Below are positions 1-64,000 of a DNA stretch of 64,000 nucleotides, one piece after another. Source of the stretch: Laetmonice hystrix (taxonomy: Eukaryota); contig OZ249436.1 in the NCBI GenBank assembly GCA_965235115.1, positions 14,200,001 through 14,264,000 of the forward strand. Direction: 5' to 3'. The number at the start of each line of letters is the position of its first letter. The first letter of the stretch is position 1. Position numbers and translations under genes: made by a program. The notes beneath the pieces were generated by a model. It did no database searches and had not been told where the DNA came from. It saw only the letters and a list, made by a program, of their open reading frames with translations.

Positions 1-3000
1 ACCTTGCAAAACTCGGGCTCTGTGTCACATAGGTCTGTGGTAAATGTAGATCAAAAGTTAACACTAAGTACAATGTTAGCTAGAAAAATTAATGTGTGTC
101 GTTTGTAATATCTCTACTTGGGAGGAATGAAAAATGACAATATCTATCTTTGTAAATGAAGCGGTAGAAAATGTTGAAAATGGTTTTGACAGTTCAGTAT
201 CGATAGAGACTTATTTGTCTCAGCTGATTTGTACCCATATCATAAGATTGGAGATAGCGGACATGTTTATCTCTCATTTACATCGGTCGTCCCACTCACC
301 ATATTTTTCTGATTTTGTTTCGCTCGCACTATTACTTGCGCACCTTTTTACTCACGCCTCACGCCTCTGCGCCATGTTGTTTAGGTTTCAGATTACAACA
401 TAAATTTACATTGGTGATTATAGTCTAAGTAAAAGGTGCATATTTAAAATATATATGCCGCTAGGTTATAGTCAGATTAATATTGTCAAGGCTATTTCAA
501 ATTGACATGGATATATCGAAGACCGGACATTTTGCTGTAGGCATTTCAAATAAGAATTCCTCATTAAATATAGTCTTGATGGGAACTTTCTTGTTTATTA
601 AAGAGTTCTTTTTAAATTCAGTAACACTGAAACTGCCAAACAGATATGCACGGACAGATACACACATGCCTGCTCTCATATACCGATCCCCGCCTCCAAC
701 AAAAACACACACTTATCCGATATTTTATGTTTGTTCGACACGAGTCGGCGATCTTTGCATTAATCACATGTGATGATATATAATACAGCATATTATTACA
801 GCACTTATTACAGCCGATGTTTTTACGGCTGAGTATATAGCGAGAGAATGAAAGAAAGACGGGAGATAAGGGGGTAGATTATAACAGTACATGTTGCATA
901 CCAGTATACTGGAAAGGTACCTGCTTACCTTCTTTATACCAAAAGATATGTCCTCAAATTCCAGGAGAAAAACATTAACCTGAAGGAAATCACGTTTAAA
1001 CCACTCACATTTTACAAAGAACATATTTGTAAGCATTTGATTACATTGTTTCATTTATTTTTTATTAAGTGAGGTGGTTTGGTTGCTGGATAAATGATGG
1101 TAATTGGCAAAATGCATGACAGTGTTTGACAAATGACACAGAGATACCATGCACATGAGAGGCACGGAGGCGTTGTAAATCCAGAAATCGATCGAGTAGA
1201 TTTATTTATGCATGCTGTCTTCCTAATCACATGAAAGCTAACTTGCACAGTGTTTCTTTATCGCCATGAACATTTACTGTTGTTTGAAACTGAAAAGTAC
1301 AAACGTTTATGTTTGTGTTGAATTATAACGTGATGTCTGATTATTTCATAACGTGACTGAGTTCTTGCCATGTTTGTTTGAACATCAGAAAACCATTGGA
1401 TGAGTCAGCATTCAAGGGCAAGCTTTTTCTTAACAGTCGCTACCTCCGACAACTGCCAATCTCTGATGGTCTACCACAAATTGAAATCACGATGTACTCC
1501 CATATATAAATCTGGCCGTAGTCCGGTAACAGCTACCCCGGTAATAATTTGGCAAATATATATTATGACCATGTTGGAGCAATATGATTGACTGTGTTTA
1601 TGGTCTCTTTGAAGTCTAAATGGTGTAAACGAACATTTGTATTTTCCATTCTGCATCAAGATACTATGTTGCAGTGATAAAAAAGAACGTACTCAATCAT
1701 AATAAATATTCAGATGGGAACCGAAGCACTTAGTGAACATGGTATTGGTGTGTCGCGGAAATGAGAATTTTTCCGGCTTAAAGGTTACCTATTAACCCAG
1801 ATCGTACGACATACAAGATATGCATATTCATGATGCCAGTAATCCAAAGCATTACAAACTCACACAGCAGCTTTTCTAGACGGCTGGACTCGTGTATCAA
1901 GTAGGCCCTATACCAAGACCTTTATTTAAGCCAGCAGCACATATAATTTGGTGTAATGTCATTTTTAGACAGCTTTTTTATTGACCACAAGTCTGAACTT
2001 AATTCCATAAAGGTATTTTGTAATTCAGACAGGCGTGAGTTTCTTCCTAAAGAGATTGTGTTCCCTGGGAATACTTAGCTGCAAATTATAGGGATGATGA
2101 GCAAGACTCCTGGATGGGACCTGGGCCCATATGAAACATCTCTTGACATTGTTCACTGAACTATGGATGAACTAATTATCTGCTATGGCCCAGCAAAGAT
2201 AACTCTTATAGTCAAGTCCTTTAACCGAACCTGCTTCCAGTATACGTACATAGGTCTGCATGCTAATAGTTTTCACATCAGGACAGGCATATACAGCTAT
2301 AGATCCATGATTCAGATCTTTGCATTGCATTGCATTTGCATTTCAAAGGGCCTTAGTGGTATTACAAACATACGGGCATAATACTATATACTCGCACTAC
2401 AAAACGTGTGCATGTCTGTTCATTAGTAAAAAGATGGGCATATACTGGCACAGGTAGGCCTATACATACGGATATGATAGAGTATTGGTTAACCTTAAAG
2501 ATGTCTTTCCTCGGCAGCGTATAATGTCAGCTTGAAATCTTAGATCTTCATAATAACCACAATGCTGTATTGTGTGTCATCACAGTTTCATCATACATTG
2601 TTCTCAGGAACAGTTGCCAACTTCTCCGTTGTGAGTTTAGAAGATTGTCTCTCCATTATATTCATGGGAGATTTAGGTTACAAGTGACAGCTGTAACTTA
2701 GTGACTGGGATTTGACGCTATAGACCATTCTAATCAAACTCTCCATTTCCATACTTGGGAGATACTACTTCTGAGAATACGTAGGGGCCTACAAGTAACT
2801 GCTGATGCGACCTATTAATTCGAAGGTGTATTACATTAGTAAAAAAAATGAATTTTTATTTTTCTAAGCTCAGGTGCATCCGATTATTTTAATATCTATG
2901 GCCTATACCAAGTGAGAAGCATTTGTACCCATCTACCCATGTATTATCTTACAATGTCAACAAGCCATGTGTACATAATGTTTGTAATCGTTTACCGGTG

Positions 3001-6000
3001 ATGTCTTTAATATCACCTTAGTTAATTAATAATATCAGTAGATGATAGACCATTGTGTAAGCTGGCAGATGATGTAAACCAGCGGTAACGCTGACGTCGA
3101 GACAAGATAAATAAAGGAAATTTTTTAAAAAAATGTATCTCAATATTGATCCGATTCAGGGTTGGATTCAAGTCCAAATTTTCCAAAAGCACTGACAATA
3201 AGGTTAACAAAAAGGGTGCAGATCAAATTATAGGGGTTCTATTTCTATATATGACTGTCATATCTCGGTGTACTCTATGGTCCAGTCATAATATCGGACC
3301 AGCAATGGGCTTATCGTTATCGCAGCAGCAGGAAATGCATTTTGTATGTGGCTACACGTCGTGTGACTAGGATTTGTTTATTTATGTCACTCTGGACGAT
3401 ACATCTCTAAAGGATGACATATTTCTCTGACGTCGCGTTATATTTATATCGTTATATAGGTTGATATTTCTGAAAAAGGTTCGTGTCATATTCATCCCAA
3501 CCCAAGTTATGTTATGCTTCGATATGTTTAGAAGGGAACATGCCTCGATGGAAAGACGGAGCGCTTGGTGGTTCAACCATTTGTACGTGGTAAAGCTTTG
3601 GTATAATTAACAATGGATACCAATGTCCTGGCACTTCTACACTCACAATAATAATACCGGTTCTAGAATACAATACGTGATATAATATGGGACCATATTA
3701 TCTGGACAGTCTATTGCTAGGTGTGCTTGCACTTATTATATTTTTTATTAGGGCAGAGCTTTAATTAATTATGTTTTCGCCGAATTGACTCAGGTTACAT
3801 AGAAAGCAAGTTGTGTATCTTGTAGGCTATTCACATCAAATTAGGTATGTCATAAGTCTATGCAGCCGACCATATATTAAAAGATAACACCTGATACCAT
3901 AACAAAATATAGATCCTTTCCTTGGTGAATAAGATTATTGATGGCGATAGATCTGGAGCAGATGGCAGGAATATACCCATCATGTTATTATGGGCTGGCC
4001 AGGCTGTGAATGAAGCAGAGTTGTTGTGAATGTGATATAGATTAAAGGAGCTCCGTCAATTAAAAGCCACAAAATCGACCCTCTTTCATATTAAATAAGC
4101 TAGATTTATCTGCAATCTCGTAATAAATTGGAAGCAAAACAACAGCAGCGTGTGCCATCGGTAATTGCCTTCCTTCGCTCCACGCTCCACGTCATCATCG
4201 CAGCGCCGGTTTGCCATGGCGGTGGTTTGTAAACTCCACTGACAGTGCTCGGGCCACTGAACTTGTAATTTTCTTACATTTCTATTATTTGATCGCCATA
4301 TTTAAATATCATGTTGCTAAGGATGAAAGGTACTTTTAATATTTGGGTGGACTGGTGAAGGCAGCCAGGTCACCAGTGCACTCTGACAGTCAGACTCCAG
4401 GAGCAATTATTGTCCGACCGTTTCTTGCAGCGGGATAAACCAACCGTCGAATGTCAATGACAGCAGTGTCAGGTTATGAGAGAATAAAACTCTTACTGTC
4501 AGGAGCTTTATTTTGCTGCGATCGCAGGTGCAAAGTTTGGCAGTCTAGCGTACCAAATGTACAGTCGGTTCATTTTTCATTCCTGTTCTATTAAGCGGCA
4601 TTCGTTTCTTGGCTGGACTCACCATTGGCTCACGGGCAGGTGGGGAAAGTCAGTGAGATAGCTCAAAGGATAATTCGTTTCTCATGTATCTTTTCATTAG
4701 TGGTCCATAGATTAAAACTTTGAGCAACCTGTATATTTAAAAAAGTCGTGTTTACGTTAATAATATTAAATGAACGATACCTCGCTATTTTTGGAAATTG
4801 TTGTTGAAGCTACCATATATGTGGCCAGAATAACGTGTCCTTGTTTTGCTATTTTTGTAAATGATTCCAGATTCCTGACAGAATAACCGATAAACGGAGG
4901 CCAGGCGTCACGTACAGCCGGTCGCCCTCACGTGTTTTAGTGTATTGTGATAACTGCCTGCTATTTTTGTAGGCTGATGTCTCTGCAGACCCAGCTCTTG
5001 CCTCAGGGAACAGAAAAAGGTTATCGACAGAATTTCCTTGCCAACTGATGGTTGGAACCTTTATGACAGCTGTAGAGTCTGAGCTGTGAAAGGCATGTCT
5101 ATAGGAAAAGATGTTTTCATCTATTTTAGTATGAAATGTTTTGACTATTTACTGTACAAGGGAAGGTGATCAGGATTGCCGTGTTTAGTCTTTATTCCAA
5201 GTCAGTGTATGCTTTCCATAGTCAGAAAAGGGACGCAACTCACTGTTTGATGATGGTTGAAAAGATTAAAGATGGTTTTTAAAATCGAATGTTTTTTTTT
5301 AAAAACCACCGACAAACATAGAGCTAGGCCCAGTTCTGCTTTGGAGCGCAATTAGCATTCATTGGTGTACAGGAGTATTAATACTTACTATCTTTAGTCA
5401 TTGGAGACAGTGGCGTTCATACCTTTCCTGATTGAACATTAAGGGCAAATAACCGGGTGTTATGATGGTACTGCATGAATGGTAATGCCGTATCTGCTGT
5501 CCGATGAATCAAAACGTATGACCTACTCATCAGGGTGCTTGATCCATAACAGTCTTAAATGTTCGGACCAGTCCCATATTTATTCCACTTGTGCACTATG
5601 AAGAGTTGTAACAGCCTTCCTCGATCCATTGTAAGTGCGGAGGATGGTTTATTGCCATGGACCACATGCCTTCTTGTTTTTATCTAGACAGGACAGGTGC
5701 TCTTTTATGTAGCAGTCCCTCATGCTCTCAGGGCATGAGCTCACTCACGTTATGCTTCTGTCATTTAAGCCATACCACAGAAAATAATAGCTGCCACAGT
5801 GAAGGCTTCTGTTCGGATTCCGAGTATAAGATGCCACTTTGCAGACATTATTTTATAATGTGAAATTATCTCATCATATTTCAGGCATCAAGTCACATTT
5901 ATAATTATAGTTTCTTATAATCTTGTCATTTTCGAAATAACAGCTGGTTATTGGCAACGTGAGATTTTGTCTAAGATTTTTAGAATCTGGAAACGTAATT

Positions 6001-6364
6001 ATCCACGGGTACTTCTCTCATTTTTTTAATTCTCGACATTTCAGGTGTCATTCTGTATGGGCAATTGCACCCAGAGATTAGAATTTAGGATTCCGGCCCA
6101 ACCAACTCGTAAACTTATTTTTCACCGATGTTTTTCATACAGCCACAATGTAGTATAATTATAGTGTATGTCGATGACAAAAGTTTTACAGTACAGGCTT
6201 TACCAGAAGTTTTTAATTAGCGCAGCGGAAGCAGCAAACGTCCACAGACATTACATGGTCAGAGCCACACCTGTGCCTACCTTGATGGACCTGGGCCGAG
6301 GTTTCAAGGATGAGGACGTCCGCGAAGGAAAACCTGTATTTTCAGCTACCTCCAGTCGCTCATA

Positions 6365-6505
6365 CACTCTAAAAACAGATTGGTTGAATTAACCAATATT
6401 GGTTGAAATGTGTCCAACCAATCCAATTGGTTGGACACATTTCAACCAATATTGGTTGATTCAACCAATGTCTTGGTTAATTTCAACCAATCTGTTTTTA
6501 GAGTG
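6365..6505. mobile_element. 141-bp palindromic MITE, EnSpm/CACTA-like
   Basis: Termini CACTCTAAAAACAGATTGGTTGAA and TTCAACCAATCTGTTTTTAGAGTG are perfect inverted repeats. TA flanks both sides (6363-64, 6506-07). The interior is built from inverted AACCAAT/ATTGGTT subrepeats. Confidence 0.8.
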
Positions 6506-9500
6506 TACCAAACACGAGCCCTATAATACTTGGTAGTAGTAGTATTCGCCACCAGTCCTTCACCTCTGACTCGATGAAAGCAAAACCAATCAAATAATGA
6601 AATAAAACAATGTTTCCCGATGTTCTTCGTCAATTAGAATGGGCGTGGTGTATCTAATCAATTCGTAGGTTTCTCCAGCATCGAGCTTTAAAAAAATAGA
6701 AGACTTGATTCGTGGTTTGAAAGCGCCATCATTCAAAACCATAAGTGTTGATTGTTACCTGTCAAACTCACGACCGATTCTTAAAGAGCACTTGACAAGG
6801 GGAGTATATCTTCTACTCTTTGAAAAGACAGCGTCAAGTATTATTAATTATTCTTATGAACTGGCCACAGTCACACTTGTCAGCTTTCCCTTTTTTTCAA
6901 TCAACGGTTGACAGCGATATATAAGGGCTGGATGTGATGTAATCCAATCGGAAGTATTTTCGACCCAAGGTGTGATTTAAAAAGATAGCAGTGTCTGAAA
7001 TTTTTCGTGTGTAGGAGTGTTAAAGGGGTATTTAAGGTATTTGTATTTCTGAGTTGTGATCGTTCACAGAAAACATTTTATTGTTAGATGTGCGGGGTTC
7101 CGTCTGCACTCCACACATCGGATTTACGTCCGAGTGCGGGAATGGGACGTTTATAACTGCAGTTTTCCTACATGGAAAGAACGGCCAGTTCACAGGATGG
7201 GGTGGTAATCGGTAAATCGGCCCGCTGGATTATCACCATTTCTGTCACCCTGACCTATAACGGTACTTCTCGTGAAATGTTAATTCGTTTGGCGTGGGGC
7301 GGTTGATATATTTACGTGTTTAATGAACATCTGCTCTGTGTTCACACAATCATCAGTCTGATCATGAATTGATAAACAGATCTAAAGAAAGTGGGGAATT
7401 AAAGATATATTTGTGAACAGGAAAACGTATACGTATACAAGAAGGTTAAACACATATTTCAAGATTGCTCGTTAACAAACGGGGGATAATCTGCGAATGA
7501 TTTGAATTGGAGTAGCCGTAAGGTTGTAACAGGAAGCTCCGTGGGGGAGTGGCCAATTCACACTGGTCGTGCTCCCGAACTGACCCAGTCGTTTTCCGAT
7601 CTCTTCGAGCAGCCACTGGTGCCACATACCATTTAACAAAAAAAGGTTGTTTTTCCTCACTGTGAAACTGATCCCTTCTCATTTGCAGATAGCTATTCAA
7701 TTCGAGACAAGGCAAAGCCGCACCGATCGAAAGTGTGATTAGGACTAGCATTCCGACTATAGGTAATAACGTGCCTGTTATTTGAGCTACCTGAGCCCGA
7801 GACGGCAGCCCACTACCTAGAAATGTAAACTCTTCCTGTTTCACATTCTTGGTTCTAGGAATTAGGAACAAGTCTGAGAGAAATTTTACGTGAAACATGA
7901 TGATCGATGGAAAGCAATAGTCAGTGACTATCTAGAAGATTTGGCTTTCCAAAAATAAAATAATAACGACATAGTAACTATATTGTTGATGGATACGATG
8001 ATAATTGAAGTTTCATTTGGTGCATATTTTTACACTTTGGTAACCCTCGAAGGTCAGCTGAGGTCATGCATCTTTTCTATATCCCATAGCTACAAAACTT
8101 TGGAAGAACGTGTTTCCTTACTTTGAATTACTTTTTTCAGCATGGGCAGAACGTTATCTTTACAGAGGTTCCCTGAGTTTTAATTACCTTTTTAGGATGG
8201 GGGAAAAGCCGTGACCAGGCCTCGTTTCAGTATCTCTCAATGCTCAGGTCGGCAGTAGGTCCGGGGATTACCAATAAAGAAGAAGAGAGATCCCTGTACA
8301 TGCCCATATTTGCCGGTAGATACCGGGGTAATTTGTTGTGACTGCAGGTAGTCTTCCCCAGTTTTATCCCACCTGTATTCTGTCGATTACCCACCGTAAG
8401 TGCCTGGAGCATTTCGACTTCAGTTTCTGATGACAGGTGTCGTGCAAATGTATCTAGTTGCACGTTTCACTGCGCAGGTGCCAAGTATAAATTGTAAGCC
8501 TCCGGGGCAGGAGAGGCCGAGAGAGGAGTTCTGCCTTCTGCATGGGGCAACACCTCTAATGGTTAACGTTGCGTTTCATGATGAAGGCACAGTCCCCAGG
8601 ATAGATGTACACACTGTCGTCACTGAATCTCCCCTCGGCAGTTTAAATTAAAGCCAGTACTGGACTACTGAGTGCATAGATTTCATTCTCATAACTTTTG
8701 AGGTGAATTATAAACCAGGTAATCTATTTCTTGGATGTATCATATTTTAGGGACCCCCAATATTAGTTCTGTGCCCAGAGTATTTTTTCATGTTTGGCTC
8801 TGGGGTCATTGGAATAGATGTATTTTTTATTAGATCATGATTGTAGGAGTGTAGGTGACGTTGGACAGCTCTCGTGAGAAACCTCATGTGTTACGGATGG
8901 TTGAGGTAAGGACATACAAGTATCTTTTATAAGTACAAGTATGCTATGGACTCGTGCACAAGAATGTGACGAAAGAAAAACGAACTTCACATCATTTTTA
9001 CAGCCTGACTTCCAGGTTTTATTTCTCTTCTTCATCATCAACGTTTGTAAGAATGTCTAGCGTCTTCTGAAGAGCAATTAACCGTTATCATTACTTCTTA
9101 AAATCAAGTGTGGACAGAGGCATTGAAATGATTCCCGTTTCGTATAGATCTGTATATTTCAATACAATTTCAATTTCAAGGACAGCGAGGAAGTGTTGAA
9201 GTTATTTCACCATGCATTCAACAATCCTACTATTGAAGATGAAACCCCAAAACATCCAGAAACACAATAGGATGATGAGGTTATGTACGAACAGAATCAG
9301 TGTGCGCTTCCTGTGTACACGTTCTTTGTAATACGGAAGTAATATTGAACGTGGCCCTGCTTCCGTCGGAATCAGTGTAGTGTTTGAGAGATGTGTTTTG
9401 GTGTTGGAGAACATCAGTAAGAATATGATTTCACAGCCAGTTAAAACTGTACTCTTTATGCCACGCTTATGTAATTCAATCACAAGAGTTGAAATGTATT

Positions 9501-11554
9501 GTGAATCTTAGGTCAGCCAAGCCTGCCCTTTTTAGACACTTTAAATGTATGGAGGTTTTTTAACACATTTCTACTATGAATTTTGATGTGACCTCTCAGT
9601 ATGAAATAATTATACCTCAAAGCTGTTCCAGGACATGAAGAGGATCAGTATGTAAACATATTCCTTCCAGCTGCTGTAAGGCACGTCAAAATTCTGAAAC
9701 ATGTCATTGAGTTTGATTTTAAGTGGAATGTGAGTGCATCTGTTAGGGGTAATTATTGCCTCCCCAGTTACCTCAGTCTTTAGGGCATTGATTTATTACG
9801 GAATACGGAGAACCTTCGAATCACATTTGACTTCAGGCTGTAGGAGAACAGAATGCTAACGCTCTCAGGGAGTAGACATATTATTTCATGGAATCTCTAG
9901 TTTTAGGCACGTCGCCTTAATCAAATAGCCGTTTTGCTGCAGTACGGCTGATGATCGTTCAGTGAGAAGTAACCCCATGGCAAGTAGGGCCTTGCAAATG
10001 AGCAGCTCAGGTAGTAGGGTACATGCCGTCCACATGGTGTCGCGTGTAGCGGGGAGCGGCCAGCCACCACCACCACCACACAACAGCCAACCTGGAGCCT
10101 GCTCATGCCGCCACTCCACCAGAACAACGGCATTCCACTCTGAGATAGGACCACATGGCAGGCAGTCGGCGGCGGCCACCAATCGGTGACGGCAGACTAC
10201 AGGTACATGGAAGATGACAGGGATACTCTATGCACCAGCGGAGTCTTCACGCTTCAGGGCCTAAACCAGCAGTCAGAGAAGACATGCCATGTACTCGTGG
10301 ATATACATACCCCTCAGTCACACACCGAGGGACACTTCACGGCGTCATCATCCTCAACCATCATTCATGAATCATTTTCTCATAGCTTCTTCATCTTAAA
10401 AACGAGAGAGAACGAGTTTTTCTTGAAGGGTTCTCATCGTATTAGGCTAAGTCATTGCACAGCCTGATGTCCACCCGCCCCTTGAAAAGCCAGCCGTTTT
10501 GATTGGCGGATCGGACTTTGGAGGAGAGACAGAGGGTGTGCAGTGTGGAGGTGGGTTGGGCAGATGCTGAGGTACACTTGGATTAAAGATAGAGAGAAGG
10601 ACAGGAACAGACAGACAGAGATCCAGCCTGTGGTCTTAAGCTTACATCGTAGGCCCACATCAGAGGAGGCGCCGCGCCAGCGGACAGACTACGACAGGGG
10701 CACATTGTGGATTTACACGGCCCACTCAGGCCAGCCCCGCACCGCACTACCTCATAGTGCATAATACACTTCAAACACACTGCAGACACTCTACTTGTAA
10801 TCAGCAAGGTGTGAATGGGCAGGCAAACGCCGGTCGACGGGAGCCTTTAAGAAGACACCAGTGTGGCTGGTCGGAGTCTGGTGGACGCGTCCTACGCACC
10901 TGTACCGCCTATTTGACTGACTTGAATAGACCGAAGCTGTGTTCCAACAAGGGGAGTACTTTAAGGAGACCTTCCGCTCTCAATGAGGTGCTGACACACA
11001 TGCTTTTGGATCAGGTTTAGCAAGTTAGCGTGCCACCTCAGCCACACAGTAGTCTGGCTCCAGCCAGCCATAACAGCAGCTTTGGAGTCGGATCCCGGTG
11101 CCGTTTTGTGTAGATGTTTGCAATGAGTTTCCACCCATCTTTATGATCCAGCTGTTTATCTGAGGGACTCAGCGAGGAAGAGTGCAATGGTGTGAGACCA
11201 GATACTGTCTACAGCCACAGATTGTCTTCACTACTTCGCTCCTCTGCAGGTGGCATGCAGTATTTAAAGGTGTGTTAACCGGCACAGAAGGTATTACTAC
11301 AGCTGCTCGGGCACACACACACACTCATACGATCACATGCAACGCGTCAGATGGATGTACTCTCACTTAAATGGTGTAATCGTTAGACTAGCCACAGGTT
11401 TCCACCGTCGGCCTGTCACAAACTTACGGATACGTGGAAACATACAGGCACATGCCCCTTCACGCTACATAGCATCAGATCACATAAGGTGATTTGTCAG
11501 GAAAGGTTTTTGTAACTGAGTGGCTACTGATCATTTGAGGTACATGCCACGGAC

Positions 11555-11617
11555 ATGGCTGACACAGCAGGGACAGTGACAGTGCTACTGGCTGTAGTAC
11601 TTCTAACTCTCCTCTGG
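11555..11617 (+). CDS. Candidate alternative first coding exon encoding a signal peptide (MADTAGTVTVLLAVVLLTLLW) of the ADAMTS-like gene
   Basis: Good Kozak context (gacATGG) with an in-frame upstream TGA at 11528-30. It encodes an uninterrupted hydrophobic core VTVLLAVVLLTLLW, then TGG|GTAAGT, a consensus phase-0 donor matching the phase-0 acceptor at 45324. No transcript evidence is available. Confidence 0.55.
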
Positions 11618-14600
11618 GTAAGTACCAACCAGATGTATATCACGCGCCAAACAATCCTGGGCCAGTGACAGATCATTCACACCATTTCAATCTTTCCCGT
11701 TTCTCTCATTAATTGTAGCCGATCCACTGGAAGTTTGATGTGCAACTACTATAATTTGTTTAGAGAATTCCTCAGTGCCGAGAAAACTGTCTATGATTTC
11801 CATTTTTTTAATAGGAATCAAGGCATTTGATTAGATTATATCTAAGTTATAATATCACAGGATGTTTATGTGCGGCTGCTGTTTCTTCTTTACTTACAGT
11901 AGAGCCAGAGGATATGGCTGGAAAATTTGTCCTGAGCCCAAGTTCTGGTCAGGCGTATTTTGTATCTAGAAAAACAGATACTATCCTACTACCTTATTGT
12001 TTCTGAATATCAGACGTCCTTTCAGACTAACTTTGTTTCCTGCGAACTTTCTGATGAACGCAGCAGACCAAATGTGTTCCAAGTTGGGTCTCACATGTCT
12101 CTCAAAACGGCTCAATTATCACATGTACTTGTAGAAGTGCACCCCAAAAAACAAACATCTTTACTTTAAGTATGCTTTGCGGCCTGTTTCCCTTGTCCAT
12201 AAGGAATTTTGACCTTTTATATTTGCCGTGGTGTTGCCTTACTGGCATAACATGTACTGTTGGAAAGTTGTAAACCGTGACTGGCTTAGTCAACTTCATC
12301 AGCTGTTTTCATATACTTTTCCAAGTCTGGGGTTTATTATGCAGCGTTTGCGAAACCACTTAGGACAGATAATTTTTCGCCGCGTTCATTGTAATATGCT
12401 AACATACCATGGTCCAAAACATAGATATATTTACTCACTAGGGCTAGGCCATGTCCTTTTTCATTCTCTAACGTTGTAGACACTTAAAACATTTCAGATG
12501 ATCCATCATCTGTTAGATTTACATAACTTGATAGCCATTCAGAGGACTTCATGTCCATTGCATACGTTCTGTGCTGTTGGTATTTAGATTATTGTCATTC
12601 GGAGTTTAGTCCATGTCCATAGGATCTAATGAAAGCTTGAAAGACGGCCGCAGGAAATGGTGAAGGCACTCCTCGGGATTCAGAAGTGTTTGTTGAGGGG
12701 CAGTCAATGTAAAAAAATATTTGAATCTTGACGCAAAATCTGAAGAAGGCTCCATGTTGTAGAGTCTGGAAATATAAGATAAGAAATGCCAGACTTGTGT
12801 GTACCGGTCCCGTTATCTGTTGGTCCATAAAATAAGTGTATAGTGTATCTGATTTGTCTATACGTTTCACCCTTTGAAGCAGTATGTAAAGGCTGAAGGA
12901 GTTTACAGTAAATACGTTTCGGATGCCTACACTACAGATATATGAAACACTACATTGTTTTGTACCAGCACTATGTTGTTTTTCAAGTTAAACCTTTTCC
13001 CAGCAAACGCGATTTATAAAGTCGCCAGTTATGCTAGGAATGTCACAGACATACGTGCGTGATGGAAGTCAGGAGTCGTTTCTAGCCTAGCTGAGGTATT
13101 TATAAGATGTTAAAAAATATTACTATTCGTGTTTGCACATCAACGTTCGGAAAGATTATCGTTCATAACTTACGTAATAAGATTATTGGTTATGAATGGT
13201 CACTTTGGTAGAGCAGAACTACTCAGACTGCTCTTGCACTGTTCTTTCTTCCAGAGATTACGGTCTTTAGATGTTTGACATTTGACTAATGAACACGCCA
13301 AACTAAGCGAGTTTCCATATTGTCAAAAGAGTATCAGGTGAAAGATGACCGACGTGACAGCGGATCATTGTGCAAGGTAGCATCCCACTTACGATGATTA
13401 CTTAGGCTATAGTAATTCTAGTTATACACACGGTGGCAGTAACACTGAGGGTAACCAGTGATAGTTAGGGTCGGGGGAGGTGGGGTGGTGATGGCTGAAA
13501 GGGGTCATCATGCACGTCATCTGTCCGCCACCAAACATCCTATTATAGTCCCTCCACCTCGACTGTCTGTGATACAGTGTATGTGTTACGATATTACGTC
13601 CAGGTCGTCGGCACTGGCAGTGTACTTACTGTAAGAACGCGCAAGAACAGCCTTTAAGGGGAGAAGGGGTTGATCATTCACATCGCATCGTTTGTTCTCT
13701 ATGATTTCTCTATTACAAGGTAAAATTCTTTGATTATTCCGATCAAATAATTTGGCGGTGTGACCAGTTTAGGATATCTCTGGGTCTGGCTAACTCGGTA
13801 CGACCCATATTGACCGAATGTGCAGGTCCTCCCCGGTAGGACGGCCGTATTTGTATGATTTGGCCAGACTGCTAGACTGGATATGGGGGAAAGCACTTAT
13901 CTCAGTAGATAGATTTGTATTGAACGGAGATTGAAAACTGTATGTGAGGTTTCATTCTGCCCCTTGTCCGTCGTCCATTGGTGACCTTTGTAAGAGGCCT
14001 ACGTGGATAATAGTCCGTAAGAAAACCGTTATGGCGTCATTCCACAACATTCATATACCGATAGTTGGCACATGTATTAGTAACAGATACGAAGCAAAAG
14101 TATATTTTGGTAAGCTTACTTTTTGTTGATTAAAACTTAGTAAATTTGTAACTTGTTTGCCGTGATCATGTGGAATTTGAATCCCATCACTATAGTGATG
14201 CCTTTTGCTATCAAGGATGTGACTACTGCTGCAGGAACTCGGTTATGGAACAGAGTACTGTATTGCCAGGCTGTACTGTGCCTTGTGTTCTGAAAGTCCA
14301 ACTTTCCTGATCTCAGGTGGGGGTGGTTCATGTTCGCTGTATTGTTCCTGTGGCAGGTGACAAGAAGCGTGACTTATGGTCTCATCGCCTCATTAGAAAA
14401 CCGAGTCTGTCCCAAAGATTGGCGTTTGACTTTAACTGGATCGGCAGATTGCTGATTATAAGACATTAATTAGCGTGTAACTTCTTTTTAATTTTAATCA
14501 CATCTGTCTATAAACAGCTTACATCTCTATCGATGTCACTCGATATAATATATGCGCTCCGTGTTCAATATTTACACTTCCATAAAGTGTAGAGTTTGTG

Positions 14601-15807
14601 ATTGTCAGGTCACAATGAAAGGTGTGATCGTAGATAAGTAGGACACGTCGGAAGGTCCACCGGTGAATAGTTTCAGCAGCATCTTTAAAACTAAACTTAG
14701 GTTGACGTCTGGAATAGGGTAACAATGGTTTCCGGAAAGTATGTCGGTATGTGTGTTTCCAAGTAACAATTTACTGACTTAAGAGTAGTTTTTAGTACTT
14801 TTTTGGGGACAGATGCGTCTACAACAAAGGAGTGAAATGAATTATTAGGGGCAAGCAAGAAGTGTGAAGGCGTGGCTTTGGTTTAAGGTGATACCGTCTA
14901 AGTTACTAAGGGCAGTATGGTCATACAAGGTCACAGCTGAGCTTCACACCCAAAATATGTGTCCTGGTTATGGTTGCGATCTATGCAGCAGGGCATGCAA
15001 GTCACTGCGTCCAGAAGTCGTCGCACTGAGCAGTGCCATATGCGAGGTGTGAAATCTTGGTGGGTTGACTGAGCCTGACACACGTGCCCTGACTCGGGGG
15101 GGGGGGCGTCCCAGTTCGTACCAGTACACCAGAAGTCATACTCAAACAGGCTTGGAAGCAGCAACAGGACTCTTATCATACACCCACAAATCATTCCTTA
15201 TCATTCTCTTAAACGCTATGATTGGGTTCTTGTTGTGTCGAGTTTGTCAGAGATAATTGGAGGGGCCCTATTGGATGGAGACTGCTGGCTTGAGGACATG
15301 TCTTCAGCAAGGCCACAGATATTTCAGTTTTATCAGTTGGGACCGACGATATTTGGAAGGTGGCTAGTTTCTTTAAGTTGTTAGGTGTTCTGTTGGCTCT
15401 ATGATTATCGGCGGCCGAACATCCCTCTTCAGTTGGGGTGCTGTATGTGTGTGGTATATGACCACTGAGGAGGAAAGTTATGAGACGGCGCTTTATTACC
15501 GGTTAGTATAGAGGTGATGAAATCGTGTCACAAAATGGCCGGGCTATAGTCTGTTTCACAATAAGTGGACGTAGGCGCTTGGCCTTCTCCTGAGGAATCG
15601 TAACTATCTAAAGTATCTTTTCGCGCCTGAACTAAATCGATGAGTCTTTTTTTAAAGCAGTGTTGATCAGCATAAGTGATGAAACAAATGACAGCTAGTG
15701 CTCAGGAATGCCAGTTGGGCCAAGCGGCTGTAATGAGTAGGCCTACATACGGTTGTGGCGCCCAGTATGGTTACCGCGGCCGACAGTGATCAATGGTGAA
15801 GACGGCC

Positions 15808-15822
15808 GTGCCCTCTGGCGGC
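15808..15822 (-). promoter_or_regulatory. CTCF-like motif
   Basis: Reverse complement reads GCCGCCAGAGGGCAC, close to the CCASYAGRKGGCR core. Motif match only. Confidence 0.35.
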
Positions 15823-16829
15823 AAGCAACCTCTCGGCACGTGCGTGGTCTAACCACGAGTTAGTTCAGTCTAGTCAGACGACTCCACCCAGTTTCGTCTT
15901 CTCACATCCGTGCCGAAATCAGGACCCAAAATTCAGGTATTCTTTTTTTTGCTCCTGATTTCGTAACTTATCTAAGTGTTTTCATAAACAGAAACCCTCT
16001 TTGGATGGGCCCCACAGTCAGGTGAAATTGTTGCTTTCTCAAGTAGAGAGGGTGTTGTGGGCATCTGCTGGTGGTTTCTCCCGTAGAGCTCTCAGCAGCC
16101 GACCCATTACCAACATGTTGGAGAGGTGGAGATTTCTTGTCGACACATGGTTCTTGTTGCTTTCCTCCCTAACTTGATGGCATGACTTCAGTGATGAATC
16201 TTCTTGTAAAAGTTACACCCTCCTGCTAACACGCTCGATCAATTATCCCCGGCCCATCCCTATTGTCTTATCCACGACCGCCGCGTAATGGATCATGATT
16301 TTTTTGATAACATTGCAGTTTGAGAAGTGAAAGTATTTTATGAACGTGGGTGTCTGTAGAGTGTAAAGTATGTGTTGTCTCCCTCTCTGCTTGTTTTATA
16401 TCGCCCAGTGGACGAACACTGCTCTACACATAATTGTATGCTCCTGCTGTCAGTGAAGCTGACTTCCCATCAGTGTGTTTTGATATCACTACGCAAGTTC
16501 TCTTTGAATTTTGTCCTTTAAGTGAATATTGTGTTGGTAGCGTTCCATGTAGGATTACAGTATCGTCATTTGTATTGTAAGCAGAGTAGAACAAAAAGTT
16601 GCGAGGCTGCAGCCCAACTATAGACTTAAAACTGATATGTTTTTGTACCTCTATCCGCTGACACTTGAAGTAAAAACTACCCACGCGGACGGTGACAATA
16701 CACAAATATATAAAACAAGAGACAAAAACATGCTGAATTCTTGGGCTGGTTCCTCCCGTTCTCAGAGGATCATGTACACTGTGGACAGGGCCAGGGCCAA
16801 CCTGGGGTTGACCTTCTAGTCGGATAACA

Positions 16830-16843
16830 CTGCCATCTAGTGG
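16830..16843 (-). promoter_or_regulatory. CTCF-like motif
   Basis: Reverse complement reads CCACTAGATGGCAG, an exact match to the CTCF core consensus. Motif match only. Confidence 0.45.
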
Positions 16844-18719
16844 AATAGGAGTGTAGTATTTACAACAGGCATGTGAGCTTACGGCTTGGATCATCCCGTT
16901 TTCCTATGTCGGGTGTGGGTGACAGTGTCTTTAGACCAAATAAAGTAAAGTTTCATCTGATCAGTCCAGGAGGTGATTCCACATGCCCAAACTTACAAAG
17001 TTGAAGGAATCAGTTACGTACCGTCCAAACGGTCAAACGCACTGATCCTTTTATATGAATCCTAGTGTGTAGTGTTATTACTTTCTTCTTAACACGAACA
17101 GCCTATTAGTTCAATGTGAAATATATGCAAGCTGAGGCACTGTAAGCTGAGGCGACAGGGGCAGTTATATTATTTATAAGTTACCATAGAGATAGGTGCT
17201 ATATTTATAGTTCTAGATATCACACATCAAAAAAACGTTTCAATATCATTTGTCCCCAGACATAGTTTTCCCCTGTGCATTCAGAATACCTAGAATGAAA
17301 GTGAACGTGAAAAAGCCACTGTGAGATGGATGTAAAGACGTCATTCAAGAGCACTAGGTAAATTTTTACTCTCCACAATGACAGCCACAGAAAGTACTGC
17401 CGTAGAAAGTTGAATCAGGTGTTTGACGGCGAGTTCCTCCCATCTCGGCATGAAGTGTATGTACATTTCTCCCTGTGTGGTAAGGCATTCTGGATGTGGA
17501 GTATATTTTGTACCTCTAAATCCGAAGCCCTCCCCCCCCCCGGTTGTGGATTAAGTGTACACTGTGGCCGTGGACACGCCAAGGGGCAGACTCCCAATCT
17601 GATAATGAAGTCCCCTTGTCCAGCCCATTGTTGGCTGTCCACTGTGCTTGGCGGCAGTGCTTGGCGGCAGGGGTGGAGCAGTAGGAATCTAATAAATGCA
17701 GCTACCTGACCGGAATGAGGCCTACTCTCTGGACTAGTACTCCGACTGGCGAATGTATACTGATCGATTTGTAAGGTAATTCCACCATCGGGTCGACCCT
17801 GCTGATTACATTTAGTGCCAAACTCTTGACTCTGAAATTACAATTGACCAGCAGATGCAAATGTGTGCAGAGTACATTATGATTGTGTTTTAAGCATAAA
17901 GATAGAATACCGACAGATATAAAGAAATCATCCGGAGCAAGTGATATCGAGAATTGAAGTTTTTTGTCGGTTGAGAGCGTTTCGTGGTCTAGACGGGTAA
18001 TGTATTGTGTAGAGTGGCAGGTATGTATTTCCGAGTGATAAACGTGCTACACTTTTATACCCTACTACAGAAATCCATTTAACACCTTGACATTGCTTCA
18101 CCCAAACCATCCCGTATCACCTTACACCCCTGGCTCGTAAGTGTGAAGTTATTTTGAGCTCCCTCCATAGGAATGTCTCATGAAACCCTTTCATCAGAAA
18201 TCAATTTGTGTAGCTTAATCCCAACAAGGTTCAAAGCGTATCAGAGGCAAAGACACGTCTTGTTAAGTTTAATGTTGGTCCCATTTGAAACCAGTTGGTT
18301 CCATATGTTAGGGCTTCATCAGAGGCTGAGGCCGAGCCAGTGTATACCGCCGGGGTAACGTCCTTCTGGGTCACGGTCGGCCTTGGTAATGGAGCACCAG
18401 GGATTGCAGCATGACAGTGTGCAGATTGAGGGTGGTGTACACGACATCCCACACCCACATCCCACAACACCACTTCCACAGGGACCCGGCCACAAACAGC
18501 CATTACAGGCAAAGATAACTTATCAAGTCCCTAGATAAACAGGATTTCAAGTCAATCTTTATCTGTTGTGTGCCAGAATGCCATCCCCCTTTTCTCAAGG
18601 ACTAACGTCTCTCAACGGGCAGTGAAAAATATGTGCATCAGAAAGAACCATCAATTGATTCAGGGCCCCGACGTCTGGAGTCTCGGTTAGTGAGAAGTGG
18701 TAAATCAAGCAACCTTCAA

Positions 18720-18787
18720 AAATGTATTATTTATTCGGTGTGAATGTAAGATAAATGTATAATTTATTCGGTGTGAATGTAAGATAA
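18720..18787. repeat. 33-bp tandem duplication (2 copies)
   Basis: AAATGTATWATTTATTCGGTGTGAATGTAAGAT occurs twice head to tail. Confidence 0.85.
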
Positions 18788-19464
18788 GTAGATAGGCAGT
18801 GTATGATTAGAGATGTAGCGATTAAACCTCACAAGAGGAAGTCTGTCGAGCGGACGTCAGAATCGTATAAATTGTACACAGACTGTCAACATGTAACATG
18901 TTAACGAACACATGATGACACAAGTATAACATAAAACATCACACTATTGCTATCCTAAGCTCCTTCAGGTGATATACCGTGTTGAAAAATGACCAGTACA
19001 GATAATCAAGAACGTTCGATATTTTATGTCAGGAACAAGGATATCTGAAACGCTATAAACTGTCTGGCAGATAATGTGTCGGCACATATAGTTCAGCAAT
19101 TTACCAGCAAGATGATACATCAAGAAGGAAGATGTACGTCTCTCCTATGACATCTCATATACTGCCTGGTACAAGTATAAACGGTGTATCCCCTCCAAAT
19201 AAGGCGAAAGATAAAGGGAGAATGAATATATCCGTATTATACAAACATAAGAAACGTTTTGAATGTCCCTGTGGTTGTTGTATAGAAGGTGAGTGACCCT
19301 CGTTGTATTGGTGTGGCCCTCGTATTGAATGAACACCTATTGCAGCAGCGATATCATTTCAAACATAAACCTGGCACAAACTCCCAGGTCTGAAACTGAA
19401 CAATAAGTGATCGCAAAATTGTTTGACAGCAAGCAAATATTGCAACCTGCCATCTCATGAAGCT

Positions 19465-19878
19465 GAGGCGCGGATCTAGAGGGGGGTTCGGGGGGTTCGA
19501 ACCCCCCCCCCCTACTTGGACCCCAAAGGGCCCTTCTTGTCTAACTTTAAGTTTGCAGGCCTGCACGGATCCAAGGGCAAGGGGAGTGCAGGGGCACACG
19601 CTCCCTTTTTTGAAGAAGTGACAACAATTATTGGTAGGCTAGGCCTAAATGCTTTGAGAAACTTTCGTCTTCCGTCACAATTTCTTTCTCCAGATGCCAG
19701 GAAATAGCGCTTTTTTTCCTTCTAAATTCAAATATTTTCCGGGGGAGGTGCGCAGACCCTCCCCTGCAGATGTTCGCCTGGCGCCTTTAGCGCTCGAGGG
19801 CGTCCCCCCGTTGAGGTGCTGTATCCGCGCCTGTTCTGTAGGTAGGTGCCCTTTGAGAAGACCCTGGATCCGCGCCTG
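19465..19878. mobile_element. CAG...CTG-type MITE with a related element nested inside (about 19556-19833)
   Basis: Left end (g)AGGCGCGGATCTAG pairs with right end CTGGATCCGCGCCTG. G/C-run subterminal tracts are present. An inner pair CAGGCCTGCACGGATCC ... GTATCCGCGCCTG is also seen. TSD is unclear. Confidence 0.7.
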
Positions 19879-21157
19879 AAGTTAATAATCATTAATTGTA
19901 GGGCCTTTGCGTACCTCCCGTCTACTAAATTTTCATGTATTTGATAAAACAGAAGAAATAAGAACCCTTTGACCTGACAGCTTTTAGAAATGTGGTTGGA
20001 TGGGAGGGCCTGCTATTTGTGGTATGTATGATGGGTGGTTGTATTCATCAGGAGACGTACGGGTAGTTAATGGCTGTGTATGTTCACATATACTGTGGGC
20101 GGTGGGCCTCGCCACTGCTCAGTTACCAACGTCTGCCTCCCACCAACTTATTAATCAACATCCCTTTGATCCTATGAATCACATGACTCGCCACATCGTT
20201 AGGAGATACAGCTCTTTTCAAATTCGCGATGCAACTGTCAGTGCGGAGGCTATATGACCACACATCTCTGTGGTGGCGGCTGTGTATAAAAACATTAATG
20301 TTATATATGTATGTATTAATTCTGAACCAGTTGCTCGAGCTGGGGCAATTCAGCCAACCAACCAGTTAATTGCTTTCATTCACCCCATTTAAGCCTTTAA
20401 TTCTCCAGGTTATCTGTAGTTCTCCCCCAGTCAAGGTGGGGTGCAGTTTGGATTGCTTGACGAGCATCCAAAGATAAAAGGTCCTTTTGAAATCCCAACT
20501 ATTCGTCAGTGATTTCAATGCCTGACTGCTCAGTCTTTTTGCCTCGTGTTGTGACACGTTAGCTGGGCCATTGATCATGCAGAGTCAACAGCTTTAACAC
20601 GGTGCTGAAAATATTTATAGACAGATGCTTAACTTTGTTGAACAGTGAGCGTTGTCAGATGTGTCAGTCCAACTTGTAGATCAGTGTCTGTCAGTAAGCG
20701 CTCGGTAATCAGCTATGGGATGTGTCTTCCCAGACCTTGGAGTGTAAACCCCCTGGAACCGGCGGACAAATCAGGGTTCTGTCGGTCCTAATTACCTAGT
20801 CCTCCCACGTTAGGACTCCATGCAACAGTGATCAGTGCGAGGGACACCATCGAGATCACCAGATGTGCCATCTATCTTATGATTCCAGAATAAACATCAA
20901 AGAGAGAAAGGTCAGAGCTGTATTTGGATGCCAGCTCAGTGCTCACTGCAGCTGGTATTTGAAGACCGAGTCTGACCGGGTGTCCCCGTCGTTTGTACCA
21001 AGTGTTACCCCCAGGCCTGCCTGCCTCTGCCAGCCACCATCTGGGCCTCCTTCCTCGTGGGTCTTTGTGACAGCGATACGAGTTCCGCTCTCTGTTACAC
21101 TCTCCATTCTCCACACTAATAGGTAATGGTTTATCAAGATGGTTCATCGGAAGTTAG

Positions 21158-21253
21158 ACGATAGAAATATCTATTGTTAATGTTATCGCCTCCTGTAGTA
21201 ATATCTACTACGATAGAAATATCTATTGTTAATGTTATCGCCTCCTGTAGTAA
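21158..21253. repeat. 44-bp perfect direct duplication with 8-bp spacer
   Basis: ACGATAGAAATATCTATTGTTAATGTTATCGCCTCCTGTAGTAA at 21158-21201 and 21210-21253. Confidence 0.9.
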
Positions 21254-22655
21254 ATTGAGGATGTTGGTGTTACTTCCTCGTGGGGCAGGAGTAAAGGAAC
21301 GTATCGGCAGGGGTTTCAGTCTTTCCCGCCGTTAGATTTGCATGACTACGTAATATGTCCACTTTTTCTAGAGTATTAGGTATGAGTCAGATATACAGAT
21401 TGACACCAAGTCAGATAGTTTGATAGTAAACCCCTGATTGTAATGATTCATTATTATATCAATATTGACAAAGACGCGGCCGTCGGTGGATGTCCTGCTG
21501 AGGTCACACCTGTAAAGGTCAGTGGTGGTAGCCTGAGGGCGTCAACCCTTGTAACACCTCGCCGTCCACCTCCTGGCGGCCAGTGACGCACCATCTGTAC
21601 TTGTAGGGGGTCATTCCTGATTGGTTCCCCAGATCAAGTTTCTGGATCTATGCCAGCTCCATCTTAGGCTGAGTAGATCCGGCTAGGAATTATGTTGAAG
21701 CTTGCACCCGGCACAGCCAGAAGTACACACCCCGGTGGCCATGTGGGGTAAGGGAGATCTAGCAAGGGGTCACTGCACCAGAATCTCAGGCCAAGGTCAC
21801 TCCTTAACCACAAACCGATTTTGATACGGTTTGCAATTTTGACAAAACGTTTAGCAAACTCTGGTCTTAATTCCAGCCGTACAAAACTTAAAGGTATTCA
21901 CAGTGTGATTGGTGTATGACTGTTGGATTGAAGTATTGCAGTCCTGACATTCAATAGTAAGGCTGGACGATCACAGGCCCGGCATCTTTCACATCAGTAG
22001 CTGCCTGGATACGAACAACGCACTCGGTCCCGTTATCGCTCGCTGCCAGTCAACTTGTAATACAATCAAATAGGCATTATGCTTCAAGAGGCTGTCAACT
22101 GGTCAGCCCAGGATGTGACTTGACTGAAGCGTTCATGTCCGAGTCAAAGATTACAGGAGAACATTATTATATTTATCAGTGGGTGACAAATGTTGCCACT
22201 TCAGCCCGCAGAGCCGGACGGCTCAGTATTGCCAAACTCAAGCTTGATCAATCTGAGTGCACCCTAATGGCCACTACGTCAGCCCCTTTTATTTTGCGGA
22301 TAGCTATTGACCAATAACGGATTATGAAGGGCCAGTGAGGCATGTTGGACTTGTACAGGGGTTGTTGTGTCGATGTTGAGACCTGTCGTCTGACGGTTTT
22401 GCCATGAAGATGACCCTCGTTTACGACTTGGTCTAAAATGACTTGATTCTGCTCCTACACTAATCTTCTTCTCGTTGGCAGCCAAGGTCAGTTATAGGGT
22501 CACGGCCATTCCCGTGGTGTCAGGTTTGGTGATGGCTCTAGAAAATTAAACCCCTTTTAGAGATTATGAGGCAACCAGATATGCTGCGTACATTTTGAAA
22601 GCTATTGTTCAGGAGATGCTCGATTATGGACTCCTAAGTTATGTGTTAGGTTATA

Positions 22656-22691
22656 CCAACGAGACTAGACAGACCTGTCTAGTCTCGTTGG
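22656..22691. repeat. Perfect 17-bp-stem hairpin flanked by TTATA direct repeats
   Basis: CCAACGAGACTAGACAG-ac-CTGTCTAGTCTCGTTGG, with TTATA at 22651-55 and 22692-96. Confidence 0.85.
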
Positions 22692-22754
22692 TTATACCTT
22701 ACCAATGCCATGAACGGAAAGCTTTATCGTGGAGCTCTTGGAGGCGTTAACTAA

Positions 22755-23410
22755 TGCCCCTATTCCACACAGACCACGAATTTCACGAATCCCTACGAAT
22801 TGATGAATTCTCGGATTCGTAGTTTAATTTTAATCAGTTCGTGAAGTTCTTAACTGATTCTTATTTATTCGTAGTGAGTTCTTTCAATTCTTGAGTGATC
22901 GGGAATTCGTGGCAAAAGTTTTGAGCTGTTCAAAATTTTGTCCACGAACTCTTGATTCCAAAAAATCGTAGTTAATTCGTAACAAATTCGTAGTGCATTC
23001 TTAGGCATCGTAACTGAGTCGTAATAGATTCGTAGGCACTCGTAGGTATTCTTAACTCATTCGGGGATTCGGGAATTCGTGACTTGACCACGATCCGGCT
23101 ACGAATCCTTCCACGAATCCCACGAATACACACCGAAGCATATTCTTAACTGATTCGTAACTGATTCCTAACGTTCTTGCAGTATTCGTAATGGATTCTT
23201 GTAAATCGTTATGAATTCTTGACAATATTTCAGCGGTTCGAGCAGAATCCCACGAATATTCGTAATTATATCGTAGCTTTATCGTAACAGAATCGTACAT
23301 CATCACGAATTGGACAAGAAATTTGGAAAATATCACGAATCCTCACGAATCCTAAAATTTATCAAATCCTGGCAATTCGTGGGATTCGTGGTCTGTGTGG
23401 AATAGTGGCA
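22755..23410. mobile_element. 656-bp PIF/Harbinger (Tourist-like) MITE
   Basis: 28-bp-scale TIRs TGCCCCTATTCCACACAGACCACGAAT and ATTCGTGGTCTGTGTGGAATAGTGGCA. TAA TSD at 22752-54 and 23411-13. The interior is rich in CACGAAT/ATTCGT motifs. Confidence 0.88.
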
Positions 23411-25679
23411 TAAGAACAGAAATTGTCACACATCCCGAGGTAGACACAAGTCCTTCAGGTCTGCAGCTGGTTGAGTGTATTTATATGAATAAGAACAGGT
23501 GGGAATCCATGGTTTGTACCAAACTTCATCATCATTGTTAGGGTCTTCCCAAATGCTTGCTGAGACAGGACCAAATTGTTTCTTGCATGCATGTACTCCG
23601 GCACCCACCTCGTGACAACTTTTTATGTAACTGGTGATTATTTCTTTTTTTCGTTATCACTAAAAGTAATCGCAATAAGCGGAGTCCAAGTTAATTGGTA
23701 GTAAGAACTGTCTGCGGCTGATTGGCCTCAATCTTAACAGGATCAGCCGGGTGCAGTTTTTATACCAGCTCAGTGGGCATTAATAAATATTCAGGAAATT
23801 ACATGTTGAATTACGGATCATGTAGAGAATGTGAGAGGTATACTTCTCTACCGTAATCTAGTAAATCAATAAAGTGAGTGCCAAAAGAGGATTGCCAACA
23901 AATGTTGTTAGAGACGGTATGTGGAGGGAGAGAGAACGACTAACCAGAGATAATATTGATGTAACGGTTTCTTTAAATAAATAAATGCTGAATCGCCGCA
24001 CACAAATATCAACCAAGCTTGTCCGATTCTTTTCGGGAAGCATATTTGACATTCTAACACAGGGTCACTTGTGTTGTCGGGAACTGAAGCATGATACAAT
24101 GTATGTGGACTTGACATCTCATATTTGTCCGAGTGCAAATGAACAAATGATTCAGGATGATGTTATTCTGCTTGTTTGTGTTTCTTCACGGTAGGAGCCA
24201 GGCTGCATATGGCACCTTTGTATGAACATTTTGTTATCAAGTCCCACTCCATAGGTTTTCGTTGCAGATCATAGTAAATTGGGCTGTGATATGGCTGAAA
24301 GGAAAATACACAAGTTGTATGGCGTTCATCCTGCGAGACAATGGTGAGACTGTTATCATTGTGCTGGCATGTTGACTTCAGCGATGACACTATAGTCATG
24401 GGAAAAATGGGCTGTCTGATCCTGGCATATGTGTCAGTAAATATCGTGTAGACTGTAGAGGCAGTTGATTTAAGTGGATTGGCTCAGTAAACCAATAGAA
24501 GTGAACCAACACGACATCATATTCATGGAGGCAGCTAAGAAATTGGAGCCACTGTTTTATTTGTATTATATGTGATATACAGCGATACAGCATGCGGACA
24601 ACCGACAGAACCTGTATTTGGTGTGTTATTTTGGAACAGAATAAGGTTTCAACAGGGTAAGAATCGCTACCGCTCCTTGTCAGAATCCTGTTTGGAAGCC
24701 AAGTTACCAGCCTCTGTAAATGCAGGAACCGCCTCCGACATCTCCTTGGGGCGTGCTCCACGGCGATCCTTTTCATTTAAGTGGTGCTTCTGGTGTCAGA
24801 TTAGGACAAACCAGAGCACTCGCAGTCAACCTGTGGCCAGATGTTGGTGACGGGTGTTTCGAGACAAATATACGGGATTGACCTGTGTTGTATTGAACCG
24901 GTCTCTGCCAGCCCTGCTGCTGGCCTTGGCCATGGTCGGTGTGATATAACAACACACGTGTATAGTTTCAGCGACAAGGGACCTACCGTAACGTGAACTC
25001 CTAACCGTGTTAGGCAGTGGTGAGCAAAGGATATCCCTAACATGCCTTCACTCCACGACCAATGGTGCTGGGTCTTCCATATCGTGAGTTATCGGTATGG
25101 TACTCAATACATGAAGGTTGCAATCCATACGAAGGCCTGCTGGACCGCCTGCTGGGACGGCTGATGTATCAGGGGAGTGATAACAGCCAGACGGCCGACA
25201 TTGGAAGTTAACCAGAAACCAGAAATTTAATTCTTAGGGGGTCGGAAAGAACAGACGAGTGGTTAACAATTAAAATTGATGTACCGGCACAAGTCTTTGT
25301 CTCCTTATTCGCTCTTAAAGAGAGGGTTAGCCCAAGAAGATTGACTTTAATCATCGCTGTTTAGACATTACCCCATGCATTTACGCAATAGCAGCGTGTG
25401 ATGGCTCTCAGGTTGGTGATTATTATGGTGAGGTACATTCTTCAAGATCTGAAAGCCATTCTATGGAAAGCCATTCAGGCAAATGTACATTTAGGTTCAA
25501 ATAAATATGGTAGTTTAGGAGTCTCATGCCACCCTTCCATAGCACCAAGCTGTTCGGCTTAGTTTGGTCTATTTCAGATAATATCTTTGTGTTTTTATTG
25601 GCCATTAAGTTTGACTGTTGCCCCATTAAACAAACATGATTACTGTACTGATTCACGGAGAAAATCAATATTTCCATTA

Positions 25680-25865
25680 CCCCGCGTTCACATTGGAGGC
25701 TTGTTCCGACGCCTACCCGCTGTTTCGGGTGGCCACCTGATGTATATGAACGCAATCATCCGACAAAACTTACGTCGCGTAAGCCCCCGAGTTACATCGG
25801 GTAAATGGGGGCATAGCTATGTCGGTAGACTACTTACGTCGGGTAACTTCAATCTGAACGCTCGC
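25680..25865. mobile_element. Degraded small MITE, Harbinger-like
   Basis: Imperfect inverted ends GCGTTCACATTGGAG and CTTCAATCTGAACGC (13/15). Internal CCGA/TCGG repeats. TTA on the left only. Confidence 0.45.
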
Positions 25866-25879
25866 TTGCCGACATAGTG

Positions 25880-25893
25880 CACCAGGGGGCGCT
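25880..25893 (+). promoter_or_regulatory. CTCF-like motif inside a small hairpin
   Basis: CACCAGGGGGCGCT lies within TGCACCAG-ggggcg-CTGGTGCA (25878-25899). Confidence 0.4.
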
Positions 25894-27975
25894 GGTGCAT
25901 TGCCGCCGCCCTGAAACCCCACCTTAGATTCCGTGAATGTTTTTTTTAAGCAGAAACACAGTGTTGTCACCCAGATTACATTCCGACATAAGATTTGGTG
26001 GAAAGGACGTAATTGACAAAGGTGATGGTATGTTGAACGTCCAGCGAAGTCTGTGACCGTGAACAGATAACGGTTCATGTTTCATGTATGTATGTAGAGG
26101 TAAGAAGACTTTTGTGTCACACTGCAGGGTTGTAACTGCATAGCTCGAGCATGAGGCCGAGACAGTGGCCTCCTCTGTCATTTTGCCATTTATGAAAAAA
26201 GGTGCTGATTTTTATGAGTGCTAGGTGGCGAGGTCACAACACAAACCTTTAATACATTCGATCACTTTCACCTGACGTTTGCTGCAGGCTGTTTCCACGC
26301 CACTTTGAGTGTGGCCTGGTAATAATGACTACCGTACCGAGAAGATTTTGTTAGATAAGTTTTAACTGTGATCGTGAAAGGCTTTGATGAATAAGGCTTC
26401 TTGCAAAGTCCAATTCCTGCAACATGTTAGAATTGATTCACAGCTTACAGAGGTCCTTTTATCGGGCTTAGAGCTAAGTATTGTCAGAGGAACAACAACT
26501 AGAAGGAATTCGGATAAGGGCAACGGATTAACTTGATTTATGGCCGCATTTAAAATTGCTGATGAAGCTGGAGTTTCTCAACGCCAACCATTATACCACA
26601 TAGTATAGTAATCCAAATCCATTGCCTACTTCCGACTTTCTCACTAGTTTGATACGAGTTGCGATAATTATTTAGTATGACAAATTAACTTCCTTGCACA
26701 TTATGATGGCATTTAGCGGAACTTTCTTCTGAAGTAATGTCGGGTTAAAACGGTAATTCACTGATGTGTCATGAGTTGTCATGCAGCTCCACTTACGAGT
26801 CAGTATTCCACCACAGCTACTGTGTTTACTCAGAAGCAGGACAATCAAAATGAAATAACAAATGGTAGTAGAGCACAGAAAATTAGGAATTCAGGTCAGA
26901 GCAGTCAGGCAGCGACAGTGATGACCATTTAATACTTAAGGGGTACACTTATATAGTGCCATTTATGGCGCGAAGGGCAGACAAACTACCCCGTCCATTT
27001 GCTTCACGTTTCACGGTCTGAGAATAAAATGTGAACCAAGCAGTCGTTTTTAACTGGTGCTCAGTCAGCGAAACTCCAGTTATATGAAATGCTCTCCAGA
27101 CGGCCCAATCCATTAAGTACAAAGCTAAAGTAAGTGGCTAGATGGCCAAGCAGAGATGAAATTTTACACTGGTTCATCCATGGTCATAGTAATCACTGAA
27201 CTAAAAGGCTTATTACATTCAGCGAGCAATGTATCGGGTCTCCCCTCACTAGCTATGGAGTTTCTGGCTTCCGGTGATGTACCCATAGATCGGGGTCGTT
27301 TTATTCAGCTCCAGTGTATCATGTCTGGATCACGGAGAAACTTGTGGCAAAAATCCAAAATACCACGATTACAGCTTTCTTCCTAGCCTTACCATCAATT
27401 AAAGTACACAGCTCAACCTTGAAATACGGTGGCCGATTAGTGCCAACGACGAATACAAATTCAAAACGACGAATACAAAAGCAAAACGACAAATACAAAA
27501 GCAAAACGACAAATACAAATTCAAAACGACGAATACAAAAGCAAAACGACAAATACAAAAGCAAAAACGACAAATACAAATTCAAAACGAAGAATACAAA
27601 TTCAAAACGACAAATACAAAAGCAAAAACGATGAATACAAATCCCTCTCACACCACAAACAACAACTTGGCGTGAAGCACGTTTACAAAAAGGATATCCA
27701 TGTTCCGGGCCGAGAGTCGACCAGGACGAGTCTAAGTGTAAATGTGGGACAGGGGTGAGCTGAGGTGACATCTACCGAGGCCTGCTATGGAGTACCTGAA
27801 GGGAAATTCTTCGACTTCCAGCTCGACGTACATACATTTACTGAGACACCGACCATAACTTCGACTTCGACTTCGACGTAAACTTCGACTTCGAGTTGGG
27901 AGGCACATTCTCAAACTCGTTCCAAAGGCAACCTTTTTAGCGTGTTTGGGCTTTGGCGTGGCTCCTCCGTCCATG

Positions 27976-28090
27976 CAGTGGCGGATCCAACGGGCCAGGC
28001 GCGGATTTAGGGGGGTCATTGTTGGGGGGGGGGGGGGCGGGGGCGTTGCCGGGGCGGGGCGGGGGCACCGGGCGGGGGCACCGAACCCCG
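27976..28090 (+). mobile_element. Truncated left ends of two CAG-type MITEs
   Basis: CAGTGGCGGATCC at 27976 and CAGGCGCGGATTTAGGGGG at 27996, followed by G-runs. The same termini occur in elements at 19465 and 40020. No right ends. Confidence 0.6.
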
Positions 28091-28941
28091 CACCGGTGTG
28101 ACTAATTACCGAAATCTACCGAAATCTACCGAAATCTACCGGAATTCAGAAACCCCATGACTAATTACCGAAATCGACCCCCAAACTTACCGAAATGGAC
28201 GTCTAGTTGTGTTTGGGAGCCCCCAAACTTCCCGAAATGGACCTCTAGTTGTGTTTGGGACCCCCCAAACTTCCGAAATCGACCTCTAGTTGTGTTTGGG
28301 AGTCCCCAAACTTACGGAAATCGACCCACTCTAATTGGGTTTGGGAGCCCCCAAACTTACCGAAATCGACCTCTAATTGGGTTTGGGAGCCCCCAAACTT
28401 ACCGAAATCTGGGGGCTCCCAAACACAACTATAGAGGTCGATTTCGGTAAGTTTGGGGGCTCCCAAACAACACTAGAGGTCGATTTCGGTAATTTGGGGG
28501 CTCCTATAAACCCAATTAGAGGTCGATTTCAGTAAGTTTGGGGCTCCCAAACACAACTAGAGGTCGATTTCGGTAAGTTTGGGGGCTCTCAAACACAACT
28601 AGAGGTCCATTTCGGTAAGTTTGGGGCTCCCAAACACAACTATAGAGGTCGATTTCGGTAATTTTAGGGGCTCCCAAACCCAATTACAGAGGTCGATTTT
28701 GGTAAGTCTCGGGGCTTCCCAATACTATTAGAGGTCGATTTCGGTAAGTTTGGGGGCTCCCAAACACAAAGTTCTAGAGGTCAATTTCGGTAAGTTTGTG
28801 GGCTCTCAAACACAACTAGAGGTCGATTTCGGTAATTTTGGGGGTCGATTTCGGTAATTAGTCATGGGGTTTCTGGATTTCGGTATATTCCGGTAGATTT
28901 CGGTATATTCCGGTAGATTTCGGTAATTAGTCACACCCGTG
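28091..28941. mobile_element. 851-bp foldback element with CAC...GTG ends and inverted 42-bp tandem arrays (CACTA/Chapaev-like)
   Basis: Ends CACCGGTGTGACTAATTACCGAAATCTACC and GGTAGATTTCGGTAATTAGTCACACCCGTG. A ~42-bp unit (CGAAATCGACCTCTAGTTGTGTTTGGGAGCCCCCAAACTTAC) occurs about 5 times forward, then about 10 times inverted, with the axis near 28409. No TSD. Confidence 0.8.
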
Positions 28942-31900
28942 GACTAGTAGGAATTGGAACGAGTTGCGCATGTCCGAGACTTTGGCTCCCTTATGCTAAT
29001 CTCCTACCGCAGCGTCTCAGTATCGCCAGAACTAGTCAGAGTGCAAACACCCCTGTCCACTTAGACTCGCCCTGGTCGTCCCTGGGCCCCGAACATGGAT
29101 ACCATTCTTGTAAGCGTGCTACACGCCAACTTGTTGTTCGCGTTTGTGATCTCTCTCTTGCATTTGCGTGTTTGAATTTGTTTTCGCGGTTTTTGTTTTG
29201 TAATTGCCGTTTTGGCGTTTGCGTTTGTGTTTTCTCTTTTGTTTTTGCGTTTTTGAATTTGTGGTCGTGGTTTCTGTTTTGTAATCGCCGTTCTAACTTT
29301 TGCGTTTGTGTTTTCTCTTTTGCATTCGTCGTTTTTAATTTGTAAACGTGTTTTCTCTTTTGCATTCGTCGTTTTTAAGTTGTAAACGTGTCTCCTCTTT
29401 TGTAATCGTCGTTGGCACTAACCGGCCACCGTATTGAAATGACAAATACGTGACTATTGGAACATTTTAATTATCTATGTTCATTCCCCATCAGTTTGAA
29501 ATGTTTGGCAGATGTTTATTTCTGTTGGTCCCGAACCATGCTTCCATGGCTGAGATGTTGGTTGTTTCATTGAACACAGCGATTATATTATACACATGAG
29601 CAGAGACAAAGATTGGGATCGCGTTGTTCTATTCTGAATTGTAATAAGTCTGACCGCAGGCTAGACCTGACATATAACTGCACAAGCAAGCCCCTACATC
29701 ACCCATAACAATGTCACACCACTAGCTGTGTGTGCCAGCTTTGTCAACTTAAATCATCAAAAAGACGTACTACAGAAGATGTATTTTGGTGTCCTATTTG
29801 GCGGCCTTTTGTATCAGAATCTTGAATCACGCGTGTACGAAAATTTTTCTTGGTTTCCAACCTAATAGGACCAGCCCCTTTCTTGTCTCTGTTTTTGAAG
29901 GGTGGATATGGGTTCTGCTGAACACATTTATTTGTGTGTGTTCAGGAGATTGAACAGAATGTATAATTACAGTGCCTGCCAGAACTCTGAAAATATAGGA
30001 TAAAACATCTACCTTTTCTCCCTTTGTCGTGAATGGAGGGCATGTTCCTCTGTGCTAGTCGATTACTTAATGTCCTGAAGTGTCAGTCAAAACATATAAA
30101 AATATTTCCATAACTCTGATTCTGCAGATCATAAAATGCACTTGTCATCCTTTAAGAGACCCTGACGAGGTGGAAAGGCACTGAGTGTTAATTGTTTCCC
30201 AATGCCTTGCAGGCTTTAGCCGATCAACAGTGCAAGCTTTGTTTGTTTTTACATGTTTTACCTTTAAAATCTTATCTCAAAACGACATAGCCGACGCAGA
30301 AATTAATGGCTAATTCAGGATAGGCGTCTTAGAGCATTTTTTCGCAGCTTTTGATGATCAGCCATTCTGCACCACGCGGATCGACAACTTTCCCCATAGA
30401 TTGTAACCTTTAAGACACTTGGCCCATCACATGTTAACAGCTGCAGAATTGAATCGTGTTTAACACTTTCACATCGCTAACAAGGCGCTTGCACGAACAC
30501 TTTTTGTGTCTTCAGGTGCTTCATTTAAACTAAAATATATAAATCAAACGCTTGTTAAAATGTAATCGGGGGAACATTTATTTCAAGCATGATGTCAAGG
30601 TTCGTGTTTTATGACCATTGTAACAGTGAAGCTGCTATTGAATTGTGATCTGTTTGTACATGTCCCGCAGCCTCACAATGCCAAGAGAAGACGTACAATA
30701 TTGAAATATTGAAGGTCCACGTCTTCAAATGCTGCCAAACGCGAGCCAGCAATGAAGATATAGGAGCGCGGTTGTACACAAACCATAGCAACCGAACCGA
30801 CTGTTCTGGCACAGTGTCAACCTGGGAGACAGTCGACCAGTGTTTAACAGATTTTTTATACGGAAAAGCTACCTGAGTTTAGAGCACTTTTTTTGTCTTC
30901 AAATGCAGTGTTCTTTCTTCCTGTAGCCAGTTTCTTTGAGAAAAGCAGGGCCCATATATCCAGTAACAGGTGAAGCGCTGGGAAAGTTCTGCAGTAAGGG
31001 GCTTCATCGCTAGCTCAAGTAGCTTTGAAAACCTCTGCGGTCGATTATCTTCTCAAATATATTGTATGACAACACAGTGCTGCCTCAGTAGAAATGTGAG
31101 TCAGTCTGAATGAAAATTAAGACATTGCGCTATATGCGATCTAGAACATTTGTCTTCGATGGCATCGTTCGTGACAAGGAACATTTAGCGGAGAAACTTG
31201 TCATATATTGCTTTCCACCTTCGCCGATGTAACATGAAAACACGTGCAACTTTCAACAGACATGTCTGATGCTGGCCTATCAGCTGGGGTTGCGTTGGCG
31301 TTAGCGAACAGACACGTTGCGTGCAGGCAATAGATTCCCTCATATATAGAAATATGTCTCCACACAGCCAGCAAGACTATGAAATAAACTGTGCATTGTA
31401 TTCTTAATTACCGGGTGCTGTCTAAGGAACCGTCTTCATGTTTGCTAAGAAGCTTGTGCTGAAGAAAGCTAGCAGATTCCAAGCATGGGTGTGGTGGAAA
31501 GACTGGGCAGGGCAAACCGAACTAGAGGGTTGGTCCAAAGAGTTATATTACGCTCTTTGGTTGGCCCCCGGCAACTCACTGATTGATGTCCTAACATCCT
31601 CTCAGATTTATGGACTGTAGGATTAATGCACAGGTTCCCCATGATAGTGTTTTAGTGTTTCATATCACGCCTGTTTCGGAATGTTGCTGCTTGAGAAACA
31701 TAATTACATGTATATTCTCATAATTCCCCTGCTGTCATATTGAACTAATGAGAATGTTGTCGGTTGTTTTGACGGTCTGAAGTCGGTGCTGGTGGCTTTA
31801 CCAATATTGGCCGAATGACCGTCTTATTGCCATTCGAGCGCTCGTTATCCCCATGCAGATTGTGGTCTGACAAGTCGCGATATTTTGTGTTTTATACGGT

Positions 31901-33015
31901 GTATGCATAGCTCAGACAACTATTGCTGTGCCCAGATATATTTCCTCAAACTTGGCCGGGTCTACGTTGGCCCGAAACTTTCACTTTCATTCTGTCCTCT
32001 GTTCGCCCGGACAAGAAAGGGCGGAGAGATTTGATACACATGGGATATGTTTCTCACAACGAGTGGAACAGAAATGGGGGGAAGCAGACCATCTCTCATG
32101 AGTCCCGAATGGGAGATAACCCTGGCAAGGTGATGCTAGATAAACGGCGCTTGTGCTCTGGGAGAATGCTGTATTATCAAACACGTTCCAGATGTGCTGA
32201 AAGGTCCCAGAGAGAAAAGACACCATAAATCATATATATATATATCACAGTTGTAACTTACTTATTTGTGCAGATATTCCCTGCGGATCTAATCTAGTAT
32301 AGGCACCCCGAATAGAACAAAATGCCAGAACGGTATATGTTATCTCATAGGATTTAGGCAAATTTATAACATATCACCTGCGAAGGCAAAGATCCTTCGT
32401 GTTGCAAAAAGCAGTTGAGGATTATGAAATGGTTTAGTGAGAAGGATCTAAATATGGCGCTCGGGCCTGCTTTCAAGTAACATGGCGCCAGTTTCTGTCA
32501 TCGTTAGTGTAGTGCAACTCCCCCAGGTTAAAGGGCCACATGGCCACCAGATTAGCATTACCCTGCTATTTTGAAACCCAGGTGCAGAATATACGCTGGT
32601 ATATTCTTAGCATATCCTAGAATATCATGGGCTCCTAGCCAGTGCTTGACGATGAACTGAGGTCCAGGCTGCTTATCGGGCTATCGTACTTTGTTGTAGT
32701 AGAATCTCTTTCAATCGTCTAAGATTGAATATATTCCCTGTAGCCCAAATTGAGATATTAAAAGCTACTAGAGATCTGAAATGCACAGTTATTGCTTCGG
32801 TATATCTGTGGATAGGGACATGCTCGATGAGGTAAGAGTCAGGCTGTATAGAAATCAATTACTATTACTCATGCATTTATTCCGTGCCATCAAATTAGAT
32901 CAATAGGTTTTTTAACATGTAAACTCCTATGAAGATTATGGTCCTATGAATTATCCCCCTTGGGGTAAGAAGGATCCTTAGCTCAACCCCTGGCTGTTCG
33001 TAAAAGGCGACAAAT

Positions 33016-33399
33016 GGGGCGAGGGTTGGTGTGGGGTAGTGGTCGAGTGTGGGATTGCAAAATCATCTGCGTGGCACAGATTGATTTCCGTCCTTCCGGA
33101 ACCATCTTTCCTCACTGTCCCTCCCCAGTGCTCCGCAACTGGATCATCAAAGGCTTTGGTATGTCCAGCCGTGTCTGTGCGACTGGGCATATAAAATAAC
33201 CCTTGCCATTGTTCGTAAGGAGTAGGGGATTGCCTCCCGGTGGCAGGTTTCTTTCTCACTTCATCCTCATCATCACCCACCCCCTGGGACTCGGGGGTAA
33301 AATAGGTCCCTTGCTGGTTCCTATCGCCCTGAATATGACTGAAATACTGTCGACAGGGCGTAAAACCTCCAATTCACTCACTCACTCAATCACTCACTC
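33016..33399 (+). mobile_element. tRNA-derived SINE, probably with a Meta core domain and (TCAC)n tail
   Basis: Degenerate A/B-box head (GGGGTAGTGGT ... AGATTGATTTCC). The central ACTGGATCATCAAAGGCTTTGGTATGTCCAGCCGTGTCTGTGCGACTGGGCATATAAAATAACCCTTGC resembles the MetaSINE core from memory. The 3' end TGACTGAAATACTGTCGACAGGGCGTAAAAC is followed by a TCAC repeat tail. Confidence 0.75.
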
Positions 33400-36300
33400 C
33401 TACCAAATTATACAAGTGGCTAACTCATATAAACGTTTTGTACTCAGTCACAGATATCCACAGAATATCCTTTCACATTTCTTATCACCCTGGGGTCCTA
33501 CCTTCGAGACCAATACAGATAACTTGAATCATGCATCAGCTCTTCCTACCTGAAAAAAACCCTAAGTTTCATGTCAGTGTTACAAGACTTACGTCATCAG
33601 GTAGGAGAACCTGCATGGAAATACTGCCAGACAAGTACGTGTAACGAATCTGCGATCAAGGCAGCGTCATTTACTGTGTGTAAAACTAGGGAAACTGAAC
33701 AGACTAACGTGGGAGACTGTTGTGGCTGGAGGTGATGGGACACGTTTAACTCCATGTTTGTACGTCCACTGTGTTTATCTCCACCTTGTCCCTTTACAGT
33801 ACATACAAACACTTGTCACTCTAGTTCTATCCCGATTGTGAAATACAAAATTATTGAAAGACGTTTCTCACAACTATGAGGGTGTCTATGGTTGCCAGGA
33901 CAGTTAGTTCGGTTACCTGTATGAGGTCATGAATCAGGTACCAGCCTGCAATGAAAGGGTCACAGCCAGATGTAGGTGAGGAGTGCGGATATTTATCATG
34001 TTGGCCCGCAACTTGAAGCCGATAGCATCTCGAAACTATCAGTCCAGCTGGGCCTAGGTGTCAGGTCGTACAACTGTACAGCAGTGTCCACCTCTTAACC
34101 CCTCTTACGTTACACCTTTGTAACTCATTCACAGTGTTTTGTGTTGGGCCAAAATAAAATCACACGCTAAGAAACCATTTGCCCTGTCTGGATGTCATAG
34201 GTATGTCTTATGGACGAGTAGCTGGGTCAGGCGCTGCACCGTCGGTCGTGTATCTAACCGGGGGGCCCGGCTCGCCGGCCCGGCTCGGCGTGGAGGTGTA
34301 TGGGGCGGCGACCGACCACAGGGGTGCCGTTCGTATCCCAGGTAACACCAACCACTCGAGTATCGGATACATGTAGCCCACGGATCGCCACAGCCGTGGC
34401 CGGCTGGAGTCGGACACGGAGCGAGTCAAGGCCACTGCACAGACACATTTAACGACGTTTCTTCCAAGTGGAATTGATGAGACCTGAGGGAAAATGGTAG
34501 AAATACTGTTTTGGTTAAACTGCAAACATTCGCGTGTAGGAGGCTTCCTCATTATCTTACTCTGAGGACGATGTTTTGTTTTTAAAAACATGCCTCTAAT
34601 CAAAGGTTACCTAGCAACACATAAATAAAAGTAAATGACCGTGGAATTCATGAAACTGTGTATCGTTTCACCTATCAACCTGTTATGACGATCGGCCGTA
34701 TCAACAACTTTTCACTTTGTCCGCTGCTAATGCCACTTATTGCTTTACAATCGCGATGGGCTCAAACAACCAAAGACCGCTTTAGATTGGATCACGGGAA
34801 TAAAATATTGGAGGAGCCAGAATGAGTTTCGGAGTGCATCTGTTTGCTATGGATGCATGGTAAAGCAGATACCTGTTGTTCATAGTCCGTGAAAGGCGGG
34901 ATACCTCTTGTGGCCAGATAGAATCTTTACCACCTTCAAAGTAGAAATACCAGGCGTGTCGAAATGACTGCGCCGGTTTCTCTATAAGGGTGTGCCACAG
35001 GGACACGCTATAATACAGGTCGCAGGGGGATCTTTATAAAGTGAATAACTAAGGAATAGCCTCCAGTAGAAATGCATTGAAATCATTATTTGATAAATAA
35101 ATAAATATAAATTTATATTAGCATTAAGTGGAGTGGGTTAATCCCTGGCAGTGTGTGTGTGGTAAAAATTGATGTGTGGCAGGTAAAAACTGACATGGTG
35201 AAGTGTACGGTGGCTTCACACACCTTCATAATATCACTGCATGCTCTGCACACCTTGGAAATATACTGAATTTAAGGTGGCGACCATCACAAATAACTGG
35301 ATTTTACGTGAGATTTTAGCCGCTAGCAAGCATCAGGATTCACCTAAAGGATGGGTGTCATGTTACGCCTACCACCTTTGGCACGGAGTACATCACAAAA
35401 TGAGTTAACCTGTCCTCATGCCCTTTATGTATGGATCCCAGGTGCACGCTAGTACCTCCAGATTGAGTGCTTTACTGTAAACATACTGTACTGAGCACTT
35501 GCATACAAATCATGAACGGGTTCCATCTGCAATATCTGAAAATGAATAACCTTGTAGTATTTTCAGGGTGAGGAAAGATTTTACTAAATATAGCTGGATT
35601 GGGGGTTTTAGAGTAGGACTTAAGTGGTAGAGAACACTTAATTTGGCGGTAAATCACTGTGGTGTGGAAAAAGTTTACAGCCGCGGATTGCTCTGTGGTA
35701 ATATTGACATTAGGTTTCTAGGCGCGAGTTAGCACCTCTCGTGTGGATCCAGGTAGTTGATAAACAGATCAGTGCTGGGATTACGCCCCCAGTGCCATAC
35801 AGCCACCAACTGGAGCCATGTTAAAAGTGGAAATACATTTTAAAATGCCTTATGAACCCTTCTGTGGCAAGCACTTCCTTAGTATGGAATATACGCAGTC
35901 TCCAGACAGCGGCAAAATATTTGCCTCTAAGGAATATTCACCGTTTTTGTGCATGTTTTACGTTTCTTGAAAAAGCCCTCTGTCCAGGCATAGTGTGTCT
36001 AGTGTCTAGGGCCTGACTACGTCAACAGAAAGGACGGTAAATGAGGCAGGAACGGAGTGTATACACACCTCGACGTGCAGCAGGAATCAAGACATACCGG
36101 CACGTATGAAGGCAAGAAAGTAACCCGGGAAAATGACAAACTATTCCAACTCTGACGTGACATGTGACTGTGACATGTGATTCCGCATGTTCCCTAGGGG
36201 TTGTTACATTCCTTTATTGAATAATGTTTATGATTTTAGGAAGAAATTATTTTAATTTATATATGCTAGCAGGTAAGTCTTGATAATGTCCGGTAACCAT

Positions 36301-38360
36301 ATTGTTCATTTAAAAAAGCACCATCGATGCCCCTGTAAAAAAATTAATGATCCTGGAGAGAATATTATTTGATGTTCAGATATCAGATAATGATGAAGAT
36401 GTGTGGGTCCGGGGTCAGCGTTTAATTAATCAACCCGATGGCAGTCAAAAAAACTTGGAGCCAGAAACATCCAGTAAATAGAACACCGTGGGTGGCCTGA
36501 CAGCTCGGTTTTTCTCATAAAACGAGTCTTCATAGAAAACCAATAAGAAAAACGAGCAAGGTTCAAAGGTCTTGAAAAGTGCGAGTGACCGAAGGCTAAT
36601 CAGGTAACCCGCAGCTGTTTACAGTAAGGTTAAGATTATGTAAGGCCATCATAACAGTAGGTACCAAATTACCGAGGCTGTCAGTATATGTCGTATCCCA
36701 CTGGGTGTAGAATACGATATGAGTGAAGACGTCTTGTCAAACTATAGCTCACAGACCATGCTGAATTGAGAATCGCTTCAGGTTCCATTACAAACACTGC
36801 ACTATTCCTTAAGACAAGCTAACATTATTAGACTGGCTCTCTTCCCTTCTTACCCATAAATATTGAAAGGTTAGGTAAAGCGGAAATAGATGCATTGATA
36901 AATACTACAGATAATGTACCTTATACATCCCCTGAGCATTCTAAAGGATCCTTTTAGCTTTCAGGTCTGGCGCTATACATGAGGAAAATCCACTTTTCCC
37001 GGTTAAAAATGCTTGGAGCATCCTAACCTGTATCAAAGTTTGCCTGCCAAATGGGCAGACGAACATTGCCAACTTACATGGTCACAGCCACTGGCCCCGA
37101 GTGTCACCTCAATATTAATATAGCCTCTGGCCTAATGGCTCCTCGGAGCACAGTAACGTATCTCTGAATGTCTAACCCTACATGGCAGTCTTCTTGCAAA
37201 GTAGTGGGGAAGTCAGGATAATCTTCTCAGAGCAGTGTCGCTGCAGGTAATTTTACTCATAAATTTGTATTTGGTTTCACTTTAATACAGTGTGTAATGC
37301 AACTTATACGTGATCATCCATTAATGGAATTCCATTAGATCCTTATAGCAGGGGCCCGGCAAAGTAATGTGGGATTTCTATATGGAAGTACAATGAGGTA
37401 TTTATAACGGTTATTAAGATAGGGTGAGTTACACTCATGGAACATGGATCATGGGAAATGTTCATTATACGGTAGTGTACATCCACAAACCAGATAGCCA
37501 TCTGGTCAATATAGCTAGTCCCCCCTACTATTGATGGTATTATCTCTATAATACTGGACCAGAAGAAATGTATGGGACTATTTGAAATGATAGATTCCCA
37601 AGAGAACCACAGTCGTAATTGCATCGATATGCTGTTTGAGCTTCAAGCCGTGCAGAGCGACATGCCGACGAATGAATGGAGGGTATATACTATACTGATG
37701 ATATTAATGGTGTATGGTGATAGACGTCTTGCTAACCGCCCCGTCAGCACCCCTGACCTTCGTACCCTCTATACGGACGTCCTGGGAGTCGGAATCCCAA
37801 GCTGCCCCCACCCCCTCACCCCTCTCCGCTAAACCAATCCAGGGGGAAAAAGCTCCATCTTGTTTAATACAGGCTGTAATGTCAACCAGATTCCATTTCT
37901 GCCAGCCGGCCCAGACAGTTGGCCTCTCCAGCCAAACATTCTATCGACTCTATTCAGGCTTCCAGTCAATATTAAGTGGCCCTTTTCGGTGGCACATTCG
38001 CAGAGGTGTGGTTGTGTATATGTGAAGGGAGTTAGAAGTTTTACTGTAAACCCCGTGCATTTTGGCCACATGTAAATTGTATTTGCCATTTAGGAAAATT
38101 GTATTAGGAAAATTGTTTAGGAAAGAGTATACTCGATCTATAAAATATTTTGCATTGATGATTATGTATATACAGGGAAGAACCCAACTAAAAGTTTTAA
38201 TACGATAATTGTATTGTGGTATGAAATGAGTTTGCGTTTCGTGATAGAATAACGGAAACAGAAAACTACATGATGCCAGTTCGGTGTATTGAATGAAGGA
38301 TTTTTGGTAGGCCCCTATGTCGTGAAACCAGATTGGTGGTAAATCCACGATCAGTTAAGG

Positions 38361-38385
38361 TGGGGGGGGGGGGCGGGGGGGGGGG
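38361..38385. repeat. Poly-G tract
   Basis: Two long G runs separated by a single C. Confidence 0.8.
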
Positions 38386-40019
38386 CATAAATTCGATCAG
38401 AAGAATTTATATAACGATCGTTGTCCTCGCCTTTTAATGTGTTAAAAAGTAGGTCACACCCAGAATATTCTCTGTTTGCAGTCTGAATGGGCCCAACTTT
38501 AGACTTTTCTGATAAACCTATCAGGTCATTTAACTAAGGTAAAAAAATAAGCTTACTCCTACGCTCACGCTAGATCCACTTCTGTAGATATGACTATCGT
38601 ACCTCGAAACACCCAGTAGTTCTCTCTCGTGTCCAATCCAATCTGAAGTTTTCCATTATAAAAGTTTTAATGTAGCCAAAGTAAAATACTAGTAACTAAA
38701 ACATGATGATGACCACGAACCTGGTGGGGCCACCCCGTGATATCGCCACCACAGCGACACTCTGCCCTGGGAGGAGGGTGGCAACAATTTGGTTGGTTTC
38801 CGTCGTTTTTGTCGCACCAGATGGTTTCTGATAGTGACAGTGTATCTTGTTGCTGTCTGGTTGAAGTACATGTACATACATATATTAAACCTACAAAGCA
38901 ACCCAGCGACAGCGACCTAAACCTTGACAAGCTAAGCATGAAACGACTAGATCTGGCCTGGTGGTGTAAAATTCAGGTGACACGAACCCTTTGACTTGTA
39001 CAGCATATAAAAGAAAACCACAGACACTGGCGAGTATTTAATGAATCCCAGGTGACGGTTCTGTAAGAGAAAAAGTGGAAGCGAACGGTATTTACTCCTT
39101 CAGTTAACTTCAGAATCTGCAGACCAGCCACGAGCTGAGCTGGACCATCAAACGGTAACCGGCAGCTTGTATGTTATATATAGCGGGGGTAAATAATTTA
39201 TATTCCCTTTAATATGTCCTGAACACCGCCACCCCCCACCTCCACCACCACCACCACCACCTCCCCAGCTCGCTGTTGTAAGAGCTTTTATGTCTGGGGA
39301 TATGGTTTTTGAGCATGAAGAATGTCATATTAAAAGCCCTTGTCAAGGTTACTAGCAAACTGAGACAAATTTCTTCAATCTAAAAACAGTAGGCCTATAA
39401 ATGCCGATATGGTATCGTTCGATAACTTGGAAACCAAGTTGCTTCCTCTAATGTTACGTGACCAGAGAATCAAGTACAATTTGAAAAACAAGCTAGAATA
39501 GTTCCGACATTCGTCTTTATCAGTAAAATTATCCTGGAAATATTTGTCTGATTTTACAGTAGCTACTATATCCTCCAACTAACTAAATCAGTAAGAGATG
39601 ATTTCGTGTAATAAAAGTTCGCCCGTTGAACCATGTTTGACATTGGCTCAAATGTAGCCATGTTGAACTCTGACTTTATGTAACAATACGAAGAAGGATG
39701 TAAAAAAAGTTCCTGTTCTTAACATTTCCTTCCTGTTTATCTTATTGTATTAATGGATTATACTTTAGATTATCCTTAGATTCATAGATTCATTCCTTAT
39801 GCAGCGCAAAATGATTGGCAAGAGAAAAGTTAGGTAAGAAATCAACCGTTGGTTTGAATTCCCCATTTTGTCTTCAGTGGACGATAGAGACCCTGAGAAC
39901 TTGGTTATTGCATAGGGTATGAGAGCATTAAAATCTTCTGTTGAAGGAAACTTTTGTCACATCATGGCCTTGGTTGCAATCAATTTGGGGTTGGATTTTT
40001 CGATGTGTAGGTGTAGGCG

Positions 40020-40180
40020 CAGTGGGGGATCCAGGGGGGGGGGGCGGGTCCCCCCTGAGATTTTCCTATTTTTTTTATGAAGATGCATTAGTACAGTCGC
40101 AATCAAAACATGACAAGCGGATCAAGGCTAAACATTTTTTAGGTGCCCCCCCCCCTATCAAAATCCTAGATCCCCCACTG
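40020..40180. mobile_element. 161-bp CAG...CTG MITE
   Basis: TIR CAGTGGGGGATCCAGG and CCTAGATCCCCCACTG. Flanks TAGGCG and TAGGTG may be a 6-bp TSD with one mismatch. Confidence 0.8.
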
Positions 40181-41235
40181 TAGGTGTACTTAATGCAATT
40201 ATATAGGAAGTATACCTACACTACACGTAATTACATCGAAAAATTAGAGAAAATCACCACTCTCTCGTTATATTATTGCTTGAATAACCAAATTGTTGAC
40301 ACAGGGTAGCTTTTTACTTTCTGATTCAATGTAGCTTGAAGAAGTAAGTCCGAGTGTGTCCAAATTCTATGCAGGCATGCATGAAAAACAGTGTCATTTA
40401 AACTTCTTTTGCAACTTTAAACCTCAACATCTTATTGTACAAGCTCGCTCAATTTACACTCTTTCCTCAGTCGGTATTGTTTTTTATCTTGGTGACCCAC
40501 TGACCCCCTCCAGTAATCAGCATCGAGGGATATGTAGGCTTTTAGGCAGGCTTGCTTGTTGTCTGACCAGACTAAACAACCGTGGTAATGCGCCATGTGA
40601 CATGGTGACTGGAATTCTTTTACAACTCGCGCCATACCGACTCTGCCAGGCCCGTAATCAGCCTGCCTCCATCCACAATACCGCCGCCACATCCGCTTCT
40701 CGGCCCGCTTGTTTTGTTGATGTGCTTCAAAAACGTAAGGACGCAAGCAGCCGTCTGTGCACCCGTCCATGCTTCTTAACACATAGTTGGTTTTTTCTTT
40801 TATTTTCTTTCACATTTAAACCAGTAGTAGTACTGGTATGCCGGAATGTTTATTCAAAGGCTTCATGTTTTTGTTGTATTATGTATCAGATGTTCCAGCC
40901 ACAGATGCATAAGCTTAACTTTGACAGGATCAGATAATAATGGCGCGAGGCTTGTAGGAAGGCTTTCCGACTTGTTCTGTTCTGTTGGGGAAACCATGTA
41001 AGGTGACACCAGCAGATTTAATCCGCAAAAGTCAACGTACCTTTTACATTAGAGGCAGATTCGTTCGGTCGTAGCAACAGCTAACTTTCTAAGTTTATAC
41101 TTTCTAATTCCGTTTCGTAGCTTTGCAAGGTTTTGGCCCTAATTGAAAAACACAGTTGGCGAACGACGTCATGGAAGTATGACGGGCCTTGGGAATGAGG
41201 GCGGAGCAACTGGGAGGGGCAGGGAGAGTCTTTTC

Positions 41236-41287
41236 CTGTCTGTATGTCTGCCTATCTGTCTGCCTGTCTGTCTGTCTCTCCCTCCCT

Positions 41288-41352
<65 letters not shown>

Positions 41353-41408
41353 TCTCTCCCCTCTTTCTCCCCTTCTCTCTCTCCCTCCCTCCCTCCCTCC
41401 CTCTCTCT
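41236..41408. repeat. Compound microsatellite (CTGT)n-(CCCT)n-(CT)n
   Basis: Directly visible; it explains the low-complexity ORFs at 41104-41505. A MITE right end GATCCGCCACTG follows at about 41485-41496. Confidence 0.95.
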
Positions 41409-41764
41409 TCACTCATCCTTGTTCCTTTCCTTCTTTAATCTCCTTCGAAAGGGTGAGGTGGGTGGCGTGGGAGGGGGGGGGGAAGATCCGCCACTGACTT
41501 TATAGTCAAATACTGTACTGAGTGGTTGTACAACCGAATAGTTATACGGTCCACGGACCGATATTAGCATTGGCGTGACGCTTTAACGATATTTGTAGAC
41601 GGAGTGTCTCATTGATGATATCCAAGTACCGTGAAGATTGTAACTGGCAAAATTAGGTTTCGAATGTGACTAATCTCGAGACCCAGCGGACAGGGAAACG
41701 GTAACATTCCTTATGATACCAATCTGGGAACGGGGGTTCCTTACATAATATGATGCACTTCATA

Positions 41765-42604
41765 ACCAGGAGCTAATTCGATATGTATCATTCCCTGCGC
41801 TCATCCTGTAGACATTCATCTGTTATGTTTTGTTTGGTTACACCAGGAGCTGTTCGATATGTATCATTCCCTGCGCTCATCCCGTAAACATTCATTTGTT
41901 ATGTTTTGTTTGGTTACACCAGGAGCTGTTCGATATGTATCATTCCCTGCGTTCATCCCGTAAACATTCATCTGTTATGTTTTGTTTGGTTACACCAGGA
42001 GCTGTTCGATATGTATCATTCCCTGCGCTCATCCCGTAAACATTCATTTGTTATGTTTTGTTTGGTTACACCAGGAGCTGTTCGATATGTATCATTCCCT
42101 GCGTTCATCCCGTAAACATTCATCTGTTATGTTTTGTTTGGTTACACCAGGAGCTGTTCGATATGTATCATTCCCTGCGCTCATCCCGTAAACATTCATC
42201 TGTTATGTTTTGTTTGGTTACACCAGGAGCTGTTCGATATGTATCATTCCCTGCGCTCATCCCGTAAACATTCATCTGTTATGTTTTGTTTGGTTACACC
42301 AGGAGCTGTTCGATATGTATCATTCCCTGCGCTCATCCCGTAAACATTCATCTGTTATGTTTTGTTTGGTTACACCAGGAGCTGTTCGATATGTATCATT
42401 CCCTGCGCTCATCCCGTAAACATTCATCTGTTATATTTTACTTGGTTACACCAGGAGCTGTTCGATATGTATCATTCCCTGCGCTCATCCCGTAAACATT
42501 CATCTGTTATGTTTTGTTTGGTTACACCAGGAGCTGTTCGATATGTATCATTCCCTGCGTTCATCCCGTAAACATTCATCTGTTATGTTTTACTTGGTTA
42601 CACC
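41765..42604. repeat. 76-bp minisatellite, about 11 near-identical copies
   Basis: Unit ACCAGGAGCTGTTCGATATGTATCATTCCCTGCGCTCATCCCGTAAACATTCATCTGTTATGTTTTGTTTGGTTAC. The ORF track repeats every 76 nt. There are no unique spacers. Confidence 0.97.
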
Positions 42605-45323
42605 GGCAGCAGAGGATTGATTCGCAAGAATACGACGGCTCGAAATTTGAAATTTAAAGGATGGAACTCATTTTACTACCGATAAACAAGCAATATGGAT
42701 GTGGCCACACTTTATGTGCAGAATTGCGAGAGAGTGTTAATTAAGGTGGATCATGGGCTTTAGAATGCGGTCGTCCTCTTCAGTTTTCCGTTCAGTCGCT
42801 GTATCAGATATTGTTACGAGGGGTGTACATGAAAGTGACGGTGTACCTGACCGAAGTGCTTGATTTCAATTGGCTGACTTAACGCTCCCCTGTCTCTTTG
42901 ATCTTCATCAGCCTTCACCACGCCGAGTTGATCGTATAATTGTTATCGGAAATATCGGCGGTAAAACACTGCAAGTGTTGATTGAATTCTTATCCTTGCT
43001 GCAGTGAGGCCACACAAAATATTACGGTGTTTTCCCTTCGTGTTGCATCTGTGACATCCAGTGTCCTCCACAAATACTGACGGGTCGACACATTTGTCTC
43101 TGTTGTCGGGGTTGTTGTAGTTTTTCGATAGGTTATTTTATTGTAACCATTCGCCAACTGTTTATTTTTAAATGAGAAACCTAATTGTTTTCCTTCATTT
43201 TGTAATCCCCTGAGTTTAGTTTGAGATGCAATATATCATATAACAGGTGTGCCCAATATCGTTACACACATTGGTCCCTACAGTCCTGCCAGTTCTAACG
43301 TCAGGTCTGGCTGAACCACCAGCCAACCTGTTAATATATGTCAGGCCAATTCAAAGAGGTCCTTTGATGTGAATATCTCACAAAATGATCAGTTTTGTAC
43401 ACGACAGTTTTATCCGGTAAGATCCTTATTCATATCACGTGCAGATGTGTAGCGGATGTCAGATGTCCAGGACAGTGAACGGTTCCCAGAGATGGAAGCG
43501 TCTACAAACTCTAATCGGGCAGAAAGCAGATGTTTTGATTTAGTTTGGAACCTCTTGAAACCACACAGAAAGAAATGACAATTGCTGGCACCACCAGTCG
43601 ACGAGTTGCAACCTCTGACACATCTCACGGTTCCATGCCAAATCAGTGTCAGAATTCAGTGGACTGTACAGAGACAACTGGATCTCACTCTCCCATGTAT
43701 AACAGTGACTCAGAGCTCCCTATCTAAGGTCCCGCCTTTCATAACGAGACGTAAGCGCCACCGGGAAACGCCACTCCCATTGTGTGGTAAACGATTGTTC
43801 TATCCTTGCTGTGACTGTTATAAGATCGTTGTGGTTATCTGGAGTTAGATTCCGTCTGTCGATCTGAGGACTGGTTGGTTCAAGACACAAACACCTGATT
43901 GGATCTTGTGATTGCAATAGATATCTTAGTACAAGGCTTTTATATGTTACTTGTTGACAGTACAACAATATCATGTGATATATTGAATTTACGCCCTGAC
44001 AACACCTTGACAATTTTGTCAAAGGTTGTGTATGGTGGACGCGTAAAGACATCTTCCAACCGCCATGGCTACCATTTACATAAGTTAACATCAATCCCGT
44101 GCAGTTGTGAAAAGGATCTCCTTCACATCATTGAGTTTTATTACTCTTGAAAAAAACGGAATGAGAAATATAAGATAAGTCGACTGTAAATGGGGGTGAC
44201 ATGGATAGCAGCCTTAATGAGGGCGAGTCCAGCAAGTCCAGAAACTCAAACCAGAGTGAATGTAAAACGGTTGAATTTACTGTTCTTTATTAGACCAATA
44301 AGTCCTCCGAGCCCAGCATGCCTTAATACGGGACCACTGTCGTATTAACCAAATGAATGTATCAATGTGTCAGATGTTAACAGAGGTGCAAGTACGTTTC
44401 CGGCTAAAACAAATATATATCTGTGTATATTAGACGTTGGAAGTGAGCTAGCGACCTAATTTTTAGAAAGCATTTCCCCTCATTCATTTACGACTTACCA
44501 CTCCCTTTCCATGTATATGTCAAAATTATCTTAGCCAACGCTCATGGCTGCATTAGAAAAAGACAATCATCTGCTGTGTGACTATCAGTTGTATCAACAA
44601 TAAGCTGCTCTATCGGTTTTTCACGGAAACTCTTTTTTTCCAAAAAGAGAGCCGCTGTTGGTCCTTTTTTTGGTCCTGTTTGGTATTTCCAGTAACGTGC
44701 ACTGAGGACTGACTGACTGTCACATAGCCTATAATGAATAAGCACCCTCCCTTTTTAACTGTGAGACCCTACTGTAAAGGACTTGCATGCATAGGCAATG
44801 GAATTATCATTTTTGGTTCACGTTACTTTACCAGGCAAAACAAAATTAGTATCATGGTGTATTTTATTCCCTCAATGCAATAAAGTCTTAACTGGAGGCC
44901 AATGTAGGTGCAGTACCATTTCAAGATGAGACATCAAAAACAAGTTTCTTATATTGAACTTATTACTGCCTTCTGAGGCAGAATAATAGGCAGTTAACAT
45001 GAATCTTAAAGCGTCTCATGTGATCTTTTGAATAATACCGAATTCATGTGCATAAATATTGCTAAGCCAACAAGAAATTACAAAATGAAAAATTTCATGA
45101 GCCCTCGTTCTTTGCATCTGTACTTGTACGAAAATATCTCAAAAGGAAGTGATTTACGAATTAGGTATTTTGATTTCACTCAAATGTCAAAGTTTGGCAA
45201 ATAATCAGCTCAAAGAATATCATCCTAGCGTTTGCTTTGCCGCTTTCATTAGCCGAGGAGGGGTGGCGGCTGGCTCTCGTCTAGCAGTTTAGTTTAACGA
45301 GGTTTTCTCCATTGGTGTTGCAG

Positions 45324-45528
45324 AGAGTCGGCTGTGATGGGGTGGTGGACTCGGAACTACAGTTTGACAAGTGTGGCATATGTGGAGGGGACAACACGTC
45401 GTGTCACATCATCTCGGGCATCTTCACGCGCCGAAAGCTGCCCTTCGGCTACAACAAGGTGGCTACAATACCGAAAGGAGCATGCAATATCAACATCACC
45501 GAAATCATGCCCAACAGGAACTTTCTAG
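45324..45528 (+). CDS. Internal exon of an ADAMTS-like protein (THSD4/ADAMTSL4-6 type): end of Cys-rich module and start of spacer
   Basis: Translates RVGCDGVVDSELQFDKCGICGGDNTSCHIISGIFTRRKLPFGYNKVATIPKGACNINITEIMPNRNFL, with the hallmark GCD..DKCGxCGGDNxxC and GYxxxxxIPxGAxNIxI motifs. Acceptor ttgcag| (phase 0) and donor |gtgggt (phase 1). The subfamily call is less certain than the family call. Confidence 0.93.
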
Positions 45529-46612
45529 GTGGGTGACTCTCGTAATCACACGTCCGCCCATCCAACCTCCCTTCCTATCACCATTAAATGTGTTCCTGGT
45601 GCCAATCTTCCCTCAATTATTCTCATGGTCAATGTTCTGTCCATTCACTATGTAATGCGCTGACCAGTGCTCTCTGAGGCAATTTATCCAAGCACTACCA
45701 TTGTCCACCGGATATTCAGAGGGTGTGGACTGCATTTTCTGTTGATCTAAAGTAGAATTGGTATAAGTTTGGAGGGAAAGGAATAACAAGTTTGCGTACA
45801 TTTATGTTGGTAGTTACATTGGCTGAGAATTAGAAACGTAACCAGTTATTGCTTTGATACTGTTAAAGGAATAGAATAGTTGATAGAAAAACTTCCTGAT
45901 AATAGAAATGTTAATGTTTTATTTGTAGCCTTTCCAATATCATTAGTTCTACATTTATGTCCGAGAGCCCTCCTCGCTAATATAATCTTGAAGCGAGGAT
46001 CAACTGGAGTGGGTTGGAGATATAGGACACAAGGTATTAGTCCAACCTGATCTCTTATACGAACTGAAACACTCCTGGCCTGATGTATGACAGCCTATTA
46101 TCGTAATTAAGCGTAACGCTAACACTTCTGATTTGCTGTTTAGAGCAGATCAGGCAATCAGAAGTTTACAAAAATCGGACCCTGTAGGATAGCGAACCTT
46201 TTGCTACTCCCACCACACTTATTGTGCTGTACGGTTTTTGTTTTACGAATTTAAGACATAGATGTTTAATTGCCCTTGTACGCGACGATATTCACTGACT
46301 GCAAAATCTAGCTGTCTTTCATAATTGATAACAATAGCTTTAAAATGTAGAACAACAAATATGCCTTTTCTAAGCGAAATAGCGGGAATGACATCCATAC
46401 CTTTCAGTTTTACGATTGGTAGCATCGTAAGCAACAATCTACGTGTAGCAAATCCTGAATTACTTTTAGTGTTTCATGTGTTGCTCTTTAATACCGATGA
46501 AAATAATAATTACACTGAGTAGTGATTAGTTATATTGAATTACAAAAGGGGATTATAAACATTAGTTCAGGCCTGCGGATAAGTAAAAAGCAATGATAGA
46601 CATTTACCACTC

Positions 46613-46715
46613 AATTCACCTGTAAGATTTCTGTCTTGTAACAGTAATTCACCTGTAAGATTTCTGTCTTGTAACAGTAATTCACCTGTAAGATTTCTGT
46701 CTTGTAACAGTAATT
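46613..46715. repeat. 33-bp tandem repeat, 3 perfect copies
   Basis: AATTCACCTGTAAGATTTCTGTCTTGTAACAGT x3. Confidence 0.95.
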
Positions 46716-49700
46716 TGCCAGAGTGGGTTGTAGACGCTGGGGCAATCAGCAGAATAATTGGGTGCTCGAGCCAGAAGTCGGTTTGCCCCGGGTATTAGTA
46801 CTTTGTGTCCATTTGTTTGATATCTGCTGAAAACGTACTTAACGTCATAACGTGGCATTGGTAGAAGGAGGGGGAAAGGTCGGAGTGGGAAACCTCAGCT
46901 TTCTTACCAAGGCGGGATGATGTCGGAGCCATTCAAACCGGGAAGCCTAAGGCTGAGCTAGCCGCTATATATGTTCCTGGGTGAGGGTTTGATCCAAGTC
47001 TAATATGTGCTCCATTAATCATTACGAAGCCTGCACGTAGACAGGATCAGTCGTAATCTCATCATCCCCGGATGGAATGTCCTAATGTATTCTCCATTCT
47101 CCTCGTCATCTCCGTTAACATCAAACTGCCAGCTTTCCTCAGGCTCATCAGTAATACTGCCCCATATTTGTGGTCATGTTCTAGCCGTAGGTTGGAGGGT
47201 CAGGTATACCGTATACGGCTATGTGTCTTCTTCTGTGTGGCCAGGGCGTGCTGTTTAACCAGTTATTGGTTCAGCACTTCATCTTAGCTACAGTGAATAC
47301 TACCCCGAGGTGTCGGTAATGGCTTTAGAAAACAATAGCGTTGAGCGCTGTTTAGATATGGACCGGTTGCAAGAACTACGAGTAAGAAAACGTGCTTCAT
47401 TTTTATAATAGAAGAAAACGGTCATGGAAATCAAATTATTCCCGACAACATGGACGAAAACACACTCTGACATACACTTGGATATTAATTACCGGTAGTC
47501 AGTATCCCTTCCATGGACAGCGTGTGTTAGTACCAGAAATTACCATCCATCTCTGAGCTGATTATGACGAATGGGAAAATGTCGAAATCTCATTGAAACG
47601 AACCAGTGAATTGAGCCACATGGCCAACTTAACAGTCATTTAGATTTAGCAGTTGGTAATATTACTTCTGTTCAACACAATTTACATTTTTCTAGCGCTC
47701 TTATTCTCATGGATGGAACTACTACATTTATTTGTATGCCTACCTTTATCAACATGAGTTCGGAGTCAGCCGTGGTGAAGTAGATTTGTCAAAGCACTTC
47801 TCAGCGTGTGTGGTTGTGAAATTAAAAGCAGAACTGATTGTTATGTAGATTCCGTACAGATATTGTAAGAATACAACATATAACTCATTTGGAAAGGGAG
47901 ACCGACCAATTTTTTTACAATTCCGTTCCTATAGATGGAAACGTTTGCCAGCGTCTACCTGTTTCTCTACAATATAATTTGAATACAGAACACGGCATAC
48001 GGATACTTTATCTGAATCTGAATGTTGGTTGACAATTGTCATATCTCTACAGTTTGTTAAAAAAGATGGACATAATGTGTAATGCTCAGAGGTGTGCACC
48101 TGACTTGTATTTATATGGTGAGCACTTAGATTTGTTACACAGCATGGCATGATGTTTTTCAGGACATTAAAAACGTATGCCTTCAAAATATGCCCTTCTC
48201 TTCTGGTGGTCCAGAATTCTTTTGAGTAAGAAAGAGTTGATGTATTGCGGCCAGAAGAGTAGCAGTGGAAAGGTGGAGTGAACTAAAATTTGGTTTGGGC
48301 TTCATGTTCATCGATGCGCGTCTGCAGGATGGCAGAAATGTTCACGAATGTTTTGGTGAACAGCAGTGAACAAAACAGTGAACACATCCTCCATATCCTG
48401 CGCATACAACTGGTTGAATCCACCATTTGAATATTGCAAAGGTGACATTTGGCAATGAATTTCTGCTGTTCGTGACGCACGCCACGGACGTTTTTTGGCT
48501 GTTGTTTTGGCTGTTGTTGGGGACGTGTCCGTCGGTGAAATGACCCAGTCCTGAATCTAGAGTGCCTTCTCCGCAGAACTCAAAATGTCCGCAGATGTCA
48601 CAGTTCAGGGCTCTGCGGACGTTTGGGTCCATCAAATTACAAGTTGGTTCAGTCCTGTGTCAGTTCCACCTCAGCTCAGTACGATCTACAGCAAAGATTT
48701 CAGACTTAGTAGGCAGAATATTGGGTGCACCATTCAATTAGGTCATTGGTAACTCCCTAACGGACAACACTCGAACCTTCCAACAAGAGCTGTTTGTCTG
48801 CAGTTAAATTGAGTGAATGGATGAGAAGAAGAAATACATTTTAATGGATACAAATCTAGTCAATGCATTTTGATGAATCAAGGAGAACGCATACACGCTA
48901 ATTATTTCAATCCTGCAAAGAGACGAAGTCATGCATTGTTAAATTCTACATTTAGAGTTTGATTATTTATATAGCTGTCTCGACGACTTTGAAACAAGCC
49001 CAGGAGCAGATCATCCATCACATTTTATAGCTTATTTGTACATTCTTCCGACTGGCTGCTATTTATTAATAATAGTTTTATCATAGCATCATGGATATTG
49101 TGCCATGGGATTGGATTTATGCGATTTCTTAAAGAATATATATTTTTGCACTGGCATAGCGTTTGGTTTCCATAGTTCTCGGAGCGACAAGAAAGACACA
49201 TGAACAGTGATACTAGAATAAACGTCTTCTACATTATTTTGTTGGTAGCATCTTCTGAAGTCCTTTCATTTTCATTAACCAAACAACACTTCAAGATGTG
49301 GGTCTCGGAACATTTCTCGTGCAGTTATCCATGCAAAGACGCCCCAAATTTGGATCTTTCTGGAAGATTATACAATATCTTTTATAAGTATAATATTATA
49401 AGTTTATTTTTATAAACAAATGTAGAAAATCTGGTCAACTGCAAGTATTCGTTCGTCAAACTGCTCCTGAGATTTTTAAAATTATGAGCTTTTACCCATC
49501 TCTTAGATAAACATTACGATCTAAGGCTGTTCAGGCTTCAGTACTGAGCCGACCCGATCGTGTGTCCGAAGCGTCACTCAAACTAACGTAATTACATGGT
49601 CCTATACTACAAGGTACCATCACTCACTCATTCAGGGGGCACCCACTACAACCACATTTTCAAAGAAGACGTGGGTTGGTAAAATTTATCAGTCCAGTGA

Positions 49701-51880
49701 CTTTTACAGATGGGCATCCACAGTGACAAAACCTTAAATAGGGAGTCAAAAGAAGTCGCTTTACCCAAACAAAGGAAGTGTAGGGCCAGATGTTATTTTT
49801 TTTATACATGGTACCACAATGATGGGGACTTCCTCCGTAACAAGTGCAACACACTGGCCCCTACCTATAAAACACGTCAACTGGCAGTAGTTGCGGTCAG
49901 CATCAGATATAGGATGTAGGAATCGTGCTGGTTGCCAAGGATCTGTTCCAGCCGGCTCTACTCCACGGACATTGAACAGCCATAACATCACTTTTACTTC
50001 AGTGGTACCATCGAGTCTACCTAAGGCTTGATAAAGGGAAGTAGCAATATTTTCCACCCGTTGGGCATTTTGGTGTCACTGCATGTGAGTTGACATTTGG
50101 TGGGAGGTCATTGATTGAGGGTGAAGGGGACCCGGAGATTGGAGGCAAGGGGAACCGCTGCCCAGGGGCTGTGTCATTTGATGGTTGATCTTCATGGGGC
50201 ACAAGCACTGCAATACTGATGCTTATCTGACGGGTAGGACACCGGCTGCAAGGGTTCGGTCCAGCCTGACTGCCTCCTCGACCCTGACAAACGGCTACAG
50301 GGGCCTGGTCCTCCAGACAGATCATGGACGTTGGGCCGTCTTTAGGAGACGCGGCACACGCCATTCCACCTCAACAAAGTGATTAAGCATCGCACATAAA
50401 CAAAAGCGTTATCTAAAGCAGGAGGTATAACTAGATAGAACTCCTTCAAGGGTCGTTTTGGAATAAGTACATTGATTTAACAAACAGACTAAAACGTTTT
50501 TTAAGACATAAATCTTTGCCTTTTTTTGTTTGAGAGAAACATAGTTTGGAGACGTCCACCACTCAAGGTGCAAATGGCTCCCCGCGTTCCAAACAGGAAC
50601 CACTCTGTGGTGAAAGAACAGATGAAAGGATGTAGACGGAAATTACTTTTATCAGAGACTTCTTAAATGAAGTAGCTGGGACTGTTTCTTCTGGAAATAA
50701 CCTACAAAAAAATAAGAAAACCTAATGCCATGGCTAATTTGCTGTCATTGTTGGATTTGTGCGACATTTTGAGTAAAGAGCCGACGGTATCATACTTTGT
50801 GAAGAAAGAGCAGTATAAATATATATCAGTATGTACTGTGCCGCCGCAGTATGAGATCTGATCGTGACCAGCTGATGGTGCTCAGACCCTCTTACAGGCC
50901 CACTGATGTTTCTGGTTATACGGCCGCAAACCGAGTCACCCCGATACTTTGTAATGAAGAAGACCAAAATTTCTGCGACATGTAAAAATGTTGGACAAAG
51001 TCTGCAGTTGGTGGTTCGCCCTCCCCCTTAATTGACTTTCAGCTAAAGATGGCGAGGGTTTAACATAGTGAGCATCGGTCGTCATTGTTCAGTTGCAGCC
51101 TTTACGTGCCCTCTGCTCCTTGGAAGTGTTAGCCATAATGCCAGGTTTTCTTTGTGTTTTCAGCTTTGAACCTGAAGATCGCAGCCGCCTAGTCTGTTTA
51201 CATCAGTAGTATAAACCTGACAATGTCTGTAAAGGCCCTTGGTGACTATATGCAGTGGATATTGGTTTCTTTCTGCCTTGATGTCATTGAAAATATCCAG
51301 TCCCTAGACATGCGAGATTCATCAAGCATATGGTAAATGACGTCTCCTCATTACAATCTTCATGTTACCAGCTAAGAGGAATATTGATAATGTTAAGAGG
51401 ATTATTGTCAGTCATATTTCTCGTTTTTTATAACTCTTTGTGATTTATCAAAAGGAAAGACCTGTGATGATATAAGGCCGCCAATCATAAACACATAGAT
51501 ATGCTTTTCCTGTTCTTGTAATTCCCCCTATGGTATGAACAGTATTGATGTTGGTGTACTTTAAGTGGATCGATGCTTCACTAAAGTATTTCAGATACAG
51601 CTTTTGTTATTGTTATTTTGTGCTTTTCATAATACCAATAACTAAATGAGATTTTTGGGTCACTTAGTGTGTTTATTGGAGAAACACTGACATTGACTTT
51701 CAATCTTTCTTGCCTGGATATGACATATATATCGGTTACGCTAGATGATTTAATTTTCCGTGATGCTTCTTAACACACAAAGTTCTGGAAAATATATGTG
51801 TTTCTTCTAGCTGATTAGTTCAATTGATCGGCAGATTAAACGTTGACCACTGACCACTTTACAATCAAGTAATGTATTAA

Positions 51881-52190
51881 GGCATGTCCACTAAGCCGAT
51901 TTCAAAATCGGCCGTAAATCGGTATGTCGAGGGGCATATCACGATAAGGGGGCATCCTCTATCGTGTTAAGTTTCAGGAACTACATTGCTACGATCATAA
52001 TCGGCTGAGTGGACACACTCACACGACATCCAACCGACATCGTCGTGCAGGAAAAAAGTGTGAAACTATCGTGGTAGTGGACATGATGAAATCGTATGGG
52101 ACCATCGGCCTGCTGGACTGGCCGATGCCCATACGATTAACATCATGCAGGTTTAGTCGCCGACAAAACAGATCGGCTTAGTGGACACCC
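51881..52190. mobile_element. Harbinger-like MITE, about 310 bp
   Basis: Perfect 16-bp inverted core TGTCCACTAAGCCGAT and ATCGGCTTAGTGGACA, with internal GTGGACA repeats. TAA on the left; right flank degraded. Confidence 0.7.
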
Positions 52191-53091
52191 GGATCCTATC
52201 ACTTGAATTCCTTCCAACGTCCAGTGTTGGAGTGTTGTTGGTATGTCAGTATGAACCATACCGATGAAGGAGACAGTTATACTCACCTCAGTGCATCCTC
52301 ACTTGCAGCGTTAGCTCAATTAACCTTCTGACCACACCGTCACATAGGTTAGCCGCCGAGACCGTGTTTGTATTGACATTAATGTAGCCAGTATGTCTCC
52401 AAACGTCAAATGGATCTCACGGTAGGATGGGCCAATCTTGGCCACAAGGGGCCACGAGTGTGCTGGGTCAGAAAATGTCATGTTCAAGTAGCGCTGAACG
52501 TGACCGCGGAGACCGACAGCTGTCAAAGTTCTAGTCGTGGAAGAAGACTTTCTGACACTTGTAGGCTTATCGAGCGCAAACCGTATGACAGAACCCATGT
52601 TATGTTAACATGTTTTTTTTTATTATAGGTGTTCATACGACAGTGTATTCATGCACATGTACATGTACGCGCTGTAGGCAGTGCTGTCATTTAGCGGGAG
52701 AAGATTATTTTGGATTGCAGTGTGTTTATAGAATGAGAATATTGGCAATCACGTCGCCTATTGCGCCGGGGCTAGAATTGATTTTTTTTCTCAGTTTTTT
52801 CTGTTGCAGTGTTTGCATATAATAATTATTTTAAACATTTGCTGACGTTTGTCTTCAGTCAACATTCTGTTTACTAGCCCAATGTTCGACATTGAACATA
52901 AATGGACATTGGTGCGGACGTTTAGAAAACCTGGACGTAGATCCCTTAGGATAGGCGCAGCCATTTAGCTACATTTAACAGAAAAATCTAACAGGCAAAG
53001 TGTCGTATTAAATCGAAATCTTGATTGCAACGGTATACATGACAGTCGGAATCCAAGCGGATTTTGAAAACAATAGATTAGGTTGGCTTAA

Positions 53092-53621
53092 AGGTAATAT
53101 GTCACGAATTTCAAATAATACGTCGTGTTTCAGCAAAAATATGTCTGCAATGCGGTTCTCCGATATGCACCAAAGGTCCCCTACCTGTTTATGTAGCTTT
53201 GACCGGTATTTTGTAAAAAAAAATCGCCAATTCTTAATGCGGTCACTGAAAATGACACACTTAAATTCTGAGACTCCGGGATTTGCAGCCGGCTGTGTTT
53301 TGCACCTTTTTCACACGATCGGCGGATGGGCCATTATAGTCACAGTCCCGTGTTTATATCTCGAGTAATCACAGCGAGAGTCACGTGACCATGGACCCGT
53401 TCAAACGATTCGCGGCAGCCAAAGGGGGCCAAAATGGCGGATTCGTCGCAGCTATAGTTTTATTCATTTTTCTACATTAGGGAGAATTTCACAGCTGTCT
53501 ACCCGTAGTATGTGTTAACAGAATCAATATGAAAAACAATTAGTGCCATAAAGTACGTCAGTGGTGAGCAGGTAAGCAGAAAACTGAAGATTTCGGTCGA
53601 TACCCCCGTGACATATTTCCT
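53092..53621. mobile_element. 530-bp non-autonomous Kolobok-like element
   Basis: TTAA|AGGTAATATGTCACG ... CGTGACATATTTCCT|TTAA (TIR 14/15). TTAA TSD with AGG..CCT termini fits Kolobok rather than piggyBac. Confidence 0.85.
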
Positions 53622-55798
53622 TTAAAGTGGAAATCTACTATAGACCAAGATATGGGTCTTGAATTAGTAGCCAAATCTGCCACTCTGGTCAATAGGACTG
53701 CAAATGGTAGGTACCGCGTAATTTGCTGAGAAATACGACTCGTCGGAAAGATAAAAGACCGCCTGAATTAACACAAGAGATAGTCAACAGTGATTCCACT
53801 TCTTCGTGCTGCCATGCCCAGGAGCTAACCCGAGAAAGGTCAGATGTGTCAGACTTGGCAGCACGCTTACAAATGTGGCCACAGACGTCCAGCAGTCGTG
53901 GCATGTATCTGAAAGGCTTTTTGAAGTGTACTGGACGGGTGTGGAAATAGGGAAAGGGTTCATCTGTACAGTGGCTACCCCTGCCGAGTGATCAGGTTGG
54001 GTGAGGTGGTGAAAGGTTGTCGATGAAGGAGGAGGTTGGCTGGGTGTACCAGCTGGAGAAGGCCTGTCTTGGCTGGAGGCGGCAAGGCAGTGAGTCTGAT
54101 CGGAGGAGATTGAGCAGGCTAGAGGAGGAGAACACCAACACGTCGTGAGCTTTCTACATCACCACACTCGTAAACTGCTCCGACATCTGCCAGCTTCACC
54201 CTGCATGGCTCACCTCGCTTCCCTCTCACCGCCCTCAGCCGGGACGGGGTTCAACTCTTATTTCTGTGCCCTTTCTCAACTAAGAAAAGGCCCCGTCCTT
54301 TTGGGATTGGTTTTATGGCATGCAAATTAAATAGGAGGGAATAGAAATCGTAATCATTGCTCGTCTACATTTGTATTTTTTCTGTATTATTTTCTGATAA
54401 TAAGGGCGGTTGTTTTCAAGCAAGGCATCGTTTTAAGGATGCTGGAAGTTGTTTTGGGTGAGAAATCATAGTTTACTTTATGTGACATAATTTCTGTGGA
54501 CTTCTGGGTCTCACAGTATTGGCGACCGAGGTCAAGGCACGTTACCTCGGCAGTTGAACTCCACAATGGAATGTCACTTGGAATCGCCGTTGTTCGAATC
54601 GCCATGAACACGTGGAATATGTTTCCCCCTGTGAGCAGGCAAGACTCATCCCATGCTCCAGATTTAGATATATTTTACCTGTTAAGGCACTCAGTTTGGC
54701 AGACATCCAGTGAGCAAGTAGAGTTGGTGGTAGCGGATCAGTAAAATGACCGGCCAGGTTGTCCCGGTGGATGGGAAACCTGTGATACCTAATCTCCTAT
54801 AACTGGGCTCACATATGGTGGGCTCTGTGGCAAATCATGCTCACTAAGACATCTTAGGAACGAAACTAACCTCAGCGAAATATCAAGTCAGCTTGGAAGA
54901 GATTGCCTGGGAACATATTCCTTCTGGGGCTTGATGGTGATACGGCCAATGGTCAACAATGGGTGATACTGCTTTCATCAAATACAGGATCTATGTGGTT
55001 CTGAATACCTACTGACGGAGGTTCACCCAATGAGGACATAAAAAACGTATCGAAACAAACTGATCCTCGCTCCTCCCTGGTCACCAGAGATTGTGACGAG
55101 CGTTTATATAACAACTTCATTGGAGTATAGAACTGCATAAAGGGGGCCAAGTGGGAGCTCACGCGAAATCTATACAGCGGCCTTGTAAGGAGTGCATTAT
55201 TATCATCTTTAATATGTCCGGATGGAGGGAGTAATAAGGCCTTCGTATATAAGAATTATAAGGTCGCCCGGTGCGGGTGAGCTTTATAGTAGGTTCGTCG
55301 TGGACGACTTCAATACAAAAGATAACCTTCAAGGAGGTATAGAGCCCGGTTATGTGAAGACTGAAGATCGTGGCTGGTTGGATTGGCAACAGCGGGTATT
55401 GTCAGCAGCCGTGCTTCAAAGACTTGAACTGAAGATACTTTCCAATATCCAGGAAGATGGGTTCCTGAGTGGTATTGTCTGGGGAATAGGATTCCTCCAG
55501 CTCCGGAGGTGAACGGAGAATGCATTGTTAAGGGCTGCAGCCCCAGGTCATACAGTATCATAACGCATGCCTTCCAAGAGAATTCATTACATGTTCATGT
55601 CACGGTTATCCACCTTCAATATGCTACCCCGCCCTCGCTACAAAATAGGTTGGTTTGGTATACATATGTTTACTAGACTGTTTAGTTTAATAGATAATAA
55701 ATTTTTATTATATATATTTTATGTATCCAACGAACGTCAAATAAATAATAAATATCTGACGTCCAGGGGTAAGAGATGCTTTGTTGATTTTTTGATAA

Positions 55799-56140
55799 AG
55801 CCTGCCGCACAAGTGGAGATTTTTGTCGCCGGAGACAAAAGTCGTCACTTGTTTCATAACCCCCGCACACTAGGGACGAGTGCGCAGACGGTCAGCGCTG
55901 ATTGGTCAATGGAGGGAACGTGTTTCTTGTCTCCGTCGCCAAACCCCGCACACGCTGCGACTATTATTGGAGTGGAGACAGATATCAAACATGTTTGATT
56001 TTTGGAAACAGTCTCCGGCGACTGTTTCCAGTTGTCGCCAGACCCCGCACACGTTGCGATTGACCCCCGCAGACGCTGCGACAAGTGGGGATTTTTGACG
56101 TTTTGTCTGGCGACAAAAATCTCCACTTTCTCTGCGCTGT
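55799..56140. mobile_element. Harbinger-like MITE, about 340 bp
   Basis: Perfect 20-bp inverted core AAGTGGAGATTTTTGTCGCC (55811-30) and GGCGACAAAAATCTCCACTT (56109-28). Internal CCCCGCACAC repeats. Outer right end degraded. Confidence 0.72.
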
Positions 56141-59100
56141 CGGTCTATTAAAGATCAAGTATTGCTAGTACTGTTAGTATGTCATCATATTTATCATAGT
56201 GAAAAGATCGAACTAAAGGTTTTACTATCGGTAATTTTTAATAAGGAGTAGGCAGGTGATTAATTAGCAAATTCAAAATTGGTCACATGATGAACTTATG
56301 CGATGCCTTCTGCCAGTCTGAGAGTCTCCTTTAGATTAATCAAGATATTTATATTTTCTACTGAAAGCCGAAGTCATTAACGTACTGGTAGTTAAAAAGA
56401 CACTTTGATAACTTCGGTCTCTATGTTCAGTGCGGAAATTGAAAGTTGGCATCTCCTGCACAGTAGCAGCCTTTGATCTCCCTAAAAGTTTCTATGGTTC
56501 CTTTTCACCGTGCAAGTAAAGAAGTGGAATGTTGGGAGGTTGAAAAGGGAGATTCACACATATATCCTCCCTTTCAATACAAAGTAGAGGCTAGAAAACT
56601 GATACTTCAGCTCCCGTTAGAAAAGGCTTCAGTTATCCCCTATCAGTTTCATCCGAGCAAATAGTATATTGCTGGTCCTTGAATAGTCCTTTTACTGCTA
56701 CCTTTATGGAAACCTTCTTCTATAAATGCAGTAATTTTTGTAGAGATTAGTGACACGTTTCTTGAAACATGGTAAAAAGGTGACCATTCCATTACACTGT
56801 TGTAAGGTTCCTTTCAGTCTGTTTTCAACGAACATACCTGTATGTGCCACTCAGCTTGTGCTATGATTTCTGGCTATACAAACAACAAGTAATGGTGTCT
56901 AAAGCTGTAGACTCTCAGTAAGGTGGAGGTATGTAGAACAATGATTGTCTGTGTCTGCATACCCTATTGTCCTCAAGTATTTGAATTAGATACAAGTGTC
57001 TCAGTTGGTGCACACAAAAAGTTTTGTGCACAAAAAGGAATGAATTAATGAAGTATTTAAAGAACGTCTGGGGACTATGCCATATATCAAACAGTCACTC
57101 TACAGCAGGCAGACAGACTGACAACGATTCTTTGATCAATTAATGCCAACTTAAACTCAAAAATCGCCCGTGACCTCTAACCTTTACAGACGAAACTCGC
57201 CACCAGTCAGACACCTTCCTTCGGGACCCTGACATTAACACCCCTGGAAACAACAGCTAATTTGTTCAACAAAGCACCAGTTGTGTTTCCATACTAAAGT
57301 AGTCGCATGGCCAATGTGCGGCGCAGTCAGATAGACACTTTTGGCTGAGTTTAGTGCCAAAATACCCGCCGGCAGTCTACAGCCTGCCTCGTCTGGGTTT
57401 TCAGTATGGCACTCTCTCAACCGTTCGATTGCAAATAGCAGGAGAGGGAAAACAAAGTAACAAGTAGGGAAACACACACATTGAGAGGGCCCGAGCTCCT
57501 CACATTGTTGGCTCCAAGTGAGTGTAAACTAACGGTTTATTTATTGCTCAGTTCTATCTGGTGTGTACTGATGCAGAATGTCGATTTTTTTTATTGACTC
57601 CTGGGAACATCTGATATGTCACCTGCATGTACTCGTTTCAACCCCGGCATAGTCCACAAAACCAATAGGCACCGGCAACCCCAAAAGGTATCGAGTTTAA
57701 CCCGAGGTATCACTGCTCTTCGCGCTACAATGCAAGTAGTTTTTGAGCCAACAGGGCCTATAGTCTCCATCCATCGTCGCTCCAAGTACAGGAGAACACT
57801 CGGCCTGTATTCTATAGGTGGAATACGACCCATATTTTCACGACTGATATAATTACTGATGGACATGTTCATGGTCATAAAAGACGGTTTATGTAACGGA
57901 TATCAGTTGAATATCAATAGGCCGGGCAGGCTCATGTGATAATATATGTAATCTCAAGATGTAGGAGCGTGGTGGAGCTGTAAAAGTTGGTACCGTTTCT
58001 CATTAAGCTCGGCTATGACAAACCCGTCAGTGCGGTGTGATCTAAATCAACCTTCGGTCTTTTGAAGACTCGATCACTGCAGGAACCCCAGCTGTGCCGG
58101 GACGCCGCCAACGAGATGGCGGATGAAGTCTGTCATCGCTGCACCTGTCACATCAGTAGAATCTTTGAATTATTCCACGAGCTTCTTCTCCTTCATTTAG
58201 CTTTTTTTCAAACGGTCTCCACAGGTTTGTTAGAAGGAGATGGTGTACTCTGTGAAGAGCGGCCACGTGAGTGAGGCCACAGAATGGGCACCCTGTATCC
58301 TAGGCAGAAGACGACCATGGTGAGGACTTCAATTTTTGCCTGTTTCTTTTATCACCATCATCGTCACCATCATCTTCGCCAACATCATTGTTGGTGCGCC
58401 GAGAGGACACTAGGGCCCATCACCCATGGAATGAACAGGTTATACGAGACGATTCTCGCCCTGAAGATGGCCTCTTACATTAAACCCCCAATCGCTTCCT
58501 CGCCCTGAGTGGTTAGAAGTGTCGCCATTCATGTACGGTGAGTCACAGATGGGTTGCCATTGCTGGCCACCTCAATCCCAACCCGTTACAAACCTTAGAT
58601 CTAGACCCATTGGGAAGACTTTATCCGACAATTTCCCCCGCTCTAAACGCCTGGGTCGTTTCTTAAATTGCGATATAGTATGGGGGTAATTGATCTTTGG
58701 GTTGACATGACAAGAGTATCCATGAGGGCGCTGGCTGGCCCAACCCAATCACACCATGACACGTGCTCCAGCAATGTCACTCAATATCAGAGTCGGGCAG
58801 TAAACCGCACTTGTGAAGGCTTGGCATGGAAAGGCGGAACAACATTAGGTAGAGGTCACAAGATTACCGATGTTTTGTGTGGCAGTTTAGCTCATTTTCT
58901 TCATAGAAATAGACTGGAACATGTCTGTTTTCTCCATACCAAGTAATGCATTCTTGAACAAAGCCGACACTGCTGGTTGGCATGCTTGCCTTGAACACAT
59001 GCTGGGTTACAAGGTGAGCGGCGGAGTACACAGAGATCGCATGCTGTGATAGACTTTAGCAATGATTGTTAGGCCCGCAGCATTGTAATCATTCCACCAG

Positions 59101-62100
59101 AAGGTAGGTGCCAATGGTGACAGGTATAGAACAAAGTACGTTTGTCAGTGATGTATCTCCTCCTGATGTGGGACGGTAGATAGGATCAGTTTGATCACAT
59201 CCAGGTGCTAACTCCATACAACCTACACGGAGCGAGGGACTGGTGACAGCGCCAGGCTGGCCCGTATTATGGCAGCCTCCGACTGGGGCAGGGCAGTTGA
59301 TCTTCATAAGGTGTAAAACTTTCCTGGATCCGGGCCCAGTGGAATGACGTACTGTTAACTCCTATTTGATCAACTCCCCATTCAGAATGAATAGATGAAT
59401 GAGAAGGTACGTAAATGCTGTCAGCCCCAGGGCCCTTCCATCATTTGTGATGATCTGAAACCACACTCCAACATGAACAGGGCCTGTATTACCACCAGAT
59501 AATGTTTAGTTAATGACTAGTTAAAGGTACTAGTACAGACATCCCTGCTTTATCAAGGAGTTTTAGTGTGAATACGGAAAGGACGTGAAGACTTTGAAAT
59601 GCTACATCATGTATTGTCTTAAGATGTGGGGTGTTTTATGGAAGGACAGGACGTAACCAATGTAGTGTTTCACATTGACGTGTGAACGTAGAGGTTAGGG
59701 CACATGTCATTGTCACAGTCAGCAAGTACTACGTGTCTCTGGTTGGCTTTTGTGTCCTTGGCCATGAGAGTCATCTTGTTGAAGAGATGTTGTATTTAAT
59801 AAATGACAGGGAACAAGCCCAGTGTTTCTCTATGCCACCAGAGGCGCTGTCCGCGTTTGAGGGTAGTTTGCTAAGTACCGGGAAGAGACATATCGGTGAG
59901 ACAAGAAACTAGATGAGATTTCGTGCTGGGAAACCATCATGCTGTTTGTATTATTTGCTTGTCAGAGTCTGAAAATGTTTTCAGCATTTGTGTGCAATAG
60001 TGAGGTATGCAAACAAAATACGTCGGCATAATCTGAGATTCCCAGCACGTGAAATGTTCGTCAGTCATCAGACGGGGACCCGATACGGCAGTGGTACATT
60101 CATGGTCGTCCCTCTTCAATCACCGTCTGCCCCACGTGTATGGGTGGAAACGGTCGCCCGCCCAATCCACCTGTATGGTCATGAGCCCACACCTCAAACC
60201 TCACAGTCTGGGAGATATTTTCTCCATATTCACTCTGGTCTTGGGTCAACTTTCGATTTCAATCAAAGCCTCTTAGATATTTACGAAGCTTTTTTTATCA
60301 GCCAATAACCACTTGTAAGTGAGAGAGGAAAAAGGTAAGAACCCGTTTTATGCTGGGCGTGTTTCAATAAAAGTTTGCCCATTCAAAGTCCAAAGATAAA
60401 GAAATGTAATTGCCCAGAACAGATTTTATTCACAGTAATTCTAATTGGTAAGCGGGCTCTTAAATGCGTCCTCCATCTTAGGAACCTTCAGCTTTTGATG
60501 TAAGCGTTAAATTTGTAGGGCACGTGAGTAAAGACATTCTAGCCAGGCAATTGGGACAAAAGGAGGTTAAGTTATCACCTGGTGCCGCTGTTCATGTCCC
60601 CCTTAGTTGGCACTGGAAGTGTCAGTAAGAGTGAGTAGGGGAGATTGTATTCATCATTTAATGATGAAACCCTGGCCGCTGTCAACAGGCATAAGGCAGG
60701 CAGGAGTGTGAGGGCCATCCCGGGAATGGATGGCGAACTGCTGCCTCATTCTCCGACAAGTCATCTCGTATTCATGCCTTCATGCTTCCCTGCATTGCAG
60801 ACTGTCCGTGCCATCTTTCAAAGACATTCTACTGTATGGAGATCAAAGTACACTTTTTGCTTGACGGCGTTTTTGCCCTCTTTTTCCTCAGTCGTGTCCC
60901 CGTGTAATTCCTGACTGATTACGCCTTCCCCTTTCATGGGTTTTTGTTGTTTTGCCATATACCACAGCCTGGTCTGGTCATCTGTAACCCGGGACGATCT
61001 CTCGAGAATATTCTCTTGTTTTGTGACTCGTCTTTAGGTTCTTATCGACATGGCGTGCTGCATACATTGTAATATCTACGATTGCAGCACCGTTTCACGT
61101 CCTATTCCCCGCTGCCCTGACCCTCCTTGTTTTCATCGGACCATAAACTAGGCGGCGTCATTTCATGGTAGCTGTTCAGCATGCGAATCGTGCATTGTAG
61201 GCCTACGACTGGCGGAGCATTGACTCTGTCTGATTCTGGCGGCGCGTGATAAAAGGACATCAGTTGTAGATGATCCCCCAGGACCGCTGCGCCCTAGAGG
61301 CACTGTCCCAAAGCAGACATTTATGCTGGCCACAGAACCCACGGCCGCAAGTAGGCCATCTTAGGGCTGGCTCATTATTAATGGACAACCAGCTTGCCCG
61401 AAGAATAAAATTTCCCGCCGTTGCCTGGTCGGCACTGTACTTATACTCTCTGTCCCTGATCCTTCCTGCCCCTGCTAATCAAACCTCCTGGAATTATCCA
61501 TTTGTCATCGAGACCTGTGGGTTTTACAATGCTTGGCTCTTCCTTTCCATGACTGAAAAGAAAAGAGATTGGGTGCGATAGGAAGTGGCATTGGAGTCAC
61601 TTTTGTGCAGTCACCTTATTTTTCAACATTCGTCTTTTCACTACTAAAAACAGAAAGACAGATTGTAGCCTGATAGCTTTCATGCTATGAATGTTGTGTT
61701 TAGGAGTTATTTCAAATGAGACACAAAGAGGGATAATTTCACGGGTAGCAGTCTTAATTTTTACACATAAAGGTAACACAGAGTCAGCCAACTGTAGCCA
61801 AGCATGCACCGTTTTCCACTTGTTCGCCCCCCCCCCCAAGTAAAACATATGCAAGCAGAGCATTCAGTATCTTTAAGGCCACTTTGACCCAGAATTTCTA
61901 GCCGCCAATCGAAATTGAATCTCTACAGAGTCATGTACACATGATTCAACAACACCGGAAAATGGCATGGAAAGGCAATTTGGAAGTCTCCCCTGTGGCC
62001 ATGACTCAATAAATACCAATCGTGTATCCAGAGAGGACAGCCCAGTACAGGTTAACTTTGGTCCAGACTGGCCATGTTATCGCACAGTCAGCTGCATCCG

Positions 62101-64000
62101 GCCCGTTTCTCCTCATGATTAGCCTGTCTTGGCCGAACTGTATTTTTAGGATACGGTTTTAGTTTCTAGAAGTCACCTTCATCGATTCTATTTCGTTCTT
62201 GACTCAATTAGGCATGGTTTAGCTAAGGTCTTTGATGAGCCCTGGCAGAACCTTTAGCCATCATTGTCAGTTGATTGGCTTTTCAAAGGGGGCCATCCTA
62301 GCCGCAGCACAATTTCAGTTGAAGATCCAGTTCATTTGGATGGGATTGCACCATCAAACAGTGGGGAGAAGGCAGCCTGACAGATTGTGATGGTGATGAG
62401 TGACCACGTCATGACGGGGTGCCAAGTGACCGTGGTGCCAACCATGGGCGGACGGTCCGGTAGATGGTCGGCCGTCTGTGGCCCGACCTGGCCCCGGCCT
62501 CACGGGCTCATCTTCTACAAACAACGCTCCCCCTGCTGTACGTATCGACATCATCTATTGACTCGGCCTGATGGCGGCTACAGTGCTGTCTGGTCATTCA
62601 AACAGTACCGACCCATCACTCTCCTCTATACGTTGGATGGCGTACGTGGTCATGTGGTTTGAGCAGACCCTGTGAGAGTTATAAAACTGCTGTAGGTGTT
62701 CAATATTTGTTATACAAAAGAGCTGGTTGATGAACAGTTCCCAGCCACACCGACTTGGAGCTGTTCTGCCAATACAGCGCCAGTCAGTGCTGTCAAGAGT
62801 TCACAAGAGGCCTGAAGATGGCCTGTATTGGTCTTCTTGGACGCACAACAGGCTGGGAATTCTGGCCTAAAGTGATAGGATGTCCCATTTCCAGACTGAG
62901 TAGGTTTCTCTGTCAAAGGCCCCGACAAGGTGCTTTGAGGGAGGTGCTGCAATGCTTTGCTTAGAGCACACCATTGGTCATATTGACACTGCCCACTTGG
63001 AGAGGGTCCACTGAGTGAGAGGAGTACCAGCACAGCTACCTTCTAATCATCCTTCTCAGCTCAACACTCTGCCAGGAGTTTTGGGGCAAGTGGGAAGGAT
63101 ATTCAAATTTCCTTGTTTCCTATTTCCCATTTCATGGTAAAAGTTTTTGCCCTAAAATGGTTCTGGGGATGTGTTATTCTGTGATGAGATTATGGCATGT
63201 CGGAGGACACAAGACTCGAGTCTGTTGGAAGGTTTGCCAGTAGTTGTTCCATAGAATAATTCGCGCTCCTTTAAGGTAGCTTTGCATAATCTTGCATGTC
63301 AACGATATAGAACGTGTTCTGACTATATGTTGGCAGTCCTACAGTACCGCAGGGCCATATGTCAGGTACCTGTAGAGGTCAAAGAATGTCAAATCGCAAA
63401 TATCTAATTTCCTGATTGCATCAATCAGGTAACCACCATGTCAATTACTTATCTAAATATTTTTCAACTTTCTGCTAATGGTCGGCTTCCATGGTGTGCT
63501 GTGAGTTAAGTAGCTTAGCAAGCATGGTCTCGGACCCAAAAAATCCATACCAATGCGTTCTTTACAGCTGGCACACGCAGGGTGACTGTTCTGACAGCCT
63601 GCTCAGCTATAATTACCTAATCAGTCAAAATGACCTGTCCGTAAAGGAAATGCCAATCTACACTGACGTCTTGTACAAAAGGTTTCTTTGAAAATATTTT
63701 TTGCACCCCGTCCGCCCTTTGAGGATGCCAGAAAATCCAGAAAGCAGAGGGGAAACTATTCGTGATCGGTGATAATGTTTCTTTCTACCTTATTTAAGCA
63801 GGCTATATAATGTTTCAATTGTTTTCAATGAAACAATTGGGGCCCATTTCACTAACGGGGGATGTCCCCCAGGCGAGGGAGAACATGCCCAGACACGGAA
63901 CTGGGTGGGACACTGACCATGGACTGATCATTGACCGCACACCCATCCACCCTGATTGGATGAAAGTGACGTCAGTGAATAAGTTCCCCTGGGCCGGCCA

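Follow-up and report, generated by a model that had tools for sequence, protein, structure and literature searches.

A predicted signal-peptide leader exon in Laetmonice hystrix suggests a short ADAMTSL6-beta-like protein

The closest described counterpart of the locus reported here is vertebrate ADAMTSL6-beta, the product of THSD4 variant 2 (658 aa in human), for which PMC8559271 describes an alternate promoter, an alternate start codon and a distinct N-terminus. According to PMC10850197, the mammalian short form is secreted, binds fibrillin-1 and promotes microfibril assembly; what is reported of fibrillin-1 and TGF-beta binding concerns the mammalian ADAMTSL6 protein only. In Drosophila, Lonely heart, a likely ADAMTSL6 orthologue, has a short transcript, lohC, with larval timing, and the paper that presents it (PMC3708815) already has the two-isoform parallel between fly and mouse in print and calls the role of lohC elusive. 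The C. elegans gene Punctin/MADD-4 is likewise ADAMTS-like and makes long and short secreted forms through alternative promoters (PMC13142758), but it belongs to a different subfamily, being given in that paper as the ADAMTSL3 orthologue, and its short form also lacks the spacer, so that its breakpoint is unlike the one considered here.

The two-start design is known mainly from mammals, where the short form has been studied chiefly as a fibrillin-repair reagent, and we found no literature on short-form conservation beyond the parallel between fly and mouse. Alternative promoters are seldom retained across phyla, and a short form of the great age suggested here would have a function of its own.

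The shared exon and the predicted leader exon

We analysed a window of 64,000 nt from Laetmonice hystrix, in which all features described below lie on the plus strand. Positions 45324-45528 hold an exon of a THSD4/ADAMTSL4-6-like gene that covers the end of the cysteine-rich module and the start of the spacer (profile E 7e-36). This exon is 205 nt long, enters in phase 0 after an acceptor AG ending at 45323, leaves in phase 1, and scores above the Pfam cut-offs for ADAMTS_CR_3 (PF19236, positions 89-115 of 115) and ADAMTS_spacer1 (PF05986, positions 2-39). Its best named full-exon matches are THSD4/ADAMTSL4-like proteins, not ADAMTS proteases, in Paralvinella (70%), Lineus (67%) and Owenia (65%), at ~90-105 bits; ADAMTS5 and ADAMTS13 score 62 and 32 bits, values that come from a different search. 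Two trees of 150 columns, in which punctin, ADAMTSL2 and the proteases are poorly sampled, do not resolve orthology: a quick one puts the window exon in a protostome cluster with an SH-aLRT of 93, and a careful one is mostly open, with a papilin-architecture row placed inside. ADAMTSL4 and ADAMTSL6, which share a clade in PMC8667168, are probably co-orthologues of the invertebrate gene.

The alternative first exon is predicted to have its coding part at 11555-11617. From the ATG at 11555, which has G at both -3 and +4 and an in-frame stop eight codons ahead (11528-11530), 63 coding bases (21 codons) encode the n-region and hydrophobic core of a signal peptide and end in phase 0 at a splice donor, GTAAGT, at 11618-11623 (4.9 bits on an approximate matrix). 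The first-pass annotation had named each of these elements, all of which are present between 11528 and 11623, and had placed a phase-0 acceptor exon about 33.7 kb downstream, which we find at 45324-45528 in a frame compatible with the leader. It had also called the donor perfect; this holds for the intron side, GTAAGT, and fails on the exon side, which reads TGG. An out-of-frame upstream ATG in weak context opens an 11-codon frame (11544-11579) that overlaps the start and could damp translation from 11555. The leader exon ends within the hydrophobic core and has no complete cleavable signal peptide of its own; the sole (-3,-1) site inside it falls in that core, and its net charge is -1. Beyond hydrophobicity, the leader has no sequence homologue. 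Use of the segment as an internal cassette exon is unlikely: the AG at 11539 would give an in-frame exon of 78 nt, and it stands in a GAG behind a poor pyrimidine tract.

We put a probability of about 0.78 on the reading, drawn from sequence, that the leader at 11555-11617 is spliced to 45324 and begins an inherited, secreted short form resembling ADAMTSL6-beta; that the exon is an alternative to a long form in Laetmonice hystrix would be so by analogy. In vertebrate ADAMTSL6-beta the leader meets this exon, which has the same boundaries as in the window, at the same residue, and the first TSP1 repeat is likewise dropped along with most of the cysteine-rich module. The first-pass annotation had cited this isoform, and both PMC8559271 and the vertebrate short forms themselves, in which a leader of 24-28 aa joins a SIGCD-type exon, bear it out. 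There are differences in the leader: (i) the vertebrate exon comprises a whole signal peptide and a short linker, whereas the window exon stops in the core, as is the protostome type; and (ii) the window product would probably be cut inside the shared exon and may lose its first cysteine.

Short forms at the same junction in other animals

Forty-five of 185 full-length homologues begin with a short hydrophobic leader adjoining xVGCD, and these reduce to 31 non-redundant leaders with a median of 18 aa, in a homologue set that is redundant and made up largely of automatic gene models and with leader classes and thresholds set post hoc. A complete signal peptide stands at the same junction in 18 further homologues, and different, non-signal N-termini stand there in 19 of the 185, which means that gene models also invent first exons at this place. 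Named cases of core-only leaders come from molluscs, a brachiopod (two leaders), a nemertean, chelicerate, myriapod, crustacean and hexapod arthropods and a tardigrade, and those of the full-signal type from a bryozoan, a crinoid, a hemichordate, hagfish and jawed vertebrates; among the lancelet proteins examined there was no signal-bearing short form. The protostome THSD4-like short models (Ruditapes X2, Pomacea X3, Patella X2/X3, Lineus X3, Lingula X4/X5, Centruroides X3, Folsomia X2 and others) share with the window both the junction and a core-only leader of like length and make-up; they are automatic database models whose leaders have no sequence identity to that of the window, and we found no paper that describes or tests them. 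In other flies, a hydrophobic leader opens short forms at the matching junction, from which the breakpoint of LohC is predicted; part of the cysteine motif kept by the window exon has been lost in flies.

In all 15 of 15 hand-picked pairs of short and long forms, from 13 species, the two proteins differ before the junction and match without change from there on, up to where the short form ends. The last residue of 30 of the 31 leaders could not be encoded by the final codon of the intron, so that these leaders are not intron read-through. Several short forms lie on Logan/ENA contigs of 2.4-5.7 kb that hold the entire multi-exon frame, and such contigs are probably spliced RNA. Among annelids, the only named short form is that of Paralvinella, whose leader ends in the manner of intron read-through; P0064, a short form from one of these contigs, groups with Paralvinella at 96/73, and long forms are present in the annelid Owenia and in P0001, the sister of P0064.

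The first-pass annotation had proposed the same two-promoter design for this invertebrate and had left it as either ancient or convergent. The former proposal is supported by the many protostomes whose gene models and contigs of transcript size have the same junction and a first exon ending in the core; on the latter point the spread favours the ancient option, at least within protostomes. The short form occurs in vertebrates and, as database gene models, in molluscs, arthropods and further animals, a spread that suggests, as far as sequence comparison goes, a very old two-start design. Its inheritance from a protostome ancestor, as opposed to a lineage novelty, is very likely, and inheritance from the bilaterian ancestor appears more probable than the contrary. 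Possible, although unlikely on balance, is that a genuine short form had more than one origin, protostomes and deuterostomes at least having acquired it independently, since a large phase-0 intron before a self-contained exon would be an easy site for the gain of a promoter and a leader. The contrast between the core-only leaders of most protostomes and the full signal with linker of deuterostomes and a bryozoan fits such a history, as do the want of sequence likeness between leaders and the two different leaders found in each of Lingula and Patella vulgata, which show gain or duplication of such exons; but the same junction recurs in at least nine phyla, and a single origin followed by a change of the exon end is simpler. 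With a common breakpoint, the knock-out of one small exon in fly, annelid or mollusc would directly test what ADAMTSL6-beta is for, and the comparison bears on how THSD4 variants affecting one or both isoforms are interpreted in aortic disease.

The predicted product and its cleavage

In the reading that we favour, an internal promoter within the long intron would start a short transcript, in which a phase-0 splice would link the 21-codon leader to the exon at 45324, the two frames being compatible. The leader would supply the hydrophobic core of the signal peptide, which the first residues of the shared exon would complete, and signal peptidase would most likely cut 4 or 6 residues into that exon, as judged by the (-3,-1) rule only. 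The downstream exon had indeed been expected to offer a plausible cleavage site, and (-3,-1) sites lie 4 and 6 residues past the junction. The secreted product would lack most of the cysteine-rich module as well as the first TSP1 repeat and, by homology, would retain the spacer, a variable linker, six TSP1 repeats and PLAC. It would probably be a non-enzymatic matrix organiser with a timing or place unlike those of the long form, as with mouse ADAMTSL6-beta and fly LohC. For the Lineus short form, the predicted fold (mean pLDDT 68.5) has a helix for its leader, strands in the spacer and TSP1 repeats, and is silent on cleavage.

Cleavage in the shared exon would cost the protein a cysteine that does not vary in the alignments, and the ADAMTS13 subdomain matching this exon presumably contains disulfide pairing. 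This loss would be avoided if the junction were real and the leader uncleaved, so that the protein stayed tethered to the membrane by a signal anchor and kept all four shared-exon cysteines; protostome leader exons do not themselves contain a cleavage region, and 14 of the 31 leaders, like that of the window, have no net positive charge. We nevertheless consider an anchor very unlikely: leader length is mostly 13-23 aa and many cores are too short to span a membrane, PMC10850197 describes the vertebrate short form as a protein of the extracellular matrix, and the (-3,-1) sites persist in flies, which have lost the cysteine motif and yet still fit the rule at positions 2 and 4 past the junction. 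A broader proposal would join both parts of the argument, with an alpha/beta design that dates from the bilaterian ancestor and was kept for >500 million years, and a protostome cut inside the conserved disulfide-bonded subdomain that leaves an N-terminal cysteine unpaired for dimerising or matrix cross-linking; taken jointly, we regard this as speculative and rather doubtful.

The surrounding sequence and the part of chance

The predicted intron (11618-45323; 33,706 nt) contains no other ADAMTSL exon and, among the plus-strand frames scanned, none that is Pfam-positive. Neither tblastn with five homologues nor five profiles found another exon of the gene in the window (best other E 0.26), be it a long-form exon in the 45 kb upstream of 45324 or the next exon within 18 kb downstream of 45528. 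The lack of long-form exons over these 45 kb would also fit a gene whose only first coding exon is the leader, the long form having been lost and no two-promoter design existing here, and Watersipora, Anneissia, Ischnura and Paramacrobiotus show junction-starting forms only, in the clusters examined. However, the introns of this gene are very long, the next exon being more than 18 kb off, so that upstream exons can fall outside the window, and with long forms in Owenia and P0001 we hold the loss to be improbable. Gene finders would miss an exon of 63 bases that lies 34 kb from its partner.

There is an equally small likelihood that a chance hydrophobic frame adjoins a chance GTAAGT, or that the segment is the first exon of another gene that sits within this intron or crosses it, the true leader, if any, lying outside the window. 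The word GTAAGT occurs 14 times on the plus strand of 1-45323, and the two exons lie 33.7 kb apart. When 1-45323 is shuffled 200 times with dinucleotides kept and scored with an approximate donor matrix, 18 shuffles pass a moderate threshold and 54 a lenient one (9-27%), and 112 the loosest, but none of the 200 reaches the segment's own scores in phase 0, these thresholds being post hoc. Over both strands of the window, 11555-11617 is the best signal-like ATG-to-donor segment, with none comparable on the minus strand or downstream, and a core that ends exactly at a phase-0 donor is the shape that the homologues predict. A leader profile made from other species only, and without donor strength, puts it first among the 499 candidates that lie within 45 kb upstream; its profile score exceeds 27 of the 31 leave-one-out scores of known leaders, and it alone among the top candidates has a consensus donor. 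No other host gene is evident either, since none of 135 plus-strand frames passes a Pfam cut-off in a scan that would miss short exons and that covered 122 of the 133 frames of at least 58 aa beyond 11000, repeats excluded, and 13 frames upstream; its two sub-threshold matches are both downstream.

Upstream of the leader, 9900-11554 is a candidate promoter or 5' untranslated region, with a TATA-like word at 11261 and, at 10001-11000, the kilobase of highest GC content in the window (0.54); the CpG ratio reveals no island. The four long frames in this region have no Pfam match, and one tested frame has no match in the Atlas. A coding role for the GC-rich part (9900-11100) was rejected on this Atlas result and because its variants are not synonymous in any single frame.

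Contigs of three DNA-like sequencing runs on 8500-14500 cover exon and intron alike, with no joints, and in two runs every difference of the exon-spanning contig falls outside the leader exon. Among the 40 of 57 substitution sites listed for 8500-14500, none lies in 11324-11654, a gap that is uninformative on constraint, since the intron has a substitution-free gap just as long (11867-12709). No extra repeat contigs lie over the leader exon, in contrast to 10510-10710, which has them, and this absence is a weak hint against a transposon origin.

The probable leader exon and its shared exon

We consider, with a probability of roughly four in five, that the segment at 11555-11617 (+) genuinely encodes the leader of a short, beta-type isoform of a THSD4/ADAMTSL4-6-like gene, its junction with the shared exon (45324-45528, +) and the long, alpha-type form both being predicted here. 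The signal-exon elements listed by the first-pass annotation are all present at 11528-11623: an in-frame stop (11528), an ATG at 11555 with G at both -3 and +4, and 21 codons running up to a phase-0 GTAAGT donor at 11618. A second ATG, at 11544 and out of frame, opens an 11-codon reading frame that runs across this start. The far-downstream phase-0 acceptor exon of that annotation is likewise borne out, since the shared exon is entered in phase 0 and left in phase 1; a domain search aligns it with the C-terminal end of the ADAMTS cysteine-rich module and with the beginning of the spacer. Its named best matches are THSD4/ADAMTSL4-like proteins, headed by that of the annelid Paralvinella (70%). 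With trees of about 150 columns, in which the window row is 45% filled, the quick version gave a protostome cluster at SH-aLRT 93, and the careful version placed Paralvinella nearest to the window row, with mostly open branches and a papilin-architecture row falling inside; neither tree resolves orthology. Neither tblastn with five homologues nor five profile searches found other exons of the gene in the window; as its sole exon there, 45324-45528 must be followed by introns of more than 18 kb and, if the long form exists, preceded by one of more than 45 kb.

How often would such a segment arise by chance? When both strands of the window were scanned for ATG-to-donor segments of 12-40 codons, five passed loose thresholds, and 11555-11617 led these five both in hydrophobicity and in donor strength. 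None of 200 dinucleotide shuffles of 1-45323 equalled it at its own values; matches appeared in 18, 54 and 112 of the 200 at moderate, lenient and the loosest settings, respectively. Judged from the window alone, the segment is likely to be real, though not with certainty. Among DNA contigs of three runs, none of the 40 substitution places listed (of 57) falls in 11324-11654, but an equally long gap (11867-12709) occurs in the intron, and this variation says nothing about constraint on the segment. The relatives provide a further comparison. A ten-position profile built from their 31 non-redundant leaders, with no donor term, was used to score every phase-0 segment in 1-45323 that runs from an ATG to a GT over 10-40 codons (499 in total); the candidate ranked first (9.7 bits), exceeding 27 of the 31 leave-one-out scores, and the runners-up had non-consensus donors. 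The shape flagged at 11555 is the one that relatives predict for this intron.

Short forms among the homologues

Our survey kept 185 of 368 proteins, those of at least 500 aa that passed junction and spacer filters, which excluded some true cases (e.g. short forms of a tardigrade and of a hagfish); the set is redundant and mostly made of automatic gene models, and the N-terminus classes were defined after inspection. A long cysteine-rich N-terminus was present in 91 of the 185, a short leader with its last eight residues hydrophobic and adjoining the junction in 45, such a leader ending in Q in 3, a full signal peptide at the junction in 18 and other N-termini in 19, while the 5' end was cut off in 9. 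The 45 leaders collapse to 31 (median 18 aa), of which 18 end in L and only one in a residue encodable by the last codon of an intron. Every named member of this core-only class is a protostome: bivalves, gastropods, the brachiopod Lingula, the nemertean Lineus, a scorpion, a millipede, a barnacle, a springtail, insects and a tardigrade. In a second tardigrade model (Hypsibius, P0173) the short-form leader stands in the interior of the long form, and this is probably a fused gene model concealing the alternative start. Full-signal members come from vertebrates, a crinoid, a hemichordate and a bryozoan.

In all 15 short/long pairs (13 species), which were picked for having both forms in one cluster, the two proteins are identical from the junction to the end of the short form and have at most one residue in common before it. 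Several short forms come from mRNA-sized contigs containing the whole frame, which we read as spliced transcripts; one of these, P0064, groups with Paralvinella at 96/73 in the careful tree. The Paralvinella short model, the only named annelid one, resembles intron read-through. Two different hydrophobic leader exons join one junction in both Lingula (P0211, P0213) and Patella vulgata (P0261, P0265), which points to duplication or repeated gain of the leader exon. The design may have arisen once or twice: the leaders share no sequence, and their types differ between most protostomes and deuterostomes.

A proposed split signal peptide and the known isoforms

The splice phases of the leader donor and the shared exon are compatible. 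An internal promoter may lie near 9900-11550, where the most GC-rich kilobase of the window and a TATA-like word (11261) fall; splicing across 33.7 kb would then join leader and shared exon, and the product would enter the secretory path. The cleavage site that the downstream exon had been proposed to supply is plausible: by the (-3,-1) rule, signal peptidase would cut 4 or 6 residues inside it, and flies keep the register of these positions past the junction despite losing the cysteine. Either cut would remove the first of the four cysteines of the shared exon, which are invariant in alignments. In the ADAMTS13 structure, the matching four presumably pair among themselves, and we hypothesise that an unpaired cysteine is left at the new N-terminus. 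Vertebrate leaders, in contrast, appear from their sequence to be cleaved within their own exon and would retain all four. The predicted domain loss is seen in the short form of a relative, Lineus, where one TSP1 stretch and the match to the cysteine-rich module are missing. By analogy, the short form may organise matrix fibres without catalytic activity and be expressed in a pattern of its own.

The vertebrate beta isoform named by the first-pass annotation is confirmed as a 658-aa form of human THSD4 made via an alternate promoter (PMC8559271); mouse beta is selectively expressed in embryos and some adult organs, and binds fibrillin-1 and TGF-beta (PMC10850197, PMC8667168, PMC12153830). The likely Drosophila orthologue, loh, makes a short transcript, C, in larvae, whose role is called elusive (PMC3708815, PMC5606597); the authors noted that ADAMTSL6 too has two isoforms, and their Figure S1J, a domain comparison of isoforms, may already show the shared breakpoint (PMC3708815). 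Punctin has alternative promoters as in the proposed design, but its breakpoint lies elsewhere (PMC13142758). The vertebrate form is published and the fly parallel noted; the protostome forms are present, but undescribed, among database models. In the literature covered, largely outside subscription journals, we found nothing on conservation of the short isoform across bilaterians or on a split signal peptide, and it is this breadth of conservation, with the proposed split signal peptide, that goes beyond routine annotation.

Repeats and putative mobile modules

In many long proteins from metagenomes and protists (P0037-P0046, P0297-P0300 and similar), the short cysteine motif at the head of the shared exon recurs 6-31 times in tandem, in some cases beside integrin-beta, lectin or sterol-sensing domains, which suggests a mobile module that is self-contained. 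Within the window, an element of about 2 kb (27400-29420) resembles a nested mobile element of the foldback type: its long inverted arms consist of 20- and 40-nt tandem units and enclose an inverted array of units of about 42 nt. At 41700-42680, beside a CT microsatellite (41220-41400), a 76-nt unit is repeated in tandem about 12 times (core 96-99% alike). Short frames resembling, by eye, decayed DNA-transposon transposases lie at 23050-23650 (-), 48280-48660 (-) and 53010-53370 (+), the last with no Pfam match. A near-perfect hairpin at 6374-6474 (49-nt arms at 94%, 3-nt loop) is possibly a miniature inverted-repeat element. Finally, each of the three DNA runs gave numerous surplus contigs at a short purine-rich stretch, 10510-10710, some 900 nt before the leader exon, which marks this stretch as a small genomic repeat.
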